Origin: an uncultured virus (IMG/VR IMGVR_UViG_3300010233_000006) | Lineage: Duplodnaviria > Heunggongvirae > Uroviricota > Caudoviricetes | IMG/VR virus record: IMGVR_UViG_3300010233_000006 | DNA length: 64,000 nucleotides | Reading direction: 5' to 3' (one strand) | In this document: piece after piece, positions 1 through 64,000 of the stretch | Layout: each line of letters starts with the position of its first letter | Position numbering within the stretch: position 1 is the stretch's first letter | Position numbers and translations under genes: made by a program | Notes under the pieces: generated by a model | The model's database searches: none | What the model saw: the letters and a program-made list of their open reading frames with translations, nothing else | Told to the model about the DNA's origin: nothing

Positions 1-94
1 CAGCCGCCTGAGAAACAGGAACCGTTCTACGCGCTGTGCTGTTGCTTAGCATTGGTGTGTAGAATCCCCCGGCTTAAGCCGTGGGGAGTATCAA
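1..94 (+). mobile_element. IS200/IS605-family right end / omegaRNA scaffold, copy 1 (cut by window edge)
   Basis: Matches 49964-50057 (3' end of tnpB plus subterminal hairpin CCCCCGGCTTAAGCCGTGGGG and terminal TCAA) except one substitution (ATTGGTGTGT vs ATTGGAGTGT). Confidence 0.9.
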
Positions 95-558
95 TTTGAT
101 GTTCCTTCCCATTCCCATAGGCCGCGAGCGCCCTTAGCCGGCACGGGCGAAGCCAGTTGGATCACGTTCTCCAGAAGGAAGCCAAAGCGCCCCGGCTCAT
201 AATCGCCGAAGGCTTCCTCTTGCTCGCTGAACGGCAGCACATAGCGGCGGATCAGGCTCGTCTCCATGCAGTTGACCAGCGTCGCGGTCGCCAGCACGCA
301 GCCGACAGGAAGCGCCTTGATATGGAGTGCATTGTCGTCTAGCCATTCTTGCGTCAGAGAGGCTGGACATTCAGGCCATCCGAGAACGCGACAGACCAAG
401 CGCGATGTGCAGAAATCCTTAGCGGCAGAAGGGAAGGTCTTCGCAGCATGGATCGAGATTTGTCCACGAAAGGATGTGGGCCAACTTCGGGTTTCGATTC
501 GCTTGGCGCCTATCGCAACGAGCGTTGCCCAAGGCTGAGTTAACGTGATACTCTTCAT
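91..558 (-). CDS. ASCH domain protein
   Basis: MKSITLTQPWATLVAIGAKRIETRSW and KGARGLWEW are ASCH-type motifs; the real start is inside the longer listed ORF; the stop TGA overlaps the IS right-end TCAA. Confidence 0.85.
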   Translation of the reverse strand: MKSITLTQPWATLVAIGAKRIETRSWPTSFRGQISIHAAKTFPSAAKDFCTSRLVCRVLGWPECPASLTQEWLDDNALHIKALPVGCVLATATLVNCMETSLIRRYVLPFSEQEEAFGDYEPGRFGFLLENVIQLASPVPAKGARGLWEWEGTSN

Positions 559-833
559 GATTTTAGGCCCTCCGCTTTGGCAATGGCGGCCCGCAGCAGA
601 AACATTTCCTGCAGGAGCACCATCCTGTTTGTGCATTTCGTCCTCGGTCCACCAGCGCTCGACTTCCTTGCCGGCATCGAGAAGATCACCGAGTGGCGGC
701 ATCTGATCATAACCACTGTGGTCCTCCATGCATCCTGGATCAGTGGTGGCAGTTCTTCCCAGGGCAGAGGGGTCCGATTGCCGGCTGCCTGGCAGAAGAT
801 TTCGTAAGCTTCGCGGGCAACTTGGTCGATCAT
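555..833 (-). CDS. hypothetical phage protein
   Basis: ORF coupled by ATGA overlaps to both neighbours. Confidence 0.6.
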   Translation of the reverse strand: MIDQVAREAYEIFCQAAGNRTPLPWEELPPLIQDAWRTTVVMIRCRHSVIFSMPARKSSAGGPRTKCTNRMVLLQEMFLLRAAIAKAEGLKS

Positions 834-1138
834 TTTGGGACCTCCGAAAGAAGATGATTCTTGATGGCTCCGACGATCCGCGCCAGATAGTCATGATCAC
901 GCTTCCGCTGCTTCAGTAATGGCGTGATGCCGAGCTTGGTTACCAGATAGTGGACATCCGCACGAGCAAAGAATTCACGGACGGTGCTCGCTGGCATGCC
1001 GCCCCAATAGCAGGCCCAAGCACAGCCCCAACACTCAATGACGACTGATCCCTGAGCGGGGCCGATGTCGCGCCAATAGACATGGATTGTGTCCAAACCA
1101 TTGGCGGGCGGCAGTTCTTCGAATTGGACTTCTAGCAT
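830..1138 (-). CDS. hypothetical phage protein
   Basis: ORF in tightly packed leftward operon. Confidence 0.65.
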   Translation of the reverse strand: MLEVQFEELPPANGLDTIHVYWRDIGPAQGSVVIECWGCAWACYWGGMPASTVREFFARADVHYLVTKLGITPLLKQRKRDHDYLARIVGAIKNHLLSEVPK

Positions 1139-1380
1139 TCCCGCACCCCCAACACGTACTCCCAGCCTTTGAGCCGGGCACCCTCGACCTGCAGCCCTGC
1201 TTGCAGGTCTCGGGCGATTTTCCGCACGTCTAGCTTGGGCTTGGTCACGTAGCCGGCAGCGATCAGGGCTGCTTCGTCGAGGATCTCGACTGCCCGATAG
1301 CTTCGCAGGACTTCGAAGCCCATGAGCTCTGCCACCTCATGGGCGGCGGAGTCTTCGAGAAAGGGAGAGGGGGCGGTCAT
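1132..1380 (-). CDS. siphovirus Gp157-like C-terminal domain protein
   Basis: KLDVRKIARDLQAGLQVEGARL resembles the Gp157 C-terminal motif; lies near a Sak4-like gene. Confidence 0.5.
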   Translation of the reverse strand: MTAPSPFLEDSAAHEVAELMGFEVLRSYRAVEILDEAALIAAGYVTKPKLDVRKIARDLQAGLQVEGARLKGWEYVLGVREC

Positions 1381-1655
1381 TATCGGATCTCCTGTAGACT
1401 GGCACGCTTGCGCCGCTCGTCGGCAGTTGAGCCGTTCTGGACTGTCAGATCGTGCAGAATCCGGAAATGGCTGTCGGTCGATCTGCTCCGCAAGTACTGG
1501 CGCACGAAAATCAGCGGAGCGTCTGGATAGATCCGCCGGAATCGATCAATGCCAAATTTGGCAGAGTCGAGGGATGCATGAGAACTCCGATCGATGAAGT
1601 CCGGGCTAGGTTTCGTGTCGCTGACGATCACCTCATAGGTTGTGGAGAGTGCCAT
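1380..1655 (-). CDS. hypothetical phage protein
   Basis: ORF abutting neighbours in operon. Confidence 0.5.
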   Translation of the reverse strand: MALSTTYEVIVSDTKPSPDFIDRSSHASLDSAKFGIDRFRRIYPDAPLIFVRQYLRSRSTDSHFRILHDLTVQNGSTADERRKRASLQEIR

Positions 1656-1912
1656 CAGGCACCCCCTTTCGCCCGCACGCGGGACAGCAGATAACAGCCG
1701 GAGATTCCCTCGAGGAAGATCACGGCCGTGTGGCCCGGATCATTGCGCGATGGCTCGGCTCCCAACATCTGGGCTTTGGACCGGCTCTTCGTAGCGCGGA
1801 TCTCACCGCTATCCAATTCGACCGTTACCTCGGTGCCGACGGGATGCTTCAGGTTCCAGTTCTCAACCTGAAGGAGTTGGATTTGCTGAGTCTTCTTGGA
1901 AGGGGCAGCCAT
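1655..1912 (-). CDS. hypothetical phage protein (MAAPSKK...)
   Basis: GGAGG RBS upstream of ATG at 1912; VENWNLKHPVGTEV-type phage protein. Confidence 0.6.
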   Translation of the reverse strand: MAAPSKKTQQIQLLQVENWNLKHPVGTEVTVELDSGEIRATKSRSKAQMLGAEPSRNDPGHTAVIFLEGISGCYLLSRVRAKGGA

Positions 1913-1914
1913 GT

Positions 1915-3006
1915 TTATGCCACCTCCTGCTGTTCGATCACGCGAGCCCGCTCCGCCAGGAATTCCAGATCCCGGTAGCAGGCTCGCGCATCGGCCCGGG
2001 ACCGGATGTCGTTGAAGCACTTCCAGCCATATCGCTCCATGGTCAGATCGTAATCCGTTTCCCCGACCGCTTCCCGGATCTTCATGTAGCATTCTTTCAT
2101 TTCGCCGAAGGTGGACCAGGGAGCCTGCCAGTCGGACGCTACGGGCGTCATGGCAGGAGCCGCAGGCTTGGGGACCGGAGGAGGCGGAGCGGGTTTCAGA
2201 TCAGGGGAGGCCAGCCAATCACGAAGGATCATGGCGACTTCCCGGCCCGGCTTGGCGCAAACCTTGCCGCTCAGCTTTGGGCACCGGCTTTTGCTGACGA
2301 TCATATTGTTCTCCTGATCCATGTCGCCGCACACGTCGAATTCGTATTCTATGCCGTCCCTCATCACTGGCTGCATGCCGATCTTGCGAGGGGTGCTCTT
2401 GCCGTTCTCGCCTTTCTCCACGACCCATTCCGTCTTGACCCGCATGCTGACCAGGATGTGGATCGGGGCTGAAAGCATAGCATCTACCATCTGATTGTGC
2501 TTCGGGGTTACCTGCCGCCAGGCCGCGAAAGAATTACCGCTCTTGCTGCGAGCGGCAATGTTGTCTACCTGCTCCAATTCGCCGTCCTTGCCGTTCCAAA
2601 ACGGGCTCAGTCCATCGAAGATGAGAGTGGCGTATCCTGCCGAAGCTACCTCGACGATCAGGTCCGGCACGATGGCCGGATCAAAGGCATCCAATTCCAG
2701 CACATCGAACTCGAACTGGTCCGCATACTTCGAGGCGGAGCCGTGCTCGCTATCCACCACCGCGACCCGACCGCCCAATTCGGCGGCGAGCTTCAGCAGC
2801 GTGTACGTCTTTCCGCTGCCGCCGGGGCCGGCGAGCGCCAGCCGGAGCTTGGCGTCAAACTTGACGGCCTTGCGAAAGGCGAATTTCCTGCTACCCTGAA
2901 GTTGGACGGTACCTTCACCGGGAACCGTGGTATTTCCTCTATCACCCAGGACAGGGTTGGTTGGCGCCAACCCTGCTCCATTCAAGCTACCGTTTGTTCC
3001 GTTCAT
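1915..3006 (-). CDS. AAA_24 / Sak4-like ATPase recombinase
   Basis: Walker A GPGGSGKT, VVDSEHGSA, LIFDGLS, RDGIEYEFD; Pro-rich linker. Confidence 0.85.
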   Translation of the reverse strand: MNGTNGSLNGAGLAPTNPVLGDRGNTTVPGEGTVQLQGSRKFAFRKAVKFDAKLRLALAGPGGSGKTYTLLKLAAELGGRVAVVDSEHGSASKYADQFEFDVLELDAFDPAIVPDLIVEVASAGYATLIFDGLSPFWNGKDGELEQVDNIAARSKSGNSFAAWRQVTPKHNQMVDAMLSAPIHILVSMRVKTEWVVEKGENGKSTPRKIGMQPVMRDGIEYEFDVCGDMDQENNMIVSKSRCPKLSGKVCAKPGREVAMILRDWLASPDLKPAPPPPVPKPAAPAMTPVASDWQAPWSTFGEMKECYMKIREAVGETDYDLTMERYGWKCFNDIRSRADARACYRDLEFLAERARVIEQQEVA

Positions 3007-3206
3007 GATTCATTCTCCTCTTTGGTTCGGTTGACTGTTGGCTTTCCGCCCTTACGGATTTGGTCGATTACCGCTCGGGCGGTTTCCTGGTCTGCAAGTA
3101 CTACACCGTGGATGCGCGTTTCCCGCTCCTCCTCCAAGTCCTTCACCCGGTGCTCCAGTTTCACGACGCGCCGGCCCAGATTTTCGAGGATGGCCTCGTA
3201 TTTCAT
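3003..3206 (-). CDS. hypothetical coiled-coil protein
   Basis: Coupled ORF. Confidence 0.55.
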   Translation of the reverse strand: MKYEAILENLGRRVVKLEHRVKDLEEERETRIHGVVLADQETARAVIDQIRKGGKPTVNRTKEENES

Positions 3207-3475
3207 CTACCCCTCATGTTCAGCAAGTAGGCCCCGACGCACACCAAGAGCGCTTCCTGCTCTGCGGTTCTGTTTTCGCCCAATCGCTCAAGTGCGGCCC
3301 GCAGCTTCAGCGCCGCGGTCTCCACGCTCTGGCGGTCGGGTGGCCCCTTTTCCGTGATGGCTCGCAATTCGGAGACTTGAACTTCTACGTCGAGGAGCAG
3401 GGTAGCAAGGGCAATCTCGTGCCCGGTCATGTCGTCGACATTGGCGAGGAGGGCGTGAGCGCGTTCGATGGTCAC
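3203..3475 (-). CDS. hypothetical phage protein
   Basis: GTG start overlapping the upstream stop, with AAGGAG RBS. Confidence 0.55.
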
Positions 3476-3891
3476 ATTGCTCTCCTTTTGCGTTGATAGT
3501 GCTTTGGAATAGGCTGTCCCAATTCCCGCATCTTTGCCCGCCACGTATCATCATGGCCGTGGTTCGGTGTTAGGATATGTGCGTATTCGTGCCAGAGCAG
3601 ACGCGATGGTTCCAAAATCCAGACCGTAATCTGTCCGTCCCGTTCGTCTTCTCGGATTTCCCCAAGCCGTCGGAGGCCGCGAACACAGATGAAGCCAGCA
3701 TATGAATCGGTCTTGTGATTATGGGCGTGCGCTTGCGAGCGGAAGCTGGAACCTACACCTCGCTTGATACAGCCCCCAACGAAGATCCCGCCGACTCCCG
3801 GCATGCAGGCCGGCACCACCACCGTCATGCGACGATACCGCATACGAGCCATGCCGAGCCGTTCCTGTAGTTCATAGCCGCTCAATATCAT
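3472..3891 (-). CDS. SprT-like zinc metalloprotease-motif protein
   Basis: WHEYAHILT followed by HGHDDTW (HExxH + HG..W). Confidence 0.55.
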
Positions 3892-4060
3892 AACTTTCTC
3901 CTTTCGTCTTCGAGGGTCAGTAGGTAGGTATCGAGCGCCTGTGCCAGTCCCTCTTCGAGCTCGGTTTTTTGATTGCCGAGTCGATTGAGTGTTTCCATCA
4001 ACTGGGCCGCGTGGAACTCTGCCAGTACGCGGAGAGCTTGATCCGTGAGATCGGCGTCCA

Positions 4061-4336
4061 TCACAGTATCCTCCTGATTGCTTCCGCCTTATTCCGCAGT
4101 TCTGCGAAATGATGGCAGCACTGACATCTCCCGCAAATTTCGCTGTGGCCGCATGAGCCGACACCCGGCAAGTCGCAATCGATGTCCTGAGCCTCCCGCA
4201 GTCCCTTTTCCGAAAAATACCAAGCGAGATCGAGAAGATGTTTCACTTCTGGCGCAAAGGTGCTGCAATTGCGGGCCGTGGAGCAGAGTTGGTCTACCTC
4301 CTCATTCAACTCTACTAAGATGTCGTATTCGTTCAT
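4061..4336 (-). CDS. hypothetical Cys-rich protein
   Basis: Coupled [16 protein letters not shown]. Confidence 0.5.
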
Positions 4337-4764
4337 GCCGCATCCCCCCACTCAGGAAGGCTGGGCATCTGCACTACCGCGGTTACCGGCTCCAACTTCG
4401 GAACCACCGGCCAGTTTACTTGCTCCACTTCGGCTAGGCAGGCGGCGCAGAAGCGATCAGGCCGCGGGCGAAGGCTGGGGTTGCAATGTAGACAATCGGT
4501 AGCGTCGGTCTGGTCGCCTGTAAAACGGCATTCGCATTCATACTCGGGCTCGACCAGAATCAGGTGGTCATTGCAGAAGCGGCGGTCGCACCCATCGCAT
4601 TTGGCGCTCAGGTCTTGGCAGCCATCAGGACACAGGGCAACGTCGCAGGTTTCGGCCGCGCACTTCACCAGGGGGATTTCTTCGCCGGGGTCCAGGCTCA
4701 TCCGAAACCTGGAGTTGCAGGTCGGACACGTTAACGTTATGCTCTTCGTTGGCGCGAAAGGCAT
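4333..4764 (-). CDS. Cys-rich putative zinc-binding protein, first gene of leftward operon
   Basis: Many CxxC motifs; GGAGG RBS; directly downstream of the leftward promoter. Confidence 0.65.
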   Translation of the reverse strand: MPFAPTKSITLTCPTCNSRFRMSLDPGEEIPLVKCAAETCDVALCPDGCQDLSAKCDGCDRRFCNDHLILVEPEYECECRFTGDQTDATDCLHCNPSLRPRPDRFCAACLAEVEQVNWPVVPKLEPVTAVVQMPSLPEWGDAA

Positions 4765-4784
4765 CGGGTATTACCTCCTGAAGT

Positions 4785-4857
4785 ATTATGCTTGACCCCG
4801 TGAAGAATGTCAACTAAAATAAAGGAGGTTGAAAAATATTCTAAACGGGGTTAAGCT
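4785..4857. promoter_or_regulatory. overlapping divergent sigma70-type promoters with operator-like inverted repeat
   Basis: Minus strand TTGACA(4813-4808)-17-CATAAT(4790-4785); plus strand TTGACC(4792)-17-TAAAAT(4815) and TTGAAA(4829)-17-TAAGCT(4852); 4792-4808 and 4838-4854 match 14/17 as an inverted repeat. Confidence 0.7.
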
Positions 4858-4865
4858 AATGAACG

Positions 4866-5276
4866 ATGGCAAAGAGCAGACAATTGTCGGAGGAAGCCCT
4901 CGACTTCTTCAGGAAGGAGGGCCGGAAGGGTGGCCTGACCGGCGGGAAAATCAGAGCGGGCAAGTTGACACCATCACGGCGGCGGGCCATTGCCAAGAAA
5001 GCGGCGCAAGCGCGATGGGCAAAAAGCAAGGCTTTGTCTACTTCGTTGAAGCGGGCGCGATTCCAAGGAGGAAGATCGACCATGCATAGCTGTCCAGAAT
5101 GTGGAAGCGCCTGCTACTGCGGGGGAGACATAGACGACATCGATACCGGGGACGAAGAAGCAGAAAACAACTGCATATGCTGTGCAGAAGGGAACCCGGA
5201 CGAAGACGACGATGACTTTGACGACGATCTGCTAGACGACGAGGATGAAGAAGAATGGCCCGACGACGATGACTGA
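4866..5276 (+). CDS. basic GRKGG/ARW-motif protein in frame with an acidic Cys-rich domain (possible second start at 5082)
   Basis: GRKGGLTGGKIRAGKLTPSRRRAIAKKAAQARW then MHSCPECG...DDDD; AGGAGG RBS before 5082. Confidence 0.6.
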   Translation: MAKSRQLSEEALDFFRKEGRKGGLTGGKIRAGKLTPSRRRAIAKKAAQARWAKSKALSTSLKRARFQGGRSTMHSCPECGSACYCGGDIDDIDTGDEEAENNCICCAEGNPDEDDDDFDDDLLDDEDEEEWPDDDD

Positions 5277-6087
5277 CCTTGTACCCGCCTCCTTCTCTCC
5301 GATCATCCAAATGGTATTGGACTCCGTAACGAGCCCTCAATCCAAACGGATAGTCTGCCACTTTTCCTGTGGCGCGGCTTCAGCAGTGGCCACGAAGCTT
5401 ACTCTTGCCAGATATGGGCATGACCGCGTGGTGATCTTCAATGCGTTCATCGTTGAGGAGGACGGGGACAATCGGCGCTTTCTCGCGGATTGCGAACGAT
5501 GGTTTGCACATCCGGTAACGGTCTTGCGCGATCAGAAGTATGGAGCTTCAGCGCGGGAGGTCTGGCGGAAAGAACGCTACATGAACGGGCCTTTTGGCGC
5601 TTCATGCTCGACCCGCCTCAAGCGGGAAGTGATCGAAGCCGCCTGCTTGCCAGATGACCAGCATGTGATGGGGTTCGTAATCGATGAAAAGAACCAGGAT
5701 CGCATAACCAGGGGCCGCGAGATTGGCTGGGTTATGCCCTGCATTGATGCCAACCTGTCCCATGCCGACTGTCGCGGTCTGATCGAACGCGCGGGCCTGA
5801 TTCTGCCCCGGCGCTACGCTCAGGGATATGGAAACGCCAACTGTGTAGGATGCTGCAAGGGTGGCGAGAAGTATTGGCGCAAAACCAGGATCGACAGCCC
5901 AGATGATTTCGCGGAAGTTGCAGCAATTCAAACGGAAATTGGAGAGGGGTCTTACTTCTTCCGGAATCGGGAAACCGGGCAGCGTTGGCCGCTAACGCAA
6001 CTCTCACTTGATGGTCCCATCGAAAAGCAGGTCGCCGCTCCAGAATGCTCGTTCTTCTGCGCAATGGCAGAACAGGACATCGCATGA
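5269..6087 (+). CDS. phage PAPS-reductase-like (PP-loop) protein with integrase-derived N-terminal 27 aa
   Basis: IVCHFSCGAASAVA, GYGNANCVGCCKGG, ECSFFC. Confidence 0.75.
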   Translation: MTDLVPASFSPIIQMVLDSVTSPQSKRIVCHFSCGAASAVATKLTLARYGHDRVVIFNAFIVEEDGDNRRFLADCERWFAHPVTVLRDQKYGASAREVWRKERYMNGPFGASCSTRLKREVIEAACLPDDQHVMGFVIDEKNQDRITRGREIGWVMPCIDANLSHADCRGLIERAGLILPRRYAQGYGNANCVGCCKGGEKYWRKTRIDSPDDFAEVAAIQTEIGEGSYFFRNRETGQRWPLTQLSLDGPIEKQVAAPECSFFCAMAEQDIA

Positions 6088-6281
6088 AAACGAAACGCCG
6101 CATCTATCCCAACCCAACCCAGAAAGATTACGATTATCAACTGGCTCTTGCCAAACGAACAAGAAGCAAGGTGATTCTTGAAAGACTCTTCGCTTGGGCA
6201 AAGCAGTTCGGGGTGTTCGATGTGGGCAATATCGCCAAGCGAAAGCTCAACGCGCTGGAGAAAAAGCGGGTTGGGAAATGA
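6084..6281 (+). CDS. hypothetical protein
   Basis: ATGA-coupled at both ends. Confidence 0.5.
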   Translation: MKTKRRIYPNPTQKDYDYQLALAKRTRSKVILERLFAWAKQFGVFDVGNIAKRKLNALEKKRVGK

Positions 6282-6790
6282 ACGAACTCGTACCCCAGTC
6301 CTTCACCCCGATTATCCAAATGGTGCTCGACTCCGTCACCTCGCCTCAATCCAAACGCGCCTACTCCAAAGCCCTTACCGATTTCCTCCAGTGGTATTCT
6401 GACACCCAACCTGAAGGAGGCTTCTGTAAAGCCTCTGTGCAGCAATACAGAGCACTCCTGGTAGACGCCGGCCTGTCCGCAAGCACGGTGAATCTCCGGC
6501 TCACGGCGATTCGAAAGCTGGCCACAGAAGCGGGAGACAACGGCCTGATGGCCCACGCGATCGCGCAGGGAATCGGGCATGTGCCGAACGTGAAGCAGGA
6601 GGGAATCAGAACAGGGAATTGGTTGACCCTGCAACAGGCGGAAAAGCTCCTGGCCGTCCCGGACGCCAAGACACTCCGCGGGAAGCGGGACCGGGCACTC
6701 CTGGCGGTCCTGATCGGTGCGACAAGATCCGAGTGGGCGATTCAATTCCAAGTCTTCCGCCCGCAAGGCTGCTTCCGCCGCTATTGCTGA
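6278..6790 (+). pseudogene. truncated tyrosine recombinase/integrase
   Basis: SAM-like N-domain (LSASTVNLRLTAIRKL) and WLTLQQAEKLL...RDRALLAVLIG, then loss of homology; no HxxR or catalytic Tyr. Confidence 0.8.
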
Positions 6791-6839
6791 GATCCCGTTT
6801 GAACTGGCGTCCTACATCGCCCGAAGCTTTAAAGAATGA
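6726..6839 (+). pseudogene. C-terminal remnant of a phage protein, possibly DNA methyltransferase-like
   Basis: Alternate frame reads SKSSARKAASAAIAEIPFELASYIARSF*, resembling from recall a conserved phage protein C-terminus. Confidence 0.4.
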
Positions 6840-6848
6840 GGAAACGCT

Positions 6849-8059
6849 ATGAACGCGCCGAACAGTATACCTGCCATCATCGAATCCATCCTGCCCGCGA
6901 TGTCCGCGCTCAATTCCTGGGCGCGTCTTCCCTATGATGAGAAGCTCGGCATGTCGGATGCAGTCCCCCAGATCTACCGATACAAGCGGACGGTGATCGC
7001 CGAGGCCATGCGGCAGGGGATGGCAAAGTTGTGGCTGGTATCCGTGGAGCGGCCGTGCAAGACCTGCAAAGGAAGCGGCACCTACGAGTGGCACGATTGG
7101 AACGACGAAGATCATGTGGAGTATGAGGGCTGCCGGCGGTGCGGCTCCACGGGTAAAGTCACGCTTCGCTTCGTGGTTTCGGAGATCGCTGGAGTCCGAT
7201 GGCACACTCCGCGGCCAAAGTGGGACCTCGGGCTCTTCACCGAATCGGATCGGGAGAATCGATGCGAGACGAAAGGAGACTGGGAGCCGGAACAGCCGGG
7301 ACGAGTGCTCAGCCGAATCGAATTGATCCAGGCGCTGAATGCCGTAGAACGGGAGTTATTGCCGCCGCTGGTGCCTTATGAGACCTGGCCGGCACCGGAC
7401 AGCAAATTACCCCCATATCGGCTCGATCTGGGGAAGATCTGGAGTTGTCCCTTCTGTGGGCGCGATCCGGCCGCTGGAGTCTCGGCAGTGTATGGCCCGC
7501 ACACCATTATCTGCCGTCCCGGCCTGCACTGGAAACAGAACGCCTGCTGGGGAGACCGGAACTGTGTGAATGGAGGCTTGCTGAAGCCGCTGGAGTGGCC
7601 GCACGATCTCCTGCCGCCTCGTGGTGGCAACAACGATCAGGACCAATGGGAATATCACGTCCCGCTGCCGGCAGTGGCACAGGAGCCCGTTGTGATCGAA
7701 TGGCTGGCACGTAGAGGAATTGTGGCCGGAGCCTATCCGCCCGATGAATGTGTGTGGTCTCAGGGTGGAACGTTGCTGAAGAACAGGAGCCCGTTGTGAT
7801 CGAATGGCTGGCACGTAGAGGAATTGTGGCCGGAGCCTATCCGCCCGATGAATGTGTGTGGTCTCAGGGTGGAACGTTGCTGAAGACGATGGCCGCAAAG
7901 CCAGATGGGAAGCTGCTGGTGCGGATCTACGATTCGAAAGACTGGATGAGCAGCCGGGATATTTATGATCGGCAGGCGTTCGAAGTGCCCGTGTCGGGAG
8001 TAAGGACGCGGCGGAAAGGTGGGCCATGGACGGAGGCGGCGCCGGTGGAGTGGCCATAA
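6849..8059 (+). CDS. hypothetical protein with CxxCxGxG zinc finger, frameshifted by a 104-bp tandem duplication
   Basis: CKTCKGSG and CRRCGSTG; ORFs 6849-7799 and 7748-8059 join if one repeat copy is removed. Confidence 0.65.
7679..7886 (+). repeat. exact 104-bp tandem duplication
   Basis: 7679-7782 equals 7783-7886. Confidence 0.95.
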
Positions 8060-8076
8060 AAACGGAGAGGTAGGGC

Positions 8077-8328
8077 ATGAGAACTCAGGTTATCGATTGC
8101 AAGATTCTGGCTGGTAAGCATGGCACGAATGCTCAGCAGAGAATGCACGAGATTGGCAATAAGCACGGGTCGGTGAATACGGTTCCATGGAAGTTTTGGT
8201 GCGGCTCTTGCCGTACTGAATACGAGGGCACGGAGATCAGCGTGGGCACGTATCTCGAAACAGTTTCCTGTTCCAACTGCTCCTCAGGGATGGACGGCTG
8301 CTCTTGCGCTTCTGAGGCTGCTATATGA
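8077..8328 (+). CDS. small zinc-ribbon-like protein
   Basis: GAGG RBS; CGSC and CSNC motifs. Confidence 0.5.
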   Translation: MRTQVIDCKILAGKHGTNAQQRMHEIGNKHGSVNTVPWKFWCGSCRTEYEGTEISVGTYLETVSCSNCSSGMDGCSCASEAAI

Positions 8329-8388
8329 GAAGAGACTGTTGGGTGTGTGGTGTGCGTGAGAGCGGATGACCCTACCCCTTAATTCGCA

Positions 8389-8560
8389 CTTAATTCGCAG
8401 CCATGTTCACGAGTTTGCCCTTTGTTTTCAGTTTTATTCGCTTTATTCTCTTTTTTCGCACGTGTGTGTGCGGGAGAGAGAGCATATGCATACATGTGAG
8501 TGTTAGGGGTTGCGAATTAAGCGAATAAAGCGAATTAGCTCAGAAGTCACTGAAAACACA
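8389..8560. repeat. iteron-like direct/inverted repeat cluster (putative replication origin)
   Basis: TTAATTCGC x2, TTATTCGC and variants on the left; GCGAATTAA, GCGAATAAA, GCGAATTAG on the right; TGTTTTCAG/CTGAAAACA pair. Confidence 0.5.
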
Positions 8561-8597
8561 GCGCTGAGGATTAATCAGGCGATGAAGCAGAAAAGGT

Positions 8598-8646
8598 AGC
8601 GCTGGCGGTCAACGGTTTGTGTGACCGCCTGGTTAGCGCGGGCCAA
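8598..8646 (+). other. structured hairpin motif, copy A
   Basis: AGCGCTG-GCGGTCA-ACGGTTTGTG-TGACCGC-CTGGTTAGCGCGGGCCAA. Confidence 0.7.
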
Positions 8647-8737
8647 TGGATAGAAGGTTGGTAGGAAGGTGCGTGAGGCTGAAGTTGGAAGATCGGAAAA
8701 CTGGAGCGGCACTCTCTGCACACCAGGATTCCAACAG

Positions 8738-8786
8738 TTGGCCCGCGCTACCCAGCGCATCACAAACACCGTTGATGCGCAGCGCT
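8738..8786 (-). other. structured hairpin motif, copy B
   Basis: AGCGCTG-CGCATCA-ACGGTGTTTG-TGATGCG-CTGGGTAGCGCGGGCCAA. Confidence 0.7.
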
Positions 8787-8799
8787 GAGGTCCCCAAAT

Positions 8800-8845
8800 G
8801 CAAAAAGCCCCGCCATCCTCCTGAGAGGGGGCGAGGCCTTTTGCT
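8800..8845. terminator. probable bidirectional intrinsic terminator
   Basis: AAAAA-GC-rich imperfect hairpin-TTTT between converging transcription units. Confidence 0.6.
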
Positions 8846-8872
8846 TCTCGAACTGGATTCTCCTGCTTTCTT

Positions 8873-9400
8873 TCAGCTTACCTGAAGATACCAGGCTCCG
8901 CCAATCCCTCCAAACTTTTCATACGTGTGCATGCTGCCATCGGGTGCCTGAATTGGTGGGGTGACCATGCCGAGCGGGAAGCCGTCGTCCTTCCAGGCGT
9001 CCACCCAGGCACCATTCTGTGTGCCCCAGTTGATGCTGATCTTATTCTTGATCGGCGTCATCACCGTGAGGGTGCCCTGGTCGACATCCTGTAGCGGCAC
9101 GTTGATCGGGATCGTCTCGGTTGCGCTTTGCATCGGGAAGATGAAGCCGTTTTGGTCGGGTGGACTCAGTACCCATTTGGCCGGTGGAACCGGTTTGACG
9201 AGTGGCGGATCGTGATGCTGACCGCTCCCGGCATTCAGGTTGTAGTTGTTGCAAGCGACGTCAAAGATGGCCTGGTCGTTGTCGTTGCGGCTCTGGCAAT
9301 ACGCAATGGCGCCGTTACGTAGGTTGACGATGGCATCGGCCAAGCTGGTGCCGCTGCCACCTTGACCTACTGGAAGAAGTCCGATGGGTGGTGAACTCAT
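8873..9400 (-). CDS. hypothetical protein
   Basis: 175-aa ORF with AGGAG RBS and upstream TGCCATAAT box. Confidence 0.7.
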   Translation of the reverse strand: MSSPPIGLLPVGQGGSGTSLADAIVNLRNGAIAYCQSRNDNDQAIFDVACNNYNLNAGSGQHHDPPLVKPVPPAKWVLSPPDQNGFIFPMQSATETIPINVPLQDVDQGTLTVMTPIKNKISINWGTQNGAWVDAWKDDGFPLGMVTPPIQAPDGSMHTYEKFGGIGGAWYLQVS

Positions 9401-9560
9401 GGTGCTGTTATCTCCTGTCCCCGATTATGGCACAGGGTACTGAAGACGGTGTCAATCGCCGCCGTCTTTCAAGAGGACGCATCCTTGAAAGGTGTCTTTC
9501 AATGATTCGAGCCAATTTGCTGGCGGCATCGGTCTTGGTGCGCTTGTACATTTGCAGGTT

Positions 9561-9695
9561 CGCGCGAGGCCGGTGTCCAAACCGGCGCTAACCCTGGCCC
9601 TTGGGCGCCCAAAGCCTGGATCATGCCATCAGATTAGAATCTGCCGCTCTTCGGTTCGGCCTTTCGGCCTTAGTACGGGGCTGAGCTACTCGCGC
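9561..9695 (-). ncRNA. tRNA-like RNA with expanded D-loop and long variable arm
   Basis: Acceptor GCGCGAG/CTCGCGC, TA, D-stem GCTC/GAGC, CAGA-TTCTAA-TCTG arm, T-stem GCCGG/CCGGC; loops are non-canonical; no encoded CCA. Confidence 0.6.
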
Positions 9696-9851
9696 ATGAA
9701 TATTATGGCACAGGGTCATGGACACCCGCCAGGAGATAAAGAAAGAAGGATATCCAAGAGTCCCTGTGCCAGATTTTAGGGTAGCAAGTCGGAAAAGAAG
9801 GACGGGAAACTGGAGGCTTCGGTGGCCTCGAGGCGGACGATGCGCTAGATC

Positions 9852-9902
9852 GCCCGCGCTAAGCAGGCCGGCGCTGAGAACCGTCGCCGGCCAGCGCTAC
9901 CT
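9852..9902 (-). other. structured hairpin motif, copy C
   Basis: AGGTAGCGCTG-GCCGGCG-ACGGTTCTCAG-CGCCGGC-CTGCTTAGCGCGGGC. Confidence 0.7.
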
Positions 9903-10023
9903 ATTTTCACCCTCTCCGGGTTACAATCGGCCTGGAGAGAGTTAAGCAAGTGCTTCGAAAATATTTGGACTTGAAATCCAAAGCCCGGGCCGTTCGCGTG
10001 GTAGCGGGCGGCCCATTACCATT

Positions 10024-13000
10024 TCAGTTCGGTTTTATCACTCCCTGCCCTAATCCCACGCCCTTGCCTGTCAAAGAGGAGCCACCCGCCGGACTCCCCC
10101 CGCTCGACAGGCTCACTGCGCCTGTCGTAATCGTCCCGGTCGTCTTGCAATATGCTGTGTTATCGCCGGCAGCCACCGTAATGCTGCCGCAATTGAAGCC
10201 GCCCACCGTCAGGGTGTAGTTGCCGGGCGTCAATCCTGCAATCAACACCTGGCCGGGATCTGCCAGCGTCACGTTAACGGAGCTGAGCGTGCTGTGGGTG
10301 GTGTTGTTGCGGGCCTTGAGCATCGCGGCGTTCGAGGTGTTCCAGCCCGTCCAGGCTGAGTCCCCATGGAGAAGTTCTGTAAGATTGAGTGTGGCCCCTG
10401 TTCCGATCCCCATCACTTCCCAGGACTCCAGAGAAGTTGCCGTACCGCCGACCGATCCACCACCATAGACTGAGAACCGCTCGGTGTGCCCATTATTACC
10501 TGTGTAGCCCGTGTCCCGTGCGATCGTGGCACTTCCTGGGAAGATCCACTTCGAAACCAGGTTGTAGATTCTGGGCGGGTCTCCGTGAGCCGTGACCCCA
10601 TCCTCTTGCTCCAGCACCCCGTCTGTGAAGTGCGTGGAGTTGATGCTCGCGCATCCGCCCGCGCCTGGACAGGTTGTAGTCCCCTCGCTCTGAGCCAACT
10701 GCGGCCCTTCTGTCTCCCCGTTCTGGGTGAAGTGGTGGTGTTTGGCGATCTGGACGGGAAGCGTGGTGTTGGCGTCGGTGAATACCGCCAGCACTTCCGG
10801 GTTGCCTGAGAGCTTGAAGTGCGCCACGTCCTCTAGCAGCCAGTTCATGGAGCCAGTGGCAAGAGTGTAACTCCCGGTCGTGTTCCCGCGGGCGTACACG
10901 TAGTCGTTGCTGCCCGCTGCCCCATTCCCTGCCGAGGCCCATCGGTCTATGTAGGCGATGGGGACCACGCCGGTATCCAGCACCACCGTGCCGTTTCCGG
11001 TGTAGTTGGATGTTGACCCCTCGAACTGGATGGTGGAATCGGTTTGGAGAGCAGACCCGTTGCCTTCGTTGCCAATCGGCAGCGTGTCGTTTCCCTTCAG
11101 GTAAGAGCATTTATAGACCTGAAGATTATTGGGACTCCAGATATCATGATCTCCAATCCAAGTGGCATTACGGTAAAACACCTGAGTCGCACACGGCGTT
11201 CCGCTCAGTGGCCCAGCAAAAGAAATGAATGCATCCGACCGGACCGTGGGCACAAACGGCCACCCAAACACGCTGGCAGCTTTGACTTGGCTGGTTGACT
11301 GAAACAACCACTGGTGTGGGAGCAGCGTCCAATCTCCCAGTGGAATCCGCACGTCCTCTTTGATGGCTTTGGGCTGCCCGACCGCTGAGGTGGAGTTCAT
11401 CCCGATCCGGCTCACAAACGCTCCCTTGAATGCAGCGGAAATGGTCGTGCCTGGATTGAACATCAACCCCGCGTCGGTCCAGATGTACCCGGAGAAACTG
11501 TTCCCCGAATCAGCGGAGTAGGTATTCGTAGGAAGGTCGTTGTTTCCACCGAAGAAGTTAGGCACCGGAAAGTGGCCCGCAGCTCCTGGAATATAGGCGC
11601 TGTCTGGATGGATGTTGTAAAGCTTGAACCGGGTGGAGCTGTCGATCCATCCACCCGCGTCGGTTGTGCCCAGATCCGGGAACCCGATAACGTTATGCGC
11701 CAGGTCCCAAGCAATCGCCTGGACATTGGTCCATGTTCGGCCTGCTCCGTAATTCATGCCGCCAGTCGTCATCCCGGTCATATAGGCCATGGCGGCGGCA
11801 AGATCATGATCGGCGCTGATTGCCTGGATGCTGGTGGCTGCATCACAGGCTCTGGAATCGTCCTGGCAGAGTTGTAGCCAGCCATGGATATTCACATATG
11901 CCCAATACGCGGTGTTGTTCGAACTATTAATGGCATAGCCGAGCGCATAGCCGTTGGTGGCTTCTCCGCCATTAGCGCCGTAAGTGACCGGCTGCGCAGT
12001 CCAAGCTCCGTCGAAGTGCTTCCCCATCGGTTTGATACCACACATCCCGTGAGTCCAATGATGGACAAACCTTACAATCTGGGGCGTCGTGCTACTGGAC
12101 TGGGTCTGCGATGACGTAACGACAGTCATGGACGTATCAGAGGCCACCGACCCAACCATCATGCCCCACGCACTGATGGACGACGATCCGCTCCAGATGT
12201 TGACGTCCGGCTCGAATGCCAGAACATAGTCACGGGCGACTACCTGTCCCACTCCCGCCGTGTTCCATGTGGTGTTATAGCCGGTCAACGTAGTTCCCGA
12301 GAGCGTGGCGGTCGGCCAGACCCGATAGGTGCTTACTCCTGCTACTGGAGTCCCGGCAGACCAACTGCCGACTGTGGCAACCTTCGTTGAGCCATTGTAG
12401 GCCGTCACATGCCCGAACGAGGACACAGGCGACACAGTATACAGGGTGCCGACGGGTGGAGCTACGCTGCCGTCCACTCGCATTTCAACGATGTTGTTTA
12501 CATAGAAGTTGGTAGTTGACGATGCGCTAGACGCCAGAGTGATGTGGGTGGTGTCATTGGTTCCCGTCGCCACCGTACCGGAATCTAGTGCCGTTTGCTG
12601 AGGAGGATTTGGCGTACAGGGCGTCGGATCACTCAGGTCGTTCGCTTCCTTATCTAGAAAATCCTGTTGGTGTCCAGCCCCGCTACCGGTAGGCATGAAC
12701 CTTCGGACCATCGCCCACGGAAGCGCCATACTTCCAATCTCTTGCGGGCTGTTTTGGATATTGTCGTAATTGCCGCCGTCTTTGATGTTCTCATTCGTGA
12801 ACAGGCCGGGGTCTACCAGGTCGATGTTGTTTACTCCGTAGAGGTTGGCCGTCAAGTATGGCTGATTGGCTTGGTCCACCATGAAGATCATAGCCATGTT
12901 GTCGAACCAGTCTACGTTCCCGTTCATGACGGCAATCCCGCCACCTCCGTCCCAGACCCAACGATACTGCCCACCAGTTACATATGTGTCGAAGATTGTC

Positions 13001-13830
13001 TTTTTCCTGACCCAGCCGGGATTGGTAGAGAGCGCTTGCTGAGAGGACCGCAAACAGGGCTCGCTACCGTTGATCGTCCCATCGAACACGCCAGAGGTTC
13101 CACAGTGATCGTTGAGATGACGATAGTCTCCAACGAACGCACTGGAAGGAGCCGTGAAAGAATATGATGAGGTCGTAGCCCCAGTAACAATGTATTCGGC
13201 TCCTCCAGTTGGAGTGAGAACAGTATCCCCCGAATTCCACAAGGAGATGCGATCTCCTACATTGACACCTGGATTAAATGAGAACGTTCCTGTTGCTATG
13301 TGGCCGGAGTTGATAGAGAACCCGGTCATGCCGTTCAAGAACCCAACTGACGTTCTCCGAGTAGTAGGTCCATTGTCGCCGTCGAAATACGCCAGCACCC
13401 CGGAGTTTAGGGTGTATGGGGTCACCTTAGAGATCGCCTGAACTCCTGGATTAGACCGAGAAGTACCTCCGGTGCACCAGGGGCCGTTTCCTGCTACATC
13501 TGCCCCGGTTCCGTCCTTGAGGCTCAGATGAGTACTGTCGATGATGGCCTTCACGTACCGGAGTCGATTTCCGCTCCCGACCCCGGAATTGGCATTAGAG
13601 ATACTGTAGGACCCATCAGTGGCACACACGCCGCTGATTGCGAGCTGGTCCCCAGCCATTAGCCCGGTTGTGCTCCTAACCGTGCAGACCATCGGTGTGG
13701 CATTCGTGCAGCCTGGAGAGACGACGTAGGTTCCGAATGGCCCAGTGCCTTTCAAGGAGATTGTTTGCCCGGATAGTCCAAGAGTGGCCAACACCAGCGC
13801 AAATAATCCAAAGCCTTGACGAGTGGTCAT
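10024..13830 (-). CDS. large signal-peptide-bearing protein, possible heparinase II/III-like polysaccharide lyase fold in C-terminal half
   Basis: MTTRQGFGLFALVLATLGLSG|Q signal; GDHDIWSPNNLQVYK resembles the HxHxD region; Thr/Gly-rich. Confidence 0.55.
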   Translation of the reverse strand: MTTRQGFGLFALVLATLGLSGQTISLKGTGPFGTYVVSPGCTNATPMVCTVRSTTGLMAGDQLAISGVCATDGSYSISNANSGVGSGNRLRYVKAIIDSTHLSLKDGTGADVAGNGPWCTGGTSRSNPGVQAISKVTPYTLNSGVLAYFDGDNGPTTRRTSVGFLNGMTGFSINSGHIATGTFSFNPGVNVGDRISLWNSGDTVLTPTGGAEYIVTGATTSSYSFTAPSSAFVGDYRHLNDHCGTSGVFDGTINGSEPCLRSSQQALSTNPGWVRKKTIFDTYVTGGQYRWVWDGGGGIAVMNGNVDWFDNMAMIFMVDQANQPYLTANLYGVNNIDLVDPGLFTNENIKDGGNYDNIQNSPQEIGSMALPWAMVRRFMPTGSGAGHQQDFLDKEANDLSDPTPCTPNPPQQTALDSGTVATGTNDTTHITLASSASSTTNFYVNNIVEMRVDGSVAPPVGTLYTVSPVSSFGHVTAYNGSTKVATVGSWSAGTPVAGVSTYRVWPTATLSGTTLTGYNTTWNTAGVGQVVARDYVLAFEPDVNIWSGSSSISAWGMMVGSVASDTSMTVVTSSQTQSSSTTPQIVRFVHHWTHGMCGIKPMGKHFDGAWTAQPVTYGANGGEATNGYALGYAINSSNNTAYWAYVNIHGWLQLCQDDSRACDAATSIQAISADHDLAAAMAYMTGMTTGGMNYGAGRTWTNVQAIAWDLAHNVIGFPDLGTTDAGGWIDSSTRFKLYNIHPDSAYIPGAAGHFPVPNFFGGNNDLPTNTYSADSGNSFSGYIWTDAGLMFNPGTTISAAFKGAFVSRIGMNSTSAVGQPKAIKEDVRIPLGDWTLLPHQWLFQSTSQVKAASVFGWPFVPTVRSDAFISFAGPLSGTPCATQVFYRNATWIGDHDIWSPNNLQVYKCSYLKGNDTLPIGNEGNGSALQTDSTIQFEGSTSNYTGNGTVVLDTGVVPIAYIDRWASAGNGAAGSNDYVYARGNTTGSYTLATGSMNWLLEDVAHFKLSGNPEVLAVFTDANTTLPVQIAKHHHFTQNGETEGPQLAQSEGTTTCPGAGGCASINSTHFTDGVLEQEDGVTAHGDPPRIYNLVSKWIFPGSATIARDTGYTGNNGHTERFSVYGGGSVGGTATSLESWEVMGIGTGATLNLTELLHGDSAWTGWNTSNAAMLKARNNTTHSTLSSVNVTLADPGQVLIAGLTPGNYTLTVGGFNCGSITVAAGDNTAYCKTTGTITTGAVSLSSGGSPAGGSSLTGKGVGLGQGVIKPN

Positions 13831-14570
13831 TAGTTTCCCCGGAATGCGGCAATGATCGCACTCAGCCCAGTGGACCCTCCCGAGGTCGTACAAGTGGGAT
13901 TCTGAGCAGTGTTACCGGACTGAATCAGATACGAAATTGCCGCACCATAGTTGACGCCACCTCCGGGCGCAATCTGTAAGGGAATCGAAAACCCGCTATC
14001 GACCGTGATAGTTCCCGAGTTGTTTCCACAGCCCAGTATAAATAGGTTGTGCCCTGTCCCTGGAGTGCTAGATCCAGGCTGAATACTGGTACCCGAACTC
14101 GCAAAAGTCGCAGCTTGTGTGCCGCTCTGAAACACAGAGCTAGTAGTGAGCATCCCAGAGAACCCAAACACACAGGCACCCACATATTCCCCTGAGGCCG
14201 TAACGGTAAATGTCTGAGATGCCGTCACAGTCGGATTTATCGTGTAGTAAAGCAACCCTCCTGGCCCGGTCCCAATAGATGCCCCTACTGATATCCAGGT
14301 GTTGCCCCCTGAGTCGCTGGGAGTTACGGTATTGTCCAAGGAGGCAATAAACATCCAAAGGCCATTCGCCGCCGAGGCGTTAACCGCAGCAGAGGTAGCC
14401 CCATTAAGTCCGCCAAAACATATGTCTGCGGCGGCAATGTGTGTAATGCTGCCACCGCTTGATGCTCCCGCTGGCCACACGACAGAAGATGGCACTACCA
14501 AGGATGAAGGACGGGCCTGTCCGAACAGGGAACCAGCCAGGAGCAGACAAAGAATTGCTTTCGTTCTCAC
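13830..14570 (-). CDS. signal-peptide protein with Ser/Thr/Gly-rich beta-sandwich-like domain
   Basis: MRTKAILCLLLAGSLFG|Q; DSGGNTW; ends IIAAFRGN. Confidence 0.7.
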   Translation of the reverse strand: MRTKAILCLLLAGSLFGQARPSSLVVPSSVVWPAGASSGGSITHIAAADICFGGLNGATSAAVNASAANGLWMFIASLDNTVTPSDSGGNTWISVGASIGTGPGGLLYYTINPTVTASQTFTVTASGEYVGACVFGFSGMLTTSSVFQSGTQAATFASSGTSIQPGSSTPGTGHNLFILGCGNNSGTITVDSGFSIPLQIAPGGGVNYGAAISYLIQSGNTAQNPTCTTSGGSTGLSAIIAAFRGN

Positions 14571-17500
14571 TTGATCACCCCCAAGCCACGAAGTAAACCA
14601 ATTCCAAACATCATACTGCCAGAGCTAGCCGTAGTTGTGGTCGTCTGATAGGCTCCAAGGTTTGGAAGTGCCAGCAATCCCGTGCCGAGCAAATCGAACA
14701 GCGGAGCCAATCCCGGAGTTCCCGCCGCCCGTCCTGGCGATCCCGACAGCAGTCGCAGGTTGAAGCTAGCGGGAGAATTCCAATAGCTTGGGCTCGCGCC
14801 GACAAACGTCGGGTCTGCGTTCAGATTGTTGGTGCTAGAAGCACTCCACAGGCCAGCGTTCAGTTGCGCGATTGTCTTAATAGTAAGATTGCCTGAAATG
14901 GATGGGCACATCTGCATCACATTGGTGGTGCTGAAGGCCCCCTGGTAGAAGAGGTTGTTCAGAAAGATTGAAGTCGAGAGCGTTGTGTCCCCTGAGTCCA
15001 GTGCGCAGGGGCTGGAATTCAACGTCGCCAGGAAGAACACCGCAGGAAGATATCCGTTCGCGTTGTTCTGGAAGATATTGTTGGCATACGTGTTGCCGCC
15101 CAAGTTGCCTTGCTTGGTCTGTGTGCAAGAGCCAGCCGAGGTCCAGTTCGTTGGCGGGGTGCTCGTGTTGCCGTCGATGCTGCTAGTGTAGTTGGTCCCG
15201 CTGTACAGGGCATGATCTCCGGTCAGATATGTCAGCGCGGAGTTCCAGACTGGGTAGCAGCCGGTCGAGGTGTTGGACACATAAAGTGCCTGATTTGCCC
15301 AATGCCCAGGATTCGCCACGTCATAAGGAACGTAGATTGTGTTGTTCGCGATTGTATTCCCGGTCTGTGAGTAGGGACAAATGCCGGTGTTGGTTTGGGT
15401 TCCGCTATTGGCGTTATAGCAGTCGCCGTCATAATTAGAGAAGATGATTCCGCCATCGTTGTTAAAAATGAGATTAGACAGAATCGAAGAGTACGACATC
15501 CCGTTGTATATGGCCGCTGCCGCGTTATCCAGCGTCCCGTAGATGATATTCTGCTCCAACACAGCATTGGCAATGCGACCGTTGACCTGGAGCGCGGGAC
15601 GCTGCGCCGAAGGATTGTAGAGCAGGTTTCGACGAATAAATACATTCGAACCTGGGAGGTTCCTCGATCCAAAATAGACGTCATGCTCACAGCTTCCACA
15701 TGACGCATCGTTTTGATCGTGTACGGCGCTGTACTCCAGTGTCAAGTCGCTTAGGTTCTGAAATGCCGTCAATCCCTGAATACATTCGAAGGCCTCGATA
15801 TGCCTCCAGATGACGTTATTCGAGAAACCGCCATTCATGCAGCCGGTGTTAAGACCGCCCGCCACCTTGATTCCATCGAAGACGATCCATCCGTGAAATG
15901 AGGCATCAAGCAATCCGTTACTCGTTCCTCCTGAGGTCGGGCGGTTGTCCTCGAAGGGCAACTCGCCTGGGTAGGCCATCACGACTACAGGATTACCCGA
16001 CGTGCCCCCCGCAGGCGTGATAGCCACGTCCTGATAAGTGCCACCGCGGTACATCACCATGTCGCCCGCCGTAAGCCCGTTCTGATACACGTGTAGCCAA
16101 CTGGCGCACGGAGTCGATGGCGGTGAAGCCAGAGTCCCAACTGCACAAGTGCTATCGTTCCCAGTTGTGGAGATGATCCAGAGACGAGTCGGATTGTAGC
16201 CAAGGTGGTTGATGAACGCCGCGAGAGTCCCGTACTTAGCGATGGCCTGCGCTCCGGTGTGGATCGAAGCATCGTTGTCGTCGGCATCGGGACCAAGGCA
16301 TCCCGGCCCGGTTCCATAGCCGTCTCCGTCCACGTCTATACAGGTAATGGTCGAGTGGCCGAGACCGTTTGCTCCATCGGGCGAAAGGGTGAACGTAAAA
16401 CAGTCGTGGGTCGGGTCGTTGCACATCACATATTTATTGATCGAGGGGACGAAGTTGAAACGCTGGTAGATCCCTTGACTACCGGTGGCAGGTGGAACTG
16501 TTGGAGACGAGAAGGTCTGATCCACACAGGTCCTGGAGCCCGGATCGAAGATGGTAACCTTCTGCCCGGTTCCTGAATACCCCACGATCCGTGAGATATT
16601 TGAGTCGTACACGATCGCTGGATTGGTGACATCAAACGCCGAGGACGTGCACCCGGAAACCAGAGAAGTCAAGTCGGTCCAGGAAAAAGAAGATCCGTGG
16701 CTGATGTCCATCGAGTAAATCGCGAATCCTCCACCATGGCTGATATAGTCATGGCCGATGGAAATCAGCACCTTCCGAACCGGATCGATCACCAAAGTAC
16801 CAGATGACACGGCGAAAGCCCCTGTAGCGAGCACCGTATAGGTATTCGCCACCGTGTTGTACCGAACGAGCTTCCCAGCACTGTTATTGAGAACCAATGA
16901 CGTTCCCGGCGTGGTAGGGTCGTAGACCGCGAAATTCCCATAGCCCGGCGGAGAGTCGGGAACGGGGTTGCTCATGTTCGTCCAGGTCGGCACCCCCGCC
17001 GAGTCAAACGTTGCTTTCCACGTGGTTTGTACGTTAGTAGTGCATGCGGAGTTCACCGCTCCGCCGAAACTGATCATGGCATCATTGAGAATGTCATAGA
17101 CAAGGGCAGTCCATGTGTGCCTGGACAATGGCGTTCCTGTGGTGCTGATATCACAACTAACTGCATAGTCCCATGCTGTTGGATCGTTAAGCCGCACAAT
17201 GGCCGGTGCTGTCCAAGACGACGGACTGACTGCGGTCCCGGAACCAACAAGGTTCAGCGCGTACATTTCATTATTCGAGGAGTCCAAGTGGCCCCCGCCC
17301 CAGATTACAAGGCGGTTTCTCTTTGTGTCCACTACCGCTGACGAGTATGCTAGGTATACCTTGGGGCAGGCGTCGTTGAATCCATAGTTGGCGAAGTCCG
17401 ACCCTGCTCCACTACCGTTGTTGATCGGGCACACATCGTGCGTTCCGGGCGCATGCAGGATGGTATTGATGCCGAGGTCGGTCCAGCCCTGCCCGAAAGC

Positions 17501-17635
17501 CGGGAGAGCCAGCGCTCCCAGCAGGCTTAGGCGGAGCGCTTGCGCAAGATCAGGTACAAGACGAACGCAGTGGCAAAACCAGCGGCTACGGGAATTAGGG
17601 GATAGGTGTAATCCATGGAACATACTATACCACAT
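14567..17635 (-). CDS. exported multidomain protein: beta-propeller, DxDGDG metal-binding motif, right-handed beta-helix
   Basis: LSLLGALALPAFG|Q; RLVIWGGGH; CIDVDGDGYG...DADDNDASIH; GDMVMYRGGTY...NPVVVMAYPGE; start uncertain. Confidence 0.7.
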   Translation of the reverse strand: MWYSMFHGLHLSPNSRSRWFCHCVRLVPDLAQALRLSLLGALALPAFGQGWTDLGINTILHAPGTHDVCPINNGSGAGSDFANYGFNDACPKVYLAYSSAVVDTKRNRLVIWGGGHLDSSNNEMYALNLVGSGTAVSPSSWTAPAIVRLNDPTAWDYAVSCDISTTGTPLSRHTWTALVYDILNDAMISFGGAVNSACTTNVQTTWKATFDSAGVPTWTNMSNPVPDSPPGYGNFAVYDPTTPGTSLVLNNSAGKLVRYNTVANTYTVLATGAFAVSSGTLVIDPVRKVLISIGHDYISHGGGFAIYSMDISHGSSFSWTDLTSLVSGCTSSAFDVTNPAIVYDSNISRIVGYSGTGQKVTIFDPGSRTCVDQTFSSPTVPPATGSQGIYQRFNFVPSINKYVMCNDPTHDCFTFTLSPDGANGLGHSTITCIDVDGDGYGTGPGCLGPDADDNDASIHTGAQAIAKYGTLAAFINHLGYNPTRLWIISTTGNDSTCAVGTLASPPSTPCASWLHVYQNGLTAGDMVMYRGGTYQDVAITPAGGTSGNPVVVMAYPGELPFEDNRPTSGGTSNGLLDASFHGWIVFDGIKVAGGLNTGCMNGGFSNNVIWRHIEAFECIQGLTAFQNLSDLTLEYSAVHDQNDASCGSCEHDVYFGSRNLPGSNVFIRRNLLYNPSAQRPALQVNGRIANAVLEQNIIYGTLDNAAAAIYNGMSYSSILSNLIFNNDGGIIFSNYDGDCYNANSGTQTNTGICPYSQTGNTIANNTIYVPYDVANPGHWANQALYVSNTSTGCYPVWNSALTYLTGDHALYSGTNYTSSIDGNTSTPPTNWTSAGSCTQTKQGNLGGNTYANNIFQNNANGYLPAVFFLATLNSSPCALDSGDTTLSTSIFLNNLFYQGAFSTTNVMQMCPSISGNLTIKTIAQLNAGLWSASSTNNLNADPTFVGASPSYWNSPASFNLRLLSGSPGRAAGTPGLAPLFDLLGTGLLALPNLGAYQTTTTTASSGSMMFGIGLLRGLGVIK

Positions 17636-18393
17636 TAATGGAAACTCGCATTCCGGGCCGCCGCGGTATCGGAACTGGAAAGCACCCATGATGGATTCTC
17701 GACGCCTGAGGCAGTTTGAATCTTGTAGGCAAACGCCAGCCCCATGGACTGCCCGCTAACCCCCGCGAAAGTTAATCCATCTCCACTGGCGGAAGGTATC
17801 GTATAGCCCGTAGGGACCGTGCCAGTTACCCCTGCCGCCCCGCCCGGATTCAAGCCGGTGACAACAAGCGACACCACAGTGGTCGTGATGGAGCCAGCCG
17901 CTATGCTACTTGTTGGTGTCCCTAGAGAACTGTGGTAGCTCGACAGATCCTCGGTCCCGGACGTACCCGCCCCGGAGAAGGCCATGACCCCGAGCGACAC
18001 CGCGACCGTGGACCCGCAGTTTGCTGACCACGTATAGCCAGCCGCTCCCGTCAATCCGCGAAAGTAGAAAATAGATAGCGCCTGGTCCGTTGTAGCTGCG
18101 CTCGGCGCGGTAGCTGTGTACGTATGGGAGTTGTTGTCGATGACGGTGCAATCGGTGTTGGGCTGTCCGTTGTACGCGGTTACCAGCACATAGACTGACG
18201 TAGCTCCCGTGATGTCAAGAGTGCCAGTCGTCAGGGAGGCTGGCCCAGTTCCCTTCTTCCCAATCGCGCTGATAAAGGTGATGCCGGTAGGGCTGACACT
18301 GGCCGACGGAAATCGCGCCCCTGGATAGCGCCCAGCGGGGAAGATCTGGGCGGAGAGAACGACCGGCACTATCATCAGTAGCAACAGCCTCAT
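17635..18393 (-). CDS. signal-peptide protein, paralogous beta-sandwich-like domain
   Basis: MRLLLLMIVPVVLSA|Q; DNNSHTY; ends ARNASFH. Confidence 0.7.
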   Translation of the reverse strand: MRLLLLMIVPVVLSAQIFPAGRYPGARFPSASVSPTGITFISAIGKKGTGPASLTTGTLDITGATSVYVLVTAYNGQPNTDCTVIDNNSHTYTATAPSAATTDQALSIFYFRGLTGAAGYTWSANCGSTVAVSLGVMAFSGAGTSGTEDLSSYHSSLGTPTSSIAAGSITTTVVSLVVTGLNPGGAAGVTGTVPTGYTIPSASGDGLTFAGVSGQSMGLAFAYKIQTASGVENPSWVLSSSDTAAARNASFH

Positions 18394-19001
18394 TGGCAAC
18401 TCCCCGTGCTCGCGGCTGTAGCCAACTCCCCAACTATCTGCCCGAGTAGGGCAATGGTTGGAGTAGCTAGGTAAGCCGCAATGTGCGTATTGACCGCCGT
18501 CAGACAAGCGGGATTGGTACCCACCGTGAGCACAAGCGGCGGACTGGTCAACGCTACGGCTCCGGTGGCGCTAGCGGCCAATGGATTTGCGAGCGAGAGA
18601 TTGATTGTCGAGCCAACGATGGCGCTGGCCGGGATTGGGTAATTAAAAGTGAGGACCGCCCCATCGGCGAACGCATTGTTGGTAGGAAAGCCAACACTCG
18701 GAGGAGCCGGGTTTGTGAAGCCAACCAAGAGCACACTACTGGCGTTGGCCCATAAGGTCTTTGTCGCCGCTATAGAGGCCCCTCCCGGCACCAAAGATGC
18801 GGACGTCGCGGGTACATTGAACCCAATACCGCCAATGTTTTGTCCAGCCGCTCCAGAGAGGGTCACAGATACCTGAACCGTTGCTCCTGGATATGCTACC
18901 CCCGCCGTCGTCACCGTTAACGCTGACTGGGCTACAAGAGCCGTGGCACATAGAGTAGATACCAGTGAGACCAACAGAAGGAGTTTTATGCGAGAAACCA
19001 T
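18390..19001 (-). CDS. signal-peptide protein with cohesin-like domain
   Basis: MVSRIKLLLLVSLVSTLCATALVA|Q; AYPGATVQVSVTL...IGGIGF pattern. Confidence 0.55.
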   Translation of the reverse strand: MVSRIKLLLLVSLVSTLCATALVAQSALTVTTAGVAYPGATVQVSVTLSGAAGQNIGGIGFNVPATSASLVPGGASIAATKTLWANASSVLLVGFTNPAPPSVGFPTNNAFADGAVLTFNYPIPASAIVGSTINLSLANPLAASATGAVALTSPPLVLTVGTNPACLTAVNTHIAAYLATPTIALLGQIVGELATAASTGSCQ

Positions 19002-19018
19002 AGAATGCAACCTAATCG

Positions 19019-20416
19019 TCAAATGGTACAAGCTCCGGGCGCGCAGAGTCCCGCCGAGTTCAAGTCGAGCACTAGCACCCAATCATTTCCATCCGGTGCA
19101 ACAAACGTATGCGTCCCGGAATTTGTAAACGTTGCCAAATCCGTCGTGGCGGCAGAAGCCGGATTGAACCACCAAGCATGGACTGTACCGGTAAAATGTC
19201 CCATGGCGATCTGTGGATTGTTAGATGTTCCGGTGGAATCGAACACGATGCAGGTCTGCCCGTCTGAAGTACACGAAGCTACAGACAAGGTTGCTCCGGA
19301 ACTAATTCCTCCAGTTAGCACTACATTGCTTACATCCGGAACTAACTTCCAGTGCTCCCGCGACCTCATCAAGGTACCGAGATACTGCTGGGCCACGGAG
19401 CCCCCCGAGGATAACTGGCTTTGCCATGATGGCAATCCCTGGAAACAGCCGTTGGCGTTGGTGCTGTTAAAGCAGTTAATTGAAGAGTTACTAAAAATCC
19501 GCCCGATATTACAGCCAGATAGGGTTTCCCAATATCCTTCCTGACGGATCTGAAAGGTCGTCATCGAGTGCTCCAATTCGTACCAATCCTCCCCCATCAG
19601 GGCAGGAATGAATGGCGTGACCGCATAACCTGCCTGGCATCCGGAGACCACTGTAGGTTGAGTATTATAGATCCAATTCAGCGACAGCCAGGCAGGTGCG
19701 CCCCCCAAGGCCGTGATGCTATTTTGGTTAGCCGGGGTGCAAGACCTGCATGCCTCAAGCGTGATGAGATGCGCTGGATCGGCGGCCCTGATTGCCGCCC
19801 CCAATACGCCTAGATTCGTGTAGGCTCCTTGGGTGGGATCGGCGTCTCCGCCGAGCGCCCAGATGATATTGGGGGATGCCTTATATCGATTTCCGAGGAA
19901 TGTGCCATAGGCCGTCATTGTAGCGCTGGAAGCTGCGGCGTAATTTGCGAGATATCCCTGTTGGCCCGTAAAACCCACAAATCCAGGGGCGAGCATCACG
20001 ATAATTCCATATTGAGCAGCACGCTTAATCACATAGTCTACGTGAGCCCAATAGTTCACATCAAAGTTTTGAAAAACCCCATTATCGAACGGCTGGTCTC
20101 CGTAGAAATTGAAGGGTGCGTTGGGAGCGCACAGGCTATCCGGTCCAGCCACCCAGACGGCATTAAATCCGCGCGTGGAGCGATCTGCAAGATAAGTCTC
20201 GACATCCGCATTGCTGATTCCGGAGATCAGCGTAAACGGGCTCTCCCCAGTGAGAAACAGCGGTTTTCCGGTAAGGGCATTAACTAAAAAATGTCCAGAT
20301 ATATCCAAGGCCGGAAGTATGCCAGTCTTACCAGAGAGCGCCACTGGGCCACTCATCTGGGAAGGACCTGACATGCTGGACTGAATGAGGAGCAGTACAG
20401 TGAGCCATCTCTGCAT
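19019..20416 (-). CDS. DUF4038 (apiosidase-like glycoside hydrolase) plus putative collagen-binding domain protein
   Basis: YLADRSTRGFNAV, GNRYKASPNIIWALGGD, WWFNPASA...DWVLVL. Confidence 0.8.
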   Translation of the reverse strand: MQRWLTVLLLIQSSMSGPSQMSGPVALSGKTGILPALDISGHFLVNALTGKPLFLTGESPFTLISGISNADVETYLADRSTRGFNAVWVAGPDSLCAPNAPFNFYGDQPFDNGVFQNFDVNYWAHVDYVIKRAAQYGIIVMLAPGFVGFTGQQGYLANYAAASSATMTAYGTFLGNRYKASPNIIWALGGDADPTQGAYTNLGVLGAAIRAADPAHLITLEACRSCTPANQNSITALGGAPAWLSLNWIYNTQPTVVSGCQAGYAVTPFIPALMGEDWYELEHSMTTFQIRQEGYWETLSGCNIGRIFSNSSINCFNSTNANGCFQGLPSWQSQLSSGGSVAQQYLGTLMRSREHWKLVPDVSNVVLTGGISSGATLSVASCTSDGQTCIVFDSTGTSNNPQIAMGHFTGTVHAWWFNPASAATTDLATFTNSGTHTFVAPDGNDWVLVLDLNSAGLCAPGACTI

Positions 20417-20417
20417 A

Positions 20418-21428
20418 TCAGTTTCCTTTCAGCGTCACGGCCATACCATAACCCTCGGTGTTACCTGCTGCCGTCCAAGAAGCTGCAGTTGTGGCTGTGG
20501 AATTGATGAGGTACGAAACGCCCACTCCGTTGACATCGATATAGTTAGTATTAAATGGAGAAGCTACTGCTGTGGTGTTAACAGGCGCGGTTTCTATATG
20601 GACAATAAAGTCCGTGGCCCCTCCGATGGTAGGAGATGGTCCTGAAAACGGGCTACCGCTTACTGGTCCATTAGTTGTTCCTGAGTCAAATGATATGGAA
20701 GATCCAGAATAAGACACCTCATAAACCAAGGCCTGCACGCCCCCATGCACACCACTCATTGTAAGGGTCAAGGGACCCGCATACGAAGTCGTATTGAGTA
20801 CATAACCCGCATCGACATAACCAGAGTTTGTCGAGCCCTTAGCACAGGTGGCACAGTGCACATAGGTCCCTCCGCCGCTAATGCTGGAAATGGTTACGTT
20901 GTTGATTGGCCATGCCAATATGACTAGTCCATGGCCGGCAGCTATCGATTGAGACAGGGTGATTGCGCAAGCGGTGCTACTTGCCCCCTCTCCACAAGTG
21001 CCTGCCCCGGTTACGGTAGCGCAGGGTGCGAATGATCCAGATGTAACGCTGCACGCTGTTTGGATAAGCGTAAACGTTCCGGGACCGATCGTATACACGC
21101 TCGTCAGCACGCCACTCGAGACGCCATCTACTGTGCAGCCGATGGCCTTGAGGGTGAAGGTGGTTCCAGGCGATGTGAACGGGGCGCTGTACAACGTGCC
21201 GGTCGCTGGACAGGCCGGAATAGATCCATTCGTGGAGTATCTGATAAGCGTTGATGCGGCATCGGTAATCGTAACCGTAGCCGCTCCAGTACAGGTCCAA
21301 GTAGGCGACGATCCCGTGCAACCGCCGCCGCTGTTGCTATCGAGAGGTGTTGCCAGCGTGTGCGTGTAGCCGCCCGTGATGTACTGGCCGCACAATATAG
21401 CTGGGATGAGCAGAATGAGATATCGCAT
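20418..21428 (-). CDS. signal-peptide protein with FN3-associated/chitobiase-like domain and beta-sandwich-like domain
   Basis: MRYLILLIPAILCG|Q; IRYSTNGSIP...LYSAPF...TLKAIG; ends VTLKGN. Confidence 0.7.
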   Translation of the reverse strand: MRYLILLIPAILCGQYITGGYTHTLATPLDSNSGGGCTGSSPTWTCTGAATVTITDAASTLIRYSTNGSIPACPATGTLYSAPFTSPGTTFTLKAIGCTVDGVSSGVLTSVYTIGPGTFTLIQTACSVTSGSFAPCATVTGAGTCGEGASSTACAITLSQSIAAGHGLVILAWPINNVTISSISGGGTYVHCATCAKGSTNSGYVDAGYVLNTTSYAGPLTLTMSGVHGGVQALVYEVSYSGSSISFDSGTTNGPVSGSPFSGPSPTIGGATDFIVHIETAPVNTTAVASPFNTNYIDVNGVGVSYLINSTATTAASWTAAGNTEGYGMAVTLKGN

Positions 21429-21430
21429 AT

Positions 21431-24400
21431 TTACTGTGCCTGGAGAACGAGCAGTCTCCCAAAGTCAATGGTCAATCCCTGCACTCCTACATTAGTAGCC
21501 GTGTCGGTGGTCCTAGAAACCTTAACCCACAGCGTTGATGGAGCCACACAGCCGGTGATGGTCGCGCCCGTCAGTGTAGCCGTCCAGGTCCGGTTGGCAT
21601 TTCCGTTCAACGTGATGGTGCCGAATGATTGTGCCGTGTTGAAAGCCACGTCGTCGGTAGTAGACCCATCCCCCTTGGCGCAAGCCGTTGCTGCCTGCAT
21701 GATAACCGTGTGGCCATTAGTGGCATCTGTCGAGGTAAGGTCCAATGACAGGTCCACACTCGCCGCCGTGTCCCAGTCCTTCGTCATGCGGAACTGGACA
21801 TAAGCGACGTCCGAGGCTCCCCATGGGCTTAGCAGCCCTGCCTTGTTGTTGGTGCCCGCTCGACAGAAAGGAGCAGGAGTTGCTGCTGTTGACCATGCTG
21901 CCCCGGCTACGGTGTTGACACAGTTCGCAGCAGGAGCGTACTCGAAGGCCGGATAGTCGATTGGTGATAAAAGCCCCGCCGTCGTTGTGGTGGACATGAC
22001 CTTGCCAGCGGTCGTACTGGTAGGCGATAGAGGTACAGTGGAGTCCGCCGCCACATCGGGGATAGTTACCACCCGAGCCGCCGCACTGGTACCCGTGAGG
22101 CGGATGTTATTTGTCGCCGCTCCACCGATGTAGGCAGAGGACATAGGAAGCGCCACGGATCCGAAGGTGCATCCACCTGCCGAGGCGCAATGGGCATCTG
22201 TCGTAATCACGGGAGTTGTCAGAGCGGGGCTGGTCATTGTCTGGACGCCCGTGAACGTTTGGCCTGCATCTGTTCTGGCCAGAGTTGAGGACGTGGTTGG
22301 CAATGTGTGGGTAGCCGTCCCGCCCGCTGCAAACGTGGTGTTGAATGCTCCGGTTGTAACCAAGTTCCCAGCAAGCGTAATCGTGAACCCGGTGTTGGCC
22401 ACCCCGGTACCGCCGTACTGGCCGGTTATCACGCCTCCATTCCACGTACCGGTCATGGTAGACCCAAGAAGCGCAAGCGAGCCACCACCACTCGGGAATG
22501 TCCAGGTTGAACTGGATGGAATTGCAAACGTCGGATTAAAAGCCCCGGTATACGTGACGTTGCCGCTTAGGGTATGAGTGAACGTGCCGTTGTCTACTCC
22601 CGATCCACCGCTGCCCGGATTCAGCGCTCCAAACGCACCACCGTTGAATGAGTACGAGAGCTTATTTCCAGTGGAGTTACCGCAAATGATCGCTGCCCCC
22701 GAGATAGACGTTCCAGTGCAGGTCCCGAGCCCCGGAGACCACGTGCCACCATTACCAGTGAAGCTCGCAAAGTTCCCGGTGCTTGATCCAGTGGCAATGC
22801 TGGTAACCGCCAGATTGGCGGGATTCTGGAGTTGAAACTCCGTGCCGTCATAGTAAACACAGGCCTTGGTATTAGTCAACAGGTCGCTGGCAGCAAGGGC
22901 CGTGGTACCAAACTTAGTAATGGCCGTTGCGGTCAACCCATTAACCGCGATGGTGGGAGCTGCTCCAGTATTGGCATTGGATGGCAGGTAACAAAATGAC
23001 AAGCCCGTCGTCAGAGACGTAACCGCTGGCGCAAGCGTGACCGTTTGGGCCTGTGCAGTTCCGCCTCCTGCTACGTAAGTAAGCGCCGATACTTCCGAGG
23101 CCGTGGCTGCTGCCGGAGCGCCATTGGCTCCAGTGGATATGAGTTTGGCTGACTGCGGGATTGCTACCGCCGTAGAGCTAGCCGATCCGCCGCTCACATT
23201 AGCCACCATCGTGGCGTTTGCCTGAGACGGCATTCCGGTAAGAGCACCTAGACTCGTGGCGGAAATTGTGCCCGATCCAGTCGGAGCCAAGGACGCCCCA
23301 CTTCCAACCAACATAGCCGCCGAAGTATTAGTCGCCCCCGTAATGCCACTGAAGGCTATACTTCCACCTGTAGCTAGAGTTGTCCATATATTAGTCGTAA
23401 GGCACACCTTACCTACGGCTCCAGTGGAATTAAACTCGATCTGTCCCGCTGTGCAAAGACCTGGGTCGCTCGAATGTGTGGGGAGAAGCAGGTTGTAAGT
23501 GGAGAGATCCACCAACGTGTCACCATACTTGACACATCCATCTCCCTGGACCGTAGTGCCGTCGTTGCTTATTAGATGTTGTACTGTGATCGCACTTGCA
23601 ACGCTACTGACTGCGCACGTTTGCGTAGCTGCCGAATACGCCACGGTGTAGGGACCGCCTGAGGACGCCTGCGTCCAAATCCAATCACCCTTCCATCCAG
23701 CATACAGCCCGGAGAAGGCCGCAGCGGTAACGTTCGCCGCTAGTGTCTGGGTACAGGTGTTTACCGATCCAGTTGCCCCTATCGCACATGTGGGTGTAGC
23801 TGTGGTCGTAGCCAAAACCGTAGGCACCGCAAAATAGTCGCTACCGGCTCCAGCTATAGCGGTGGTGTTTAAAGCTGTTCGCTTGATGATGCCGTTAGAT
23901 CCCGGATCGGCCAAACCGCCCGATCCTGTAATTGTATTACAGCCCCACGAGTGCGTTGAGTTGTTATAGATAGCCGCGTTGGTTGCCCCTGAACAACCGT
24001 TCGTTCCCCCGCTGGGAGTGGCTACTGCTGTGGGGCTAGCCGTCCCACCTGTAGCATTCATCAGGATCGTATCGGCCCCCTGAGTGGCTAAAGCCGAGTC
24101 AGGCACGGTCCCGGCCCCTAGATGAGCCCCAGTCGTGACTTGCCCGTTTGTATTATTTACATCTACTCCGGTCTTGGTAGTGCAACTCACAACCCCGGCA
24201 TCGTCCTTAATACACCAGAGCTTCGTGCTCAAATCTTGATACCAATTTCCAGTCCCGGCCACCGCTGGCGTTCCCGGCGGTGTAATGGCAGTCACGGTCC
24301 CAAATCCATCACCAGAGAAGCATTTCACATTGGCTACATTCGTCCCGTCCCAAATACCGGTTGCTTCTGTCTCTATGTTGATCGTGCTGCTTAGGCATGG

Positions 24401-26587
24401 ATTTGGTGCTAGAAAATTCGTTGGATATACAAACGAGTGAGAAGTGCCGCCCTGTTTGATCTTGATTGTGATGCTCTGCCCAGCGGTGGCGGCCGTGGTA
24501 GTCAAGGTAGAGCTGGCAATGTCTGCCGTGCTCAAAGTAGCGCTGAATACCTGCGGAGTTGTCGAAGCCCCCACGGTAAATGTCGGCGGAGTCGTAATCG
24601 TACCGAGTGCCGTTAAAGAAGCGTTCGAGCCCGAACCACCGGTTGGAGCCGCCCATGTTCCATCACCCCGCCAGAACGTGGAAGAGGAAGCACTCGTGCC
24701 GCCGTTGAGATTGCCCACTGGCAGATTGCCTGTCACATCTGCCGAGAGACTCACGGAACCGATGGACATAGCGACCACGTTATTGGTGTTCACAAGGTGC
24801 ATAACCCCAGTGCCCGCCGCTGTGGGAACGGTGAATTGGTAAGGAGTGGTTATTGTCCCGGTTGGGCATCCAATTATTACGGAATTGGAATCCACCGTAG
24901 GAAGGGTCGTAGAGGCCGAGCATTCGTAACCTCCAGAGATCGTTCCGCCAACTCCGGTAGCCACTGAGCTAGGTGTAGAAATAGCCCCCGTAGAAGCGTT
25001 TACGCTAGCTGGTGTCGTCTGCACCACTGTTCCGCCCGTGCCAGCGGATGTCACGATGTCGTTGACCGTGAACGGGCCGGTGGTCGTGACGGTACCTGAT
25101 CCGGTCACCGTAGCCCATTTCAGACCGAGCCCCTGCGTCGAATCCGCAGTGAGCACCTGGCCATTGGTGCCAATAGGAATGCGATTATTGGCGGTATCGA
25201 ACCCGAACAGATCACCCTTGGTGGTGAGTGGGGAGGACCCGCCCGACCCGCACGGAGCCGCTGCCATCCCGAGTTGCATGCCAGTGGTCCACTGAGCACA
25301 GCGGCCAGCAGTTGGCAGAGAACCAGAGTCTACCCAATACGGCGTGCGACCGGTAATCCCGCTCCAGATGAACGACAGGCTGAAGATATCGGAGCGATAC
25401 CAGAAATCGCTGGTGGAGAGCGTAGAAGGATCGGAAGTGAGAGTGCCGAGCGACCACATCGCGGTCGTACCGTTGGAGCCAAAGGTCTGCTTGGTGCCGG
25501 CGGTATAGGAGTTGGCCTGGTTGTTGCGTACCAGTGCCGCCGTGTCGCTCAATTCGGTCGAGGCGTGCGAGGCGATGGACGTAACCGTGCCTGCGGAGCC
25601 CGAAGCGTTGCCAGTGACGTTGCCCGTCAGGGCCCCCACGAAAGTTCCGCCGGTCACAGTCCCCGTAAAGGTTGGGCCGGCGGAATATACCAGGTTGCCG
25701 GTCCCCGTTGCTCCCGTGCTCGTCACTCCCTCGAAGGTAGTATGGCCGGTAGCCGAAAGCGTGGTCGAGAATGTGGCCGCGGCACCGGTCAAGGTCCCTG
25801 TCAAGGTCGGTGATGCAGAAAATACGAGATTTCCGGTACCGGTGGCTCCAGTGCTGGTGATCCCCTCGATGGTGGGATGCCCCGTCAACGTTGGGGCGAT
25901 ACTGAAGACAAAGCTTCCCGTTCCCGTGGCGCCAGTACTGGTAATCCCTTCAATCGTCGGGTGCCCTGTGATCGTCGGAGCGATGCTGAACACCAGATTG
26001 CCCGTTCCGGTCGCTCCGGTGCTCGTGACGGCTTCGAATGTGACGTGACCGGTTGCCGCCAAGGTGGAAGAGAATGTAGCCGTGGTGCCGCTAATGGGCC
26101 CATAGGAACCGGTTCCTATGAGAGTGAGCACACCGGTTGGGGACATCTTAATGCCGTTTCCATTACTGTCTGCCTGGAACGGCGTCATGCCGGAGCCTGA
26201 GGCTGTCGAGAAGATCCCGAGGGGACCGGTGCCGGTATTGCCGGTTGTATCGGTCCACTTGACTCCGAAGTTCGTGCCGGTGCCAGTCCCGATCGTGAAC
26301 AGAGAGGTGAAGGATCCCATCGCCAGACTGAGGCTCTGGCTCGGATTGGAGAGCAAACCGTAGTCGGAACTGGCGCTGCCGGCACAGGACCCAAGAGTGA
26401 TCGGTCCGCCATTCGTGGACAGTGCGCACTTAGTTCCGGAGCCACCTGTGGCACTAGTGGTCAACTGGGTGCCGTTCCAAAACGCTATCCCGTTGGTCGA
26501 CGCTCCCGTGACGCTCGTACTCGGCGGAAACACGCCCTGCGCCCAGACGGAGAATGTGCTGAACAACAATAGAATCAGTTTGCGCAT
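21431..26587 (-). CDS. 1718-aa fibre-like protein with signal peptide
   Basis: [17 protein letters not shown]; four TGH(P/V/T)T(I/F)E(G/A)[10 protein letters not shown] repeats; phage-fibre-type segments TTKGDL...[11 protein letters not shown] and [13 protein letters not shown]...YDGTEFQL. Confidence 0.75.
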
Positions 26588-26718
26588 GGCATATTTATCC
26601 TTTTGGTTTTCAGTAGGTGTTGTACATCACAACCAGCATGGCCAGTACTCCCATGGCGGTTGCAAGAGCAATAATTTGGACTACCCAAACCGCCGGAGAG
26701 GGGTTACGATGCTGATTT

Positions 26719-27423
26719 ATGAGCCTGGAATTGCTTTCCTGTTTGGTTACGGTCATCGCAGTTTTCGTCTTGTGGTGGCTGCATTACGGAGATGTGTTTC
26801 CGTACTTCCTGGTGACGGCTTCGCTCGTGGCTCTTCAGTCGGTCGTAACCTGGATCTTGCCGGCCGGCAGCCATTGGAACCGTTACGTCTGGGTGCCCGT
26901 GGAGATTCTGCTCCTGATCTCGATGGTCTTCAGCCTACTGGAAGCCGCGCTGAAGCGCATCGAGGCTATGAATGCGCTGCCGCAGTTCTGGTTCCTCTTT
27001 GGGGCGGCCATTGCGCCGGCGGGTATCGTCATGTACCTGCGAATGAATGAGGCCAAACTCCAGGACTGGTACCCTCAGTTCTGGCAGCATGATCGGCCCT
27101 GGTTTTTCCTTTGGGCCGCGATCATGGCCTTCTGCTGCCTATGGTTTGGTTTCATGAAAGGAGAGTCCTCCGCCACGGCGGCGTTGTGGCACCTATTGAT
27201 TTACGCCGGGTTCATTCTGGCCCATCTTCTGATCGCCAGTCCCGAGGATTGGAATCTCTGGAAAATTTCAGATAGCGAACTGCGGATCTGCAAGATGATC
27301 GCGTTGGGACTCTGGGTGCTCAACGCCCGTCATCTGAATCGCCAGATAGCGCAGCTTGGGCGCGGCGTTTCAGGCACACCACGCTCCGACGCATGGCGCG
27401 GACTTCCTTCTCCATCGCGATAA
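26719..27423 (+). CDS. polytopic membrane protein (moron, opposite strand)
   Basis: About 7 hydrophobic segments. Confidence 0.7.
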   Translation: MSLELLSCLVTVIAVFVLWWLHYGDVFPYFLVTASLVALQSVVTWILPAGSHWNRYVWVPVEILLLISMVFSLLEAALKRIEAMNALPQFWFLFGAAIAPAGIVMYLRMNEAKLQDWYPQFWQHDRPWFFLWAAIMAFCCLWFGFMKGESSATAALWHLLIYAGFILAHLLIASPEDWNLWKISDSELRICKMIALGLWVLNARHLNRQIAQLGRGVSGTPRSDAWRGLPSPSR

Positions 27424-27741
27424 TTCGCAGGAGGAGCGATTGTTCGGGAGATGGATCACTCATCCGGCGCACGCGAAACCAGGCCGCGGCCATCGAGAAC
27501 ACTCCGACTGCTATCGGTATGAGCCAGCCAGCACGTGCCATGACTTATATTCTCGCTCAATATCAACCAGGTGGCCTCGAGGGAACGGGCGGATGGGTGG
27601 TAGCCGAATCCTCCGAGGAATCCGAGTTCCACGTTGGGTCCTGCGGCGGGTTCGCCTCCTGTGGCGGCAGGGACTCTGCGGCTTCCTTCTTCGATTTCTC
27701 GATCGGTTCGTCCTTTTTTTTACGAGGCATGATCTCTCCCT

Positions 27742-28167
27742 TTACCCCAACCTCTCCAACAATTCTTCGATCTTTTCCTGGTAGCGCTGCTCCAGTTCCT
27801 CGTTCGCCAGTTTATAACGGGCTTCCACGGCCGCGATCTCAAACTTGTGCCGGGTTTCGGCAGCGTTCAATTCCACTACATGCCGCTGAGTTATCTCGAG
27901 AATGGTCGCCTGCAGTTTCTCCACCTCCTCCTGCAAGGCGTCGACCTTCCTGGACATCTCGCCTGCTTGCCGCTCGTAGCGATCGAGCATGCTCTGAGTG
28001 TACTGGGTCGAGAGGGTGGCCAGTCCCACATCTTGTCGGCTCGCGTCCTGCTTGGCAAGACGACGGAATCGTTGGGCTGCCGCCATCCAGGTGCCCAACG
28101 CCGCAAGTATTCCAGCAATCCCAGCGATCAGTACATTAAGTGGAGTTGCCTCGTTGGCGTTGATCAC
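27742..28167 (-). CDS. N-terminal TM plus coiled-coil protein (lysis-cassette-like)
   Basis: One hydrophobic helix followed by a heptad-rich region. Confidence 0.55.
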   Translation of the reverse strand: MINANEATPLNVLIAGIAGILAALGTWMAAAQRFRRLAKQDASRQDVGLATLSTQYTQSMLDRYERQAGEMSRKVDALQEEVEKLQATILEITQRHVVELNAAETRHKFEIAAVEARYKLANEELEQRYQEKIEELLERLG

Positions 28168-28585
28168 AATGATATGTCTCTTGCGCAGGAATCAGAAGAG
28201 CACGAAAAATGGAAGTCAGGCCAAACACTGGAGCGATTACACCGATGATCGGAGGAATCGTTGGACGCACGCAGAATAGCCAGCCAACCGTTATCCAGAT
28301 TGCGACACTACTGCCGTAGACGTATGCTAAGGCATGGTGTCGTTCAGTCGCCGCACAAAAGATAATGGTCATCCCCGTCAATAGAAACCAGATTCCCCAG
28401 TAACTGATAGGAAACCAAAACTGCATATCGGCCGCGATACGAGGAAATCTATGGTGCATCCATCCAGACTGTAACAGCCAAAGGCCAAAAGCCATATGCG
28501 CTCCACCCTCCCGGAAATCAAACAGCATGTACGGATCGCCAAACTGCCGGCGGAGGTTGGCAAGCATATTAAGAATGGACGCCAT
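28136..28585 (-). CDS. membrane protein
   Basis: About 4 hydrophobic segments. Confidence 0.6.
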   Translation of the reverse strand: MASILNMLANLRRQFGDPYMLFDFREGGAHMAFGLWLLQSGWMHHRFPRIAADMQFWFPISYWGIWFLLTGMTIIFCAATERHHALAYVYGSSVAIWITVGWLFCVRPTIPPIIGVIAPVFGLTSIFRALLIPAQETYHCDQRQRGNST

Positions 28586-28831
28586 TTATGATTTACTTTC
28601 TGGAGACACGTCGGCCCCGACCGGGTATTCTGTCGGCGCTTCCGTCTTAGTGTTCGTTTGCGGCTTCACGCGCATGAGCATCGCACCTGAAATTCCGGTC
28701 AATAGGCCGGAGATCACCTGGAAGATCTGCCCATCGGTGGCGAACCAGTGCTCGGCCGCGAATAAGCACAGGGTGAAGAACACCAACAAACCTGCAAGAA
28801 GATAGATGATGGGTTCGATACGAGGCTGCAT
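28586..28831 (-). CDS. holin-like two-TM protein
   Basis: 81 aa, 2 TM helices, polar C-terminal tail. Confidence 0.5.
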   Translation of the reverse strand: MQPRIEPIIYLLAGLLVFFTLCLFAAEHWFATDGQIFQVISGLLTGISGAMLMRVKPQTNTKTEAPTEYPVGADVSPESKS

Positions 28832-29368
28832 GACGTGCCTATGCTCCTGTGCTCGCGGTCAGAACCTGCCCCGGGGCATCGTGATGGCCTGCGAGATGCG
28901 GTTACTCTGCCGCGAGAAACTCTACTCACCCTCGCCAATCGCTCCTAACGCTGAGCGGTAGTCTGTCTGCCGCGCCGGGTCGAGCGTGGCCAGCCGGGAG
29001 AGGCTGACGCGCACCGCTTCGCGCAGGATGGCAGTTTCCACGGCAATGCGGACCTCGGTCTTGATGCTCTGGACTTCGGCGCGGATGGCTGAGAGCGGGT
29101 CCATCATCGATCTATCCTGATCTCTGCACGCGTCCACCGTTCAATCTCGCGCCGCCACCATCTCCGCAGCTTGAGCTTGATATAGCCTGTCGGCTTGTCG
29201 ATATCCACGCCCTTCTTTCGGAGTCCGCGCGGCAGAATCATCGCGCCGCCTGCATGATGTTGGTGATTGAGTTGGCCATCTCGTCGGCGATGCGGAGGGC
29301 TTCCCGAGCCCGCCGAAGCTCGTGCTCCAGTCGGGCTATCTCTCTATCCTTGTCGTCGCGCTCGTGCT

Positions 29369-29620
29369 TCATTTTCTTTTCCCAAACAGACTCGCGATCC
29401 CGTTGAAGATCGCGCTGAAGGTCTTGGTGACGGCTGCCTCGATCTTGCTACCGGCTTCGAGCTCAGCTTCGAGGAGCTTTTGCCCTGCCGGCGTCGAGAG
29501 CAGATTGCAGACGGCAGTGATCGCCTGGCAGACGGTCGTGACATCCGCGCTGATGGGGTCGAGCACCGCCAGCGTGATTGCTGGCGGTGCCGGTGCCGGA
29601 GTTGTTGGTTGAGGGCCCAT
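29369..29620 (-). CDS. hypothetical protein
   Basis: ORF in operon. Confidence 0.55.
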   Translation of the reverse strand: MGPQPTTPAPAPPAITLAVLDPISADVTTVCQAITAVCNLLSTPAGQKLLEAELEAGSKIEAAVTKTFSAIFNGIASLFGKRK

Positions 29621-29626
29621 GCGCCT

Positions 29627-29971
29627 TCAGTACGTGGTGGTTTGGCCCGTCACTTTCTCGATGGCACCGGTTTGCAGCGAATCGAGAATAGCCTGGTTCA
29701 GGTCGAGGCGCGCCTGGCTGAGCGTGACCTGTGCATTCTGGGCATTGCTGACCACCGTCTGCTGGGTGGCTAGGGCTGCGAAATAGGCGTCGTTGGCGGC
29801 TTTGATCAGCGCTTGCGCCTGGGCCGGCGCGGTAACTGTAGCGTTGGCTTTCGCGGCTTCGACGGCCGCTTCCGCTTGGACTGACGCCGATTGAGCGGCA
29901 GTAGCGGCCGCCTCGGCATCGAAGAACTTCTTCTGCGCGGTGATGACCGCGCCTTGTTGTTGCTGGGTCAT
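29627..29971 (-). CDS. Ala/Gln-rich helical protein
   Basis: ORF with AGGA RBS. Confidence 0.6.
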   Translation of the reverse strand: MTQQQQGAVITAQKKFFDAEAAATAAQSASVQAEAAVEAAKANATVTAPAQAQALIKAANDAYFAALATQQTVVSNAQNAQVTLSQARLDLNQAILDSLQTGAIEKVTGQTTTY

Positions 29972-30131
29972 AAATGTCCTGCTTATCTCCTGGGACCAGT
30001 CTATCGCTAATGCCCCTCGCCCGGATCATCTCTGCGCTTCGCCAAGTACAGCGCTTCGCGTTTGGCATCGGGCCAGAGAAGACCGGCGAGAATCGCGATT
30101 ATTCCCGCGATGATCAGAATATGCCAGATGG

Positions 30132-30590
30132 TCACGGCTGTTTCGGCTTCTCTGGATCTTGGCAGTCCGCAGTCATCCGGTCAAACGCCTTGGGTGCCAC
30201 ACAGCGCTTTGCGAGATCCGTGAACATCTGCTGCATGGCCGTGGTCTTGGGACCCAGTTCGACGGCCGATTTTGTCTCGATGTCTGTGAGCTTCGTTTTC
30301 AGCGCCAGCATTTGGCTACCGAGATCCGCCAGCTCTGTCTTCGGACCCATCATCTGGCTTGCCCACTTGTTCTGGAGTTCCAGATATTCCGTGTAGGCGC
30401 GGTGGAAGGCGTCTTTTTCGGCTTGGGTGATGGAAGACGGGTTGGGTGCAGTCTCCTTGGCAGACGCGGGCGTGGCAGCTTTGGTGGCGGCGACGACGGG
30501 AGCGGGTGCGTGATCCTGGGCTGGTAGCCAAAGATCCATTGCGAGGACCACGATGGCGAAGCCGATGACGAAACGGTGTGAAGTGTTCAT
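30132..30590 (-). CDS. signal-peptide coiled-coil protein
   Basis: MNTSHRFVIGFAIVVLAMDLWLPA|Q; the start ATGA is the left flank of the mini-element. Confidence 0.65.
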   Translation of the reverse strand: MNTSHRFVIGFAIVVLAMDLWLPAQDHAPAPVVAATKAATPASAKETAPNPSSITQAEKDAFHRAYTEYLELQNKWASQMMGPKTELADLGSQMLALKTKLTDIETKSAVELGPKTTAMQQMFTDLAKRCVAPKAFDRMTADCQDPEKPKQP

Positions 30591-30773
30591 TAGTTTCAGC
30601 TTACTTCCTTTTCTTGCTTTTGTCCGCACAGGGCACGTGGAGGCAGCATCAGACCCGAGCCGGTCCAAACCGGCAAGGGCAGCCGCCTGAGAAACAGGAA
30701 CCGTTCTACGCGCTGTGCTGTTGCTTAGCATTGGAGTGTAGAATCCCCCGGCTTAAGCCGTGGGGAGTATCAA
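30591..30773 (+). mobile_element. TnpB-less IS200/IS605 mini-element or remnant carrying omegaRNA scaffold and right end (copy 2)
   Basis: 30637-30773 matches 49921-50057; removing 30591-30773 restores GGAGG-CATACT-ATG for the downstream gene. Confidence 0.8.
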
Positions 30774-30799
30774 AGTATGCCTCCAGAAGGGTTGGACTT

Positions 30800-31552
30800 T
30801 CACGATAAGATGCTCCGCAACGTCCAGAAATCCCCTGATAAGTCGGCACTCAATAGATAGGCGTAGGGCATCCAGAAATAGCCGCTCAGCCCCCATCCTG
30901 CTCCCCATGAATTCCGACACCAGAACTGTTGACGCTTCTCGTTGTAGCCGATGCACAACACCGCATGGCCACCGAGCATTGATTCGGACGCGGATGGCAT
31001 CGGAACCACACCGGTCTTCGCCACCGCATTTGACTCAAACGAATCGTAGACCGAGAATCCGAAGACGAAGGGGAAGCGCTGCGCCAGACAGCCACGCATC
31101 GAATTGAGGTCCTGTCCGACTGCCCAATAGGAAACGCCTTTGTGCGCTAGGCCGGCAGCATAGGCCTGTGGAGATGGCTTCACCGCGAAGCGGCCGGTAT
31201 CGTATGGCCACAATACTTCCGAACAAGCGCCATAATCAGCCATCGCCTTCATACAATCCCGAAGAGTGGCGCCCGAATCGGACGGGACCGTCCCCTCGAT
31301 CACCCGTTCGTTGTAGTAAATGAACAAGCGGGACGGTTCGACTTGTGGCAATTTCTGCCGGAATTGATCGAATGCAATTGCTCCGGCCCCGGCGTTGGCC
31401 GTGCAAGATCCCAATTGTTCCTGATCGTAGATCGGCGGCAGCCCGCTGCGCAGATCCACATAAGACGGAAACCTTGTGGGGGCCAAAGACTGGAAACGCC
31501 AATCACGCTGATCGGGAAGTTGACGTTTCCAGCCGTATCTCTGCATTGGCAT
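30800..31552 (-). CDS. papain-like cysteine peptidase (C1A)
   Basis: QEQLGSCTANA (Cys), GGHAV (His), RNSWG (Asn). Confidence 0.92.
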   Translation of the reverse strand: MPMQRYGWKRQLPDQRDWRFQSLAPTRFPSYVDLRSGLPPIYDQEQLGSCTANAGAGAIAFDQFRQKLPQVEPSRLFIYYNERVIEGTVPSDSGATLRDCMKAMADYGACSEVLWPYDTGRFAVKPSPQAYAAGLAHKGVSYWAVGQDLNSMRGCLAQRFPFVFGFSVYDSFESNAVAKTGVVPMPSASESMLGGHAVLCIGYNEKRQQFWCRNSWGAGWGLSGYFWMPYAYLLSADLSGDFWTLRSILS

Positions 31553-32628
31553 TATCTGACTCCATGGGAAATATAGAATACATTCGACATCCCGAGGAAG
31601 TCCATCCAGCCCCGGAACGCATCTGCATTATGCGTTTCAAGAGCCTTCAGCCCGTCCTCGGCGGCACCGGGGTCGTGTATCAGAGATCGACCGATCTGCG
31701 CCACGTCATCCGAGTCGTCGAAGTGAGCCGTCCAATGCTTCGGGGCCCAATCGATAGCGGCACTCACCACGGAGGGCACGCCCTCCGCGATCCCGTCCGC
31801 AGTCACCATATTGAAGCTTTCGGTGTACGAGCAGTTTACGAGCAGGTGCATGGAACGGACCAGATCCCGAAATTTCGGCCAGTCCGCCCAGGGAGACTGC
31901 ATCAACACGATTCCCGGAATTTGGGAAACCATCGACTTCACGGCTTCGAGCACCGTCTGGCCGCCACCCTCGGCGCGTCCGCTGTTCACCCAGATTTCGG
32001 TCGCGGCTTTCAGTTCATTGGCGATCAGCAAGGCGGCATTGGTCGCGGTCATGAGATTCTTCAGCGGCCGGAAGGCCCCGAAGCACCCAATGCGCAAAGT
32101 TCCACCATTCCACAACGCCCTCCTCGGCTTCGCCGTGCTGTCCAGGTAATACATGTTCCCCAGATATAGATTGGGGGCGGCGAAGCTTTTCTCGAGAGCT
32201 CTCGCGCCTTTCCGGGAGTTCGAAGCCGTGGCAAAGTTCAAACTACCTTGCGCCAGATCAACGTACTCCCGGATCAGTTTCACGCCATTACTATCGGCTT
32301 GGAGAAATCCGATGTTCGAGTGACAGGAAACCGCAAATTGGACGTGCCCAAATCGCCGGATGATGCTGCCTAAATCGGGAGTCGTAATCCAGGGTGCCGA
32401 TACGATGACGTCTGTCACGTCTGGCCTAATCGCCTGGACGAGTTGATCTGCCGTGGCTACCGGCGCGACGGTCGTTCGGATTCCATGCGCACGCAGCACC
32501 TTGGCGGTATTGAGCGCAGCCACCCCCAGGCCGATATGGGAGACGTTCGGTCCGGCAAAATTCTTGTAGGCGAACAAGACATGAGCGGTTTCTGGGGAGC
32601 GCTGTGAAGGGACTCGGAGATAATGCAT
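31552..32628 (-). CDS. glycosyltransferase, GT-B/GT4-like
   Basis: RPLKN; SYTESFNMVTADGIAEGVPSVVS. Confidence 0.7.
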   Translation of the reverse strand: MHYLRVPSQRSPETAHVLFAYKNFAGPNVSHIGLGVAALNTAKVLRAHGIRTTVAPVATADQLVQAIRPDVTDVIVSAPWITTPDLGSIIRRFGHVQFAVSCHSNIGFLQADSNGVKLIREYVDLAQGSLNFATASNSRKGARALEKSFAAPNLYLGNMYYLDSTAKPRRALWNGGTLRIGCFGAFRPLKNLMTATNAALLIANELKAATEIWVNSGRAEGGGQTVLEAVKSMVSQIPGIVLMQSPWADWPKFRDLVRSMHLLVNCSYTESFNMVTADGIAEGVPSVVSAAIDWAPKHWTAHFDDSDDVAQIGRSLIHDPGAAEDGLKALETHNADAFRGWMDFLGMSNVFYISHGVR

Positions 32629-32968
32629 TACGACAATAGTACTCTCAAAAGGCTGCGAATTTATGACAAACCTCGCACACGGTAGAAGAGATTTCGATAT
32701 CTCGGTGGAGACGATTCAGGACGCCATACGGACGGCAGAGACGCTACGACGACACGACATCACGAATCAGCACGACGGGAGCCAGAAGCACACGGGAGAG
32801 GATGGTTGGCCCCGTAAACGCTCGGCATCATGCCGCCATTTTCCACTTTCGACGTAGTATACGATCACTCCTCCCAAGGTTGCCGCCCAATAGTCGAAGG
32901 CCGCAGAGAACCCGCTCGGGAAGCAGGTAACGCACTTGCCGCGCTGGACGGCCCAGAGCATAAGCCCC

Positions 32969-34291
32969 TTACCCTTGCCAGGCGTAGGTGATTCTGTTTC
33001 GCTTGCTTACATCCACTGCCTGTGGATTTCCGCCCCATGGGTTGACGCCGATATTGCATACGGCACCGCTGGTATCAGCGCCGAATGTGACATCGCCGTC
33101 GAACGGTGTGAAATCAAGGTCGAATCGGCCGCCCTGCATCTTGTCGGTCAACAGTTGGTGCCGTGGCTGATCTGCGCGCCCGTACCACCCCGTACCTCCC
33201 AGTTGACAACCGGAAACTTCCAACTTTCGCGAAACGTTGAAGCCGACATGCCCCTTCGCATTTCCTATCCCGAACTGGAACACGCTGGAGAATCCCTCTA
33301 CGATGAGATCGCGAAACTTCAACGCCACCGGTCCATAGGATTCCCCGTTCCAATCCGCCGCGAGTACGCGCACGGAGACAGGCATGCCACAGATGGCGGC
33401 GCCGAAAATCCCGCCTCCGAATCCGGGACGCACCCCTTCCGGCAAGACCAGCGGGGCCCATTGGAACATGGGCATGTCGGTGAGGTCTCCAACTATCGCA
33501 GGCGGGAAATTCGCGAAGTCGTAGGCGTATAAGCCACCTTCGAACCGGACGTTGTCTCCCCCAACAATGTTGATGATGGGCGCTATCGGCATCCTGCTGG
33601 TGGAACCATTGACGGGTAGCCTCCCGGCGTATATGATGCAGTTGCGGAACACCGTATTTTCCCCTATTGCTTGGGGCACCGCCGGGTTGTTGACTATCTC
33701 GATGGCCGTGCCGATGTTCCCACAGATCGAGATCTCGCTGTTGACACACCCGTTCGAGACGCCGCGGTAGCTGATGACCGGCGGCGGAAGAGCGGCGTTA
33801 GTGAAACGCCCGGAAAGTGAGACGTTGAATCCCACTCCGCGCACGCAGGCCCGTGTCCATTGGCGGGATACGGAAAGCATTGACGGGTCGGCAACAAGCA
33901 TCGGGCCGGAATCGGAACTGTCCCGCGCCTGCAGGATCGAGCACTTGGCATCGCCGGAGCGACCGCCCATCAATCCATCACCCTGCAGAATGGTGCCGGG
34001 ATAGGAGAAATGCAGTGGACCTGTCAGCGATACGCCAGGCGGGATATAGACGACATTCGGAGCGCCCGGCTTGGCTACGGTGTCGAGAGCTCGCTGAATG
34101 GCTGCGGTATCATCCGTAGAGCCATCGCATTTGGCCCCAGCGTCCCGCACGTCGATTACGCGAGAGAATCCGATACTCGGAGACGGCACCGGCGCCGGAG
34201 GCTGCTGGCCGGCCTGCAAAGCAGCGACGGCGGCCTTGAGAAAGGCAATGTCGGAATCGACTTGGGAGGCGGCGGATGCGAGTTGGGACAT
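32969..34291 (-). CDS. pectate-lyase-3-like beta-helix protein (tailspike-like)
   Basis: IDVRDAGAKCDGSTDDTAAIQRALD...VYIPPG. Confidence 0.8.
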   Translation of the reverse strand: MSQLASAASQVDSDIAFLKAAVAALQAGQQPPAPVPSPSIGFSRVIDVRDAGAKCDGSTDDTAAIQRALDTVAKPGAPNVVYIPPGVSLTGPLHFSYPGTILQGDGLMGGRSGDAKCSILQARDSSDSGPMLVADPSMLSVSRQWTRACVRGVGFNVSLSGRFTNAALPPPVISYRGVSNGCVNSEISICGNIGTAIEIVNNPAVPQAIGENTVFRNCIIYAGRLPVNGSTSRMPIAPIINIVGGDNVRFEGGLYAYDFANFPPAIVGDLTDMPMFQWAPLVLPEGVRPGFGGGIFGAAICGMPVSVRVLAADWNGESYGPVALKFRDLIVEGFSSVFQFGIGNAKGHVGFNVSRKLEVSGCQLGGTGWYGRADQPRHQLLTDKMQGGRFDLDFTPFDGDVTFGADTSGAVCNIGVNPWGGNPQAVDVSKRNRITYAWQG

Positions 34292-34294
34292 GAT

Positions 34295-34561
34295 TTAGTG
34301 CTTGATCGGCTTACCGTCCATCAGGAGGACACCGGCTTTGGTGCGGCAGTAGATGTGCTTGTAGTCGCCCGGCTTGGCTTTCTTGATTCGCGGGTCGACA
34401 CATGGCCACGGCCATGCTTCACTTCCGAGTGTTGTGCCCGGCCCGGGGTATTCGATCCAGACTGGACCGCCGCGGCTCGTTGTAGTCGGTGGCGGCGAGG
34501 GAATCGGCTTGAATTCCTGCCCGAAGGCCGCGACTACAGACAGGAACAGGAAGATCCGCAT
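34295..34561 (-). CDS. small signal-peptide protein
   Basis: MRIFLFLSVVAAFG|Q. Confidence 0.55.
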   Translation of the reverse strand: MRIFLFLSVVAAFGQEFKPIPSPPPTTTSRGGPVWIEYPGPGTTLGSEAWPWPCVDPRIKKAKPGDYKHIYCRTKAGVLLMDGKPIKH

Positions 34562-34673
34562 GTTAATCCACATGGTGCTGCTCTTCCCAATGTGCCGCTC
34601 CCATCGCAAGGAAAAAAGCGATGGCGGCCACGATCACCGGCAATGCGAGGATGAAGAGAAGAACGCTCATGGC

Positions 34674-35255
34674 TTACTCTATCACTCTTTCAAACTGTAT
34701 TCGTAGGGAATATGTGCATTCCATATGCACCGAGTGTCCCAGCGTGTTTTCGAAGCTGGCCAGTTTCAGGTACAGCGTATCGGCGTCCAGAAACGTCCGC
34801 TCTTCCCGCAGATCGACATCGAACGGTACCCGGATCGGCTGGTCTGAGATCCCCGCTTGCAGATAGATCGGCACTCCTTCGGCGCACACCATTGGGCAGA
34901 CCGGTGAGCCTTCCTTGATGGTGGTCGAGAACCCCAGTAGCACGCCGGCATAGGCACCCCGCTTTACTGGTGCCTCGCCTTCCATCACCTTGGGCCAGGC
35001 AATCAGATCTCCCCGGATCCGGAGAATCCGCACCCGGTAGCCGGCCGGAACCTTGAACACCATCGGCAGAACAGCGGAATCGGCATGGCCCCAGATACAA
35101 GGCCCTGAGCCGCAGGTCTGCCCCTGCATCCGGGAATCCACCGGTCCATAGCTGTCCACCGGCCAGTTGCCTGTTTGGGTTGGTACCGCTATAACTGACG
35201 GCTGCTGGGCACAGGATGGGAGCGCGAGGGCCAATAGGAGGAGCAGAGATCTCAT
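34674..35255 (-). CDS. exported protein or lipoprotein
   Basis: MRSLLLLLALALPSCA|QQ. Confidence 0.6.
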   Translation of the reverse strand: MRSLLLLLALALPSCAQQPSVIAVPTQTGNWPVDSYGPVDSRMQGQTCGSGPCIWGHADSAVLPMVFKVPAGYRVRILRIRGDLIAWPKVMEGEAPVKRGAYAGVLLGFSTTIKEGSPVCPMVCAEGVPIYLQAGISDQPIRVPFDVDLREERTFLDADTLYLKLASFENTLGHSVHMECTYSLRIQFERVIE

Positions 35256-35391
35256 GTCACCAGCATACCGTTGCGCAAGAATCCATGCCATTGAGGAACC
35301 TCGCTTTCAATGCAGAGGATCGAATGACGACACGGCGTCACGAATCAGTACGACGGAAACCGAAGCGCCACAACAGACGATGGTTGACCCT

Positions 35392-35664
35392 TCAGTTCGA
35401 GTTGGCGGAATCGTCAACTGGAGGTGCCGGGGTTGCCACGTATTCTGGTCCCAAGTCCTGAACATAACCTGCCATGTTGAGATCTGTGCTTGGGTTATAT
35501 TCCCGTGCTGAGATCACATAATTGGAGGCTAGGCTTGTTGCTGGGTCTACCTGGACGTGTCCGGTGGGATCGGTATCCGACTGGACGACGATGGTGTTTC
35601 CGTTAGTGGGGCCGGTGCCTGCTGCATTCAGTGGGCCGGCGAGAGTGCAAAACCAAAGTTTCAT
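35392..35664 (-). CDS. hypothetical protein downstream of fibre
   Basis: AAGGA RBS; 90-aa ORF. Confidence 0.55.
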   Translation of the reverse strand: MKLWFCTLAGPLNAAGTGPTNGNTIVVQSDTDPTGHVQVDPATSLASNYVISAREYNPSTDLNMAGYVQDLGPEYVATPAPPVDDSANSN

Positions 35665-35679
35665 GATGATGAATTCCTT

Positions 35680-38600
35680 TCAACAGTGTGTCACGATTCC
35701 AGCAGAAGTAGCAAACGAGGCAGTCGGTGGTCCAGAACACGTTTGCCCGAGAACTCCTCCCGGAGCAACGATTATAGTGGACACATTCAAGCCATTAAAG
35801 ATGCCACTACCGGCATACACATGAGACCATGGTAGTGAGGAAGTCCCTAAATCATAAGTACTGCCAGCAGTTGGAACTAGACCTCCAGTAACATTCCCAA
35901 AAATAGATGAGGCTATGGATATGCCAGAGTTGAATGTTGCCGTGGTTTGGTAAGTATTGAAACCCGTCCATGTATTATTCCCGCTCAGGCTGACGCCTCC
36001 ACAAGCCGGGCAAGAAGTCACGTTCAGCGTCCCGATAGTGGCAGTGACGAAGTGCGCATCATTCCACCGGCATGGGCCCACTCCTCCGTTGATATTGGGA
36101 GCGCATGGCCCTGTCGTTCCGAGCGATCCCGTGTTATCGCTCACAGGATTAATGCCGGTTGCGGTCACGACGGCGCGTTTGACTCTTCCATTCGAGCCCG
36201 CCGCTACTGTCTCAAAATAGATATCCGCTCCATTGTTGGAGAAGCCCCAATTTTCATTCGCGAGCATCGAGATGGCCGCACTCCCCGAGGTCGTGAACCC
36301 GAGCCCGGAAACATAGCCGCGCCCCGACAGGCTGAACAGGACGCCGCCGCTTATGGTGGAGGAGGGAGATGCGTAGGTTCCGTTAGCGTTGCGACCGAGA
36401 AAGCTCGGAATCCCGTTGGCGTACCCGTCCGCCACATAGAACGCAGAACCTTGGGTAGCAATTTGTGCGATGGTTCCAGGGGGGACATCAATCGGAACCA
36501 ATCCCAATTCAGCCGCGAAACCTCTATAGGTACCGTATCGCAAAGAGCGGGAACCTACATCAAATACCGCATCCTGCGTTGGTAGCAGATTAGCAGTATG
36601 CACACAGTTGGCACAGCCGGTGATAGCTGGCGGAGTGCCTTGGGTGGGGTTGTTGGATGCTTCTACTCGGAACCTTGCTGTGACATGACCTCCGTCCCGT
36701 ATTTCGAAGGCAGATGTCAATGTAGAGCCGTTGAATCCGTCGATGATTAGACCCGGTTCGGTTCCGAGTGCTTGAGAAATATGGACAGATGCGTTGTTCG
36801 TTACCGGTCCCGGATTGAGAACGATGTTTCCGTTGGTGGAATTCGATCCAGTGATATTGATCGGTGCTCCGGAGAATGCTGCTGTAATGTTCGGTGTGCT
36901 GTTCAGATTGATTCCGCCTAGGAAGGTGGCCGCCTGGTTGTGATTGGTAGGTCCGGTGAGGTCAATTGTTGTGGGCGTTGAAGAAGCGTTGTAGGATTTG
37001 ATGAAGCTGGTATGGGAGCCAGGATCGTGATAAACCTGAAGGCCGACTGCTGTACTTGGCGGGTTGACCGTGGTTTGGCCGGTGACAAAGAATCCGTTGG
37101 CCACGCTGCCGCCCGATCCGCATGGGCTGCCCGAACACGACAGCGTAGCAAACGTGGCATTGCGTGATGCGTCGATTACTGTGGTTCCTCCCATTTTGTA
37201 AGCAGAGGACGGTCCCGTGGCGTTGAATTGTCCGAAGGCGGAAACGTTCCCGTTGCCGTCCACCTGGAAGTTGGTGTTGACCGTTTGGAAGGCGATGGAA
37301 GATCCCGTGATCGGCGATTGGATGGAACCGACCGCGTTGATGATAACGACGCCATTCATCTTCAGGAAGGATCCGGAAGAGGTTAGATTCAGATCGCCAA
37401 GGGCACTTACATTCCCGTTGCCATCCACCTGGAACGGAGTGCCAAGTCCGTTAGCGATCTGGAATCCTATGGCCGCGCCTGATGCCTGAGACTGGATGGT
37501 GCCGCTCGAATTCAACAGCGTGAACCATCCTTCATGCCAAGGAAAACCGACAGTGCCGAAATCATTCGAGCCAGTTACCTGGATCGGCCCTGTCATCGTG
37601 CCGCCGACGAGGGGAAGCGCATGCAGATCAGCCGTCTTCCAGGCCGACGCCACGTCATCCCACAGCAAATATATCGTTCCAGATTGGTGGGCCACAGCCC
37701 CAAATCCAGCGGCCGGTGTATTCAGTGTTCCCGTGGTCTGATTCTTCAGATATACGGCCTGCTCGGCCGTAACTCCGAGCTTTACATGGATGCCACCCAG
37801 AAGAGAATCGATGGAGTTGTAATCGGTGGCTGTCGTTGCCAGCCCACCCATCGCCAGAAAATACGAATTCAGATTCAGCCCAATCAGCGGATTATTGCCT
37901 ATCGGGGCACCGCAGGCACTCGGTGGCATCAACGGAGAAGTTGAAACCCAAAGGACCGCGTCATCTGGAGAAAATGAATCGCCCGTGAGCGGCAAGGGCT
38001 GCGTCACTACATTACCAAAAATATCAATGCATTGGATGAGGCTGTCATATGGATTATAGGTTACCGGGGTGAGATGAACATATCCTCCCTTTGTGCCCGC
38101 GAGATTTTGCGATATGGTGCTGGCTCGAAATAGAGTTCCGTCCGAGCCGGAATTGGCAGCATTGATCGACCCACCGGCAGTGAAGCTGACCGCAGAAGCG
38201 CTTACGTTGATCGCCGATAACGCATTCGCATTGTCATAGCTTAGCCAGTTGGTGGAGTGGTCTGATGGGTTGTACCAGGCCTGCCAGCCTACAGTGGTAA
38301 CTGGGGGGCCTACTGCCGTCTTGCCGGTCACCTGGAAGCCGTTCACGACGGCGGCGGCTCCGCATGGGCTGCCCGAACACGACAGCGTAGCAAACGTGGC
38401 ATTGCGTGATGCGTCGATTACTGTGGTTCCTCCCATTTTGTAAGCAGAGGACGGTCCCGTGGCGTTGAATTGTCCGAAGGCGGAAACGTTCCCGTTGCCG
38501 TCCACCTGGAAGTTGGTGTTGACCGTTTGGAAGGCGATGGAAGATCCCGTGATCGGCGATTGGATGGAACCGACCGCGTTGATGATAACGACGCCATTCA

Positions 38601-39882
38601 TCTTCAGGAAGGATCCGGAAGAGGTTAGATTCAGATCGCCAAGGGCACTTACATTCCCGTTGCCATCCACCTGGAACGGAGTGCCAAGTCCGTTAGCGAT
38701 CTGGAATCCTATGGCCGCGCCTGATGCCTGAGACTGGATGGTGCCGCTCGAATTCAACAGCGTGAACCATCCTTCATGCCAAGGAAAACCGACAGTGCCG
38801 AAATCATTCGAGCCAGTTACCTGGATCGGCCCTGTCATCGTGCCGCCGACGAGGGGAAGCGCATGCAGATCAGCCGTCTTCCAGGCCGACGCCACGTCAT
38901 CCCACAGCAAATATATCGTTCCAGATTGGTGGGCCACAGCCCCAAATCCAGCGGCCGGTGTATTCAGTGTTCCCGTGGTCTGATTCTTCAGATATACGGC
39001 CTGCTCGGCCGTAACTCCGAGCTTTACATGGATGCCACCCAGAAGAGAATCGATGGAGTTGTAATCGGTGGCTGTCGTTGCCAGCCCACCCATCGCCAGA
39101 AAATACGAATTCAGATTCAGCCCAATCAGCGGATTATTGCCTATCGGGGCACCGCAGGCACTCGGTGGCATCAACGGAGAAGTTGAAACCCAAAGGACCG
39201 CGTCATCTGGAGAAAATGAATCGCCCGTGAGCGGCAAGGGCTGCGTCACTACATTACCAAAAATATCAATGCATTGGATGAGGCTGTCATATGGATTATA
39301 GGTTACCGGGGTGAGATGAACATATCCTCCCTTTGTGCCCGCGAGATTTTGCGATATGGTGCTGGCTCGAAATAGAGTTCCGTCCGAGCCGGAATTGGCA
39401 GCATTGATCGACCCACCGGCAGTGAAGCTGACCGCAGAAGCGCTTACGTTGATCGCCGATAACGCATTCGCATTGTCATAGCTTAGCCAGTTGGTGGAGT
39501 GGTCTGATGGGTTGTACCAGGCCTGCCAGCCTACAGTGGTAACTGGGGGGCCCACTGCGGTCTTGCCGGTAACCTGAAATCCGTTGACGACCGCTGCGGC
39601 TCCGCAGGAGGAGATGGTCCAGGTTCCCGTGCCGTCATCCTGGACGCAGCCGACTGCGGTAGCACCCGGTAGCCGGAAGACCTGGTTTGCGCTGATCGAA
39701 TCGGGAGGACTCAGGCTGATATGGTGGGGAGAAACCTGTTTGTCGCGGAACTGCACTTCTCCAACTGCTCCAGGACCACTGCCGGTTCCAGTCGTAGGAA
39801 TTACTTCGAAAATATTGGACCGGGTGGATTGGGCAAAGGACGCCGGCGCTAGGAGAAGCACGCAGATAAGCTTGAGATTCAT
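35680..39882 (-). CDS. tail-fibre-like protein with signal peptide and internal 414-aa duplication
   Basis: Position after tail tip; repeated PxxDxxxDLGxxxxxW-like fibre motifs; MNLKLICVLLLAPASFA|Q. Confidence 0.8.
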   Translation of the reverse strand: MNLKLICVLLLAPASFAQSTRSNIFEVIPTTGTGSGPGAVGEVQFRDKQVSPHHISLSPPDSISANQVFRLPGATAVGCVQDDGTGTWTISSCGAAAVVNGFQVTGKTAVGPPVTTVGWQAWYNPSDHSTNWLSYDNANALSAINVSASAVSFTAGGSINAANSGSDGTLFRASTISQNLAGTKGGYVHLTPVTYNPYDSLIQCIDIFGNVVTQPLPLTGDSFSPDDAVLWVSTSPLMPPSACGAPIGNNPLIGLNLNSYFLAMGGLATTATDYNSIDSLLGGIHVKLGVTAEQAVYLKNQTTGTLNTPAAGFGAVAHQSGTIYLLWDDVASAWKTADLHALPLVGGTMTGPIQVTGSNDFGTVGFPWHEGWFTLLNSSGTIQSQASGAAIGFQIANGLGTPFQVDGNGNVSALGDLNLTSSGSFLKMNGVVIINAVGSIQSPITGSSIAFQTVNTNFQVDGNGNVSAFGQFNATGPSSAYKMGGTTVIDASRNATFATLSCSGSPCGAAAVVNGFQVTGKTAVGPPVTTVGWQAWYNPSDHSTNWLSYDNANALSAINVSASAVSFTAGGSINAANSGSDGTLFRASTISQNLAGTKGGYVHLTPVTYNPYDSLIQCIDIFGNVVTQPLPLTGDSFSPDDAVLWVSTSPLMPPSACGAPIGNNPLIGLNLNSYFLAMGGLATTATDYNSIDSLLGGIHVKLGVTAEQAVYLKNQTTGTLNTPAAGFGAVAHQSGTIYLLWDDVASAWKTADLHALPLVGGTMTGPIQVTGSNDFGTVGFPWHEGWFTLLNSSGTIQSQASGAAIGFQIANGLGTPFQVDGNGNVSALGDLNLTSSGSFLKMNGVVIINAVGSIQSPITGSSIAFQTVNTNFQVDGNGNVSAFGQFNATGPSSAYKMGGTTVIDASRNATFATLSCSGSPCGSGGSVANGFFVTGQTTVNPPSTAVGLQVYHDPGSHTSFIKSYNASSTPTTIDLTGPTNHNQAATFLGGINLNSTPNITAAFSGAPINITGSNSTNGNIVLNPGPVTNNASVHISQALGTEPGLIIDGFNGSTLTSAFEIRDGGHVTARFRVEASNNPTQGTPPAITGCANCVHTANLLPTQDAVFDVGSRSLRYGTYRGFAAELGLVPIDVPPGTIAQIATQGSAFYVADGYANGIPSFLGRNANGTYASPSSTISGGVLFSLSGRGYVSGLGFTTSGSAAISMLANENWGFSNNGADIYFETVAAGSNGRVKRAVVTATGINPVSDNTGSLGTTGPCAPNINGGVGPCRWNDAHFVTATIGTLNVTSCPACGGVSLSGNNTWTGFNTYQTTATFNSGISIASSIFGNVTGGLVPTAGSTYDLGTSSLPWSHVYAGSGIFNGLNVSTIIVAPGGVLGQTCSGPPTASFATSAGIVTHC
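37117..39600. repeat. 1242-bp in-frame tandem duplication
   Basis: 37117-38358 vs 38359-39600; identical alternate-frame ORFs offset by 1242. Confidence 0.95.
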
Positions 39883-40346
39883 GCTGCTAACATCCCGGTT
39901 GGAACTGTTTCCACATCGAGCGTCCAGTATGTTCCTTCGAATGTGAGAGGATACATCGTTCGTGTATTGGCTGTTCCATCGATCTGCTGGAGGGCGATAT
40001 TCGAAGCAAATCCTCCGCTCCCACTTGCGAAGGTAGGTCGCGCCCGTTGCCCGCTTCCGTCCTGATAGACAATCAGCCAGATTTTCAGACCGGCCGCAAT
40101 TGTTCCGCCAGTCCAGATCGGCTTATCCACGAAGACCTCTACCGAATTCAGATTCAAGCGAAAGATGAACCGTTGTCCTGGAGGGGACATGCCATCGCTA
40201 ATATCGATGGTGGCTGTCGATGGTGGGGGAGAACCACCGGTCGGCACGAGGACGTGATAACCAAAATTGCCAGTTGATCCACCCGAAGATGGAGAAGTGC
40301 CACCTGAGGTCCGCAGCTTGATGAGATTTCGGGCGAGGGCTGGCAC
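39879..40346 (-). CDS. minor tail protein
   Basis: Between tail tip and fibre; LIVYQDGSGQR segment typical of phage fibre-associated domains. Confidence 0.6.
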   Translation of the reverse strand: MPALARNLIKLRTSGGTSPSSGGSTGNFGYHVLVPTGGSPPPSTATIDISDGMSPPGQRFIFRLNLNSVEVFVDKPIWTGGTIAAGLKIWLIVYQDGSGQRARPTFASGSGGFASNIALQQIDGTANTRTMYPLTFEGTYWTLDVETVPTGMLAA

Positions 40347-40358
40347 GTCTGAGGCTTC

Positions 40359-43300
40359 TCAATTTTTGATCTTGATCTCAACAGCGTCCCCTTGATTTAA
40401 GAGGACCTCCGCAACCGATCCATCCTGGAACGCCTCTCCCGATGGGGGAACCGCGGTCGCTGAATTGGCATCGGTCGACACCTTCTGAACGATCAGCCGC
40501 ACATTGGGTGCTGGAGGCGTGCTGGTCAGCCCCAAGCACTGCACGGTAATCGCCCCGCCCGTCGTGTCGCATTCAATTGTTCCATCCGTGAGGAGTTGCG
40601 TGGTGTCCGCGAAGACTTCTCGCGTGCCCCCGGCGCCCCAGACATAGCCTTCCCGGAAAGCCACGGTATTTTGAGGACCTGTGAAGCCGGCCGCGTCTGC
40701 CGAGTACAATTCCACGCGCACTACTTTGGCCGGATAGTTCTGAATGGGAACAACACCGAGCAGGTTCTGCCAGTTTGTGTAGTCCGCGAGTTGCACCGCG
40801 CCGCCCGGTAGGGACACTTGGGGAATCGCCTCCAAGAGAATGATGACGCTGGTCGAGTTCGGAATAATATCCCACCCCGGAGAGACAGTGATTTTGGTTC
40901 CGGTATTGTCCACGACCGTTTGGACTGGCTGAAATGCGCCATGCCCACCAATCACCAGGCACAGATTTCCGCCGTTTCCATGGACCGTCAGGCCCGTACC
41001 GGGATTGTTGTAGAAATTGTCGAAGAGCGCGTCTGTGAATGAGGTAGCGTCGAATGCCGTAGGCGCGGTTCGCAACGTGAACAGGTCGCCAGCCACGCAT
41101 CCCGCCGCGAAGGGATCTGGTGTTACGGTGAAATCTCCCGCATTGGTGTTAGCCGTTACGGTGAAGTCCTGGATGGGAATATTGGTATCGCTGTTTTGAA
41201 TGGCATTCGCCAGTTTCGATAGGATCCGCCCGACGAATTGGTTTGCCGTGGGGCTGCCGCCGAAGACGATGTGACCGGTCGTTACCGAGGCGGCCTCCTG
41301 CGCAAAGATCCCGCTCACTAGTTCGCGCGATACCCGGATTACCGGATGGTCGAATTCATCGTCGGGAGGGCCGACTCCTATGCCCGTCACAGTCGTCAGG
41401 TCTTCGGCAATCGAACCCGTAGTCGAGGTCCCCGCATCTGCTGTGTTTGCCTCAAAATGGAATCCACGCGTATCGTCGGGTGAGGCAACGAAGATTGCGC
41501 CACCAAAACTGCCAGGCGCCCAGGCGACGGTGATGGTCAGCTTGTTGCCAGAGCCGGTCGTGGTGACGGAGACAAAATTCGATAGTCGGCTAATGCCTGC
41601 GGTCAGCAGTCCCGTTGTGGCGTCCACACTGCCGGCTCCATCATAGGCGCAGACTGCCACGACGAATGTGCCCGCTCCAATCGATCCCCCTGAAGCAGAG
41701 ACGACCGCCGTAATGGCCGGAGCGCTGTTGAGTGCGGAAAAAATGTTGATCGGCGGTTTCCCGTAAAGGACCGCTTGCGGCAGTGGTGTCCCATCTTCGG
41801 CGAGGGTATAATTCAGCCTCAGACCGAAGGTTTTGGCCGTAAAGAGCGGATCTCCGGATAGTGGCGGTTCGTACCCCGCATTGATCGGGAGTGAGGCGCG
41901 TATGGTGATCGGGCCAGGAGCGGATCCGCCGGCGGGCGTACCGGTGATCCAGGCAGACGGAATTCCCGCTGCATTTACCGACCGGATACGGACGTTGTAC
42001 AGATCCCCCAAAACCAGGTTGCCAATAGTTGCCGTCGTGGCACTCGGATCCATCTTAGCGAGCGAGAACCAGAGACCTTCCGGGCTGGCCACCACCTGAT
42101 ATTCGATCTCGATGTGTCCTCCAAGGAGAACGAAGGCGTCTGCCGGTGCCGTCCAGGTGACGATGATAGACCCGGAGCCGTTGGTCAAGATGACGTTGGT
42201 CGGGGGTGCCGGGGTAGCTGTTGAGGGGGTGATCGCCTGCTGATAGCCTGCCGGAGAAAGCTCTTCGCCGATGGACCAGGCATATACGGAAGAATCCGTC
42301 TCCTGCACATCCAGTTCTACCCCCAGTAACGGTGCCGTTCCCGATTGCGTTTCCAGTTTCAGGCGTGCTGCCAGGACTTCCAAGTTTTTGGCCGTCCATG
42401 CGAAATAGGAGAGATCGAGAGCGATCACATCCATCGGCGTGAACTGATACGCGGCCATATTGAGCAGGAACGTACCGGTTCCCTGCTGGCGCCGCCGCAT
42501 GAGTTCGATCTTGGCCAGACGTTGAGCCGAGGGACACGAGATTGTGAAGGGAAATTGGACATCAAGCCAACGCCGATCCCCACCATCGGCGATCAGAAAC
42601 TGGTCGCTGCCAAAGCCATGCGTGCTGTCCTGGGCATATCGCGGGAAATCTGAGGCCTGCCAATTGTTCACAGGGCTGACGTAGGTTCCTTTGACGCCGT
42701 TGAAGAGTTCAGAAACCGAAACTGCCGGCTTCCATCGAAAGGCGCCCGCCGCCATGGAATAGATCGATCCGCCCGTGATCGATACCGGTGTGGATCCGTA
42801 CCAGGACGCCGGCCAAATCACAAACTGCCCTTCCGTATAGGTAAGCCGACCAGCACATGAGGTCAGCATGTTCCTCAGTACCTCTCCCCGACGCATTGCC
42901 AGCGTGAAACCACCATTACAGGCGTAGCGAGGCTCGGTCCCACCGCTTGCCAGGCTCACCGCTTCATCACATACATTCGCAGCGGCAATCAGTGGAGAGA
43001 GGGGAATTTCCGTTCCGTAGGATGCTTTGAACCCGAACGTAGTATTGTTCAGGTAATCCGCGATACAGAGAGCGGCATTTTCTGTGTATCCGATCGTGGG
43101 GGGGCTGGTGCGTGGATCCGAGATGTCCTTCTTGCCTGAAATGTGGAACGAGATCTGCGGCAGGCCGTTGGCGAAGTACGCATCATTATAGTGCAGCCTT
43201 AGCCAGATGGCCGTCATACCGACGAGCGAGCATTGCGCAGTCCATGGATTTGTAGCGTTCACAATCCGTGGCCCCAATAGGTTGGTGTCGTCTGGAGTTC

Positions 43301-44069
43301 CTCCCGGTCCCATACCGACGAACGTGCTGCCCAATGTCTGATCGCCCATCAAGACTTCGGCATATACTTTTTTCCCATAGTCGGCCCAAACACCTTGGCA
43401 ATGTCCCTGTCCGGTGACGGTAGAAGGGCTGGGTCCGCCGGACAAATAGGTAAATTGAATGTTGACTCCAGGTGTGCGGCTGAGAATCGTCTGTACCGGA
43501 AATCTTCCATTCATTGTCGGATCGCCGGTAACCAGGCTGATGATGACCTGGTCGCCCACTTGCAAGTCGGGGATATCGCCGCACGAACAGGTCGTCAGCG
43601 TATTCAGACGGTGAAGCGAAAGAATGCCAACAACAGGGTCCGCTGGCGATTTGCTGAGTGAGGCATCGCCAGTTGTGGTAAACGACGTATGGGTGGAAAA
43701 CAGAACGCGCTGCTGGTCGAACATCACCGCGTCAATGCTCTGGCAGGGATGATCAGCCATGACGAACACCATGTCCAACCATTTATCGTTGTCCCCGAAA
43801 CTATTGATGAAAACCGGAGTGCCGCCAACTCGACCGCGCCCATATTGGATATTCCGAGGTGCAACCGGATTGCGGCTAGCCGTAGCGAATCCTGAAACTG
43901 CTCCCAATCCAGAGAGCATGGTGCCCACACCCGTAAGCGTCAGGCCGGCACCTGCTGCGATCAGGTAACCGCCGATAGTGGCGGCCGTTCCAGCGGTGAA
44001 TATCGTAAGCGCGGCCCCGGCTGCGATGAGGCCGATGCCCTCGATAGTTGTACCAATTCCTTTCGGCAT
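40359..44069 (-). CDS. tail tip / host-specificity protein (J-like)
   Basis: PRNIQYGRGRVGG, TENAALCIADYL, FNGVKGTY, AQRLAKIEL, FN3-like domain. Confidence 0.88.
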   Translation of the reverse strand: MPKGIGTTIEGIGLIAAGAALTIFTAGTAATIGGYLIAAGAGLTLTGVGTMLSGLGAVSGFATASRNPVAPRNIQYGRGRVGGTPVFINSFGDNDKWLDMVFVMADHPCQSIDAVMFDQQRVLFSTHTSFTTTGDASLSKSPADPVVGILSLHRLNTLTTCSCGDIPDLQVGDQVIISLVTGDPTMNGRFPVQTILSRTPGVNIQFTYLSGGPSPSTVTGQGHCQGVWADYGKKVYAEVLMGDQTLGSTFVGMGPGGTPDDTNLLGPRIVNATNPWTAQCSLVGMTAIWLRLHYNDAYFANGLPQISFHISGKKDISDPRTSPPTIGYTENAALCIADYLNNTTFGFKASYGTEIPLSPLIAAANVCDEAVSLASGGTEPRYACNGGFTLAMRRGEVLRNMLTSCAGRLTYTEGQFVIWPASWYGSTPVSITGGSIYSMAAGAFRWKPAVSVSELFNGVKGTYVSPVNNWQASDFPRYAQDSTHGFGSDQFLIADGGDRRWLDVQFPFTISCPSAQRLAKIELMRRRQQGTGTFLLNMAAYQFTPMDVIALDLSYFAWTAKNLEVLAARLKLETQSGTAPLLGVELDVQETDSSVYAWSIGEELSPAGYQQAITPSTATPAPPTNVILTNGSGSIIVTWTAPADAFVLLGGHIEIEYQVVASPEGLWFSLAKMDPSATTATIGNLVLGDLYNVRIRSVNAAGIPSAWITGTPAGGSAPGPITIRASLPINAGYEPPLSGDPLFTAKTFGLRLNYTLAEDGTPLPQAVLYGKPPINIFSALNSAPAITAVVSASGGSIGAGTFVVAVCAYDGAGSVDATTGLLTAGISRLSNFVSVTTTGSGNKLTITVAWAPGSFGGAIFVASPDDTRGFHFEANTADAGTSTTGSIAEDLTTVTGIGVGPPDDEFDHPVIRVSRELVSGIFAQEAASVTTGHIVFGGSPTANQFVGRILSKLANAIQNSDTNIPIQDFTVTANTNAGDFTVTPDPFAAGCVAGDLFTLRTAPTAFDATSFTDALFDNFYNNPGTGLTVHGNGGNLCLVIGGHGAFQPVQTVVDNTGTKITVSPGWDIIPNSTSVIILLEAIPQVSLPGGAVQLADYTNWQNLLGVVPIQNYPAKVVRVELYSADAAGFTGPQNTVAFREGYVWGAGGTREVFADTTQLLTDGTIECDTTGGAITVQCLGLTSTPPAPNVRLIVQKVSTDANSATAVPPSGEAFQDGSVAEVLLNQGDAVEIKIKN

Positions 44070-44072
44070 GGA

Positions 44073-44507
44073 TCAGACTCGCCATGCCCTTTCGACATTT
44101 ACAATCGGCACCTTTGAGAGTCCAACTCCGATCGGAATCATGGCGTGGATTCCGTCGAGTGCCACGATTCCCAGCAATGAATGATTGCGTGGTTGACGGA
44201 TCAGCACTACATCCCCCCTTTGCGCAAATTGGGGAGCGACTTCGGGCATGTGGGCCTTTTCGAATAATTTTGCGGCAAGACTGACGAACGACATCCTACC
44301 GCAGGCCTTCCTAACAATTACCATTGCTTGTTTGTGATTCGCGTAATGACCGCGAAAAGCTTCGGCGAGATCAACGCCGGTCATGGCCTCGATGGCTCCC
44401 GCGGCAAACAGGCAGCAATCGAAGTGACCATATTGAAAGTTCTGCTTTTCGTTCTCGATTAGGTACCGTTCCAGAAAATAGGGCCAATCGTCGTCGCGGC
44501 GAAGCAC
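44073..44507 (-). CDS. NlpC/P60-like tail-associated protein (DUF6950-type)
   Basis: FQYGHFDCCLFAAGAIEAMTG; AQRGDVV; AWRV. Confidence 0.8.
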   Translation of the reverse strand: MLRRDDDWPYFLERYLIENEKQNFQYGHFDCCLFAAGAIEAMTGVDLAEAFRGHYANHKQAMVIVRKACGRMSFVSLAAKLFEKAHMPEVAPQFAQRGDVVLIRQPRNHSLLGIVALDGIHAMIPIGVGLSKVPIVNVERAWRV

Positions 44508-44516
44508 AGAACACCC

Positions 44517-45104
44517 TCAAAGATTCGTGGACGTGGCGGGAGATTTCCCCCAATACAGGTTTAGCTCCTGAATGCCGCTAACAAAGCTCATCGAAAGATC
44601 CCCCGGCGCAGAGATTTGTTGATCATCCTGCGTATATCGTCTATCTGTAGCAACGTTATATTCGAGCAGGCGGCTCTCACAGTTTACGAAAATGGTTGCC
44701 AATTCACTCGACACGTCAATCGTTGGCTGGTCCATTCTTCCCCGCCATGTGCAGAGCGGATCCGCGATGAGGTTAGGGGGGCTGGATCCGTCAAACAATC
44801 CGAGGAACACCGCTACCGGTGAACCGATCTGGAATTCCTGTAATACGTCGGCCAGCAGGCTTGCATCAATTCCACTCAGGCTCAGCGTGATTCCCCGAGC
44901 TTCCACCGTGGACCCCTCCTCCGCAGTGCTGATTCCTCCCAAAGATCCGACGCCGCTCCAACTATGTCCATTCCAGGAAATGGTGCCGAGTCCGGTCCAC
45001 AGATAGACCGTGCCAGTGACGAAGGTCATCTGGACAAAAAAAGCTGGCCGAAGCAGCGTCCCCTGCAAAGCAGTCAGCATCGCAGAGGACATGGGCCGTG
45101 GCAT
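44517..45104 (-). CDS. tail tip/hub protein
   Basis: YLWTGLGTISWNG, WRGRMD, RRYTQDDQQ...PGD; synteny. Confidence 0.75.
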   Translation of the reverse strand: MPRPMSSAMLTALQGTLLRPAFFVQMTFVTGTVYLWTGLGTISWNGHSWSGVGSLGGISTAEEGSTVEARGITLSLSGIDASLLADVLQEFQIGSPVAVFLGLFDGSSPPNLIADPLCTWRGRMDQPTIDVSSELATIFVNCESRLLEYNVATDRRYTQDDQQISAPGDLSMSFVSGIQELNLYWGKSPATSTNL

Positions 45105-45108
45105 TTAT

Positions 45109-45483
45109 TTAGATGGCCTCACGAATGTCAAAACTCAGGCTGTATGCCCGGTCTTTGGTCACGGACCATTTCACCGTATTATTTTTGAGCCCCCAGAAGC
45201 GCGAGCCGATATCGCCACTATAAGCGCTCATGAACGCAGAATTGAATTGGAACACGCCGCTCTGGCCTTTGAGTGCTCGCAGGAACACGATCCAAGGCTG
45301 TGCCGTTGTGAAAGTCATCGCCGGCCATACGACCGAGGCTTCCATGAGATTTCCGCCCCAGTCTTGGACCTGCTGCTCCCCCGTAAATGGCGAGAGATTC
45401 AGGGCTACCATTTCGGTCACACCGAACTCGATTGAGGCGGGGGCCGGAGGAAATGGGGGGATCGTGACTGTCGGCCTGGGCAT
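45109..45483 (-). CDS. distal tail protein
   Basis: SPFTGEQQV motif; directly after tape measure. Confidence 0.7.
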   Translation of the reverse strand: MPRPTVTIPPFPPAPASIEFGVTEMVALNLSPFTGEQQVQDWGGNLMEASVVWPAMTFTTAQPWIVFLRALKGQSGVFQFNSAFMSAYSGDIGSRFWGLKNNTVKWSVTKDRAYSLSFDIREAI

Positions 45484-45492
45484 AGAGATCGT

Positions 45493-48414
45493 TTACCGAT
45501 GTCCCGCGCTGCTACCGCGCCGAAGCCGATCGGCGCTCACCCGGACTGATGTTCCCACTGCGTTATCGTGCGCCGAAATGATTGCTGTTCTCACTCGCTG
45601 CTCCGTCAACAGTGGATCGGTTCCTCGGGCGTCAATGTTGTAGAAATGATTTCCTCCACCACCTCCGACCGCGCGGCGGGATTCTGCATTGCTCAACACG
45701 GTTCCCGAACTGCGTAAAAGAATCTCGGGCCCTTGCTCTCCCACCCAATAGGCGCCCGCCGGAGAAGTACCGCCGCCCCCGGCATGTTTCTGCAAGGATG
45801 CGCCGGCTAAGCTACCGAAGAGTGCCCCGAGAAAGGAACCGGATCCGCCGTTAGAACCGGAAGGTGCCGCTGGAGCCCCCGTGGCGATGGCGACCACATA
45901 GAACGGATTACCAGAGCTTCCATCCGGCCCCGTAGCCGTAGAGCCGGGAACAGGAATGCGCCCCAATCCCAATGGTCCGCCGGAACCGGGATTGCCGCTA
46001 GGAATTGCCGTACCGGTAGCCGTCGCGATCCGCACCCACAGAGCACTAGTAGCGCTACTTCCGTCTGGCTTGCCAGTCAGTCCGAAGTGCTTGCCGATGG
46101 CACCCAGACCGGACTGGATACCGGCCTTGAACACATTCTTCAGCGCCTCTTCTCCGATTGATTGAAACATCTTCCCGAAGCTGGTTTTCTGCCGCGTTAC
46201 AAACTTCGCGAATTCATCCGATGCCTTATCGATTGAAGAGGTCAGGGATTCGTAGATGATATCGGCCGCGGACTTCACTTGCTTCTGCATTTCGATGAAG
46301 AATGCACGGACACCGTCGATAGCGCGGCGGTGCGCCAGTGATTCCTCTACCAGAATCTTGAGGTATTCCTGCTCAATCCGCTGTTTCGAGAGTGCCCATT
46401 CGAAGGTGCTTTTTTCCGCGAGACTCATCCGTTCCATCTCGGCGGCTTCAAGCGAAAGGGTCTCTTTCTGCGTTTTATACTCCTGCCCACGCTTTAGTGC
46501 CGCTGCCCGGACTTCCTCTTCGTGCCGGAGTTCATCCTCCAGTCGCGTCCGCTGGATTTCTGCCTCTTTCCCCCCCCCAAGCCGCATCTGCTCGTACTTA
46601 GCTTCCAGTTGCGCCTTGCGGACTGCCTCGGCGCCATTTACCTGTGCTGCGATGATGCGGTTGATCCCCGCAATCTGCTGATCGATCTTTGCGATTCCCT
46701 GAGCGTCCTGGAGTTCCTTGGAGGCTCGAAATTGGTCTTTTAGCGCTGCGATTTCCTTCGGTTGCGCGCCGTCTTTAATCTTCCGCTGGAGTTCGAACTG
46801 GAAGGTTTGGAGGCGAATGGCCTCAGCGCCTTCCATCTGGATTTTGGCCAGAATCCGCTCCAATTCGATCTGATCTCCGAGGGCATCCGCCTTCTTGTTG
46901 GAATCGGTGAGGTTCTTGGCATCATACTCAACTTCCAGCCGGCGCCGGAGTAGGGCGTTCTGGGCGGCTTTGGTCTGATCGTTGTAGGCTTCGACCCCTA
47001 CTCTGCTCATCAATTCGATTTCCACGTTCGCTGCCTTCAGCGCGGTATAGCCTTCGCCGATGGCGGCCGTCAGCAACTGCTGGCCTTTCATCTGGTCGTT
47101 GATCTTCTTGGTGGCCTCGTCTAATTTGGTATTCCATGTGGTTTGGGATTCCGTCTCGGCAGTCTTGAGGACCACCGCTTGAATCGAATCCTTTTGGGCT
47201 GCGGTCAACTGGACGTGCTGCTTCTCCAGGGACTTATTTACCTCCTCGATGATTTTCAAGGCTTCCCCGGAAGCTTTCGCCTGGACCTGAAATGCCTCAT
47301 CCTTGCCGACGACTGCCAGCTTTAGTCGAGAAGCCTCCAGATTTGCTTGCAGCGCTTTCATTCGCTCTTCGAAGGGACGGCTGAGCAATTCATTCGCCCG
47401 CTCTGTTTCCAGGGCCTCCTTGCGCTCAGTCAGGCCAGTGTTCGTGGCCTGCAACCCTACTGCGCGGATTTGCTCCTGGAGGGCGCGTTGCGCACCCTTC
47501 AACTCCTCGATACGGGCTGCTTCGTTCTTGGCGAAATCCACCGTGGTGGCCATCGGAACGAATCCCCCGCCCTTATATCTCACGGGCTTTGGTGTGGCTA
47601 GCTTTTGGGCTTCCGCCAGTTTTTTGTTGATGATGACCAGTTCGACAGCATAACGCCTGGCCAGATTTGCATTCAGTTCCAACCGGGCGGCGTCGGCGTC
47701 CTTCAGATTGTGCGCCTGGTCAATACGCGCCTGTCCAGCACGGTTGATTTCGGCGATGTCTCCGGCCAGTCCGCCGAAGCCGGTCTTGCCACCGAATTCT
47801 TCCTTGATATCCTTGGTCCCGGCCTCCCCGAAGAACTGCCGCATGGCCCCGACGTTCTGTTCGGTGAGGATCTTGTTGAGTTGAGAAAGATCTTTGTTCA
47901 GGGAATCTGCCAACTTGTCGGCCGCCACGCGAGCCTCATCCAGAGCGATTTTTAGAGTATTCTGGCGACGACCTTCCAACTTGGCGATTTCGTTGGACAG
48001 CCGGTCATTCGCCAATTGCAATTCATCGTTGCTCAACTTCATCGGGGCCGTCAGTTCCCGAAAGGCTCCTTTGATCTTTTCCGGGGCTTGGGCGATAGAG
48101 TCGAAGAACTCTTTCACCTTTCCTCCCAATTCAAACAGCATCGTGCCGAAAGCGAGCCCCCCGACCAATGGAAAGGCTGCCTGGAGAACGGGGCCAAGTC
48201 CCAGGCTAGTGGATAGAAACCGCGCGATCGCCCTATTATTGTTGGCGAAATTTCCCTCAAGCTCGCGGAGCGCCGCGCTACTCGCGATCATGCTCTGCTT
48301 GGAGGATTGGCCAAACTGTCCGATCTTGGCACGGGCAGAGTCCATATCTGCTATGAACTGGGCCGTTCCAGCGTTTAAATTGATGCTGATTACTGCAACT
48401 TTTCGCGCAGCCAT
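45493..48414 (-). CDS. tape measure protein
   Basis: 973-aa helical protein; C-terminal HAGGG...YWVGEQGPE motif. Confidence 0.9.
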   Translation of the reverse strand: MAARKVAVISINLNAGTAQFIADMDSARAKIGQFGQSSKQSMIASSAALRELEGNFANNNRAIARFLSTSLGLGPVLQAAFPLVGGLAFGTMLFELGGKVKEFFDSIAQAPEKIKGAFRELTAPMKLSNDELQLANDRLSNEIAKLEGRRQNTLKIALDEARVAADKLADSLNKDLSQLNKILTEQNVGAMRQFFGEAGTKDIKEEFGGKTGFGGLAGDIAEINRAGQARIDQAHNLKDADAARLELNANLARRYAVELVIINKKLAEAQKLATPKPVRYKGGGFVPMATTVDFAKNEAARIEELKGAQRALQEQIRAVGLQATNTGLTERKEALETERANELLSRPFEERMKALQANLEASRLKLAVVGKDEAFQVQAKASGEALKIIEEVNKSLEKQHVQLTAAQKDSIQAVVLKTAETESQTTWNTKLDEATKKINDQMKGQQLLTAAIGEGYTALKAANVEIELMSRVGVEAYNDQTKAAQNALLRRRLEVEYDAKNLTDSNKKADALGDQIELERILAKIQMEGAEAIRLQTFQFELQRKIKDGAQPKEIAALKDQFRASKELQDAQGIAKIDQQIAGINRIIAAQVNGAEAVRKAQLEAKYEQMRLGGGKEAEIQRTRLEDELRHEEEVRAAALKRGQEYKTQKETLSLEAAEMERMSLAEKSTFEWALSKQRIEQEYLKILVEESLAHRRAIDGVRAFFIEMQKQVKSAADIIYESLTSSIDKASDEFAKFVTRQKTSFGKMFQSIGEEALKNVFKAGIQSGLGAIGKHFGLTGKPDGSSATSALWVRIATATGTAIPSGNPGSGGPLGLGRIPVPGSTATGPDGSSGNPFYVVAIATGAPAAPSGSNGGSGSFLGALFGSLAGASLQKHAGGGGTSPAGAYWVGEQGPEILLRSSGTVLSNAESRRAVGGGGGNHFYNIDARGTDPLLTEQRVRTAIISAHDNAVGTSVRVSADRLRRGSSAGHR

Positions 48415-48419
48415 TGGGC

Positions 48420-48779
48420 TTATGTAGATTCCTGATTAAGTGCGGACAGTTGCGCTCTGTACATTCTCATGACCGTCGTGGGGTATTTGATTCCTAGAAG
48501 AATCCCAATTTGCGCGAATGTGGTGCCCGATCCCCGCAACGCAATCACCCGTTCCCTAAGTGCCAGTTTTTCTGCCGTTAGTTTCGCCATCCTGATTTTG
48601 GCTATTACTGCTGCTGGTCGCGAGGTGCCCCTTAATTGCTCTGCCTGATTATGATGGGCTTCGCTGAGTCGTGTGCGCAGTTCGTATGAAGCTCGGCGCC
48701 GTGTCATTGCTGTCCTTTGGTTCTCAGGCATCGGCTTCCCTTTATTATGCGGTGGCCTTCCCTTCTTCCGCGCACTCAT
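48420..48779 (-). CDS. NUMOD3-type DNA-binding protein with C-terminal HTH
   Basis: PHNKGKPMPENQR, RTRLSEAH, IAKIRMAK; GTTFAQIGILLGI; no nuclease domain seen. Confidence 0.6.
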   Translation of the reverse strand: MSARKKGRPPHNKGKPMPENQRTAMTRRRASYELRTRLSEAHHNQAEQLRGTSRPAAVIAKIRMAKLTAEKLALRERVIALRGSGTTFAQIGILLGIKYPTTVMRMYRAQLSALNQEST

Positions 48780-50057
48780 TTTGCGTTTGGACCCAGTATT
48801 TACTGAGGTTTTAACGTATACTGGTATCGGATGGTGCGCGGCTTTCAATACCGCTTTTACCCTTCGCCAGAGCAGAAAACAGCACTGGCGAGAACCTTCG
48901 GTTGCGCTCGCTATGTCTACAACTGGGCGCTCAACCTGCGAAGTACAGCGTGGCGGGAGCGACAGGAGCGGACGAGCTACGGACAGACGTCGGCAGCCTT
49001 GACGGAGTTGAAGCGGCAACCCGAAGTCGGGTGGCTCAACGAGGTTAGTTGCGTGCCGGTGCAGCAGTCCCTTCGCCACCTGCAAACGGCGTTCGTCAAC
49101 TTCTGGCAGAACGGCGCCGCCTATCTCAACTTCAAGAAACGCGACAACCGCCAGTCCGCAGAGTACACGCGCTCCGGGTTTCAGTGGGATCGCGGACAGC
49201 TTACCCTGGCCAAGATCGGCAAGCTCAAGATCCGCTGGTCGCGCCGCTTCTCCGGTACGCCGACCACCGTAACGGTGAGTCGCACGCCTGCTGGCCGCTA
49301 CCACGTTTCGTTTCGGGTGGGCGAGCCGCTTCAGGTAATGCCGGAAACTACCGGACAGCTTGGTATCGATCTTGGCTTGACCGCGTTCGCCGCATTCTCG
49401 GATGGCAACAAGCATCAGTCCCCGCGTCCGTTGCGGCGCAAGATGGCGCAACTGAAGCGCGCGCAGAAGGCGCTGTCCAGAAAGAGGAAAGGCTCCGCCA
49501 ACCGGAGGAAGGCCCGGCAGCGCGTGGCCAAAGTGCACCAGAAGATTTCGGATATTCGCCGCGACGATTTGCACCAACTGACGTCCCGTCTCGTTCGTGA
49601 AAACCAAACGATCGCGATAGAGGACTTGAACGTGCGCGGCATGATGGCGAATCACACACTGGCCGGGGCGATCGGCGATTCCGGCTGGAGCGAATTCGCC
49701 CGGCAGTTGCAGTACAAATGCGAGTGGCATGGTCGCGTTTTGATCCGCATCGACAGGTTCTATCCGTCGAGCAAGACATGCTCGGCGTGCGGATTCAAGA
49801 ACGCGTCCATGCCGCTCGATGTTCGGGAGTGGCGATGTCCTTGGTGTGGCGTGGTCCATGATCGGGATGTGAACGCCGCAAAGAACATCCTGGCCGTCGG
49901 ATTGGCGGACAGTAACGCCTGTGGAGGCAGCATCAGACCCGAGCCGGTCCAAACCGGCAAGGGCAGCCGCCTGAGAAACAGGAACCGTTCTACGCGCTGT
50001 GCTGTTGCTTAGCATTGGAGTGTAGAATCCCCCGGCTTAAGCCGTGGGGAGTATCAA
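48780..50057 (+). mobile_element. IS200/IS605-family tnpB-only (IS1341-like) element
   Basis: Left flank TCAT; CCAGTAT...ATACTGG hairpin; tnpB; right-end hairpin plus TCAA; no tnpA. Confidence 0.85.
48831..50012 (+). CDS. tnpB: RNA-guided endonuclease TnpB, catalytic residues intact
   Basis: FGCARYVYN; RuvC GIDLG, IEDL, DRDVNAA; zinc finger CSACG/CPWCG. Confidence 0.96.
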   Translation: MVRGFQYRFYPSPEQKTALARTFGCARYVYNWALNLRSTAWRERQERTSYGQTSAALTELKRQPEVGWLNEVSCVPVQQSLRHLQTAFVNFWQNGAAYLNFKKRDNRQSAEYTRSGFQWDRGQLTLAKIGKLKIRWSRRFSGTPTTVTVSRTPAGRYHVSFRVGEPLQVMPETTGQLGIDLGLTAFAAFSDGNKHQSPRPLRRKMAQLKRAQKALSRKRKGSANRRKARQRVAKVHQKISDIRRDDLHQLTSRLVRENQTIAIEDLNVRGMMANHTLAGAIGDSGWSEFARQLQYKCEWHGRVLIRIDRFYPSSKTCSACGFKNASMPLDVREWRCPWCGVVHDRDVNAAKNILAVGLADSNACGGSIRPEPVQTGKGSRLRNRNRSTRCAVA

Positions 50058-50563
50058 CCCGGCAAAACGCCTTCACGCAGCGTTGCTTCTAAAGAAGCTG
50101 CAAACGCGGCGATTGCTTCGTCTCCATTGATATCTGCACAGGGCCTGAGGAACGGATATGCCGGAACATCTTTCACGTGTGTGCCCTTGCGCTTCCGTCC
50201 TCGATTGTCAATGTAATGTCCGCCCGGAACCACCATGCGATGCCCGCGCTCGACCCAGTTTGCGACGTGCCCCTGAAAGCCGCCATAACCAACTTCTGCC
50301 GTACCGCCGCGAAAATTGGCATCCAGTGTAACTTCCGAAATCAGAGCGCGCCGCAGATCGCCGGGATGCCGCTGGCCCTTCAGGGGTGCCGTATAGATAT
50401 CCGCTTGTCGCACGGGCGTGCGTGTCTGAAGATCTACATAAAAAACACCGATCCCGGCGCCCAATGCTTTCACATATCCCCGCGCAACAACGCTCTTCGG
50501 CGCTTCCGCGAGCATTCGCTGGACTTCCTCAATGCCCGTCACAGTTATCAGTTCGCCAGCCAT
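50054..50563 (-). CDS. HK97 gp10-like tail completion protein
   Basis: TPV...GDLRRAL, WVERGH, PAYPFLRP. Confidence 0.85.
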   Translation of the reverse strand: MAGELITVTGIEEVQRMLAEAPKSVVARGYVKALGAGIGVFYVDLQTRTPVRQADIYTAPLKGQRHPGDLRRALISEVTLDANFRGGTAEVGYGGFQGHVANWVERGHRMVVPGGHYIDNRGRKRKGTHVKDVPAYPFLRPCADINGDEAIAAFAASLEATLREGVLPG

Positions 50564-50569
50564 TGCGAT

Positions 50570-51106
50570 TTACGCCACCTGCGGATTCAGTCGTTCCGAA
50601 TTTGCCTTGTCCAGCAGTACCAGACAAGCGGGGCACTTCTCGGCGTGCCGGATATCTCCCATGGCAAGCGATTCTCCGCCATGGGCATAGGCTTCCAGTT
50701 CTGCGGGATCAAGATGTCCAGTGCGAGGAGCCGGTGGTGGCTCGTCCGGCGTCCTTTCAGAATCCTCTTGGTCTTCGGGTATTCTTCCCGTCATCACAGC
50801 ACGCCGCCACTTCTCCGCGAATTCTTCCGACACCGCTAAGGCGCAGGCCTCGCCGATCGCCATGGTAATCCGGGCAATGGTATCCATGCGGATCAGCCTA
50901 CCCAAATCTGCCAGCGTCAGGTCCGCATGCTTCTCCCGCGTCATCGCATAAAATAGACCGCGGAGTTGCTTGGCGGTATTCGATCCCTGCGATTCGATAC
51001 CGGCCAATAGGTTGCAAGCGACCTCATCCTCCAGATCGCAGAGGGTATTGAAGTCATACTCCAACTCGAGGGTCTTGTCGTCAATCAGAAGCTTGGAAAA
51101 TGGCAT
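50570..51106 (-). CDS. tail assembly chaperone-like protein
   Basis: LEYDFNTLCDLE; position downstream of tail tube. Confidence 0.6.
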   Translation of the reverse strand: MPFSKLLIDDKTLELEYDFNTLCDLEDEVACNLLAGIESQGSNTAKQLRGLFYAMTREKHADLTLADLGRLIRMDTIARITMAIGEACALAVSEEFAEKWRRAVMTGRIPEDQEDSERTPDEPPPAPRTGHLDPAELEAYAHGGESLAMGDIRHAEKCPACLVLLDKANSERLNPQVA

Positions 51107-51109
51107 CTC

Positions 51110-51784
51110 TCAGTTGATCCTTTGGGGCTTCCGCATTTCGGGAAGCGAATGCAATACGGCCTGGATTTCTTCTCCGGTGAGCCCGCGGTCCTCGTCTTCC
51201 GGCCATGGGTGAAACATGAAGCTCTTGGGCTGAAAAGGCTGCTTCGGGGCGCACATCGAGAAGTTGGCACCATAGGCTACGATCGTGCCCATCTGAAGCT
51301 CCTGCCAGCGCATATTCTCGAGCCGCTGGCGCGAGAGCGCCTGGAGCATCCGGGGCGTCATAGCCAGCCATTCCTGATCCGAGAGACGCAGATTTTCGTG
51401 TCCGATGGCCCAGGCTTCCATCCAGGAAAGAGGCTCCCGTTCCTTACCTTCCCCGGTTGGCCTTCGCTTTTCCGGCTCCGGCATGGAGGCTTCCCATGCA
51501 TCCAGAAGTGCCACCCGGATTCTAGCCATACCCCCCAGCCTGAGAAGTTCGCCCGCCTGTTGCAGCGAGAATGTGGCACCCGCGTGCTTCAGCACCACGA
51601 ATAGAGCGGCCCTGAGGAGCTTCCCGGAAGGCCTGACAAGGCTGATCTGCCCTGCCATGGCATCTAGCCCCGTCAACTCCCACAGATCCAGTAGGGCGTC
51701 ATGGGTAAACAGGACGGGCCAGAGCTTCCCGCCGGCCGATAATTCGACCCGGCGGGAGAGCCGGAAGGAAAGCGGTAACGCCAT
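51110..51784 (-). CDS. tail assembly chaperone (G/T-like)
   Basis: FTHDALLDLWE; LSDQEWLAMTPR; directly after tail tube. Confidence 0.65.
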   Translation of the reverse strand: MALPLSFRLSRRVELSAGGKLWPVLFTHDALLDLWELTGLDAMAGQISLVRPSGKLLRAALFVVLKHAGATFSLQQAGELLRLGGMARIRVALLDAWEASMPEPEKRRPTGEGKEREPLSWMEAWAIGHENLRLSDQEWLAMTPRMLQALSRQRLENMRWQELQMGTIVAYGANFSMCAPKQPFQPKSFMFHPWPEDEDRGLTGEEIQAVLHSLPEMRKPQRIN

Positions 51785-51787
51785 GGA

Positions 51788-52228
51788 TTACGCGACCGTT
51801 TCGGTGATCGTTCCCGTCATTTGCATCGACACTTTGACGTCGATGGCTTTGTTCGGCTCGAATGGGCCGGTCTCGTAATCCACCACGAAGGCCAGGCCGC
51901 TGGAGGTCAAAGTCTTAGCACCTTTCTGCATCGGCGATGTGATCTGCCAGGGGAAGACCGTCTGGCCGGCCGCCAGCGTGTTGAAGTTCAACTGCGTGGC
52001 ATCCCCGATAAAGTTTCCGGTGATCTCGATCGTCCCGGGTTTTTTGATACCGGGCGTCATTTCTTCTGTGGCATTCGGTGACAGAAGATGCGTCAGATCG
52101 ACCGCAGGGACGGTGTAGTTCTTCTTGTTGATGGTCTTGATTTCCAGGACTGCTGTGTACGTGGGAGGGGAGCCGGTTCCGGTGTAAAAGATTGCACCAT
52201 AGCCGGTGTTTCCGAGGGAAGCTGACAT
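51788..52228 (-). CDS. major tail tube protein
   Basis: VDLTHLLSP...PGIKKPG; SMQMTG. Confidence 0.85.
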   Translation of the reverse strand: MSASLGNTGYGAIFYTGTGSPPTYTAVLEIKTINKKNYTVPAVDLTHLLSPNATEEMTPGIKKPGTIEITGNFIGDATQLNFNTLAAGQTVFPWQITSPMQKGAKTLTSSGLAFVVDYETGPFEPNKAIDVKVSMQMTGTITETVA

Positions 52229-52280
52229 GTCTGTGTTCTCCTGTTTGGGGAAAGTGAAATCTTGGAAAACCGCGAAGAGG

Positions 52281-52700
52281 TTACTGAGAGGCCAGGGGGG
52301 CGTCGAGGTAATCTATCTCATATTCGAGCATCCGCCGGTAGTTTCGCGCTGCCTCATTGAAATAGTCCCTGATGTCCGAACGGAAGCATCCATAGACGAT
52401 GGTTTTGTCCTGATCGCCTAATGTGCCCCGGAAGCCGCTGAGAACGTTATCGATTGCCCGGCCGAGGCGGATGGCGTCGGCTGCAGCGTCGGGATTTGCA
52501 TAGCAATCGATCTGGATGCGCCCGTTGATGAAGTTCTTGGTGCCGTCCAGACAATACGTCACTGGAGCCGAGACCACCGTGTACGTCCAGGAAGGGAGTG
52601 CGTGGCCATCCGGCAGTTGCACCATGAAGCCACCCTCCGGGCAGAGGGCGACTACGGTAGAATCGGATTGGACGAGTTTAACGATGCCCTCTTCTATCAC
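52281..52700 (-). CDS. tail terminator (DUF3168-like)
   Basis: RIQIDCYA; synteny. Confidence 0.8.
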   Translation of the reverse strand: MIEEGIVKLVQSDSTVVALCPEGGFMVQLPDGHALPSWTYTVVSAPVTYCLDGTKNFINGRIQIDCYANPDAAADAIRLGRAIDNVLSGFRGTLGDQDKTIVYGCFRSDIRDYFNEAARNYRRMLEYEIDYLDAPLASQ

Positions 52701-52727
52701 CGAATTCTCACTTGGGAGGTTTCAAAC

Positions 52728-53027
52728 GTGAAGATATTTAAGGTCGAAATGAGAAACAGTCTGAATTGGATTTCCTCCGGCGGAGTGGCGACGGAAGTTT
52801 ATATCCAAGCAGACGGTTTCGTGGGTGCCACCGCCTATGCAGAAGATGTCGTCGCTCAGCTAGGGCAGGAAATGGGGAATGTGGGACGACTCGACGTTCG
52901 CGACGATCTACGAATTACCTCGATTACCGAGATATCCGAATTCTTGCAGGCTGAGGCTCCCGATAGGGCCGAACAATTAAAAGACTGGGCCGCGCGTAAA
53001 GCGCAACTCATAAGAAAGCAATCCTGA
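52728..53027 (+). CDS. hypothetical protein (opposite-strand moron)
   Basis: GGGAGG RBS then GTG. Confidence 0.5.
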   Translation: MKIFKVEMRNSLNWISSGGVATEVYIQADGFVGATAYAEDVVAQLGQEMGNVGRLDVRDDLRITSITEISEFLQAEAPDRAEQLKDWAARKAQLIRKQS

Positions 53028-53149
53028 TCCTTCAGGTGCGTTGGGTGAGGATGTGCATATGCCACAATTTGTGGGAATTTACTTGGACAGATTCTACATT
53101 GAACCAGTGCGCCAGCCCGAACCGCAGGCATGGTGGACGAAGAAGAATC

Positions 53150-53824
53150 CTAAGCGTGAAGCGCCCGCACTCGCGCCATCGAATCCTGACAACTCTGCTC
53201 CCGCTGTTCCGCACTCATAACTCGTAGGAAGCTGGAAGAATAAGCGCGCTCGCCAAAGCCATGGTAGACTTTTGCGAGTGGCGTCACGGCCAACTTGAAC
53301 CCGGCCCGTTGCGCCCGCGCACACCAGTCCTCATCCTCGCCGCCGTAGCCCGTGAATTCCTCATTGAGGCGGCCCACCACGTTCAGGGCATGCCGCGGCA
53401 GGTAAACGCACACGAATGGGACGTAAGCCTTGCTTTCCACCCATTCCACATCGCCAAGATTCGTGGAACCTCGCGCCAGCAGGTTATTGATGCCATCCCC
53501 TAAAATCTGGGGGGAAAGCAGGCCAATCGAGGGATTCTGGCGGCAGATCCGGGACAGCGTGTCGAGCATGGGCGCCGCGAACTGAACGTCATCATTGGTC
53601 AGGAGCACATCCTCCGGCCAGGCTCCCATCATTCCGAGATTGGCATTACGGGCGAAGCAGAATGGCTCCGGGCCGGCGAAGTGCCGCCATTGTGGATCGA
53701 CCTTGGCCCCGCCGCTGGTGACGGCCAGCTTTTGGAAGCACAGGGGCTCGTGGATATTGACGGACGCGGCCAGTGCGGCAAAGATTTCAGGGAAGCGGGT
53801 AAGCGTTACGATGGCTACGGACAA
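53150..53824 (-). CDS. glycosyltransferase family 2
   Basis: FARNANLG, LLTNDDV, YGGEDEDWCARA; start approximate. Confidence 0.85.
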   Translation of the reverse strand: MSVAIVTLTRFPEIFAALAASVNIHEPLCFQKLAVTSGGAKVDPQWRHFAGPEPFCFARNANLGMMGAWPEDVLLTNDDVQFAAPMLDTLSRICRQNPSIGLLSPQILGDGINNLLARGSTNLGDVEWVESKAYVPFVCVYLPRHALNVVGRLNEEFTGYGGEDEDWCARAQRAGFKLAVTPLAKVYHGFGERAYSSSFLRVMSAEQREQSCQDSMARVRALHA

Positions 53825-53826
53825 GT

Positions 53827-54096
53827 CTATTTCCCTCTGGCGGACAGGACACCATTGACCAGCTTCATTCTGTTGATCGTCCGGATGGCTTGGTGATTCA
53901 CGCCCTTCGAGGACGGCACGCACTCCGAAAGTTCAACCCGAGCCACGGCGAATCTGCGATTTGGCTTACCCAGATGCATGGTTTGGATCAGATAAGCGGC
54001 CTGGGTCGCGCCTTCGGATGAATCGTGAGATCCATCGATCAGCGTGGGGTTGTCGTATTGATCGAGTTCGGCAAGCCAATATTGCGGAGATCTCAT
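53827..54096 (-). CDS. hypothetical protein
   Basis: ATGA-coupled ORF. Confidence 0.5.
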   Translation of the reverse strand: MRSPQYWLAELDQYDNPTLIDGSHDSSEGATQAAYLIQTMHLGKPNRRFAVARVELSECVPSSKGVNHQAIRTINRMKLVNGVLSARGK

Positions 54097-54419
54097 GCAG
54101 TCCTGAAACTCGGATTGGATTGACGCCATTCTTCCCAACTCGGATCGGTAGCTTTGTGATGCAACCATTCGGGAAGATCTGGCTTCGGTTTGAACGGCGG
54201 GCGACCGTGGATACAGGGAGAGCAACGAACTCCGTCTATCCGGTGCTTTTCGCAGAAGTAGAGTCCGCATCCGCGATCGCCGCCATACGGCTCCAGGCCG
54301 CAGACATAAGCCAGCCCACGGATAATTCGCTCATTGCACTTCGGATGGTCACAGATCGCTGGCACGCCGTAGCCGATATCGCGATCCCACTTGGTATCGT
54401 AACCGATGCTCCAGCCCAA
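54093..54419 (-). CDS. conserved phage Cys-rich protein
   Basis: MGWSIGYD...RDIGYGVPAICDHPKC. Confidence 0.65.
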   Translation of the reverse strand: MGWSIGYDTKWDRDIGYGVPAICDHPKCNERIIRGLAYVCGLEPYGGDRGCGLYFCEKHRIDGVRCSPCIHGRPPFKPKPDLPEWLHHKATDPSWEEWRQSNPSFRTA

Positions 54420-54427
54420 TTTAATTC

Positions 54428-54781
54428 CTATGCCTCACGCGGTCGTCCGGCGGCGCGTAAAGCCCGGTATCCGATTGGATCTTGCGCGGATCGACGCTTT
54501 TCAATACCACGCAGTATTTCCGCTGCCATGTCTTCGTCGGTCGGCCACTTTTCAGATCCAGGAGCCTTGCGAGCAATGTCCAGCGCGGCAGCAACCCAGT
54601 CAAAAGCGGCACGCATCGATGCCTGTAACCCACCGACCCCGCCGTCAACTAGAGATTGCGCAACTTCTCCAACTCCAGCCGATCCGTATCGTTTCTTCGC
54701 GTCTTCCACCTGAATCTGGGCTGCACGCTCACAAATGAGTCGCTTTACGTTGGGGCCGATAAGGGTGGTCTTCGTTATCAT
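54428..54781 (-). CDS. hypothetical protein
   Basis: ATGA-coupled ORF. Confidence 0.5.
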   Translation of the reverse strand: MITKTTLIGPNVKRLICERAAQIQVEDAKKRYGSAGVGEVAQSLVDGGVGGLQASMRAAFDWVAAALDIARKAPGSEKWPTDEDMAAEILRGIEKRRSAQDPIGYRALRAAGRPREA

Positions 54782-55578
54782 GCCGGGATTGCCTCTCGAT
54801 CCACGCAGAGCAAATCCTTTGGATCCGAAATCAGGCTCTGCCCTTGCTTCAACCCATTGTACTGCTCGTGCCACCGCATTGCTTTTTCAGCCTGCGAGTA
54901 CCGCGGAAGCCGGTCGCGCCATAGCTTCCGTTCTCCCTGCTCCTGAGAGCGGATCGGGTAATGCTTCAGAACGAAAGGAACAGGAAATACCGAGCGGCCG
55001 GCGAAGAGCACCTGGTGGCCGCCATGGGTGTGAAGGTCCACTCGTTCCGATCCTTGAAACCACGTCTTCACATGCGGCAGGCCGGAGTCCAGAGCATCGA
55101 GCGTGTAATGGCGGAAGTATTTCTCGGGGTCGCCGTGATACCCGTTGTCGATGGGCTTGAAGGTCACAACCCGGTATTCCACGGCATTGAAGCCGTAGCA
55201 GCTGACGATTTGTAGAGCATCGGCCAACGTGACTCCGCGACCGCCATCCATTGAACCGTCTTTCCCGGGAGTCCGGCGGATTTCGTCCGCGTCGTGCAGG
55301 ATTACCCATCGCCCCTGATTGGCGAACGCCACTTCCTCGATCCGCATCAGGATGCCGGTCCAGTCATAGATCGGTAGGGGGCCGGACGGGGGCCACAATT
55401 CGATCTCCAAATCCCCTCTATCGTTCTGCCAGGAGCACTGCCGATAATATCCGATCAGTCCGTCCGTGCTCCAGTTGTCAATTAAATGAACTTGGCAGCC
55501 CTGTTCATGAAGATGAGAAATCGTCCAGGGCAGGACGTCCGCCTCGTTATAGACGGGTATGATTGCTAGGGGCTTCAT
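54778..55578 (-). CDS. glycosyltransferase family 2
   Basis: IIPVYNEAD, IDNWSTDG, LHDADE, LKHYPIRS. Confidence 0.88.
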   Translation of the reverse strand: MKPLAIIPVYNEADVLPWTISHLHEQGCQVHLIDNWSTDGLIGYYRQCSWQNDRGDLEIELWPPSGPLPIYDWTGILMRIEEVAFANQGRWVILHDADEIRRTPGKDGSMDGGRGVTLADALQIVSCYGFNAVEYRVVTFKPIDNGYHGDPEKYFRHYTLDALDSGLPHVKTWFQGSERVDLHTHGGHQVLFAGRSVFPVPFVLKHYPIRSQEQGERKLWRDRLPRYSQAEKAMRWHEQYNGLKQGQSLISDPKDLLCVDREAIPA

Positions 55579-55742
55579 TTGGGAGTGTCGGATTGACAAA
55601 TCGGTTGGGACTCCCCAAATCTCCTCTGGCAATAGGCGCATACGAAGCGCCGATCATCCCAGCATGTAGGGAAGGACTCCAAATCCCCAGCGTGCCCCAC
55701 AAGCCAGCAGAGCTTTCCACGAATCCAGAATATCGTCTTCAT
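55575..55742 (-). CDS. small DUF1660-like prophage protein
   Basis: KLCWLVGH...CAYC. Confidence 0.45.
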   Translation of the reverse strand: MKTIFWIRGKLCWLVGHAGDLESFPTCWDDRRFVCAYCQRRFGESQPICQSDTPK

Positions 55743-55814
55743 AACCGGCTCGCGCCATGGATCACCGCGATACACGGCTCCTTCTGAAAGGGGCGGATCT
55801 GGCTCCATTCGGTC

Positions 55815-56345
55815 TTCGCGCTAGGCTGCAAGCTAGGCAGACCCGCTCTGCAAAACGGCGGCTGAAGAAACTCGCCGGCAAAGAACGGCGCTTTGCCAAA
55901 CACGTCAACCATGTTATTTCTAAGCAGATCGTTGCCGTCGCAGAACGCACCGGGGCGCGGGATCGCCGTCGAGGAATTGACGGGGATACGCGGACGGATA
56001 AGGGCTACACGGCGGCAACGGGGAGTTCTGCACAGTTGGGCCTTCGCTCAGTTGCGGGCGTTCCTGGAATACAAGGCGAAGCGGGCGGGTGTCCGCCTGG
56101 TCGCCGTGGATCCCCGGAACAGCAGCCGGGAGTGTTCCGCTTGCGGACACACCGACAAACGCAACCGGCCCAACCAATCGACCTTCCGTTGCGCCGCCTG
56201 CGGTTTCGCGGCGCACGCGGATACCAACGCTGCCAGGGTGATCTCTGGCAGGGCCACTGTAAGCGGGCCGAACGTAGCAGGTTGTGCTGCAGGTTAGCAT
56301 GGCTTAGTTACAAAGCCGCCGGCTTCAGCCGCGCGGTTGCTTTAC
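55815..56345 (+). pseudogene. tnpB: 5'-truncated, frameshifted TnpB of a second lineage with right-end hairpin
   Basis: NHVISKQIV / IAVEELTGIR / SSRECSACG / FRCAACG / HADTNAA; frameshift near 55950; GCCGCCGGCTTCAGCCGCGCGGT hairpin. Confidence 0.85.
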
Positions 56346-56348
56346 CGG

Positions 56349-56636
56349 TTAGCAACTCTCGGTAAACGCCACCATGAACCTTCGCGCATAATCTGAAGGA
56401 TTCACGGCCTCTATTTCATCGATGTACAGCTTTGGGGTCCTTCCTTCGATCCATCGATCCAGCTCCTTTCCAGAAGCGACTATGCAAGCCCTCTGATTGA
56501 TGTCCTGATCATGCCGAAAAGCGGCTTTCATGGCGCAGATATTCGGAAAAACTAAGGTTGCGCCCAAATCCCGCTTGAATATCGCGATAAGTGCGGTCGT
56601 TTTGCCGGATCTTCGATCACCATAGATTTTCAACAT
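56349..56636 (-). CDS. short P-loop protein
   Basis: GDRRSGKTT and LYIDE. Confidence 0.5.
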   Translation of the reverse strand: MLKIYGDRRSGKTTALIAIFKRDLGATLVFPNICAMKAAFRHDQDINQRACIVASGKELDRWIEGRTPKLYIDEIEAVNPSDYARRFMVAFTESC

Positions 56637-56668
56637 TCTCAAAATCTTTCTACTGCGTTCGGGAACCT

Positions 56669-57364
56669 TCAGTATGACCGGCCCGCTCCGTGGATCACTG
56701 CGATACACGGCTCCTTCTGAAAGGGGCGGATCTGGCTCCATTCGGTCACGATGTCGAACTGCCGGCGGATCATCGCCCGGAATTCCTCTGGAGTAAAGTC
56801 GTGCTTATGGTGCGGGTTATCCTTGCAGGTAGGCACGACCGGGCTCGATACCACGATATGGCGGCTAAGCCTCGCCGTCCGCTCCAGGAACGCTTCTGGA
56901 TCTTCGAGGTGCTCCAGGACCTCAAAGGCCACTGTGCCCATGAATTCCTCCTGGGCCAGTGGATCGGAGGGTAGCACGAAGGTCGCGCACTGTTCTCTCC
57001 GTTCCCGAGCAATCGCCAGCGCCGCTTCAGAAGAATCCACCCCCACTACGGTATTGCGGGTGCCAGCCAGTATTTCCGAACCATAGCCTACCCCGCATCC
57101 GAAATCCAGGACTCGCGTCTCGATGAACACTCGCGAGGCGAAATCATACCGTTCCAGATGGGCATTCCGCTCCCAGCAATTGGGACAGAGGTCCACATCC
57201 AGCGCGCCGCCATCGGGTAACATCCATTCCAAGGTCGGGATATCGGGCACACAGATCAGCGGCCTTTCCCGGGGATGCCGGCGGGCATCGGACAACCCCT
57301 CAGCCGATTTCCATTGCGGTCGAAAAGGTCCCGAAACTGGCCCGAACACAAGACGGCCGATCAT
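56669..57364 (-). CDS. class I SAM-dependent methyltransferase
   Basis: VLDFGCGVGYG, FEVLEHL, NPHH. Confidence 0.9.
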   Translation of the reverse strand: MIGRLVFGPVSGPFRPQWKSAEGLSDARRHPRERPLICVPDIPTLEWMLPDGGALDVDLCPNCWERNAHLERYDFASRVFIETRVLDFGCGVGYGSEILAGTRNTVVGVDSSEAALAIARERREQCATFVLPSDPLAQEEFMGTVAFEVLEHLEDPEAFLERTARLSRHIVVSSPVVPTCKDNPHHKHDFTPEEFRAMIRRQFDIVTEWSQIRPFQKEPCIAVIHGAGRSY

Positions 57365-57819
57365 AGGGTACCTTGGACTGCACAACTTTCGGGAGATGCG
57401 GCGAGTTCACGTTCAGGAAGTCCATCCCGCAATCGTCCACCATAAACGCGGGTGAACAGCAAGATCTCTTTGCGCTCGTCATATTCCATGAATGTCCAAA
57501 TTGGACCAGGCAGCTGTATCTTCGAATAATCGGGCCACGGTGAAGGCGGCGGCGATTGCCAGGGCTTTAAATCCATGAGGGCATTGTCATATGCCTGAAT
57601 CGTTGCCTCGGATGGCTGCGGATTCAGCAGGTCGAAGGCTCGCAAATCCAAAGCTTCCAGCGCGTGTCGGATTACCCTGTATGTCCCTGCCCAAACACAC
57701 TCGAACCTGATCCAGTATCCGATACAAACTGACCATTCTGCAAAATGCGTCAGAGCCTTAGGTGCGCTGCCGACCACCCAATTCTTCACGCCGCAGGTGA
57801 GCAAAGATTCTTCTTTCAT
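57361..57819 (-). CDS. hypothetical protein
   Basis: ATGA-coupled at both ends. Confidence 0.55.
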   Translation of the reverse strand: MKEESLLTCGVKNWVVGSAPKALTHFAEWSVCIGYWIRFECVWAGTYRVIRHALEALDLRAFDLLNPQPSEATIQAYDNALMDLKPWQSPPPSPWPDYSKIQLPGPIWTFMEYDERKEILLFTRVYGGRLRDGLPERELAASPESCAVQGTL

Positions 57820-58493
57820 GCGGCACCCCACGCATATCCCGAAACGTCCGGGTTGGTGGCCAGTCGCATCCAAGGACCCTGCTCCGTCTTCCGCTCCGAA
57901 GTGTTTCCAGAATGGACCGTGGCCACGAGGAATTGCTCTCCGTTCACATTGGCCAGTTGATTCTCGGCGGCGGCCCGGTAGCCAAAACCTTCATCCTGTC
58001 CGATCTGTAAATGTTCAAACGGATGGGAAAGCCACCAGGACCGCAGAAAACAAAGCGAAGCGCCAAGCGCGATATTCACGCCACCAGGATACCGCCACCA
58101 GATGGAATTGTCAGTAAAGCAGCAGGTGTGGTATGCCGACACGGCCTTGCCGCTTCCGACTAGCCGTTCCACCTGGTCTGTTAGGCGCCCTGGTGCATAC
58201 CAGTCATCATCGTCCTGAATGGCGATTACTTCCGCGTCGATCAGGGAGCAGCCGAGGTTCCGCTTCTCTCCCATTGTCCGGGGCCGGGTATCGTTATCCA
58301 CGATGCACAGCGTAATGCGCGGATCGTCTGTGGGAACCAGGTCGCTCACGTCTTCCCCGTCCGCAAGGATCAGCAGGCGCTTGGCCGGATAGTCCTGCCA
58401 TTGGAAGCAGCGGATCGCCTTCGGGAGCCATTGGCGACGGTTCCGAGTGCAGCAGAGGCAGGTGACTGTTGGATAGATTTCAAGGCCGGGCAT
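57816..58493 (-). CDS. glycosyltransferase family 2
   Basis: QWQDYP, GEKRNLG, QDDDDWY. Confidence 0.85.
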   Translation of the reverse strand: MPGLEIYPTVTCLCCTRNRRQWLPKAIRCFQWQDYPAKRLLILADGEDVSDLVPTDDPRITLCIVDNDTRPRTMGEKRNLGCSLIDAEVIAIQDDDDWYAPGRLTDQVERLVGSGKAVSAYHTCCFTDNSIWWRYPGGVNIALGASLCFLRSWWLSHPFEHLQIGQDEGFGYRAAAENQLANVNGEQFLVATVHSGNTSERKTEQGPWMRLATNPDVSGYAWGAA

Positions 58494-58668
58494 GCGAAAG
58501 TCTTGATTTTCTGGAGCCGGATTCGAACCGGCACTGCGCTATTCCTGGTTGTCGGATCTCGCGCCACCTCAAGCGGCAGGCCACGTCATTTCGTGTGCCG
58601 AGCGGCTTCACGCACCGCAGGGTATGCCAACTTCCCCCATCCGAACATTCCCGGCCCACTTCTCATAT

Positions 58669-59052
58669 TTACACATTCTCCTGCAGCCCAAGGCAGTTAA
58701 GCTCTAAAACTGCGTTCATTTCCATCACATTGGCCACGGATCGGATCAAGTAGGTACTGCCGTTGTCGCTGGCCACCCGCATGTCCGGTGTGATTCCCGG
58801 CTGATAGTACATCGTGACGATCAGGTAGAGCTCCGTAACGGTCAAACCTCCGCGGATCACTTCTGTGCCTGAAACGATGTCGATGGCCGCCATTGCTGTC
58901 GTAAAAGGATTCCAAACGGACTTCGGGCCGGCCGCATCGAAGTTCGGTGGGCTGGCTGGACCCTGTTTCTGGATCGTCACCAGGTGCCGAAGCTTCCCGA
59001 TGTCGATGATCGGGAACCCACCCACGATCTCATAGGACTGGCTTAGAGGCAT
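58669..59052 (-). CDS. head closure / head-tail adaptor
   Basis: GKLRHLVTIQ, SGTE, ITPDMRV, YLIRSV. Confidence 0.88.
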   Translation of the reverse strand: MPLSQSYEIVGGFPIIDIGKLRHLVTIQKQGPASPPNFDAAGPKSVWNPFTTAMAAIDIVSGTEVIRGGLTVTELYLIVTMYYQPGITPDMRVASDNGSTYLIRSVANVMEMNAVLELNCLGLQENV

Positions 59053-59201
59053 GGGGAGTTTCCTAAAATCGGGCCGGGGCCCATCGATTCCGATCTGATC
59101 TTAACTCATCCGGCAGGCGAAGTGTGTTATAGTTCCCTACGTGAGCCTCAGTGTTCACCAACCCGCCACCAAACCCATCCAGCCAGAAGGCGAACAAACC
59201 A

Positions 59202-59304
59202 CGAAACCGCGCAATGCAGTGCGCGATCTCAGTCCGTCGCGGATATACGAACAGAAGGCGAAACCGCGCAATGCAGTGCGCGATCTCGATCCGCAGCGGA
59301 TATA
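59202..59304. repeat. two copies of a ~46-bp repeat (57-bp period) with internal hairpins
   Basis: CGAAACCGCGCAATGCAGTGCGCGATCTCnnTCCGnnGCGGATATA at 59202 and 59259. Confidence 0.85.
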
Positions 59305-59340
59305 GTTGATAATAAGCATAACATTTGCTTTATCAGTTAC

Positions 59341-62043
59341 TTACTGCGGGTTTACCAGCAAATATAGGTCGCACGCCTTGACCTGACCCCGTCCCGTCAT
59401 GATTGTGTTCGTCAGCGGGTACCTGCCGTTTGCACTTGCCCCCAACCAAGCACTAGCCGATTGTGTATCATTTGTTGGATTCGTGACCGGGACGGGAGGC
59501 GATGCCTGCCAGGAGCTGGAGGCTACCGTATCGGTTCCGAGCATCGGTGTCCACAATAACTGGAAGTTTTCATTGCTCCTCGGATCCTTCTCGACCGGTA
59601 CCTGGGTCGCATTCACGATGCCGGGGACGAGAGCAACGGTCAACGTCAGATTCACCACTTTGACTTCTCCCGAGTCCAGGTTGGCCAAGACTGAGATCAG
59701 ATAGGCTTGCCCGCTGGCTCCCCCTCCGATCCGAATTCGCGCCATGGGCAGCGCCAACCCCTGATCGGCCAGCGTGATGCCCGCAACCGCCGGCACCGAA
59801 ATCGAATTGATCGTAGTTATGCCCGCCAGGCCGGTCAGATCGATATCAAAGTCCTCGGTGCTCAGTGGATGCTTCAGCAGGTAGAGCATGACTTCCTCCT
59901 GGACCATGAAAGAGCGCTGGCATACCGGCACGGGGATGACGTTTGATCGGGCGGCTACCGTGAAACTGCGTTGCAAGACCGGGACCGTTAGCAGCCGGAT
60001 CGTGGCCGGTGTGATGTATCGGGCCAGTGTGGCAGCGAAGATCGCGAGTGAGACGTGATCCCGGAAGGTAACGAGCGGCCCGGCTCCAATGTGCGCTCCC
60101 AGCCCGATGCCGATCTGTGCCGCCGCCTGGAGGAAAGCCGCAGATTGGAAGCCCTCCGCAGATCCCAAAACAAGAACATCCCGCACGTCCAGACGAACGG
60201 AATTACCGATTCCCGCCAGGAGCCCAAGCGTGGCCGAAACGAAGCCGCCTACCGCGACCCCAGCTTGGGCTGATGCCGCCACGCCTAAGCCGATCACATC
60301 GCTGTAGACTGTCGCCCCGCCGGGGTTCGCCGCAATTCCCTGGAGAATTCCAGCCGCAATGGCGCCCGCAATGACCGCCTGGGCATTTGCAGAAGTTCCA
60401 GCGGCAATTCCCAGGGGGGCACCGGCTTGCACGATGGCTTGGGATGCGGCTGTCGTAGCCTCCTGAGATCCCAGCGCAATGGCGCCCCGCAGAACTGCTT
60501 GCGCCGTGGTGACAGAGGCCGCCAGGATTCCGATGCCGACAGGACCGGAAAAGGCCGTGAGCAATGAATAGGAAAGGCCCGCCTGAACGCCCAGTCCAAT
60601 CCCGTCCCGGATTGAGGCTGTCCCTGAATCTGTAGTGCCAGAGGATATTCCCAACGTTATGGGTACGCCGAATGCGGTCGCCAGGGCATCGGAAGTGGCA
60701 AGAAGTGCCCCCAGGCTCAGGACATCTCGAAATGTGGCGAAGTCCACTTCCGCAGTTCCGCCGGCCACGCCAAAAGTCAAGGCTCCGGAGAATCCGACGG
60801 CTACCTGCTGGGCTGTCCCCGCCGCGACACCGAAAGTCAGCGAATCGTTATAAACGTTCGCCGCCACCATTCGGTAGGCCGCGAGGATAATGCAGGACAC
60901 CGTGGCGCTCGACTCGGTGGCCGAGACGGTACCGCCCGCACTCGCCACAGTCTGATCTTCCCCCTCCGCCGAAAAGGTACCCGACCAGAGATTCCGCTGC
61001 GTCCAGCCACTGCCGCTGAACGCATCGCCTTCTCCTACTCCGAGAGCGATCACCAATTCGTTATTGTGTCCCGTCGTCAGGTTGGCGGTTGAGTGGCCGA
61101 CCGTGCCGTCATCCGTAGCACTCGAGGTGGTGTCGACCGGTGGAGATCCGACAGTGGGGTATTCCAGGAATCCCGCGCCGGCTAACAGGATGCCGGAAGC
61201 CACATTCCCAAAATCGACCGTCAATATAGGCCGATTGCCACCCGTTCCCACTACTGCGCTGTAGATCCAGGCATGGACTGCATGAGAAGAGGATGATGCC
61301 TTACGTGTGGCGCTGACATCCGCGACGTAGGAATTGCCCTGGTTGTCCGAGATTGAGACGGAGCGGATCCAGGTAATCCGAGCCTGGCCGCGGGCACCGT
61401 TGCCACCGACTCCTCCCGTGGCCGCGGAGCCGCCACCGCCGCCACCGGGTGCCGCCCCATTGGCCCCACTGCCAATGCCTGCACCAGCACCGCCTGTTCC
61501 ACCGTTGGCACCATTCCCGCCGTCGCCACCGGTAGCACCAGCGGCCGAAACTCCAACACCGCCGGTAGTGGAAATCGTCGACGAAGCGCCCGCGCCGAAG
61601 GTCGGGGAGGAGCCGGTCCCCGGAGATCCCCCAGTTCCGCCGTCGGTTCCCGAGGGTACGGTGACCTTGTGTGTTGCTCCCTTGGCGATCAGGGAGTCCT
61701 GGTCTGTGTCCCCTATTGTGACCGTCAGCGCATCGCCCGGAGTGACGCTGAACGTCCCCTTGCCATAGCCACCACCACCACCACCGTCACCACCATTGCT
61801 TACGCCGTCCCCCGGGCCACCGGTGCCACCCGCACCCCATACCTCGAAGATCACCTGTGTGCAACCGGTCGGAACCGTGACGCTGGTATCGCCGAGGGTC
61901 GTATATAAATATTGATCGACCGATCCGCTCCAAATCTGAACTATCAGCAAATCCCCTGCTACGACATTCGAATCGAATTGCAGGGTATAACTGCTGTTGG
62001 GCGCCGGCCCGGCGATCTTGGACTGGATAGGGTCGTAGGACAC
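59341..62043 (-). CDS. 900-aa virion-associated protein with Gly-rich domain and ~17-aa repeats
   Basis: EVWGAGGTGG...GGGGGGY Gly-rich domain; periodic repeat region; C-terminal KDP...W adaptor-like domains; no signal peptide. Confidence 0.7.
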   Translation of the reverse strand: MSYDPIQSKIAGPAPNSSYTLQFDSNVVAGDLLIVQIWSGSVDQYLYTTLGDTSVTVPTGCTQVIFEVWGAGGTGGPGDGVSNGGDGGGGGGYGKGTFSVTPGDALTVTIGDTDQDSLIAKGATHKVTVPSGTDGGTGGSPGTGSSPTFGAGASSTISTTGGVGVSAAGATGGDGGNGANGGTGGAGAGIGSGANGAAPGGGGGGSAATGGVGGNGARGQARITWIRSVSISDNQGNSYVADVSATRKASSSSHAVHAWIYSAVVGTGGNRPILTVDFGNVASGILLAGAGFLEYPTVGSPPVDTTSSATDDGTVGHSTANLTTGHNNELVIALGVGEGDAFSGSGWTQRNLWSGTFSAEGEDQTVASAGGTVSATESSATVSCIILAAYRMVAANVYNDSLTFGVAAGTAQQVAVGFSGALTFGVAGGTAEVDFATFRDVLSLGALLATSDALATAFGVPITLGISSGTTDSGTASIRDGIGLGVQAGLSYSLLTAFSGPVGIGILAASVTTAQAVLRGAIALGSQEATTAASQAIVQAGAPLGIAAGTSANAQAVIAGAIAAGILQGIAANPGGATVYSDVIGLGVAASAQAGVAVGGFVSATLGLLAGIGNSVRLDVRDVLVLGSAEGFQSAAFLQAAAQIGIGLGAHIGAGPLVTFRDHVSLAIFAATLARYITPATIRLLTVPVLQRSFTVAARSNVIPVPVCQRSFMVQEEVMLYLLKHPLSTEDFDIDLTGLAGITTINSISVPAVAGITLADQGLALPMARIRIGGGASGQAYLISVLANLDSGEVKVVNLTLTVALVPGIVNATQVPVEKDPRSNENFQLLWTPMLGTDTVASSSWQASPPVPVTNPTNDTQSASAWLGASANGRYPLTNTIMTGRGQVKACDLYLLVNPQ

Positions 62044-62097
62044 GGAATGATCTGATCGATGCGGAACCTGCCAAACGTTGGGCCAGCAGAACTACTG

Positions 62098-62919
62098 CTA
62101 TGCCGATGCTGCAGTCAACGTGACCGTGACGTGTTGATCTTGCACGAACTTGCGAGCCTCTTGTGGGGTGATTTTCGACCGCCTGCTCGTTGCTGAAAGA
62201 ATACGGATAGTCACCCCGCACCCGCAGTGTGGGCAAAACTTCCAGGTAGCCTGCATACCTGCCTTACACTGAGGACATTCTCTCCCGCTGGCGTTGACAC
62301 TCAGAGGCAACGTCAGGGCCTTTTCAATAGGCATACCCTTTCGCAATCGTGCTACGAGCACGTGAGAAGGAATCCCAATTTCAGCGGCCCATTCCCAGAC
62401 GAATTTACGCTCGCCTTCGAATTCTATTTGGCGGACATTGCGGCGGTTTCGCATCTGATCAGTGCGGCTGGCCCACCGACAGTTAGTTTTGGAATATGGG
62501 CCATCATTGTCGATCCGGTCAAGGCTGGTATTCGTTGGCCGTTCGCCCATGTCAGCAAGAAATCCCTCGAAATATTCCCAACCAGGGTCATAGGAGATGC
62601 CGCGTCCCCCGTAGTTCGCGTATGAATTGTTATTTGGGTTGGTACACCGGCTCCGCATTGCCGCCCATGCAGTATATGTTGGAGTTTTTCTTCCGCGACG
62701 TGCCCAGCCATGGCGCTTGCGACCTGGATGGTCTTCCTTCCAGCATCCGCATGATTTAACCGAACTACAGATCAAGGCACTTGTGGGAACCTCGGTTATT
62801 GCTCCGCAGGCGCACTTGCACCGCCATCGCCTCTTTCGTTTACGGCCAACACCGCAGATTGGCTCAATGGCTGTCAGGCGGCCGAACGTCTTACCAGTTA
62901 TGTCTATAGAACCTGGCAT
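62098..62919 (-). CDS. HNH homing-endonuclease-like protein
   Basis: DITGKTFGRLT, CKCACG, YGGRGI, SLDRIDNDGPYSKTNCRWA. Confidence 0.85.
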   Translation of the reverse strand: MPGSIDITGKTFGRLTAIEPICGVGRKRKRRWRCKCACGAITEVPTSALICSSVKSCGCWKEDHPGRKRHGWARRGRKTPTYTAWAAMRSRCTNPNNNSYANYGGRGISYDPGWEYFEGFLADMGERPTNTSLDRIDNDGPYSKTNCRWASRTDQMRNRRNVRQIEFEGERKFVWEWAAEIGIPSHVLVARLRKGMPIEKALTLPLSVNASGRECPQCKAGMQATWKFCPHCGCGVTIRILSATSRRSKITPQEARKFVQDQHVTVTLTAASA

Positions 62920-62944
62920 GAGTCCATGGTAGCATACATTAGTG

Positions 62945-63454
62945 TCACGCGCTACTGGAAGTCAACGTGACCGTGACGTTGACGCTGTCGCCCGAGGCAA
63001 CTCCGCGTGGGGTAGCGAAATCGGCAACCCCGTAGAGCGTCCCGGCGGTCCCGCTTTTGGTGTTGTCTGTTACCACGAAGGCCCCTGCAATGGTGGCCGT
63101 ACCGTTGATCGAAAACACTGCCTTCGAGGCCGAATTGTCTACCGATTGTCCCGACACCGCCCCGAGCGTCAGCGTCTGCCGAACGGTTTCCGAATATCCG
63201 GTCGCTTCCGACCAGGCTCCATGGGAGGCCATCGTATCGGCCGCTACTGCGGTTCCGGCACCCTTCAGGCCGACGTAGAAGGCTGCCGTGTAGGAGGCCC
63301 CCTTGAAGTACTTGGAGAGGATGTCGTTCAATCCCACATTGACGGTGAGATTGTCAATTTCCTCGGTCCACTTCAGGCGTCCTTCCGAGTCGAAGCAGTC
63401 GATGCGGTAGGTGTTTTTCACGGCCAGGGAGGCCTGGAAAGATTCGTTCTTCAT
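62945..63454 (-). CDS. conserved phage structural protein
   Basis: NLTVNVGLNDIL...FYVGL...GDSVNVT; located in head-tail region. Confidence 0.75.
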   Translation of the reverse strand: MKNESFQASLAVKNTYRIDCFDSEGRLKWTEEIDNLTVNVGLNDILSKYFKGASYTAAFYVGLKGAGTAVAADTMASHGAWSEATGYSETVRQTLTLGAVSGQSVDNSASKAVFSINGTATIAGAFVVTDNTKSGTAGTLYGVADFATPRGVASGDSVNVTVTLTSSSA

Positions 63455-63472
63455 ATGGGGTATCCTTGGTTC

Positions 63473-63895
63473 ATGGCCAACCGACGAGACTTCCTGAAAA
63501 TGTTCGGCGTAGGGGCGACCATCGTTCCCGTCATCGGAGGACTGCCCAGTATGGCGGTCTCGGCAAATCTGATCGAAGTCCCAAAGGTGGAGCCCGTGCG
63601 CCTAGCGTCACCAGCGGAAATCCATGATCTGAATGCTCCGCCCGCTCCTGGAGATATCGCCCGGATGTACCTCGACGTATCCACTAGGGACGGTAAACGC
63701 TTCCGGTTTACTGCCGAGGTCATGACTGTCGATTTAATGGGGCCGCAGAGGTACCGTCCAGACCTCAGAAGTTTTAATGATCCCTACGGCATGATTCCAT
63801 GTCCTGTACCAAGCATGGAATGGGATCTCAAGCTCCACGTCCTATCCGGGCCGCACATGACCGTGTACGCTAATCCGGCATCCCCACAATATTGA
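63473..63895 (+). CDS. twin-arginine-signal-like protein (opposite strand)
   Basis: MANRRDFLKMFGVGATIVPVIGG. Confidence 0.6.
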   Translation: MANRRDFLKMFGVGATIVPVIGGLPSMAVSANLIEVPKVEPVRLASPAEIHDLNAPPAPGDIARMYLDVSTRDGKRFRFTAEVMTVDLMGPQRYRPDLRSFNDPYGMIPCPVPSMEWDLKLHVLSGPHMTVYANPASPQY

Positions 63896-64000
63896 CCCGG
63901 TACCCTGCCAGCAGATCATCCATGGTGTTCTGCACTTCCACCGAGATCAAGCCTCTCCCCGTGGCAATCGGGATTCGATTCTGGAAGTAGTGGGTGGCCA
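63870..64000 (-). CDS. head-tail connector (gp6-like), C-terminal part
   Basis: Translation ATHYFQNRIPIATG...VQNTMDDLLAGYRV. Confidence 0.65.
   Translation of the reverse strand, partial: ATHYFQNRIPIATGRGLISVEVQNTMDDLLAGYRVNIVGMPD

What the first reader, a model, noticed from the sequence alone, without database searches (positions are those of the whole stretch)
10024..39882. Phage late region encoding about 12 Sec-signal proteins with Gln at +1, including the tail fibre itself
Seen: eight consecutive genes (10024-26587), plus 30132, 34295, 34674 and the fibre at 35680-39882, begin with a short n-region and a hydrophobic core followed by Gln (LSG|Q, LFG|Q, AFG|Q, LSA|Q, LVA|Q, LLI|Q, LCG|Q, VWA|Q, LPA|Q, AFG|Q, SCA|Q, SFA|Q). 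The LLI|Q site is the weakest, and the 14567 start is uncertain. The large proteins are Thr/Gly/Ser-rich with many paired Cys, and two contain phage-fibre-type motifs. Known: tailed-phage fibres normally fold and assemble in the cytoplasm without signal peptides, and N-terminal Gln can cyclise to pyroglutamate. Inference: either a virion fibre apparatus matured in the periplasm (disulfides, pyroglutamate) and attached around lysis, or a phage-encoded surface or fimbrial structure displayed by infected cells.
Basis: partly seen in the sequence, partly recalled or inferred. Interest (0 to 1): 0.85.

Follow-up and report, generated by a model that had tools for sequence, protein, structure and literature searches.

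The report
Phage fibre proteins carrying export signals
An uncultured long-tailed phage puts bacterial secretion signals, each cut just before a glutamine, on twelve late proteins including two giant fibre-like proteins and three sugar-polymer enzymes, so its host-surface gear probably folds outside the cytoplasm where phage particles are built.

Summary
Twelve minus-strand genes between the J-like central fibre gene and the early genes start with Sec/signal-peptidase-I-type leaders followed by Gln. None of the head, tail or early genes has one. Corrections: three starts move by 3 bases; the weak LLI|Q site reads better as GPS|Q; gene C (14567) has a 44-48-residue leader; K may be a lipoprotein; I may be a spanin-like anchor.

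The leaders are conserved in relatives: 8 of 12 (1400-aa fibre), 29 of 66 (1718-aa protein), 102 of 149 (gene C) and 9 of 11 (gene A). Among relatives of the 1718-aa protein, leader-bearing ones carry paired cysteines (28 of 29 have an even count). Leaderless ones are nearly cysteine-free (p = 2.6e-10).

Both giants share fibre motifs with leaderless phage fibres. A, C and F look like polysaccharide enzymes.

Cultured precedents, checked here: Cellulophaga phage phi18:3 gp085-087 (leader + Gln, annotated as virion proteins from MS/MS) and Acidobacteria phage Tunturi 1 gp12-17.

Export is very likely. Joining the particle at lysis is plausible but unproven. My literature searches found no paper describing exported tail fibres.

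The parts
40359..44069 (-). J-like central tail fibre / host-specificity protein, no leader. It marks the end of the cytoplasmic tail module.
   Evidence: phrog_5616 E 3e-73, phrog_31 E 4e-48, fn3. 50% and 46% identical to the J proteins of L002 and L004.
39879..40346 (-). 155-aa protein with no leader and no Cys. Its stop overlaps the start of the 1400-aa gene (ATGA). Candidate adaptor; function unknown.
   Evidence: No family hit. No significant match to the L002/L004 fibres.
35680..39882 (-). L: 1400-aa fibre-like protein. Leader at 39832-39882 (MNLKLICVLLLAPASFA|QST). 18 mature Cys in 9 close pairs. A 414-aa module is tandemly duplicated.
   Evidence: phrog_25848 tail fibre E 9e-5 on the LPLVGGTMTGPI stretch. 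Leader and AQST junction invariant in P0003 and P0004. 8 of 12 relatives have leader + Gln.
35392..35664 (-). 90-aa protein without a clear leader, between L and K.
   Evidence: No family hit.
34674..35255 (-). K: 193-aa protein. Leader at 35208-35255 (MRSLLLLLALALPSCA|QQ). An alternative lipobox is LPS|C.
34295..34561 (-). J: about 88-aa protein. Leader at 34520-34561 (MRIFLFLSVVAAFG|QEF). 2 Cys.
   Evidence: start corrected to 34561; an alternative ATG is at 34573.
32969..34291 (-). 440-aa tailspike-like beta-helix protein without a leader.
   Evidence: Pect-lyase_RHGA_epim E 1e-12. PHROG tail / tail spike families, best E 3e-9.
30800..32628 (-). GT4-type glycosyltransferase (31552-32628) and papain-family C1 peptidase (30800-31552). 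Neither has a leader.
30132..30590 (-). I: 153-aa protein. Leader or signal-anchor at 30519-30590 (MNTSHRFVIGFAIVVLAMDLWLPA|QDH). Coiled-coil-like body with 2 C-terminal Cys. Spanin-like by eye.
   Evidence: No family hit.
27742..28831 (-). Three small membrane proteins (28586-28831, 28136-28585, 27742-28167). Read by eye as a holin/spanin-like lysis cassette.
   Evidence: Translations. Only weak PHROG hits. The function is inferred.
21431..26587 (-). H: 1718-aa fibre-like protein. Leader at 26540-26587 ([18 protein letters not shown]). 28 Cys in 14 close pairs.
   Evidence: Shares the repeat motif of the leaderless fibres of L002/L004. 66 relatives, 29 with a leader, 26 of those with Gln. N- and C-terminal domains conserved.
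20418..21428 (-). G: 336-aa protein. Leader at 21387-21428 (MRYLILLIPAILCG|QY). Fn3_assoc domain. 10 mature Cys.
19019..20416 (-). F: 465-aa apiosidase-like glycoside hydrolase with a Collagen_bind_2 domain. Weak leader at 20360-20416 (…SGPS|QMS).
   Evidence: PF13204 E 5e-45, PF12904 E 1e-9. Atlas neighbours. The database gene call starts at residue 21.
18390..19001 (-). E: 203-aa protein. Leader at 18930-19001 (…CATALVA|QS). Weak cohesin-like match.
   Evidence: Cohesin E 0.0013, below the Pfam cut-off..
17635..18393 (-). D: 252-aa protein. Leader at 18349-18393 (MRLLLLMIVPVVLSA|QI). 2 Cys.
14567..17635 (-). C: about 1022-aa Kelch-type propeller plus right-handed beta-helix protein. Long leader at 17492-17635 ending ALALPAFG|QGWTDL.
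   Evidence: Family profile matches mannuronan C5-epimerase 2pyg (E 7e-10) and other beta-helix sugar enzymes.
13830..14570 (-). B: 246-aa protein. Leader at 14520-14570 (VRTKAILCLLLAGSLFG|QA, GTG start). 4 mature Cys.
10024..13830 (-). A: 1268-aa protein, heparinase-II-like by weak profile evidence. Leader at 13768-13830 (MTTRQGFGLFALVLATLGLSG|QTISLKG). 16 Cys.
   Evidence: HepII_C in 3 of 7 relatives, one above the cut-off. Profile against PDB heparinase II: E 0.003.

Best explanation
The twelve N-termini are real Sec / signal peptidase I export signals. They follow the host's own style, with cleavage after Ala/Gly/Ser and Gln as the new first residue.

The phage has placed them on its whole host-surface toolkit:
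- two giant fibre-like proteins (L, H);
- three polysaccharide-active enzymes (A, C, F);
- seven smaller partners.

Proposed sequence of events late in infection:
1. The proteins are exported to the periplasm.
2. They fold there with disulfide bonds, and the N-terminal Gln probably cyclises.
3. They meet the head-tail particles, which are built in the cytoplasm, only when the inner membrane is breached at lysis.
4. The fibre-like ones then dock on the tail tip. The enzymes dock too, or act as free depolymerases on the host's extracellular polysaccharide.

Shown here: the signals, their conservation, the coupling of leader and cysteine pairs, fibre and enzyme kinship, and the gene order.
Inferred: export itself, disulfides, pyroglutamate, and above all docking.

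My odds: export about 0.85; the full chain, with at least the 1400-aa fibre ending up on the particle, about 0.5.
For: 1. Leaders occur only on this block. Of 65 ORFs scanned, no head, tail or early gene has a leader + Gln.

2. Conservation of the leader and the mature N-terminus:
- L, P0003 and P0004 share an invariant A-Q-S-T junction.
- 8 of 12 relatives of L have leader + Gln.
- 29 of 66 relatives of H have a leader, 26 of them with [AGSC]|Q.
- 102 of 149 relatives of C have a leader, 73 with Gln, and the mature start QGWT(D/Q)L is conserved.
- 9 of 11 relatives of A have one by eye (8 by script), with the mature start QT(T)VYLR conserved.

3. Cysteines:
- H has 14 close pairs and L has 9. 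Mature counts are even in 10 of 12.
- Among H relatives, the 29 leader-bearing ones have a median of 1.21% Cys and 28 have an even count.
- The 37 leaderless ones have a median of 0% Cys. Mann-Whitney p = 2.6e-10.

4. Fibre kinship:
- L has a PHROG tail-fibre match.
- H shares a repeat with the leaderless fibres of L002/L004.
- About half of H's relatives start like classic leaderless fibres.

5. Position:
- L follows J and is translationally coupled to the small ORF before it.
- In the two phages with the closest J (50% and 46% identity), that slot holds leaderless fibres of 1316/1134 and 1596/1404 aa.

6. The same module occurs in other viral contigs:
- Six H-like ORFs lie in five IMG/VR contigs. 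All six have leaders, five with Gln at +1.
- In L010 and L011 the next gene is a leader-bearing C-like or F+C-like protein.
- In L011 the H-like gene lies 2.4 kb after the major head gene.

7. Cultured precedents checked here:
- Cellulophaga phage phi18:3 gp085, gp086 and gp087 have leader + Gln. The record annotates them 'structural protein ... experimental MS/MS proteomics'. That is 3 of the 12 MS-annotated proteins I translated; the other 9 have no leader.
- Tunturiibacter (Acidobacteriota) phage Tunturi 1 has five leader-bearing proteins in gp12-gp17. One is annotated tail spike and one virion structural protein. Four have Gln at +1, and they carry 2-32 Cys.

8. C's family profile matches beta-helix sugar enzymes. 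F is a glycoside hydrolase. This is the enzyme class of phage tailspike depolymerases (the last point is from general knowledge).
Against: - No datum places any of these proteins in this phage's particle.
- The eight-gene block H-A lies beyond the lysis-like cassette. It is separated from the tail genes by about 9 kb and by two plus-strand genes. That is a typical place for cargo genes.
- A relative of A lies in plainly cellular DNA, next to a PEP-CTERM protein, an aminotransferase and a PIN toxin.
- Some relatives of C carry dockerin domains.
- The closest tail relatives work with leaderless fibres. This phage also keeps a leaderless tailspike-like protein (32969-34291) and J, so it may not need the exported set to adsorb.
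- The MS/MS annotation in phi18:3 could reflect envelope debris co-purified with virions.
- Leaders were judged with my own simple rules, not SignalP.
- C needs an unusually long leader. The databases' own gene calls skip the leader in A, C and F.
- The host is unknown.
Confidence: 0.5

Rival explanations
1. Exported, but never part of the particle. The set is a phage-carried secreted toolkit. Depolymerases and adhesin-like proteins are sent to the envelope of the infected (or lysogenic) cell to thin or remodel its extracellular polysaccharide. This would free progeny, stop them sticking to debris, block superinfection or change the cell surface. A mixed form also belongs here: the L cluster docks on the virion, while the H-A operon is free cargo.
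For: - A, C and F are enzyme-like.
- The H-A operon lies after the lysis-like genes, with its own upstream gap.
- A's relative L008 is cellular.
- Dockerin occurs in C relatives, and E has a weak cohesin-like match.
- P. gingivalis phages are reported to encode leader + Gln proteins of unknown function, read there as secreted proteins that could modify the host outer membrane (PMC10367356, passages read).
- Lambda lom, a leader-bearing outer-membrane protein gene just after J, is a known precedent (recalled, no call).
Against: - L and H are fibre-like and not enzyme-like.
- L occupies the fibre slot after J.
- H-like genes lie inside structural modules of other viral contigs.
- phi18:3 has leader-bearing proteins annotated as virion proteins from MS/MS.
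- Free enzymes released by lysis would not need a leader.
Confidence: 0.3
2. The hydrophobic N-termini are not cleaved export signals. They are membrane anchors, are not translated (true starts downstream), or are a compositional habit.
For: - Database gene calls start downstream of the leader in A (residue 248), C (residue 142) and F (residue 21).
- C lacks a canonical start close to its hydrophobic core.
- F's core is short.
- I looks like a signal-anchor.
Against: - The stretches skipped by those gene calls are homologous to the N-terminal parts of relatives.
- The leader, the small -3/-1 residues and Gln at +1 recur in hundreds of relatives.
- An even cysteine count tracks the leader.
- Starts are translationally coupled to the upstream stop.
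Confidence: 0.07
3. The block is not phage DNA. It is a host island, or an assembly chimera joined at the 137-nt repeats.
For: - Three near-identical repeats at 1-94, 30637-30773 and 49921-50057 could mislead an assembler.
- A and C have cellular-type relatives.
Against: - Phage genes lie on both sides: AAA_24, Gp157 and ASCH at 1-3000, and the tail and head genes from 40359.
- G+C is even at 54-58% through the finding's span (0.536-0.625 over the whole window).
- H-like plus C-like modules recur in five viral contigs.
- The fibre L lies between two copies of the repeat, together with J.
Confidence: 0.05

Closest known systems
Bacteroidetes 'Q-rule' substrates of Sec and signal peptidase I (Bochtler et al. 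2018, PMC5837995; Szczesniak et al. 2023, PMC10653852; passages read)
   Same: A short leader with a small residue at -1 and Gln as the first mature residue, here in 12 of 12 genes. In Bacteroidetes that Gln is cyclised to pyroglutamate and stabilises exported proteins.
   Different: Those papers describe cellular proteins and call the rule exclusive to Bacteroidetes. Here the carrier is a phage and the host is unknown. Shine-Dalgarno-like AAAGGA motifs, 54-58% G+C across the finding's span and the Tunturi 1 parallel point towards Acidobacteriota. Cyclisation and a host cyclase were not testable.
Leader + Gln proteins of Porphyromonas gingivalis phages (Matrishin et al. 2023, PMC10367356; passages read)
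   Same: Phage genes whose products obey the host's Gln +1 rule.
   Different: There, five genes of unknown function are read as secreted host-modifying proteins. Here there are twelve genes, including fibre-like giants in the fibre slot and sugar enzymes.
Cellulophaga phage phi18:3 gp085-gp087 (KC821620)
   Same: Three consecutive large proteins of a cultured tailed phage have a leader + Gln (FGYS|Q, GVSA|Q, GLNA|Q). The record annotates them as structural proteins from MS/MS.
   Different: It is a podovirus of a marine Bacteroidota host. There is no sequence similarity to the window, and the proteins have 0-3 Cys. I found no paper that comments on the leaders.
Tunturiibacter phage Tunturi 1 gp12-gp17 (PP887698; Demina et al. 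2025, PMC11924767)
   Same: A cultured phage of Acidobacteriota has five leader-bearing large or small proteins beside its tail gene. Four have Gln at +1, and they are cysteine-rich (20, 10, 21, 2 and 32 Cys). Its G+C is 55%.
   Different: It is a podovirus with no sequence similarity to the window. The paper's text has no occurrence of 'signal peptide', 'tail fiber', 'tailspike' or 'mass spectrometry'. The siphovirus Tunturi 4 shows no such leaders in gp10-gp22.
Leaderless post-J fibres of the two closest tail relatives (IMG/VR loci L002, L004)
   Same: Same tail module (J 50% and 46% identical, tape measure 31-33%). Large fibre genes lie directly after J, and H shares a repeat motif with them.
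   Different: Their fibres begin MAQMLKS..., MSLFPNR..., MSWLSRNNF... and MAWLSNNSF..., with no leader.
Lambda lom/bor-type morons and filamentous-phage pIII/pVIII (recalled, no call)
   Same: These are phage-encoded proteins with Sec leaders. lom sits just after J. pIII is a receptor-binding virion protein that is exported before assembly.
   Different: lom and bor are small outer-membrane or lipoproteins and are not fibre-like. The Ff phages assemble at the membrane and are not tailed.

Membership tests
Sec / signal peptidase I signal peptide of the Gln +1 ('Q-rule') type | Short positively charged n-region followed by a hydrophobic core of about 8-15 residues. | tested here: met
   11 of 12 are clear. 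F's core is only 8 residues. C's n-region is about 30 residues long.
Sec / signal peptidase I signal peptide of the Gln +1 ('Q-rule') type | Small residues at -1 and -3, and Gln at +1. | tested here: met
   -1 is Ala or Gly in 11, and Ser in F if it is cut at GPS|Q. -3 is A, S, V, G or L. Gln is at +1 in all 12.
Sec / signal peptidase I signal peptide of the Gln +1 ('Q-rule') type | Score from a trained predictor (SignalP, Phobius, DeepTMHMM). | not testable with these tools
   No such predictor was on hand. I used my own rules only.
Sec / signal peptidase I signal peptide of the Gln +1 ('Q-rule') type | Cleavage, pyroglutamate at the new N-terminus, and a host glutaminyl cyclase. | not testable with these tools
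   No host genome is held. This needs proteomics.
Tailed-phage tail fibre / receptor-binding protein | Sequence kinship with known fibre proteins. | tested here: met
   L: phrog_25848 E 9e-5. H: a repeat shared with the L002/L004 fibres (E 2e-10) and relatives with classic fibre N-termini. The matches are short. Pfam and the PDB give nothing.
Tailed-phage tail fibre / receptor-binding protein | Gene in the tail module, after the tip/J gene. | tested here: met
   Met for L, K and J. Not met for H to A, which follow the lysis-like genes.
Tailed-phage tail fibre / receptor-binding protein | Trimeric fibre or beta-helix fold with an N-terminal anchor that binds the tail. | not testable with these tools
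Tailed-phage tail fibre / receptor-binding protein | Presence in purified particles. | not testable with these tools
   Only a precedent in another phage is available.
Right-handed beta-helix polysaccharide enzymes (gene C) | Profile match to solved beta-helix carbohydrate enzymes. | tested here: met
   The profile of 71 relatives matches 2pyg mannuronan C5-epimerase (E 7e-10), 9rx2, 3vst, 5olq and PL6. Beta_helix or NosD matches in the window protein and its relatives are below the Pfam cut-offs in most. Catalytic residues were not examined.
Heparinase II/III-like polysaccharide lyase (gene A) | Match to heparinase II domains. | tested here: inconclusive
   HepII_C is found in 3 of 7 relatives, one above the cut-off. 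The profile against PDB heparinase II gives E 0.003 with no stretch passing. The window protein itself has no Pfam hit.
Moron / lysogenic-conversion cargo | Own promoter and terminator, and expression from the prophage. | tested here: inconclusive
   Consensus scans found no more sites than shuffles do: 8 promoter-like against 11.5 expected, and 14 terminator-like against 15.1 expected. One terminator-like site lies at 9986-9967, after A. No integrase is in the window.
T9SS or PEP-CTERM cargo | C-terminal sorting domain. | tested here: not met
   No Por_Secre_tail or PEP-CTERM model matched any of the 12 (Pfam, NCBIfam).

The most novel reading that the evidence does not exclude
A long-tailed phage builds its particle in two compartments. 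Head and tail are made in the cytoplasm. The whole host-recognition and depolymerase apparatus (about 7,400 residues in 12 proteins) is made as Sec substrates that are oxidised and N-terminally capped in the periplasm. The two halves join only in the moments after the holin opens the inner membrane.

If the host is an Acidobacteriota member, the 'Q-rule', published as exclusive to Bacteroidetes, also holds outside that phylum.
Probability: 0.35. Interest if true: 0.85.

Novelty: new variant of a known kind. Interest (0 to 1): 0.68.

Why it matters
Textbook assembly of tailed phages takes place wholly in the cytoplasm. If fibres and depolymerases mature in the periplasm, several things follow.
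- Host range would depend on the host's Sec, signal peptidase, disulfide and (possibly) glutaminyl-cyclase systems.
- Recombinant fibres and depolymerases from such phages would need oxidising expression.
- Gene callers and annotation pipelines that trim the leaders would hide the trait, as happened for three genes here.
- Lysis timing would become part of virion assembly.

The finding also offers a test of whether the Gln +1 rule reaches beyond Bacteroidetes.

Tried and rejected
- Whole genome: none is held.
- GenBank phages: tblastn with L, A, C and the 440-aa spike found nothing. H matched only a 42-residue stretch in three records.
- Species genomes: both scans found no relative, so the host could not be named.
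- IMG/VR: L alone found nothing.
- Metagenome scan: only two loci.
- PDB by sequence: nothing for L, H, A or C as single proteins, nor for the L and H family profiles.
- NCBIfam: nothing useful.
- Rfam: no family in the window.
- The 155-aa ORF before L showed no significant likeness to the N-termini of the leaderless fibres of L002/L004. The idea that it is a retained anchor is unsupported.
- L against the L002 post-J fibre: not significant.
- The window proteins have no similarity to Tunturi 1, Tunturi 4 or phi18:3.
No fold or docking test was made.
- Fimbrial reading rejected: no usher, chaperone or pilin family was found.
- T9SS or PEP-CTERM sorting rejected: no C-terminal sorting domain was found.
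- Literature: four searches for exported fibres or tailspikes and one for Acidobacteria plus glutaminyl cyclase (0 papers) found no description. I saw listings only for those searches. The library lacks most subscription journals.

Full report
WHAT THE WINDOW IS

The window is phage DNA throughout.
- On the minus strand, from high to low coordinates, lie a head-completion gene (58669-59052), tail tube (51788-52228), tape measure (45493-48414), distal tail and tip proteins (44073-45483) and a J-like central fibre (40359-44069).
- At 1-3000 lie early-type genes (AAA_24, Gp157-like, ASCH).
- G+C is even at 54-58% across the finding's span (0.536-0.625 over the whole window).
- The protein database records the 1400-aa protein on one contig of 77,002 bases.
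- No whole genome is held and there is no tRNA gene.

THE OBSERVATION

Between J and the early genes, twelve minus-strand genes start with a short charged stretch, a hydrophobic core, a small residue and then Gln. They form two groups.

The first group follows J directly:
- a 155-aa leaderless ORF whose stop overlaps (ATGA) the start of the 1400-aa gene L;
- then a 90-aa ORF, K and J;
- then a leaderless tailspike-like protein, a glycosyltransferase, a C1 peptidase and I.

Then come three small membrane proteins that I read by eye as a lysis cassette, and two plus-strand genes.

The second group is the eight genes H, G, F, E, D, C, B and A. They are packed with gaps of -4 to +14 bases, so they form one translationally coupled operon.

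My rule-based scan of 65 ORFs flagged no head, tail or early gene with a leader + Gln.

- The ATG starts of J, I and E are at 34561, 30590 and 19001.
- F fits GPS|Q better than LLI|Q.
- C has no canonical start codon between 17623 and its Gln codon at 17491, so its leader is 44-48 residues.
- K also fits a weak lipobox.
- I could be a spanin-like signal-anchor.

Gln makes up 2.8% of these proteins, so chance does not give 11-12 of 12. That test is partly circular, because Gln helped me place the sites.

ARE THE LEADERS REAL?

The best evidence is conservation.

L (1400 aa):
- L, P0003 and P0004 align from residue 1, with an invariant Ala-Gln-Ser-Thr junction.
- Of 12 relatives, 8 have leader + Gln.
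- Two of the other four begin with a beta-helix-type domain instead.

C (about 1022 aa):
- An exhaustive search gave 1554 relatives.
- Of the best 149, 102 have a leader and 73 have [AGSC]|Q. The mature start QGWT(D/Q)L lines up with the window's QGWTDL.
- This also settles that translation of C must start upstream of the hydrophobic core, although the database's own gene call starts 123 residues further in.

A (1268 aa):
- 9 of 11 relatives show leader + Gln followed by a conserved QT(T)VYLR.
- My script scored 8.

H (1718 aa):
- 29 of 66 relatives have a leader, 26 of them with Gln.

The public gene calls for this very contig skip the leader in A, C and F. This trait is therefore easy to lose in annotation.

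CYSTEINES

- H has 28 Cys in 14 close pairs, L has 18 mature Cys in 9 pairs, and A has 16.
- The mature count is even in 10 of 12.
- The tape measure and the 155-aa ORF have none.
- Among H relatives, the 29 leader-bearing proteins have a median of 1.21% Cys, and 28 of 29 have an even count.
- The 37 leaderless ones have a median of 0% (Mann-Whitney p = 2.6e-10).
- All 8 leader-bearing relatives of L have even counts.
- For A and C the leaderless relatives have as many Cys as the rest. That fits truncated gene calls, not a true leaderless class.

Leader and disulfide-type cysteines thus travel together, as expected for folding in an oxidising compartment.

WHAT THE PROTEINS ARE

L:
- It carries a PHROG tail-fibre match on its LPLVGGTMTGPI stretch.
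- It has repeated FQVDGNGN-type units and a recent 1242-base tandem duplication.
- The protein-language-model look-up placed it nearest viral clusters with the Mtd_N fibre domain (score 0.91; a lead only).

H:
- It shares a 40-65-residue repeat with the leaderless fibres of L002 and L004.
- About half of its relatives begin like classic leaderless fibres.
- Its N- and C-terminal domains are conserved in a sub-family, with a variable middle.

C:
- It is a Kelch-type propeller plus a right-handed beta-helix.
- Its family profile matches mannuronan C5-epimerase, xylosidase, rhamnogalacturonan lyase and PL6 structures.

F is an apiosidase-like glycoside hydrolase.

A is weakly heparinase-II-like.

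The rest:
- G has an Fn3_assoc domain.
- E has a sub-threshold cohesin match, and some C relatives carry dockerin.
- B, D, J and K have no family.
- No T9SS, PEP-CTERM, usher or pilin model matched.

COMPARATIVE CONTEXT

- The two viral contigs with the closest J (50% and 46% identity) have, right after J, fibres of 1316/1134 and 1596/1404 aa with no leader. In this phage the fibre slot has therefore been filled with leader-bearing genes.
- A profile of the H sub-family found five further viral contigs.
- Their six H-like ORFs all have leaders, five with Gln at +1.
- Each contig holds further leader + Gln ORFs nearby.
- In L011 the H-like gene lies 2.4 kb after the major head gene. It is followed by a C-like leader-bearing protein and a small collagen-like leader-bearing 'tail fiber' protein.
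- In L010 the neighbour fuses F-like and C-like parts behind a leader.
- Against this, a relative of A lies in plainly cellular DNA beside a PEP-CTERM protein.

PRECEDENTS TESTED HERE

Both leads came from earlier notes of this scan.

Cellulophaga phage phi18:3 (KC821620):
- gp085, gp086 and gp087 begin with a leader + Gln.
- The record annotates them as structural proteins 'based on experimental MS/MS proteomics analysis'.
- The nine other MS-annotated proteins that I translated have no leader.

Tunturiibacter phage Tunturi 1 (PP887698, host phylum Acidobacteriota):
- gp12, gp13, gp14 ('tail spike protein'), gp16 and gp17 ('virion structural protein') have leaders.
- Four have Gln at +1, and they carry 20, 10, 21, 2 and 32 Cys.
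- The paper's text does not mention signal peptides, fibres or mass spectrometry.

The Q-rule papers call the rule exclusive to Bacteroidetes. The P. gingivalis phage paper notes five leader + Gln phage genes of unknown function.

HOST

The host is unknown. The following make Acidobacteriota a reasonable guess (about even odds), no more:
- Shine-Dalgarno-like AAAGGA motifs before several genes;
- the G+C content;
- the Atlas neighbours of F, which include Acidobacteriota among several phyla;
- the Tunturi parallel.

VERDICT

- Export of these proteins is very likely (about 0.85).
- That the fibre-like ones then join the particle at lysis is the best-supported reading, but it is unproven (about 0.5 for the full chain).
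- The main rival is an exported toolkit that stays with the cell or acts free (about 0.3). It fits the enzyme-rich H-A operon better than it fits L.

Four literature searches found no description of exported tail fibres. Earlier notes of this scan report the same habit in many other uncultured phages, so this window is one more, unusually large, example. It is not a singular case.

Noticed in passing
window 1-94, 30637-30773, 49921-50057: Three near-identical copies (99-100%) of a 94-137-nt element. In minus-strand sense they lie upstream of gene blocks: before the lysis-like genes, before the ORF ahead of the tape measure, and at the very start of the window. The RNA fold is stronger than shuffles (z -2.5). 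There is no Rfam family and no exact match of a 33-nt core in IMG/VR. It could be a phage-specific promoter or leader, or a small mobile element.
   Followed up: partly
window 37102-38643 (within 35680-39882): A 1242-base tandem duplication, 98% identical, doubles a 414-residue module of the 1400-aa fibre-like protein. It looks like a recent change in fibre length.
   Followed up: partly
window 53150-58493 and 31552-32628: Three glycosyltransferase-like genes and a methyltransferase sit between the head-completion and tail-tube genes. A GT4 gene sits in the fibre region. They could modify the host surface or glycosylate the exported proteins.
   Followed up: no
window 10024-13830, 14567-17635, 19019-20416: The public gene calls for this contig start 247, 141 and 20 residues inside the ORFs of A, C and F. 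They skip the leaders, although the skipped parts are homologous to relatives.
   Followed up: yes
L007 (PP887698) 10371-23028: The cultured Acidobacteriota phage Tunturi 1 has Gln at +1 in 4 of 5 leader-bearing proteins. The literature read here calls the Gln +1 rule exclusive to Bacteroidetes.
   Followed up: partly
window 7679-7886; 55741-55814 and 56674-56747; 5269-5348 and 6278-6357; 59191-59304: Further direct repeats: a perfect 104-nt tandem pair, a 74-nt pair (93%), an 80-nt pair (78%) that marks two paralogous gene starts, and a 57-nt tandem pair (86%).
   Followed up: no
window 26719-28139 (+ strand): Two plus-strand ORFs, the first a multi-pass membrane protein, interrupt the minus-strand run between the lysis-like genes and the eight-gene operon. 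No family was found.
   Followed up: no
L008 2139-9789: In a cellular metagenome contig, a PEP-CTERM protein, a leader + Gln protein and a 1644-aa leader + Gln relative of A (DUF2341, HepII_C, He_PIG) lie together. They are flanked by polysaccharide-synthesis-type genes.
   Followed up: partly

Follow-up and report, generated by a model that had tools for sequence, protein, structure and literature searches.

The window, by which we mean the whole stretch of 64,000 nucleotides analysed here, comes from a siphovirus-like phage and spans its replication and structural region, with a GC content of 56.9%. Nearly all of its genes lie on the minus strand, and the products encoded there include head completion, major tail, tape measure, central tail fibre, and depolymerase-like proteins. 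No near match to positions 28000-48000 was found in the phages collection. Among the minus-strand genes lie three copies, all on the plus strand and thus antisense to the phage genes, of the right end of an insertion sequence (Table 1). One is linked to an intact tnpB, one is cut by the start of the window, and one, hereafter called the orphan, stands alone between a Peptidase_C1-like gene and a 152-aa gene to which no Pfam or PHROG family was assigned.

Other repeats are present in the window. A direct repeat of 300 nt (98% identity, spacing 1242 nt; 37102-37401 and 38344-38643) sits within a minus-strand gene of 1400 aa (35680-39882) and points to a domain duplicated within a tail or fibre protein. 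There is also a perfect tandem duplication of 104 nt (7679-7782/7783-7886) and a tandem pair of 57 nt with 86% identity (59191-59304). Several glycosyltransferase-like and methyltransferase genes are found within the structural module (53150-58493), and an additional GT4-like gene (31552-32628) adjoins the peptidase gene.

Table 1 Features of the window that bear on the orphan right end. Strand is given as + or -; a dot marks a feature without strand.
Feature	Position	Strand	Remarks
Right-end copy 1, cut	1..94	+	One difference (position 56)
ASCH-domain gene, 269 aa	91..900	-	TGA stop is the TCA within right-end copy 1
152-aa gene	30132..30590	-	Signal-peptide-like N-terminus; orphan lies upstream of its start on the minus strand
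TTCAT	30586..30590	+	Its CAT serves as start codon of gene 30132-30590 on the minus strand
46-nt unique spacer	30591..30636	.	Between TTCAT and the truncated scaffold; minus-strand leader of gene 30132-30590
Orphan, 5′-truncated right end/omegaRNA scaffold	30637..30773	+	137 of ~164 nt; exact repeat and covariance model R1
Orphan flank in guide position	30774..30789	+	Unique in the window
Peptidase_C1-like gene	30800..31552	-	Stop lies 26 nt off the orphan's right end
119-aa ORF, HTH-like C-terminus	48420..48779	-	Divergent from tnpB; takes the place of the relatives' left end
tnpB, 393 aa, intact	48831..50012	+	RuvC triad D180/E264/D346
Predicted complete omegaRNA scaffold, tnpB-linked copy	49894..50057	+	~164 nt; covariation in 17 sequences
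Tail/neck-like gene, 169 aa	50054..50563	-	TGA stop is the TCA within the tnpB-linked right end
Guide position, tnpB-linked omegaRNA	50058..50073	+	3′ end of the minus-strand gene 50054-50563

The orphan is identical over its full 137 nt to 49921-50057, that is, to the 3′ end of tnpB and the 45 nt past it, while the cut copy has a single mismatch over its 94 nt. On the left, the homology of the orphan ends sharply at 30636/30637, and the bases before the junction differ between the copies. On the right, the flanks are unlike in all three copies, and each is unique in the window at 0 mismatches; elsewhere in the window the guide-position flanks have only 3-mismatch matches, which is chance level. 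An IS200/IS605 right end is recognised by an imperfect subterminal hairpin, a defined terminus, and flanks beyond it that are unrelated between copies, and the copies here display these. An earlier note on this DNA had described the orphan as the last 137 nt of the element, preceded by 46 nt unrelated to it, and had listed different 3′ sequences for the three scaffolds, and this description was confirmed. Its count of one TnpB for three guides can stand only for what the window shows, since copy 1 runs past the window start and may have a tnpB of its own. The best local score of the 46-nt spacer against 48415-49925 or the remaining window was 17-18, compared with a shuffle mean of 18.1. The spacer has no hairpin either (DNA fold of -2.9 kcal/mol, with 155 of 200 shuffles as good). 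No Rfam family was detected within the window at gathering thresholds, and exact right-end strings had no match in viral, genome, or metagenome contigs.

Soil metagenomes provided an independent view of the right end. Of the words sampled from the window, 4-7% occurred in three soil metagenome DNA runs of a single study, and no RNA run was listed among the matches. Contigs of these runs were compared with positions 48300-50300, of which 48300-48835 had zero cover, a gap that is uninformative as to the left end. Two contigs of 151 nt (X1 record 4, X3 record 9), 98-99% identical to the window with two differences each, are contiguous over 49877-50027 and 49855-50005 and cross 49921 in the full-length arrangement. 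Two others (X2 record 5, X3 record 11) leave the window sequence at 50057/50058 for unlike flanks, which fixes the right terminus at ...ATCAA. Judged from these contig sequences, the element is mobile elsewhere. A soil variant, 50019 A>T, occurs in two runs (X1, X2). The sole difference of copy 1 from the other two copies, T for A at window position 56, is the same variant; this leaves the orphan and the tnpB-linked copy with a private allele in common, and as one another's nearest relatives. X2 record 5 is a 209-nt contig that starts at 49918-49920, within 3 nt of the 5′ boundary of the orphan, and continues through the right end into its unlike flank. The near coincidence may reflect a branch of the assembly graph at that point, or it may be accidental.

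The product of tnpB has HTH_OrfB_IS605, OrfB_IS605, and Cas12f1-like_TNB domains and aligns end to end with ISDra2 TnpB (8bf8/8exa/8h1j) at an E-value of 2e-81. Its D180, E264, and D346 align on ISDra2 D191, E278, and D361 (positions counted manually from the alignment), in line with the D-E-D triad claimed in the earlier note; D361 we take to be the catalytic residue of the ISDra2 triad at that place. The D191A and E278A variants of ISDra2 TnpB are described as dead (PMC8612924). The tnpB-linked copy hence carries the protein features of an IS1341-type element, namely HTH, OrfB_IS605, zinc-ribbon/TNB, and D-E-D. The closest public TnpB proteins are metagenomic (390-393 aa, 87% and 84% identical), and in the phages collection the coding part of tnpB matches mycobacteriophage and Thermobifida phage transposase genes at only 60-80%. 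No Y1 transposase (tnpA) was detected among 68 ORFs of the window compared with Pfam and 47 compared with PHROGs, a set that covers the small ORFs partly; the earlier note had likewise seen no tnpA.

The left end of the tnpB-linked copy was sought by comparison with relatives, in which a left-end hairpin lies 80-130 nt upstream of tnpB and, in L001 and L004, folds as the expected imperfect hairpin. A pattern search that recovered this hairpin in L001, L004, L006, and L010 yielded only the three right-end hairpins in the window. Homology to L001 upstream of tnpB reaches back only to ~48782. An 8-nt match to L001, TCAGGCAT (48724-48731), was considered as a relic of the left end and judged to be within chance. 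In place of the left end is the 119-aa ORF, whose stop lies 5 nt from the start of the tape-measure gene and whose GC3 of 0.51 is atypical, in a region (48415-48830) of 51% GC. A search for relatives of 65-209 aa found none. The same region gave a weak NUMOD3-like match with an E-value of 0.006, below the cut-off. As the left-end hairpin is absent and this ORF stands in its place, the tnpB-linked copy looks immobile, and its nuclease and predicted omegaRNA look intact.

We then defined the omegaRNA scaffold of this family. TnpB relatives with their DNA were gathered from genomes (23 loci) and viral contigs (11 loci), and 16 of them were aligned with the full copy of the window, from 45 nt upstream of the orphan boundary. 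These 16 were chosen by eye as loci in which the conserved GGAG motif and the terminal TCAA could both be placed; truncated or too diverged loci were omitted. RNAalifold predicted a 5-bp 5′ hairpin (49894-49898/49904-49908) that is paired in all 17 sequences, with changes on both sides at four of the five pairs. In L002, L024, L025, L027, and L012 this hairpin lies past the tnpB stop, so that its conservation is at the level of RNA and not of protein. A script found the loop triplet to be complementary to scaffold positions -5 to -3 in 17/17 sequences: the window has GAT (49900-49902) with ATC (50053-50055), while the remaining sequences have GAC or GGC with GTC, a compensatory change. A second stem of 4 bp joins the four bases directly 5′ of the invariant GGAG block to the four bases after the central stem. 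It was seen in 15 of the 17 sequences, as CCTG:CAGG in 13 (in the window, 49918-49921 with 49979-49982) and as CGCG:CGCG in two (L001, L026); in L027 and L012 the pattern did not resolve the partner. The scaffold of the window also contains the right-end hairpin (50030-50050) and an insert hairpin of ~40 nt that some relatives do not have.

This architecture closely resembles that of ISDra2, for which a scaffold of 116 nt with a pseudoknot between -105 to -103 and -5 to -3, nested stems, and a terminal hairpin is described (PMC10097598). In both, the RNA overlaps the 3′ end of tnpB, the loop of the 5′ hairpin pairs with -5 to -3, nested stems precede a terminal hairpin, and the flank after the right end is positioned to form the guide. 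The element of the window differs from ISDra2 in the extra insert hairpin and probably in the adjacent motif (TTCAT, deduced from relatives, as opposed to TTGAT). In the window, moreover, no tnpA was found, the tnpB-linked copy has no left-end hairpin, and the orphan is a 5′-truncated copy.

Seen against the family, the orphan is incomplete. The scaffold begins 27 nt upstream of its boundary, and the orphan, whose homology begins at the last G of CCTG, lacks the 5′ hairpin, the pseudoknot partner of -5 to -3, and three of the four nucleotides of the 5′ strand of stem 2. The 46-nt spacer on its left offers no replacement for these parts. It keeps the guide-proximal features, namely stem 3 and two hairpins, the variable insert and the terminal one of the right end, and its plus strand folds strongly (-57 kcal/mol, z -3.2). 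R1, a covariance model of the 17-sequence alignment, scored the full copy at 115.1 bits, the orphan at 75.9, with the first ~40 model positions unmatched, and the cut copy 1 at 27.7; with filters off, it found no further scaffold copies in the window. The possibility that the start of the orphan is the exact 5′ end of the omegaRNA was ruled out by extending the alignment upstream. The earlier note had treated the orphan as a stand-alone omegaRNA; that its 137 nt form a complete one is not supported.

Studies of ISDra2 indicate what such a loss may entail. Its 116-nt scaffold is presented as necessary and sufficient, with truncations of the triplex or pseudoknot inactivating it (10.1101/2025.02.11.637750), and in Streptomyces RNAs 5′-truncated to 114, 109, 105, and 100 nt are reported to give no detectable activity (PMC12415229). 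An internal deletion of -116 to -86 in a 231-nt ISDra2 RNA is reported in the latter study to keep editing activity, so the region is not indispensable in every context, for example when other 5′ sequence is attached. Because of the missing 5′ hairpin, pseudoknot partner, and most of one stem-2 strand, the prediction for an RNA from the orphan is that it loads TnpB poorly, if at all, and guides cleavage weakly or not at all. The function of the orphan is probably impaired; we do not claim that it is certainly dead.

Two further omegaRNA-like matches were seen outside the window. In a Chloroflexia genome, 2.4 kb downstream of tnpB, a second match (L005:6601-6710, plus strand, 24 bits) has the 5′ hairpin and a much shorter central part, and probably marks where another, related element ends. 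The second, a diverged solo element (L037:4760-4896, plus strand, 30.7 bits with model R1), lies in a viral record of 38 kb with a completeness rating of 96%; it ends in ATCAA and fills the gap between the stop of a Peptidase_C1 homologue (4744) and the next ORF (4914). A search of this record for TnpB relatives returned none, which carries no weight either way.

The junctions of the three copies with phage DNA appear to follow a common pattern. Among relatives, the sequence 18-21 nt before the left-end hairpin is TTCAT in L001, L003, L004, L005, and L006, TTTAT in L009, and TTCAC in L010, and L004 and L006, two copies in one genome, are identical exactly from TTCAT on. From these two observations we infer that TTCAT is the motif adjacent to insertion. 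Its reading on the phage coding strand is ATGAA. Two of the three copies provide, through the TCA at positions -4 to -2 of the right end, the TGA stop of the minus-strand neighbour (91-900 and 50054-50563), and a TTCAT in place of the right end would give the same stop, overlapping an ATG. At the third, the orphan flank (30774-30789) has on its minus strand the ribosome-binding motif GGAGG, 6 nt away from the junction, and the 152-aa gene begins with ATGAA 46 nt beyond it. The spacer now provides the minus-strand leader of this gene, with AAGGAAG 13 nt ahead of the ATG. All three junctions look like insertions into ATGA-type gene junctions. The element thus seems to target ATGA start/stop overlaps in antisense orientation and to restore the stop codon by means of its own end. 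A relative with an empty site was not found by searching relatives of the peptidase, 152-aa, and 169-aa genes and the orphan flank. Within this search, the 152-aa gene had no homologue beside 18 peptidase relatives and no relatives in metagenome or viral contigs, and the 169-aa gene had no relatives in viral contigs.

We consider it likely that the orphan is a solo, 5′-truncated right end of an IS200/IS605-family, tnpB-only (IS1341-type) element, left by deletion, and that it is a neutral remnant. The element would have entered the phage at least three times, on the plus strand, at sites reading ATGAA on the phage coding strand (TTCAT). A later deletion at 30.6 kb would then have taken everything from the left end through tnpB to nucleotide 27 of the scaffold, so that stem 3 and two hairpins, those of the insert and of the right end, are left ahead of the flank. 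In one possible history, a single deletion ran from within the element leftward into phage DNA, possibly with the loss of a small gene, and the ATGAA start of the 152-aa gene is coincidental; in another, the insertion took place exactly at the present TTCAT, and a deletion within the element, filled by 46 nt, came afterwards. That the tnpB-linked copy is also without its left-end hairpin supports such a course of decay. The complete identity of the orphan to the tnpB-linked copy indicates that it is young, so its conservation is uninformative either way. Other observations count against a remnant: 137 of 164 nt are kept, including the guide-adjacent part; the TTCAT 46 nt to the left and the well-placed GGAGG fit a precise insertion and not a ragged deletion; and the start of X2 record 5 could mean that the same boundary recurs. 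The earlier note had offered a neutral deletion remnant as its alternative, and with the 5′ elements of the scaffold missing, this has become the most likely reading.

The earlier note preferred a working stand-alone omegaRNA, in which the phage TnpB loads the orphan in trans and thereby gains a further guide, its second or third, for cutting the element-free alleles that co-infecting relatives carry. We regard this as unlikely. What stands of the proposal is a tnpB-less right end that keeps its guide-proximal stems and a unique 3′ flank, in the same phage as an apparently active TnpB with D-E-D. Supply of the omegaRNA in trans is an established possibility, as it is reported to work for TnpB (10.1101/2023.11.20.567912), and Meers et al. 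discuss gene-less elements with omegaRNAs that would depend on TnpB from other copies, the palindrome-associated transposable elements (PATEs; 10.1101/2023.03.14.532601). Trans-acting omegaRNAs in gene-less elements having been described there, the concept is not new. The activity of the -116 to -86 deletion noted above also speaks in its favour. What fails is the complete scaffold: the parts that covariation supports and that the orphan lacks are the 5′ hairpin, the partner in the pseudoknot, and the strand of stem 2, and the truncated ISDra2 RNAs reported as inactive were shorter than 116 nt. In addition, a simple scan of the plus strand over 29800-30636 for the sigma-70 consensus, which may not be that of the host, found no promoter-like site, and the 20-nt flank of the orphan has neither a match among viral contigs nor a second site in the window.

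A related proposal, which we hold to be quite unlikely, is that the whole of 30591-30773 is a 183-nt non-autonomous, PATE-like mini-element inserted 3′ of TTCAT. The motif lies directly to the left of 30591, and without these 183 nt the GGAGG would sit 6 nt before the ATG of the 152-aa gene, better than the present 13 nt. Like a PATE, the orphan is an omegaRNA-bearing right end without a nuclease gene that would need TnpB from another copy. However, PATEs, as they are described, keep both hairpins and the full scaffold, and they recur as short units at several sites; here the scaffold is truncated, the 46-nt left part has no hairpin, whereas the left ends of relatives fold, and this part is repeated nowhere. 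Moreover, five of the 42 genes of the window start with ATGAA, which gives a chance of ~12% of finding TTCAT at a start codon.

It is very unlikely that the orphan has been exapted as a structured element, with its reverse complement acting on mRNA stability or translation in the late transcript of the phage between minus-strand genes; it does sit within a minus-strand operon and folds strongly on the plus strand, but no terminator-like site was found, and structure alone is expected from its origin. An assembly artefact, in which a repeat-induced misjoin made the truncated copy, is extremely improbable: the window does start inside the same repeat, as with contigs that break at repeats, but a misjoin via the repeat does not dispense with reads that contain the 30636/30637 junction, and neither gene order nor strand is interrupted at the locus.

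The state of the locus may be compared with TldRs, nuclease-dead TnpB relatives with fixed guides, some of which are described in prophages (10.1101/2023.11.30.569447). The phage context and a copy no longer transposing are shared with these. In contrast to TldRs, the RuvC triad is intact in the TnpB of the window, and there is no sign of guides that match promoters. For the tnpB-linked copy, the classical TnpB role is plausible in mixed infections: it would cut the element-free allele, into which the element would then be copied back, as has been described for TnpB (PMC8612924; 10.1101/2023.03.14.532601). This cutting belongs to the tnpB-linked copy and is not a property of the orphan.

A wider reading would be that the phage has fixed an immobile, to all appearances catalytically intact TnpB, for which the extra right ends, including the 137-nt scaffold, serve as added guides loaded in trans. 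We think this improbable. If it were true, element-free alleles of co-infecting relatives would be cut by the phage at two or three loci and converted or excluded, and the system would be a multi-guide stage intermediate between transposon nucleases and CRISPR-like arrays. If the orphan does guide, it would exemplify in nature a single viral TnpB with several dispersed guides and would bear on the origins of multi-guide systems and on phage-phage competition. The evidence favours an ordinary decay product of insertion-sequence turnover. For other phages, the case suggests that right-end fragments of omegaRNA size need to be checked against the covariation-defined 5′ boundary of their family before they are labelled as guides. 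Two features may merit a separate look: the apparent landing of the element on ATGA overlaps with restoration of the stop codon, and the presence of an intact TnpB without a left end in a phage.

Follow-up and report, generated by a model that had tools for sequence, protein, structure and literature searches.

A TnpB-only IS200/IS605-family element antisense in a phage tail operon, with an apparent stop-codon swap at its junction

Positions 48780–50057 of the window (the whole stretch of 64,000 nucleotides analysed here, from the uncultured-virus record IMGVR_UViG_3300010233_000006) hold what is, judged by its sequence, a TnpB-only element of the IS200/IS605 family, of the IS1341 type and similar to ISDra2 and GipA. 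Its host is an uncultured siphovirus-like phage, and the element lies antisense within the tail operon, exactly between a gp10-like gene and the open reading frame orf119. This is a known kind of element; what appears to be neat and general is a stop-codon swap rule, under which the right end of the element returns to the upstream gene the stop codon that the insertion takes away. The account that we regard as probable overall is that a TnpB-only element inserted 3' of (N)TCAT, swapped the upstream stop in register, and later lost its left end. The features on which this account draws are as follows.

1–94, plus strand: copy 1, of which only the right end is in view (94 nt, 98.9% identical; the remainder lies left of the window)
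91–729, minus strand: ASCH-domain gene (Pfam ASCH; ORF 91–900, called product 212 aa)
30132–30590, minus strand: 152-codon ORF, starting with the ATG that TTCAT (30586–30590) gives in complement
30591–30636, no strand assigned: 46-nt spacer to the left of copy 2, reaching as far as the next start codon
30637–30773, plus strand: copy 2, a solo omega-RNA scaffold/right end of 137 nt (100% identical to 49921–50057)
30800–31552, minus strand: papain-family peptidase gene (Peptidase_C1, 2.5e-13), ending 26 nt before the right end of copy 2
45493–48414, minus strand: tape measure gene, intact from its native N-terminus (Tape_meas_lam_C)
48420–48779, minus strand: orf119, an ORFan of 119 codons, whose ATG is the complement of TCAT
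48776–48779, plus strand: left flank TCAT, putative target/TAM (direct reading; likeness to the relative L001 begins here)
48780–48830, plus strand: residual left end of 51 nt without subterminal hairpin (aligned to the 51 nt that directly precede tnpB in L001)
48831–50012, plus strand: tnpB, 393 aa, antisense to the phage tail genes (Pfam and alignment to ISDra2 TnpB)
49921–50057, plus strand: right end and omega-RNA scaffold (hairpin 50029–50049; terminal TCAA 50054–50057)
50054–50563, minus strand: gp10-like (HK97 gp10/tail-completion-like) gene (phrog_5, 2e-08)
50058–50077, plus strand: flank that is the putative omega-RNA guide (by its position next to the right end and by the habit of the family)

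The right boundary of the element is set by three copies, whose likeness stops exactly at 94, 30773, and 50057 (the window element ends ...GGGGAGTATCAA at 50057), and the left boundary by one copy only. The right end comprises an imperfect subterminal hairpin, CCCCCGGCTTAAGCCGTGGGG, followed by AGTATCAA, and the terminal TCAA is conserved in 12 relatives; an exact 28-nt right-end pattern had no match in the viral, genome, and metagenome contigs searched. In the alignment to the closest relative, L001 (TnpB 74% identical in amino acids), likeness on the left starts at 48776, and the L001 element reaches approximately 104 nt further left than the window copy, with the left-end hairpin sitting in those 104 nt. 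This hairpin is present in L001 and at least ten other relatives and was found nowhere in the 64-kb window, and we read its absence from the window copy as a secondary loss. Since the hairpin is missing, 48780–50057 is not a complete transposable unit, and an excision of these positions, as the first-pass annotation had pictured it, is ruled out. The space inside the element suffices for tnpB only, which sets it apart from autonomous IS605/IS608-type elements, and a comparison of the window's 56 distinct ORF translations with Y1 transposase families gave no match; with no TnpA found in the window, the copy is probably immobile. Its flanks carry no direct repeat. The genome of L001 holds one full element copy only and hence offers no further flanks, and two soil-metagenome runs, which contain 5–7% of the sampled words, gave contigs that are pieces inside tnpB with no junction, uninformative on the empty site.

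The tnpB gene is intact, and its product is a predicted RuvC nuclease. The domains HTH_OrfB_IS605 (9e-19), OrfB_IS605 (2e-28), and Cas12f1-like_TNB (2e-26) all pass the Pfam cut-offs, and the protein aligns over its full length to ISDra2 TnpB 8bf8 (E 2e-81), with its GIDLG, IAIEDL, HDRDVNAAKNI, CSACG, and CPWCG placed on the same motifs of that protein. The positions in GIDLG, IEDL, and HDRD are what we take to be the RuvC catalytic D, E, and D, and CSACG and CPWCG make up the CxxC...CxxC motifs. Nuclease-dead repressors of the TldR type are marked by loss of the RuvC catalytic residues and by C-terminal truncation; membership of this class was rejected, as the window protein retains its RuvC motifs and its alignment spans the entire length. 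The same phage also carries a second, unrelated TnpB remnant. Copy 2 matches the scaffold at 49921–50057 without a difference, and copy 1 matches it at 98.9% identity; RNAalifold over 12 relatives gave 24 pairs in the omega-RNA, 15 of them with compensatory changes, and the single sequence folds into three stem-loops (z -3.2). No Rfam family reached its gathering score for the right-end RNA, and a promoter scan returned one weak site. The adjoining 50058–50077 runs antisense to the final codons of the gp10-like gene, and within the window the three guides have no targets besides their own flanks at up to 2 mismatches over 16 nt. Nuclease activity, omega-RNA expression, and homing are all putative for the window system.

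At the right-hand junction, the TGA of the gp10-like ORF is the complement of TCA at 50054–50056, inside the element's TCAA, and the ORF ends CCG GGT TGA, so the earlier claim that the right end supplies this stop is borne out by direct reading. Among 11 homologues of the gp10-like protein, the three closest (63–78% identical; the closest protein found, P0002, is 78% identical) end ...GVLP or ...GVLT, versus ...GVLPG here, that is, at most one residue from the C-terminus in the window. Removal of 48780–50057 in silico yields CCG GGA TGA GT, in which the two frames overlap at ATGA and the Gly codon changes silently, exactly as the first-pass annotation had calculated. At the left-hand junction, the complement of TCAT (48776–48779) is ATGA, containing the ATG of orf119. 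That annotation had named this the ATG of a NUMOD3 gene; it is indeed the ATG of a 119-codon ORF, but the label is unsupported: orf119 has no Pfam match at E≤1 save an irrelevant one at 0.075, no PHROG, and no homologue. It is the only open frame in its stretch, with flat GC1/2/3, and it possibly encodes a small HTH protein, a weak lead; its atlas matches all lie below 0.9 and serve as leads only. In relatives of the gp10-like protein at 33–57% identity, found with the gp10-like alignment as query and too distant for reading the junction sequence, the gp10-like gene directly adjoins the tape measure gene, without orf119, and the pre-insertion gp10/orf119 junction therefore remains a reconstruction. 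A query with the single gp10-like protein gave no match in viral contigs, and the gp10-like query found nothing in 401 genomes of one phylum or in the genomes of L001 and L014. The tape measure protein keeps its native N-terminus: its alignment with the homologue from L038 (991 columns, 45% identity) begins at residue 3 here and at residue 2 there. An ATG followed by A is not rare in this phage (5 of the 36 listed minus-strand genes), and native ATGA overlaps number one among 35 listed junctions.

The other two right ends extend these observations. The stop TGA of the ASCH gene lies inside the TCAA of copy 1 (91–94), as had been proposed, and the product ends 5 residues past the conserved LWEW, versus 2–30 residues in homologues (ASCH proteins at 74–79% identity exist); thus, both window ORFs that run into a right end (gp10-like and ASCH) stop on its TGA. 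The left part of copy 1 lies outside the window, in a source contig of 77,002 nt according to the record of its proteins. Copy 2 begins at the conserved GTGGAG that opens the scaffold, and the 46 nt to its left (30591–30636) have no likeness to the window, the element, or the relatives' loci compared. Its pre-insertion junction is predicted as ...GGAGGCATACT ATGAAC...; the arithmetic behind the earlier reconstruction, GGAGG-CATACT-ATGA, is correct, but it presupposes the loss of 183 nt, and an origin from the element is shown for only 137 of these. The Shine-Dalgarno argument for this reconstruction is weakened, as most genes of this phage are without an upstream GGAGG. In having a right end but no tnpB, copy 2 resembles the truncated or solo right ends and the PATE-like mini elements of IS200/IS605; it does not qualify as a PATE, because it is without a left-end hairpin, and it keeps exactly the omega-RNA scaffold.

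The target reading was compared across relatives. Among 13 left flanks, TTCAT occurs in seven, including L001, and the rest are TTCAC, TCTAT (three times), TTTAT, and GTTAT, with TTTAT, TCTAT, and GTTAT found in relatives at about 55% identity; the window's own pentanucleotide is CTCAT, versus TTCAT in L001. All nine phage-borne elements with a placed left end have NTCAT, 15–21 nt before the left-end hairpin, a pattern that the CTCAT of the window fits. Both counts support TCAT as the putative target and TAM, as first read from the sequence. The CAT opens a minus-strand ORF of at least 111 codons in eight of these nine viral-contig elements, compared with 19 of 103 other TCAT sites in the same loci, the nine being a selected subset (of 34 full-length elements, those with a placeable canonical hairpin) in which three are copies in one contig and L047 and L051 are one element type. 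The frame test among the nine is clear in L047 and L072 only and ambiguous in L064 and L106–108 (flanks 70% GC). In L072, the upstream gene's stop is replaced by the element end; in L047, the PHROG match of the tail terminator covers 1–132 of 133 and the upstream tail-completion protein reaches the end of its profile; and the junction proteins of L108 and L044 match their profiles from residue 2–3, indicating native N-termini. In viral contigs more broadly, the right-end TGA serves as the stop of an antisense frame of at least 100 codons at 12 of 78 unique right ends, versus 6 and 2 in the other two frames; in a set of 72 right ends, 26 have no upstream TnpB match and 12 a partial match only. 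An antisense ORF bridging the element for translational coupling was rejected as an explanation, the frame that ends on the TGA of the ATGA being open across the element in only 2 of 15 relatives.

Seven relatives found via the protein (six cellular, one viral) behave differently from the phage-borne set: TTCAT opens an ORF of at least 100 codons in one of the seven, and the right-end TGA closes a long ORF in none of six. Because cellular relatives are not at gene junctions, the pattern is one of sequence compatibility and survivorship, and junction-seeking is not a property of the element. The claim that the element targets start/stop junctions is accordingly not supported, given this one case in seven and the single native ATGA overlap among 35 junctions in the window phage.

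To date, several described elements show the same layout. The GipA element of Gifsy-1 (AF246666 / NC_010392) is TnpB-only and antisense in a tail/connector operon, as in the window, and shares the right-end motif GAATCCCC...GGGGAG..TCAA and the left flank CTCAT; its TnpB is 49% identical to the window protein over the full length. The gpZ homologue of Gifsy-1 stops on the right-end TGA and the gpU homologue starts at ATGA, again as in the window. Host and phage differ, and Gifsy-1 keeps a complete left end with hairpin, whereas the window copy has lost it; this left end offers AGGAGG 7 nt before the downstream ATG. An empty site is provided by Fels-1, in which gpZ/gpU reads ...CCCG ATGA ACA..., and Gifsy-1 has the GipA element exactly before that ATGA, so that the empty-site comparison suggested at the outset comes out as expected in a relative. 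Bao and Jurka (2013; PMC3627910) describe GipA as TnpB-like and as belonging to an IS. The "transposase" elements of Cheoctovirus mycobacteriophages (Job42 gp17 and relatives) encode a TnpB 47% identical to that of the window, share its right-end motif, and lie antisense between the tape measure and minor tail genes, with the tape measure stop on the right-end TGA. Their left end is intact, unlike that of the window copy, and their target is TTTAC / CTCAC; since its complement is G+TAA or G+TGA, the swap involves a stop codon and no ATGA overlap. Job42 (filled, ...GGT TGA[IS]TAA ATG) and Jarcob (empty, ...GGG TAA ATG) form a pair at this junction, and Jarcob has a sense-oriented copy at another site. 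Klebsiella phage RSU-F4K5 presents a stop-replacement layout like that of the window. The idea of stop replacement is thus supported by RSU-F4K5, L072, and the mycobacteriophage pair; the rule is wider than the ATGA case first described, with a TAA stop being exchanged in the same register by a TTAC-type relative.

More distant systems clarify what is shared. ISDra2 TnpB (PDB 8bf8, 8ex9, 8exa, and 8h1j) has three domains with RuvC and zinc-finger motifs, as does the window protein, and its omega/reRNA likewise spans the tnpB 3' end and the right end. ISDra2 has the TAM TTGAT and carries tnpA and both hairpins, whereas the window element has the flank TCAT, no tnpA, and no left hairpin. For the ISGst elements of Geobacillus stearothermophilus, passages of Meers et al. 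(10.1101/2023.03.14.532601) report that the left-flank motif equals the TAM, that the nuclease cuts the empty donor joint so that the element is kept, and that the measured TAMs are TTCAT for the IscB of ISGst5 and TTTAT for the TnpB2 of ISGst2. As described there, these elements are chromosomal and autonomous, unlike the phage-borne window element without TnpA; the same passages hold no link between TAM and start or stop codons. Free-standing phage homing endonuclease genes, as portrayed in a review of "intronless homing" (PMC13565253), follow a similar principle, a nuclease gene being wedged between two conserved genes and expected to cut alleles without it; here, recognition would be by RNA guide and TAM, the insert would have come by transposition, and homing is putative. 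A full-text literature search returned no paper stating the stop-swap rule, although the first description of gipA in Gifsy-1 may already cover the single junction there.

In the account that we favour, the subfamily would insert 3' of (N)TCAT, with a right end finishing TCAA. On the phage sense strand this target reads A+TGA and the right end T+TGA, and because of this correspondence an antisense insertion at a gene end would swap the upstream stop in register. The sole change would be at the third position of the final codon (here a silent GGA to GGT), and the next gene's ATG would stay untouched. Phage-borne relatives would pile up at start codons and ATGA overlaps because only such insertions survive in dense phage genomes. 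After insertion, the window copy would have lost approximately 100 nt of its left end, including the hairpin needed by TnpA, and would now be fixed in place, keeping an intact RuvC nuclease gene and omega-RNA; the phage holds two further right ends, one a bare 137-nt omega-RNA scaffold. TnpB and the omega-RNAs may then cut the genomes of sibling phages that lack the element, with TCAT and the adjoining 3' end of the upstream gene as the target, and in a mixed infection recombination would either copy the element in or leave the competitor damaged.

Two alternatives concern the junction itself. The window copy could be a truncated fragment at a chance junction, the TCA(T) at 48776–48779 being element-internal and homologous to the TCAA of L001, with the original target lost, the 5' side cut by an unrelated deletion or recombination, and both the orf119 ATG and the ATGA reconstruction coincidental. 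Likeness to L001 does start at 48776 (TCAT versus TCAA), in a single shortened left end without its hairpin; orf119 is an ORFan with flat codon-position GC, absent from relatives, and ATG is followed by A in 5 of 36 genes here. The layout is nevertheless the family's phage habit (eight of nine at start codons, plus the filled/empty pairs), the right-end TGA closes the gp10-like gene at most one residue from its native end, copy 1 behaves alike, and a deletion from a flanking TCAT to the internal TCAA/TCAT would give the present junction without coincidence, all of which makes the fragment reading unlikely. It is also conceivable, but we think very unlikely, that the pattern is pure survivorship around another true TAM (e.g., TTTAT or TCTAT), other insertions killing the phage and TCAT being incidental to start codons. 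Flank motifs do vary in the family, a TTTAT subfamily occurs in viral contigs (L055, L087, L112, and L118), and cellular relatives are not at junctions; against this, the closest relative (74%) has TTCAT, TCAT is found in all nine viral elements with a placed left end, and the TCAT/TCAA geometry fixes the frame of the stop swap, with observation equal to prediction in the clear cases.

A further possibility, which we consider quite unlikely in its own right, overlaps the functional part of our preferred account: the immobilised TnpB and the three omega-RNA ends could have been domesticated by the phage as an RNA-guided repressor or weapon, with competitors or host elements as targets. The ORF is intact despite the loss of the left end, the three right ends are 99–100% identical, what copy 2 retains is precisely the scaffold, starting at the conserved GTGGAG, and the second TnpB remnant speaks of repeated exposure. 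The intact RuvC motifs, however, are unlike those of TldR-type repressors, the guides have no match within the window beyond their own flanks, and the near-identity of the copies may simply reflect recent insertion.

TnpB genes are very abundant, and their persistence in gene-dense phage genomes is little discussed. The rule, by which the target reads in complement as a single base followed by a stop codon and the right end as T plus TGA, would account for the harmless residence of these elements inside essential operons, and it predicts both the acceptor sites in any phage and what the guides will target. As a tentative extension, the ends of this IS200/IS605 branch may be antisense stop-codon mimics, making its members RNA-guided homing elements of phage gene junctions, with a fixed multi-guide system in the present phage. 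Were this so, a target of TCAT or TTAC and a right end of TCAA, each read as one base plus TGA or TAA, would permit scarless entry at the 3' edge of any phage gene; some left ends would even supply a ribosome-binding site for the next gene, the guide would automatically be the conserved 3' end of the upstream gene, and copies stripped of their left end, together with bare omega-RNA, would be used against sibling phages lacking them. If TnpB cuts insert-free alleles, these elements would play, by RNA guidance, the part that free-standing homing endonucleases play in phages.

The window is phage DNA, and most of its long minus-strand ORFs match phage-type families; according to the records of its proteins, the source contig is 77,002 nt long. 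The features concerned are as follows.

45493-48414, minus strand: tape measure gene (family match)
48420-48779, minus strand: orf119, a 119-codon ORF
48780-50057, plus strand: TnpB-only IS200/IS605-type element, antisense to its neighbours
48831-50012, plus strand: tnpB, 393 aa, with all three TnpB Pfam domains
50054-50563, minus strand: gp10-like gene
Other minus-strand, phage-type family matches: major tail protein, tail terminator, tail completion proteins
Further minus-strand family matches: head completion protein, large fibre-like proteins, HNH endonuclease

Compared with ISDra2 TnpB (8bf8), the window TnpB can be aligned from end to end (E 2e-81), and the GIDLG, IEDL and HDRD motifs as well as the two CxxC pairs are present at the matching positions. 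The right end of the element is firmly placed at 50057, because 49921-50057 (the tnpB 3' end plus downstream bases) is repeated at 30637-30773 (copy 2, 100%) and 1-94 (copy 1, 98.9%), and all three copies stop at ...GGGGAGTATCAA. As expected for such elements, these 137 nt are the predicted scaffold of the omega-RNA, TnpB's guide RNA: they fold into three stem-loops (z -3.2), and the fold is conserved across 12 relatives, with compensatory changes at 15 of 24 predicted pairs. An Rfam search of the right-end region gave no family at threshold. Copy 2 consists of the scaffold only, starting at the conserved GTGGAG, and no match was found for the 46 nt that separate it from the next TTCAT. Its right flank (30774-30790, AGTATGCCTCCAGAAG) is similar to the start of the Gifsy-1-type left end (CAGAATGCCTCC) and has CCAGAAG in common with the left end of L001, the locus of the closest TnpB relative; this likeness may be chance, or the trace of a right-end/left-end joint.

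The first-pass annotation read TCAT (48776-48779) as the start of the next gene and the right end as the source of the gp10 stop, and both readings held: TCAT contains the ATG of orf119, and the gp10-like gene, whose last codons are CCG GGT TGA, takes this TGA from TCA at 50054-50056. Its in-silico excision of 48780-50057 was reproduced, giving CCG GGA TGA with a silent codon change, and the TCAA of copy 1 indeed closes the ASCH ORF. Since the three closest gp10-like homologues (63-78%) end in ...GVLP or ...GVLT, versus ...GVLPG in the window, the right end abuts the native C-terminus of the protein. The ASCH domain is complete and the protein ends 5 residues past the conserved LWEW (homologues' range, 2-30); because its closest homologue (82%) is longer by 28 residues at this end, the window protein may have lost a C-terminal tail. 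The NUMOD3 label given to orf119 did not survive, as searches gave the ORF neither a family nor a homologue and its codon-position GC is flat; small HTH proteins came up as Atlas leads, all scoring below 0.9. Antisense to tnpB, a frame of 531 open codons (48420-50015, minus strand) runs in phase into orf119, and in copy 2 the same ATG opens a frame (30132-30731) in phase with a 152-codon ORF. Such a frame spans the whole element in L001 and L064 and is absent in 13 of 15 relatives; GC-rich codon use probably produces it as a side effect.

In relatives at 33-57%, the tape measure gene follows the gp10-like gene within 1-3 nt, and the window tape measure protein aligns with its homologue from the second or third residue; orf119 and the element are therefore both extra DNA relative to those phages. 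A DNA-level search of GenBank phages found none similar to the element's flanks, the matches being to the TnpB gene only.

The annotation had also proposed looking for empty sites in related phages, and comparisons around related elements provided them. L047 is prophage Gifsy-1 (99.2% to NC_010392), where the TnpB is GipA, between GfoZ and GfoU. The filled junction reads ...TCA CGT TGA[element]...CTG ATG AGC, and Fels-1, at its annotated 4-nt gpZ/gpU overlap, reads ...ACC CGA TGA ACA; the GipA element therefore directly follows TCAT on the 3' side, as read on the element's top strand, and its TCAA renews the Z stop. Klebsiella phage RSU-F4K5 has the same layout between two connector genes. The Cheoctovirus mycobacteriophages (TnpB 47% identical) offer a true filled/empty pair, with ...GGA GGG TAA ATG GCT in Jarcob (empty) and ...GGA GGT TGA[element]...G TAA ATG GCT in Job42 (filled). 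Because the flank here is TTTAC, the complement of G+TAA, the stop swap follows a rule wider than ATGA, in which the target complement consists of a single base and a stop codon, the right-end complement is T plus TGA, and the exchange is in register. This TnpB element is found at three different genome positions (near 13.1-13.4 kb, 27.4 kb and 31.3-31.7 kb) in a set of 42 Mycobacterium phage records, so several natural filled/empty pairs exist; the Jarcob copy lies in sense orientation relative to its neighbours.

Family flanks suggest TCAT as the target of the window element. Directly left of the left end, 7 of the 13 relatives read have TTCAT (L001, L003-L006, L016, L026), the others having TTCAC (one), TCTAT (three), TTTAT (one) and GTTAT (one). 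An IMG/VR scan with the right-end motif returned more than 123 matching stretches, from which 80 loci (85 instances) were taken; for 72 unique right ends the upstream DNA was long enough to assess, and TnpB there was full-length in 34, partial in 12 and absent in 26. Nine full-length elements, not all independent (one contig contributes three copies, and L047 and L051 are one element type), carry the canonical hairpin with TCAT 15-21 nt before it, seven placed by script and two (L072, L108) by eye. Their flanks are GCTCAT, GTTCAT and GGTCAT (two each), AGTCAT, TGTCAT and GATCAT; four other full-length viral elements have TTTAT, and those without a placeable left end were dropped from these counts. 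CAT opens a minus-strand ORF of 111-316 codons in 8 of the nine; as a control, 19 of the 103 remaining TCAT sites of these loci do so. PHROG profiles confirmed native gene ends at the junctions of L047, L108 and L044: the L047 downstream gene is a tail terminator (residues 1-132 of a 133-position profile) and its upstream gene a tail completion protein matched through the profile end, and in L108 and L044 the match of the downstream gene begins at residue 2-3. The L072 upstream gene is a large terminase subunit (PHROG). At 12 of 78 unique right ends, at least 100 open codons precede the right-end TGA in its frame (6 and 2 for the other two frames).

One 49.6-kb IMG/VR contig holds three identical 1386-nt TCAT-type copies (L106, L107, L108) within 12 kb, whose left flanks supply the ATG of antisense ORFs of 111, 208 and at least 316 codons; their first left-end bases, CAGATTCCTCC, place GGAGG 6 nt before that ATG. 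The Gifsy-1 left end puts AGGAGG 7 nt before gfoU, and CCTCC occurs at the left end in 5 of the nine TCAT-type elements. Some left ends may supply a ribosome-binding site to the downstream gene.

The proposal that the element targets ATGA junctions and keeps ORFs intact stood only in part: stop replacement is in register in phage relatives, but among relatives found via the protein (six cellular, one viral) TTCAT opens an ORF of at least 100 codons in 1 of 7, and the right-end TGA closes one of at least 60 codons in 0 of 6. Counted over both strands, the window phage has 425 TCAT sites; ATGA begins 5 of the 36 minus-strand genes listed, and only one of 35 listed junctions is a native ATGA overlap; most are TAA-N-ATG without a Shine-Dalgarno sequence. 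The element itself does not seek junctions. Because of its end sequences it can enter the end of a gene in antisense without harm, and insertions of this kind are the ones that selection retains.

L001 (TnpB 74% aa; alphaproteobacterial MAG) aligns with the window from 48776 to 50054, and its element extends about 104 nt further left. From left to right it reads TTCAT, a left end bearing the hairpin CCCCTGCCTTCAGGCATGGGG, ...AATGTTCAA, then TTTGCGTTTG..., a build shared by relatives at 52-55%; the window copy starts at TTTGCGTTTG..., after the hairpin and ...AATGTTCAA. Because this hairpin occurs nowhere in the 64-kb window and none of 56 distinct ORF translations scanned there is a Y1 transposase, the window copy is probably no longer movable by TnpA. 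At its left, the joint TCAT|TTTGCG would be the expected product of a deletion that began at the flank TCAT and ended at an internal TCA(A), possibly by slippage on the short repeat or by an aberrant TnpA cut at a site similar to the right-end cleavage site. A 53-nt fragment (L043; G001:C24:220262-220312), 87% identical to the L001 left-end hairpin region, lies 2.5 kb from the full element on the same MAG contig.

Other mobile or unusual DNA also lies in the window. An unrelated TnpB remnant (55893-56297, plus strand; C-terminal TNB/zinc-ribbon part only, Pfam 2e-23) is followed by a right-end-like hairpin near 56316-56336; it and an AAA_14-like ORF (56349-56741, minus strand) are bracketed by 74-nt direct repeats, 93% alike (55741-55814 and 56674-56747), and 55741-56747 looks like an insertion that duplicated part of a methyltransferase gene's 3' region. 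Glycosyltransferase and methyltransferase genes form a block (53150-58493) with the head-completion gene (58669-59052) on one side and the tail genes on the other, which is an unusual location for them in a siphovirus-type module. Another mobile-type phage nuclease, an HNH endonuclease (62098-62919, minus strand; phrog_374, 1.8e-61), adjoins a 900-aa fibre/adaptor-like gene.

The element belongs to a known family and is ordinary for it; its sibling gipA of Gifsy-1 has long been known (Bao and Jurka, 2013). A full-text literature search whose reach excluded the original gipA paper gave no mention of the stop-swap rule or of how widely it occurs in phages. The nuclease gene is intact and the RNA scaffold conserved; the three right-end flanks in guide position differ, with no match elsewhere in the window. 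TnpB cuts where a TAM (the short motif it needs) adjoins a guide match, that is, the allele without the insert (Meers et al., preprint, available part), and by family analogy the window TnpB would do the same. During mixed phage infection, such cleavage could lead to homing or to damage of a competitor, much as described for free-standing homing endonucleases of phages (PMC13565253, available part).
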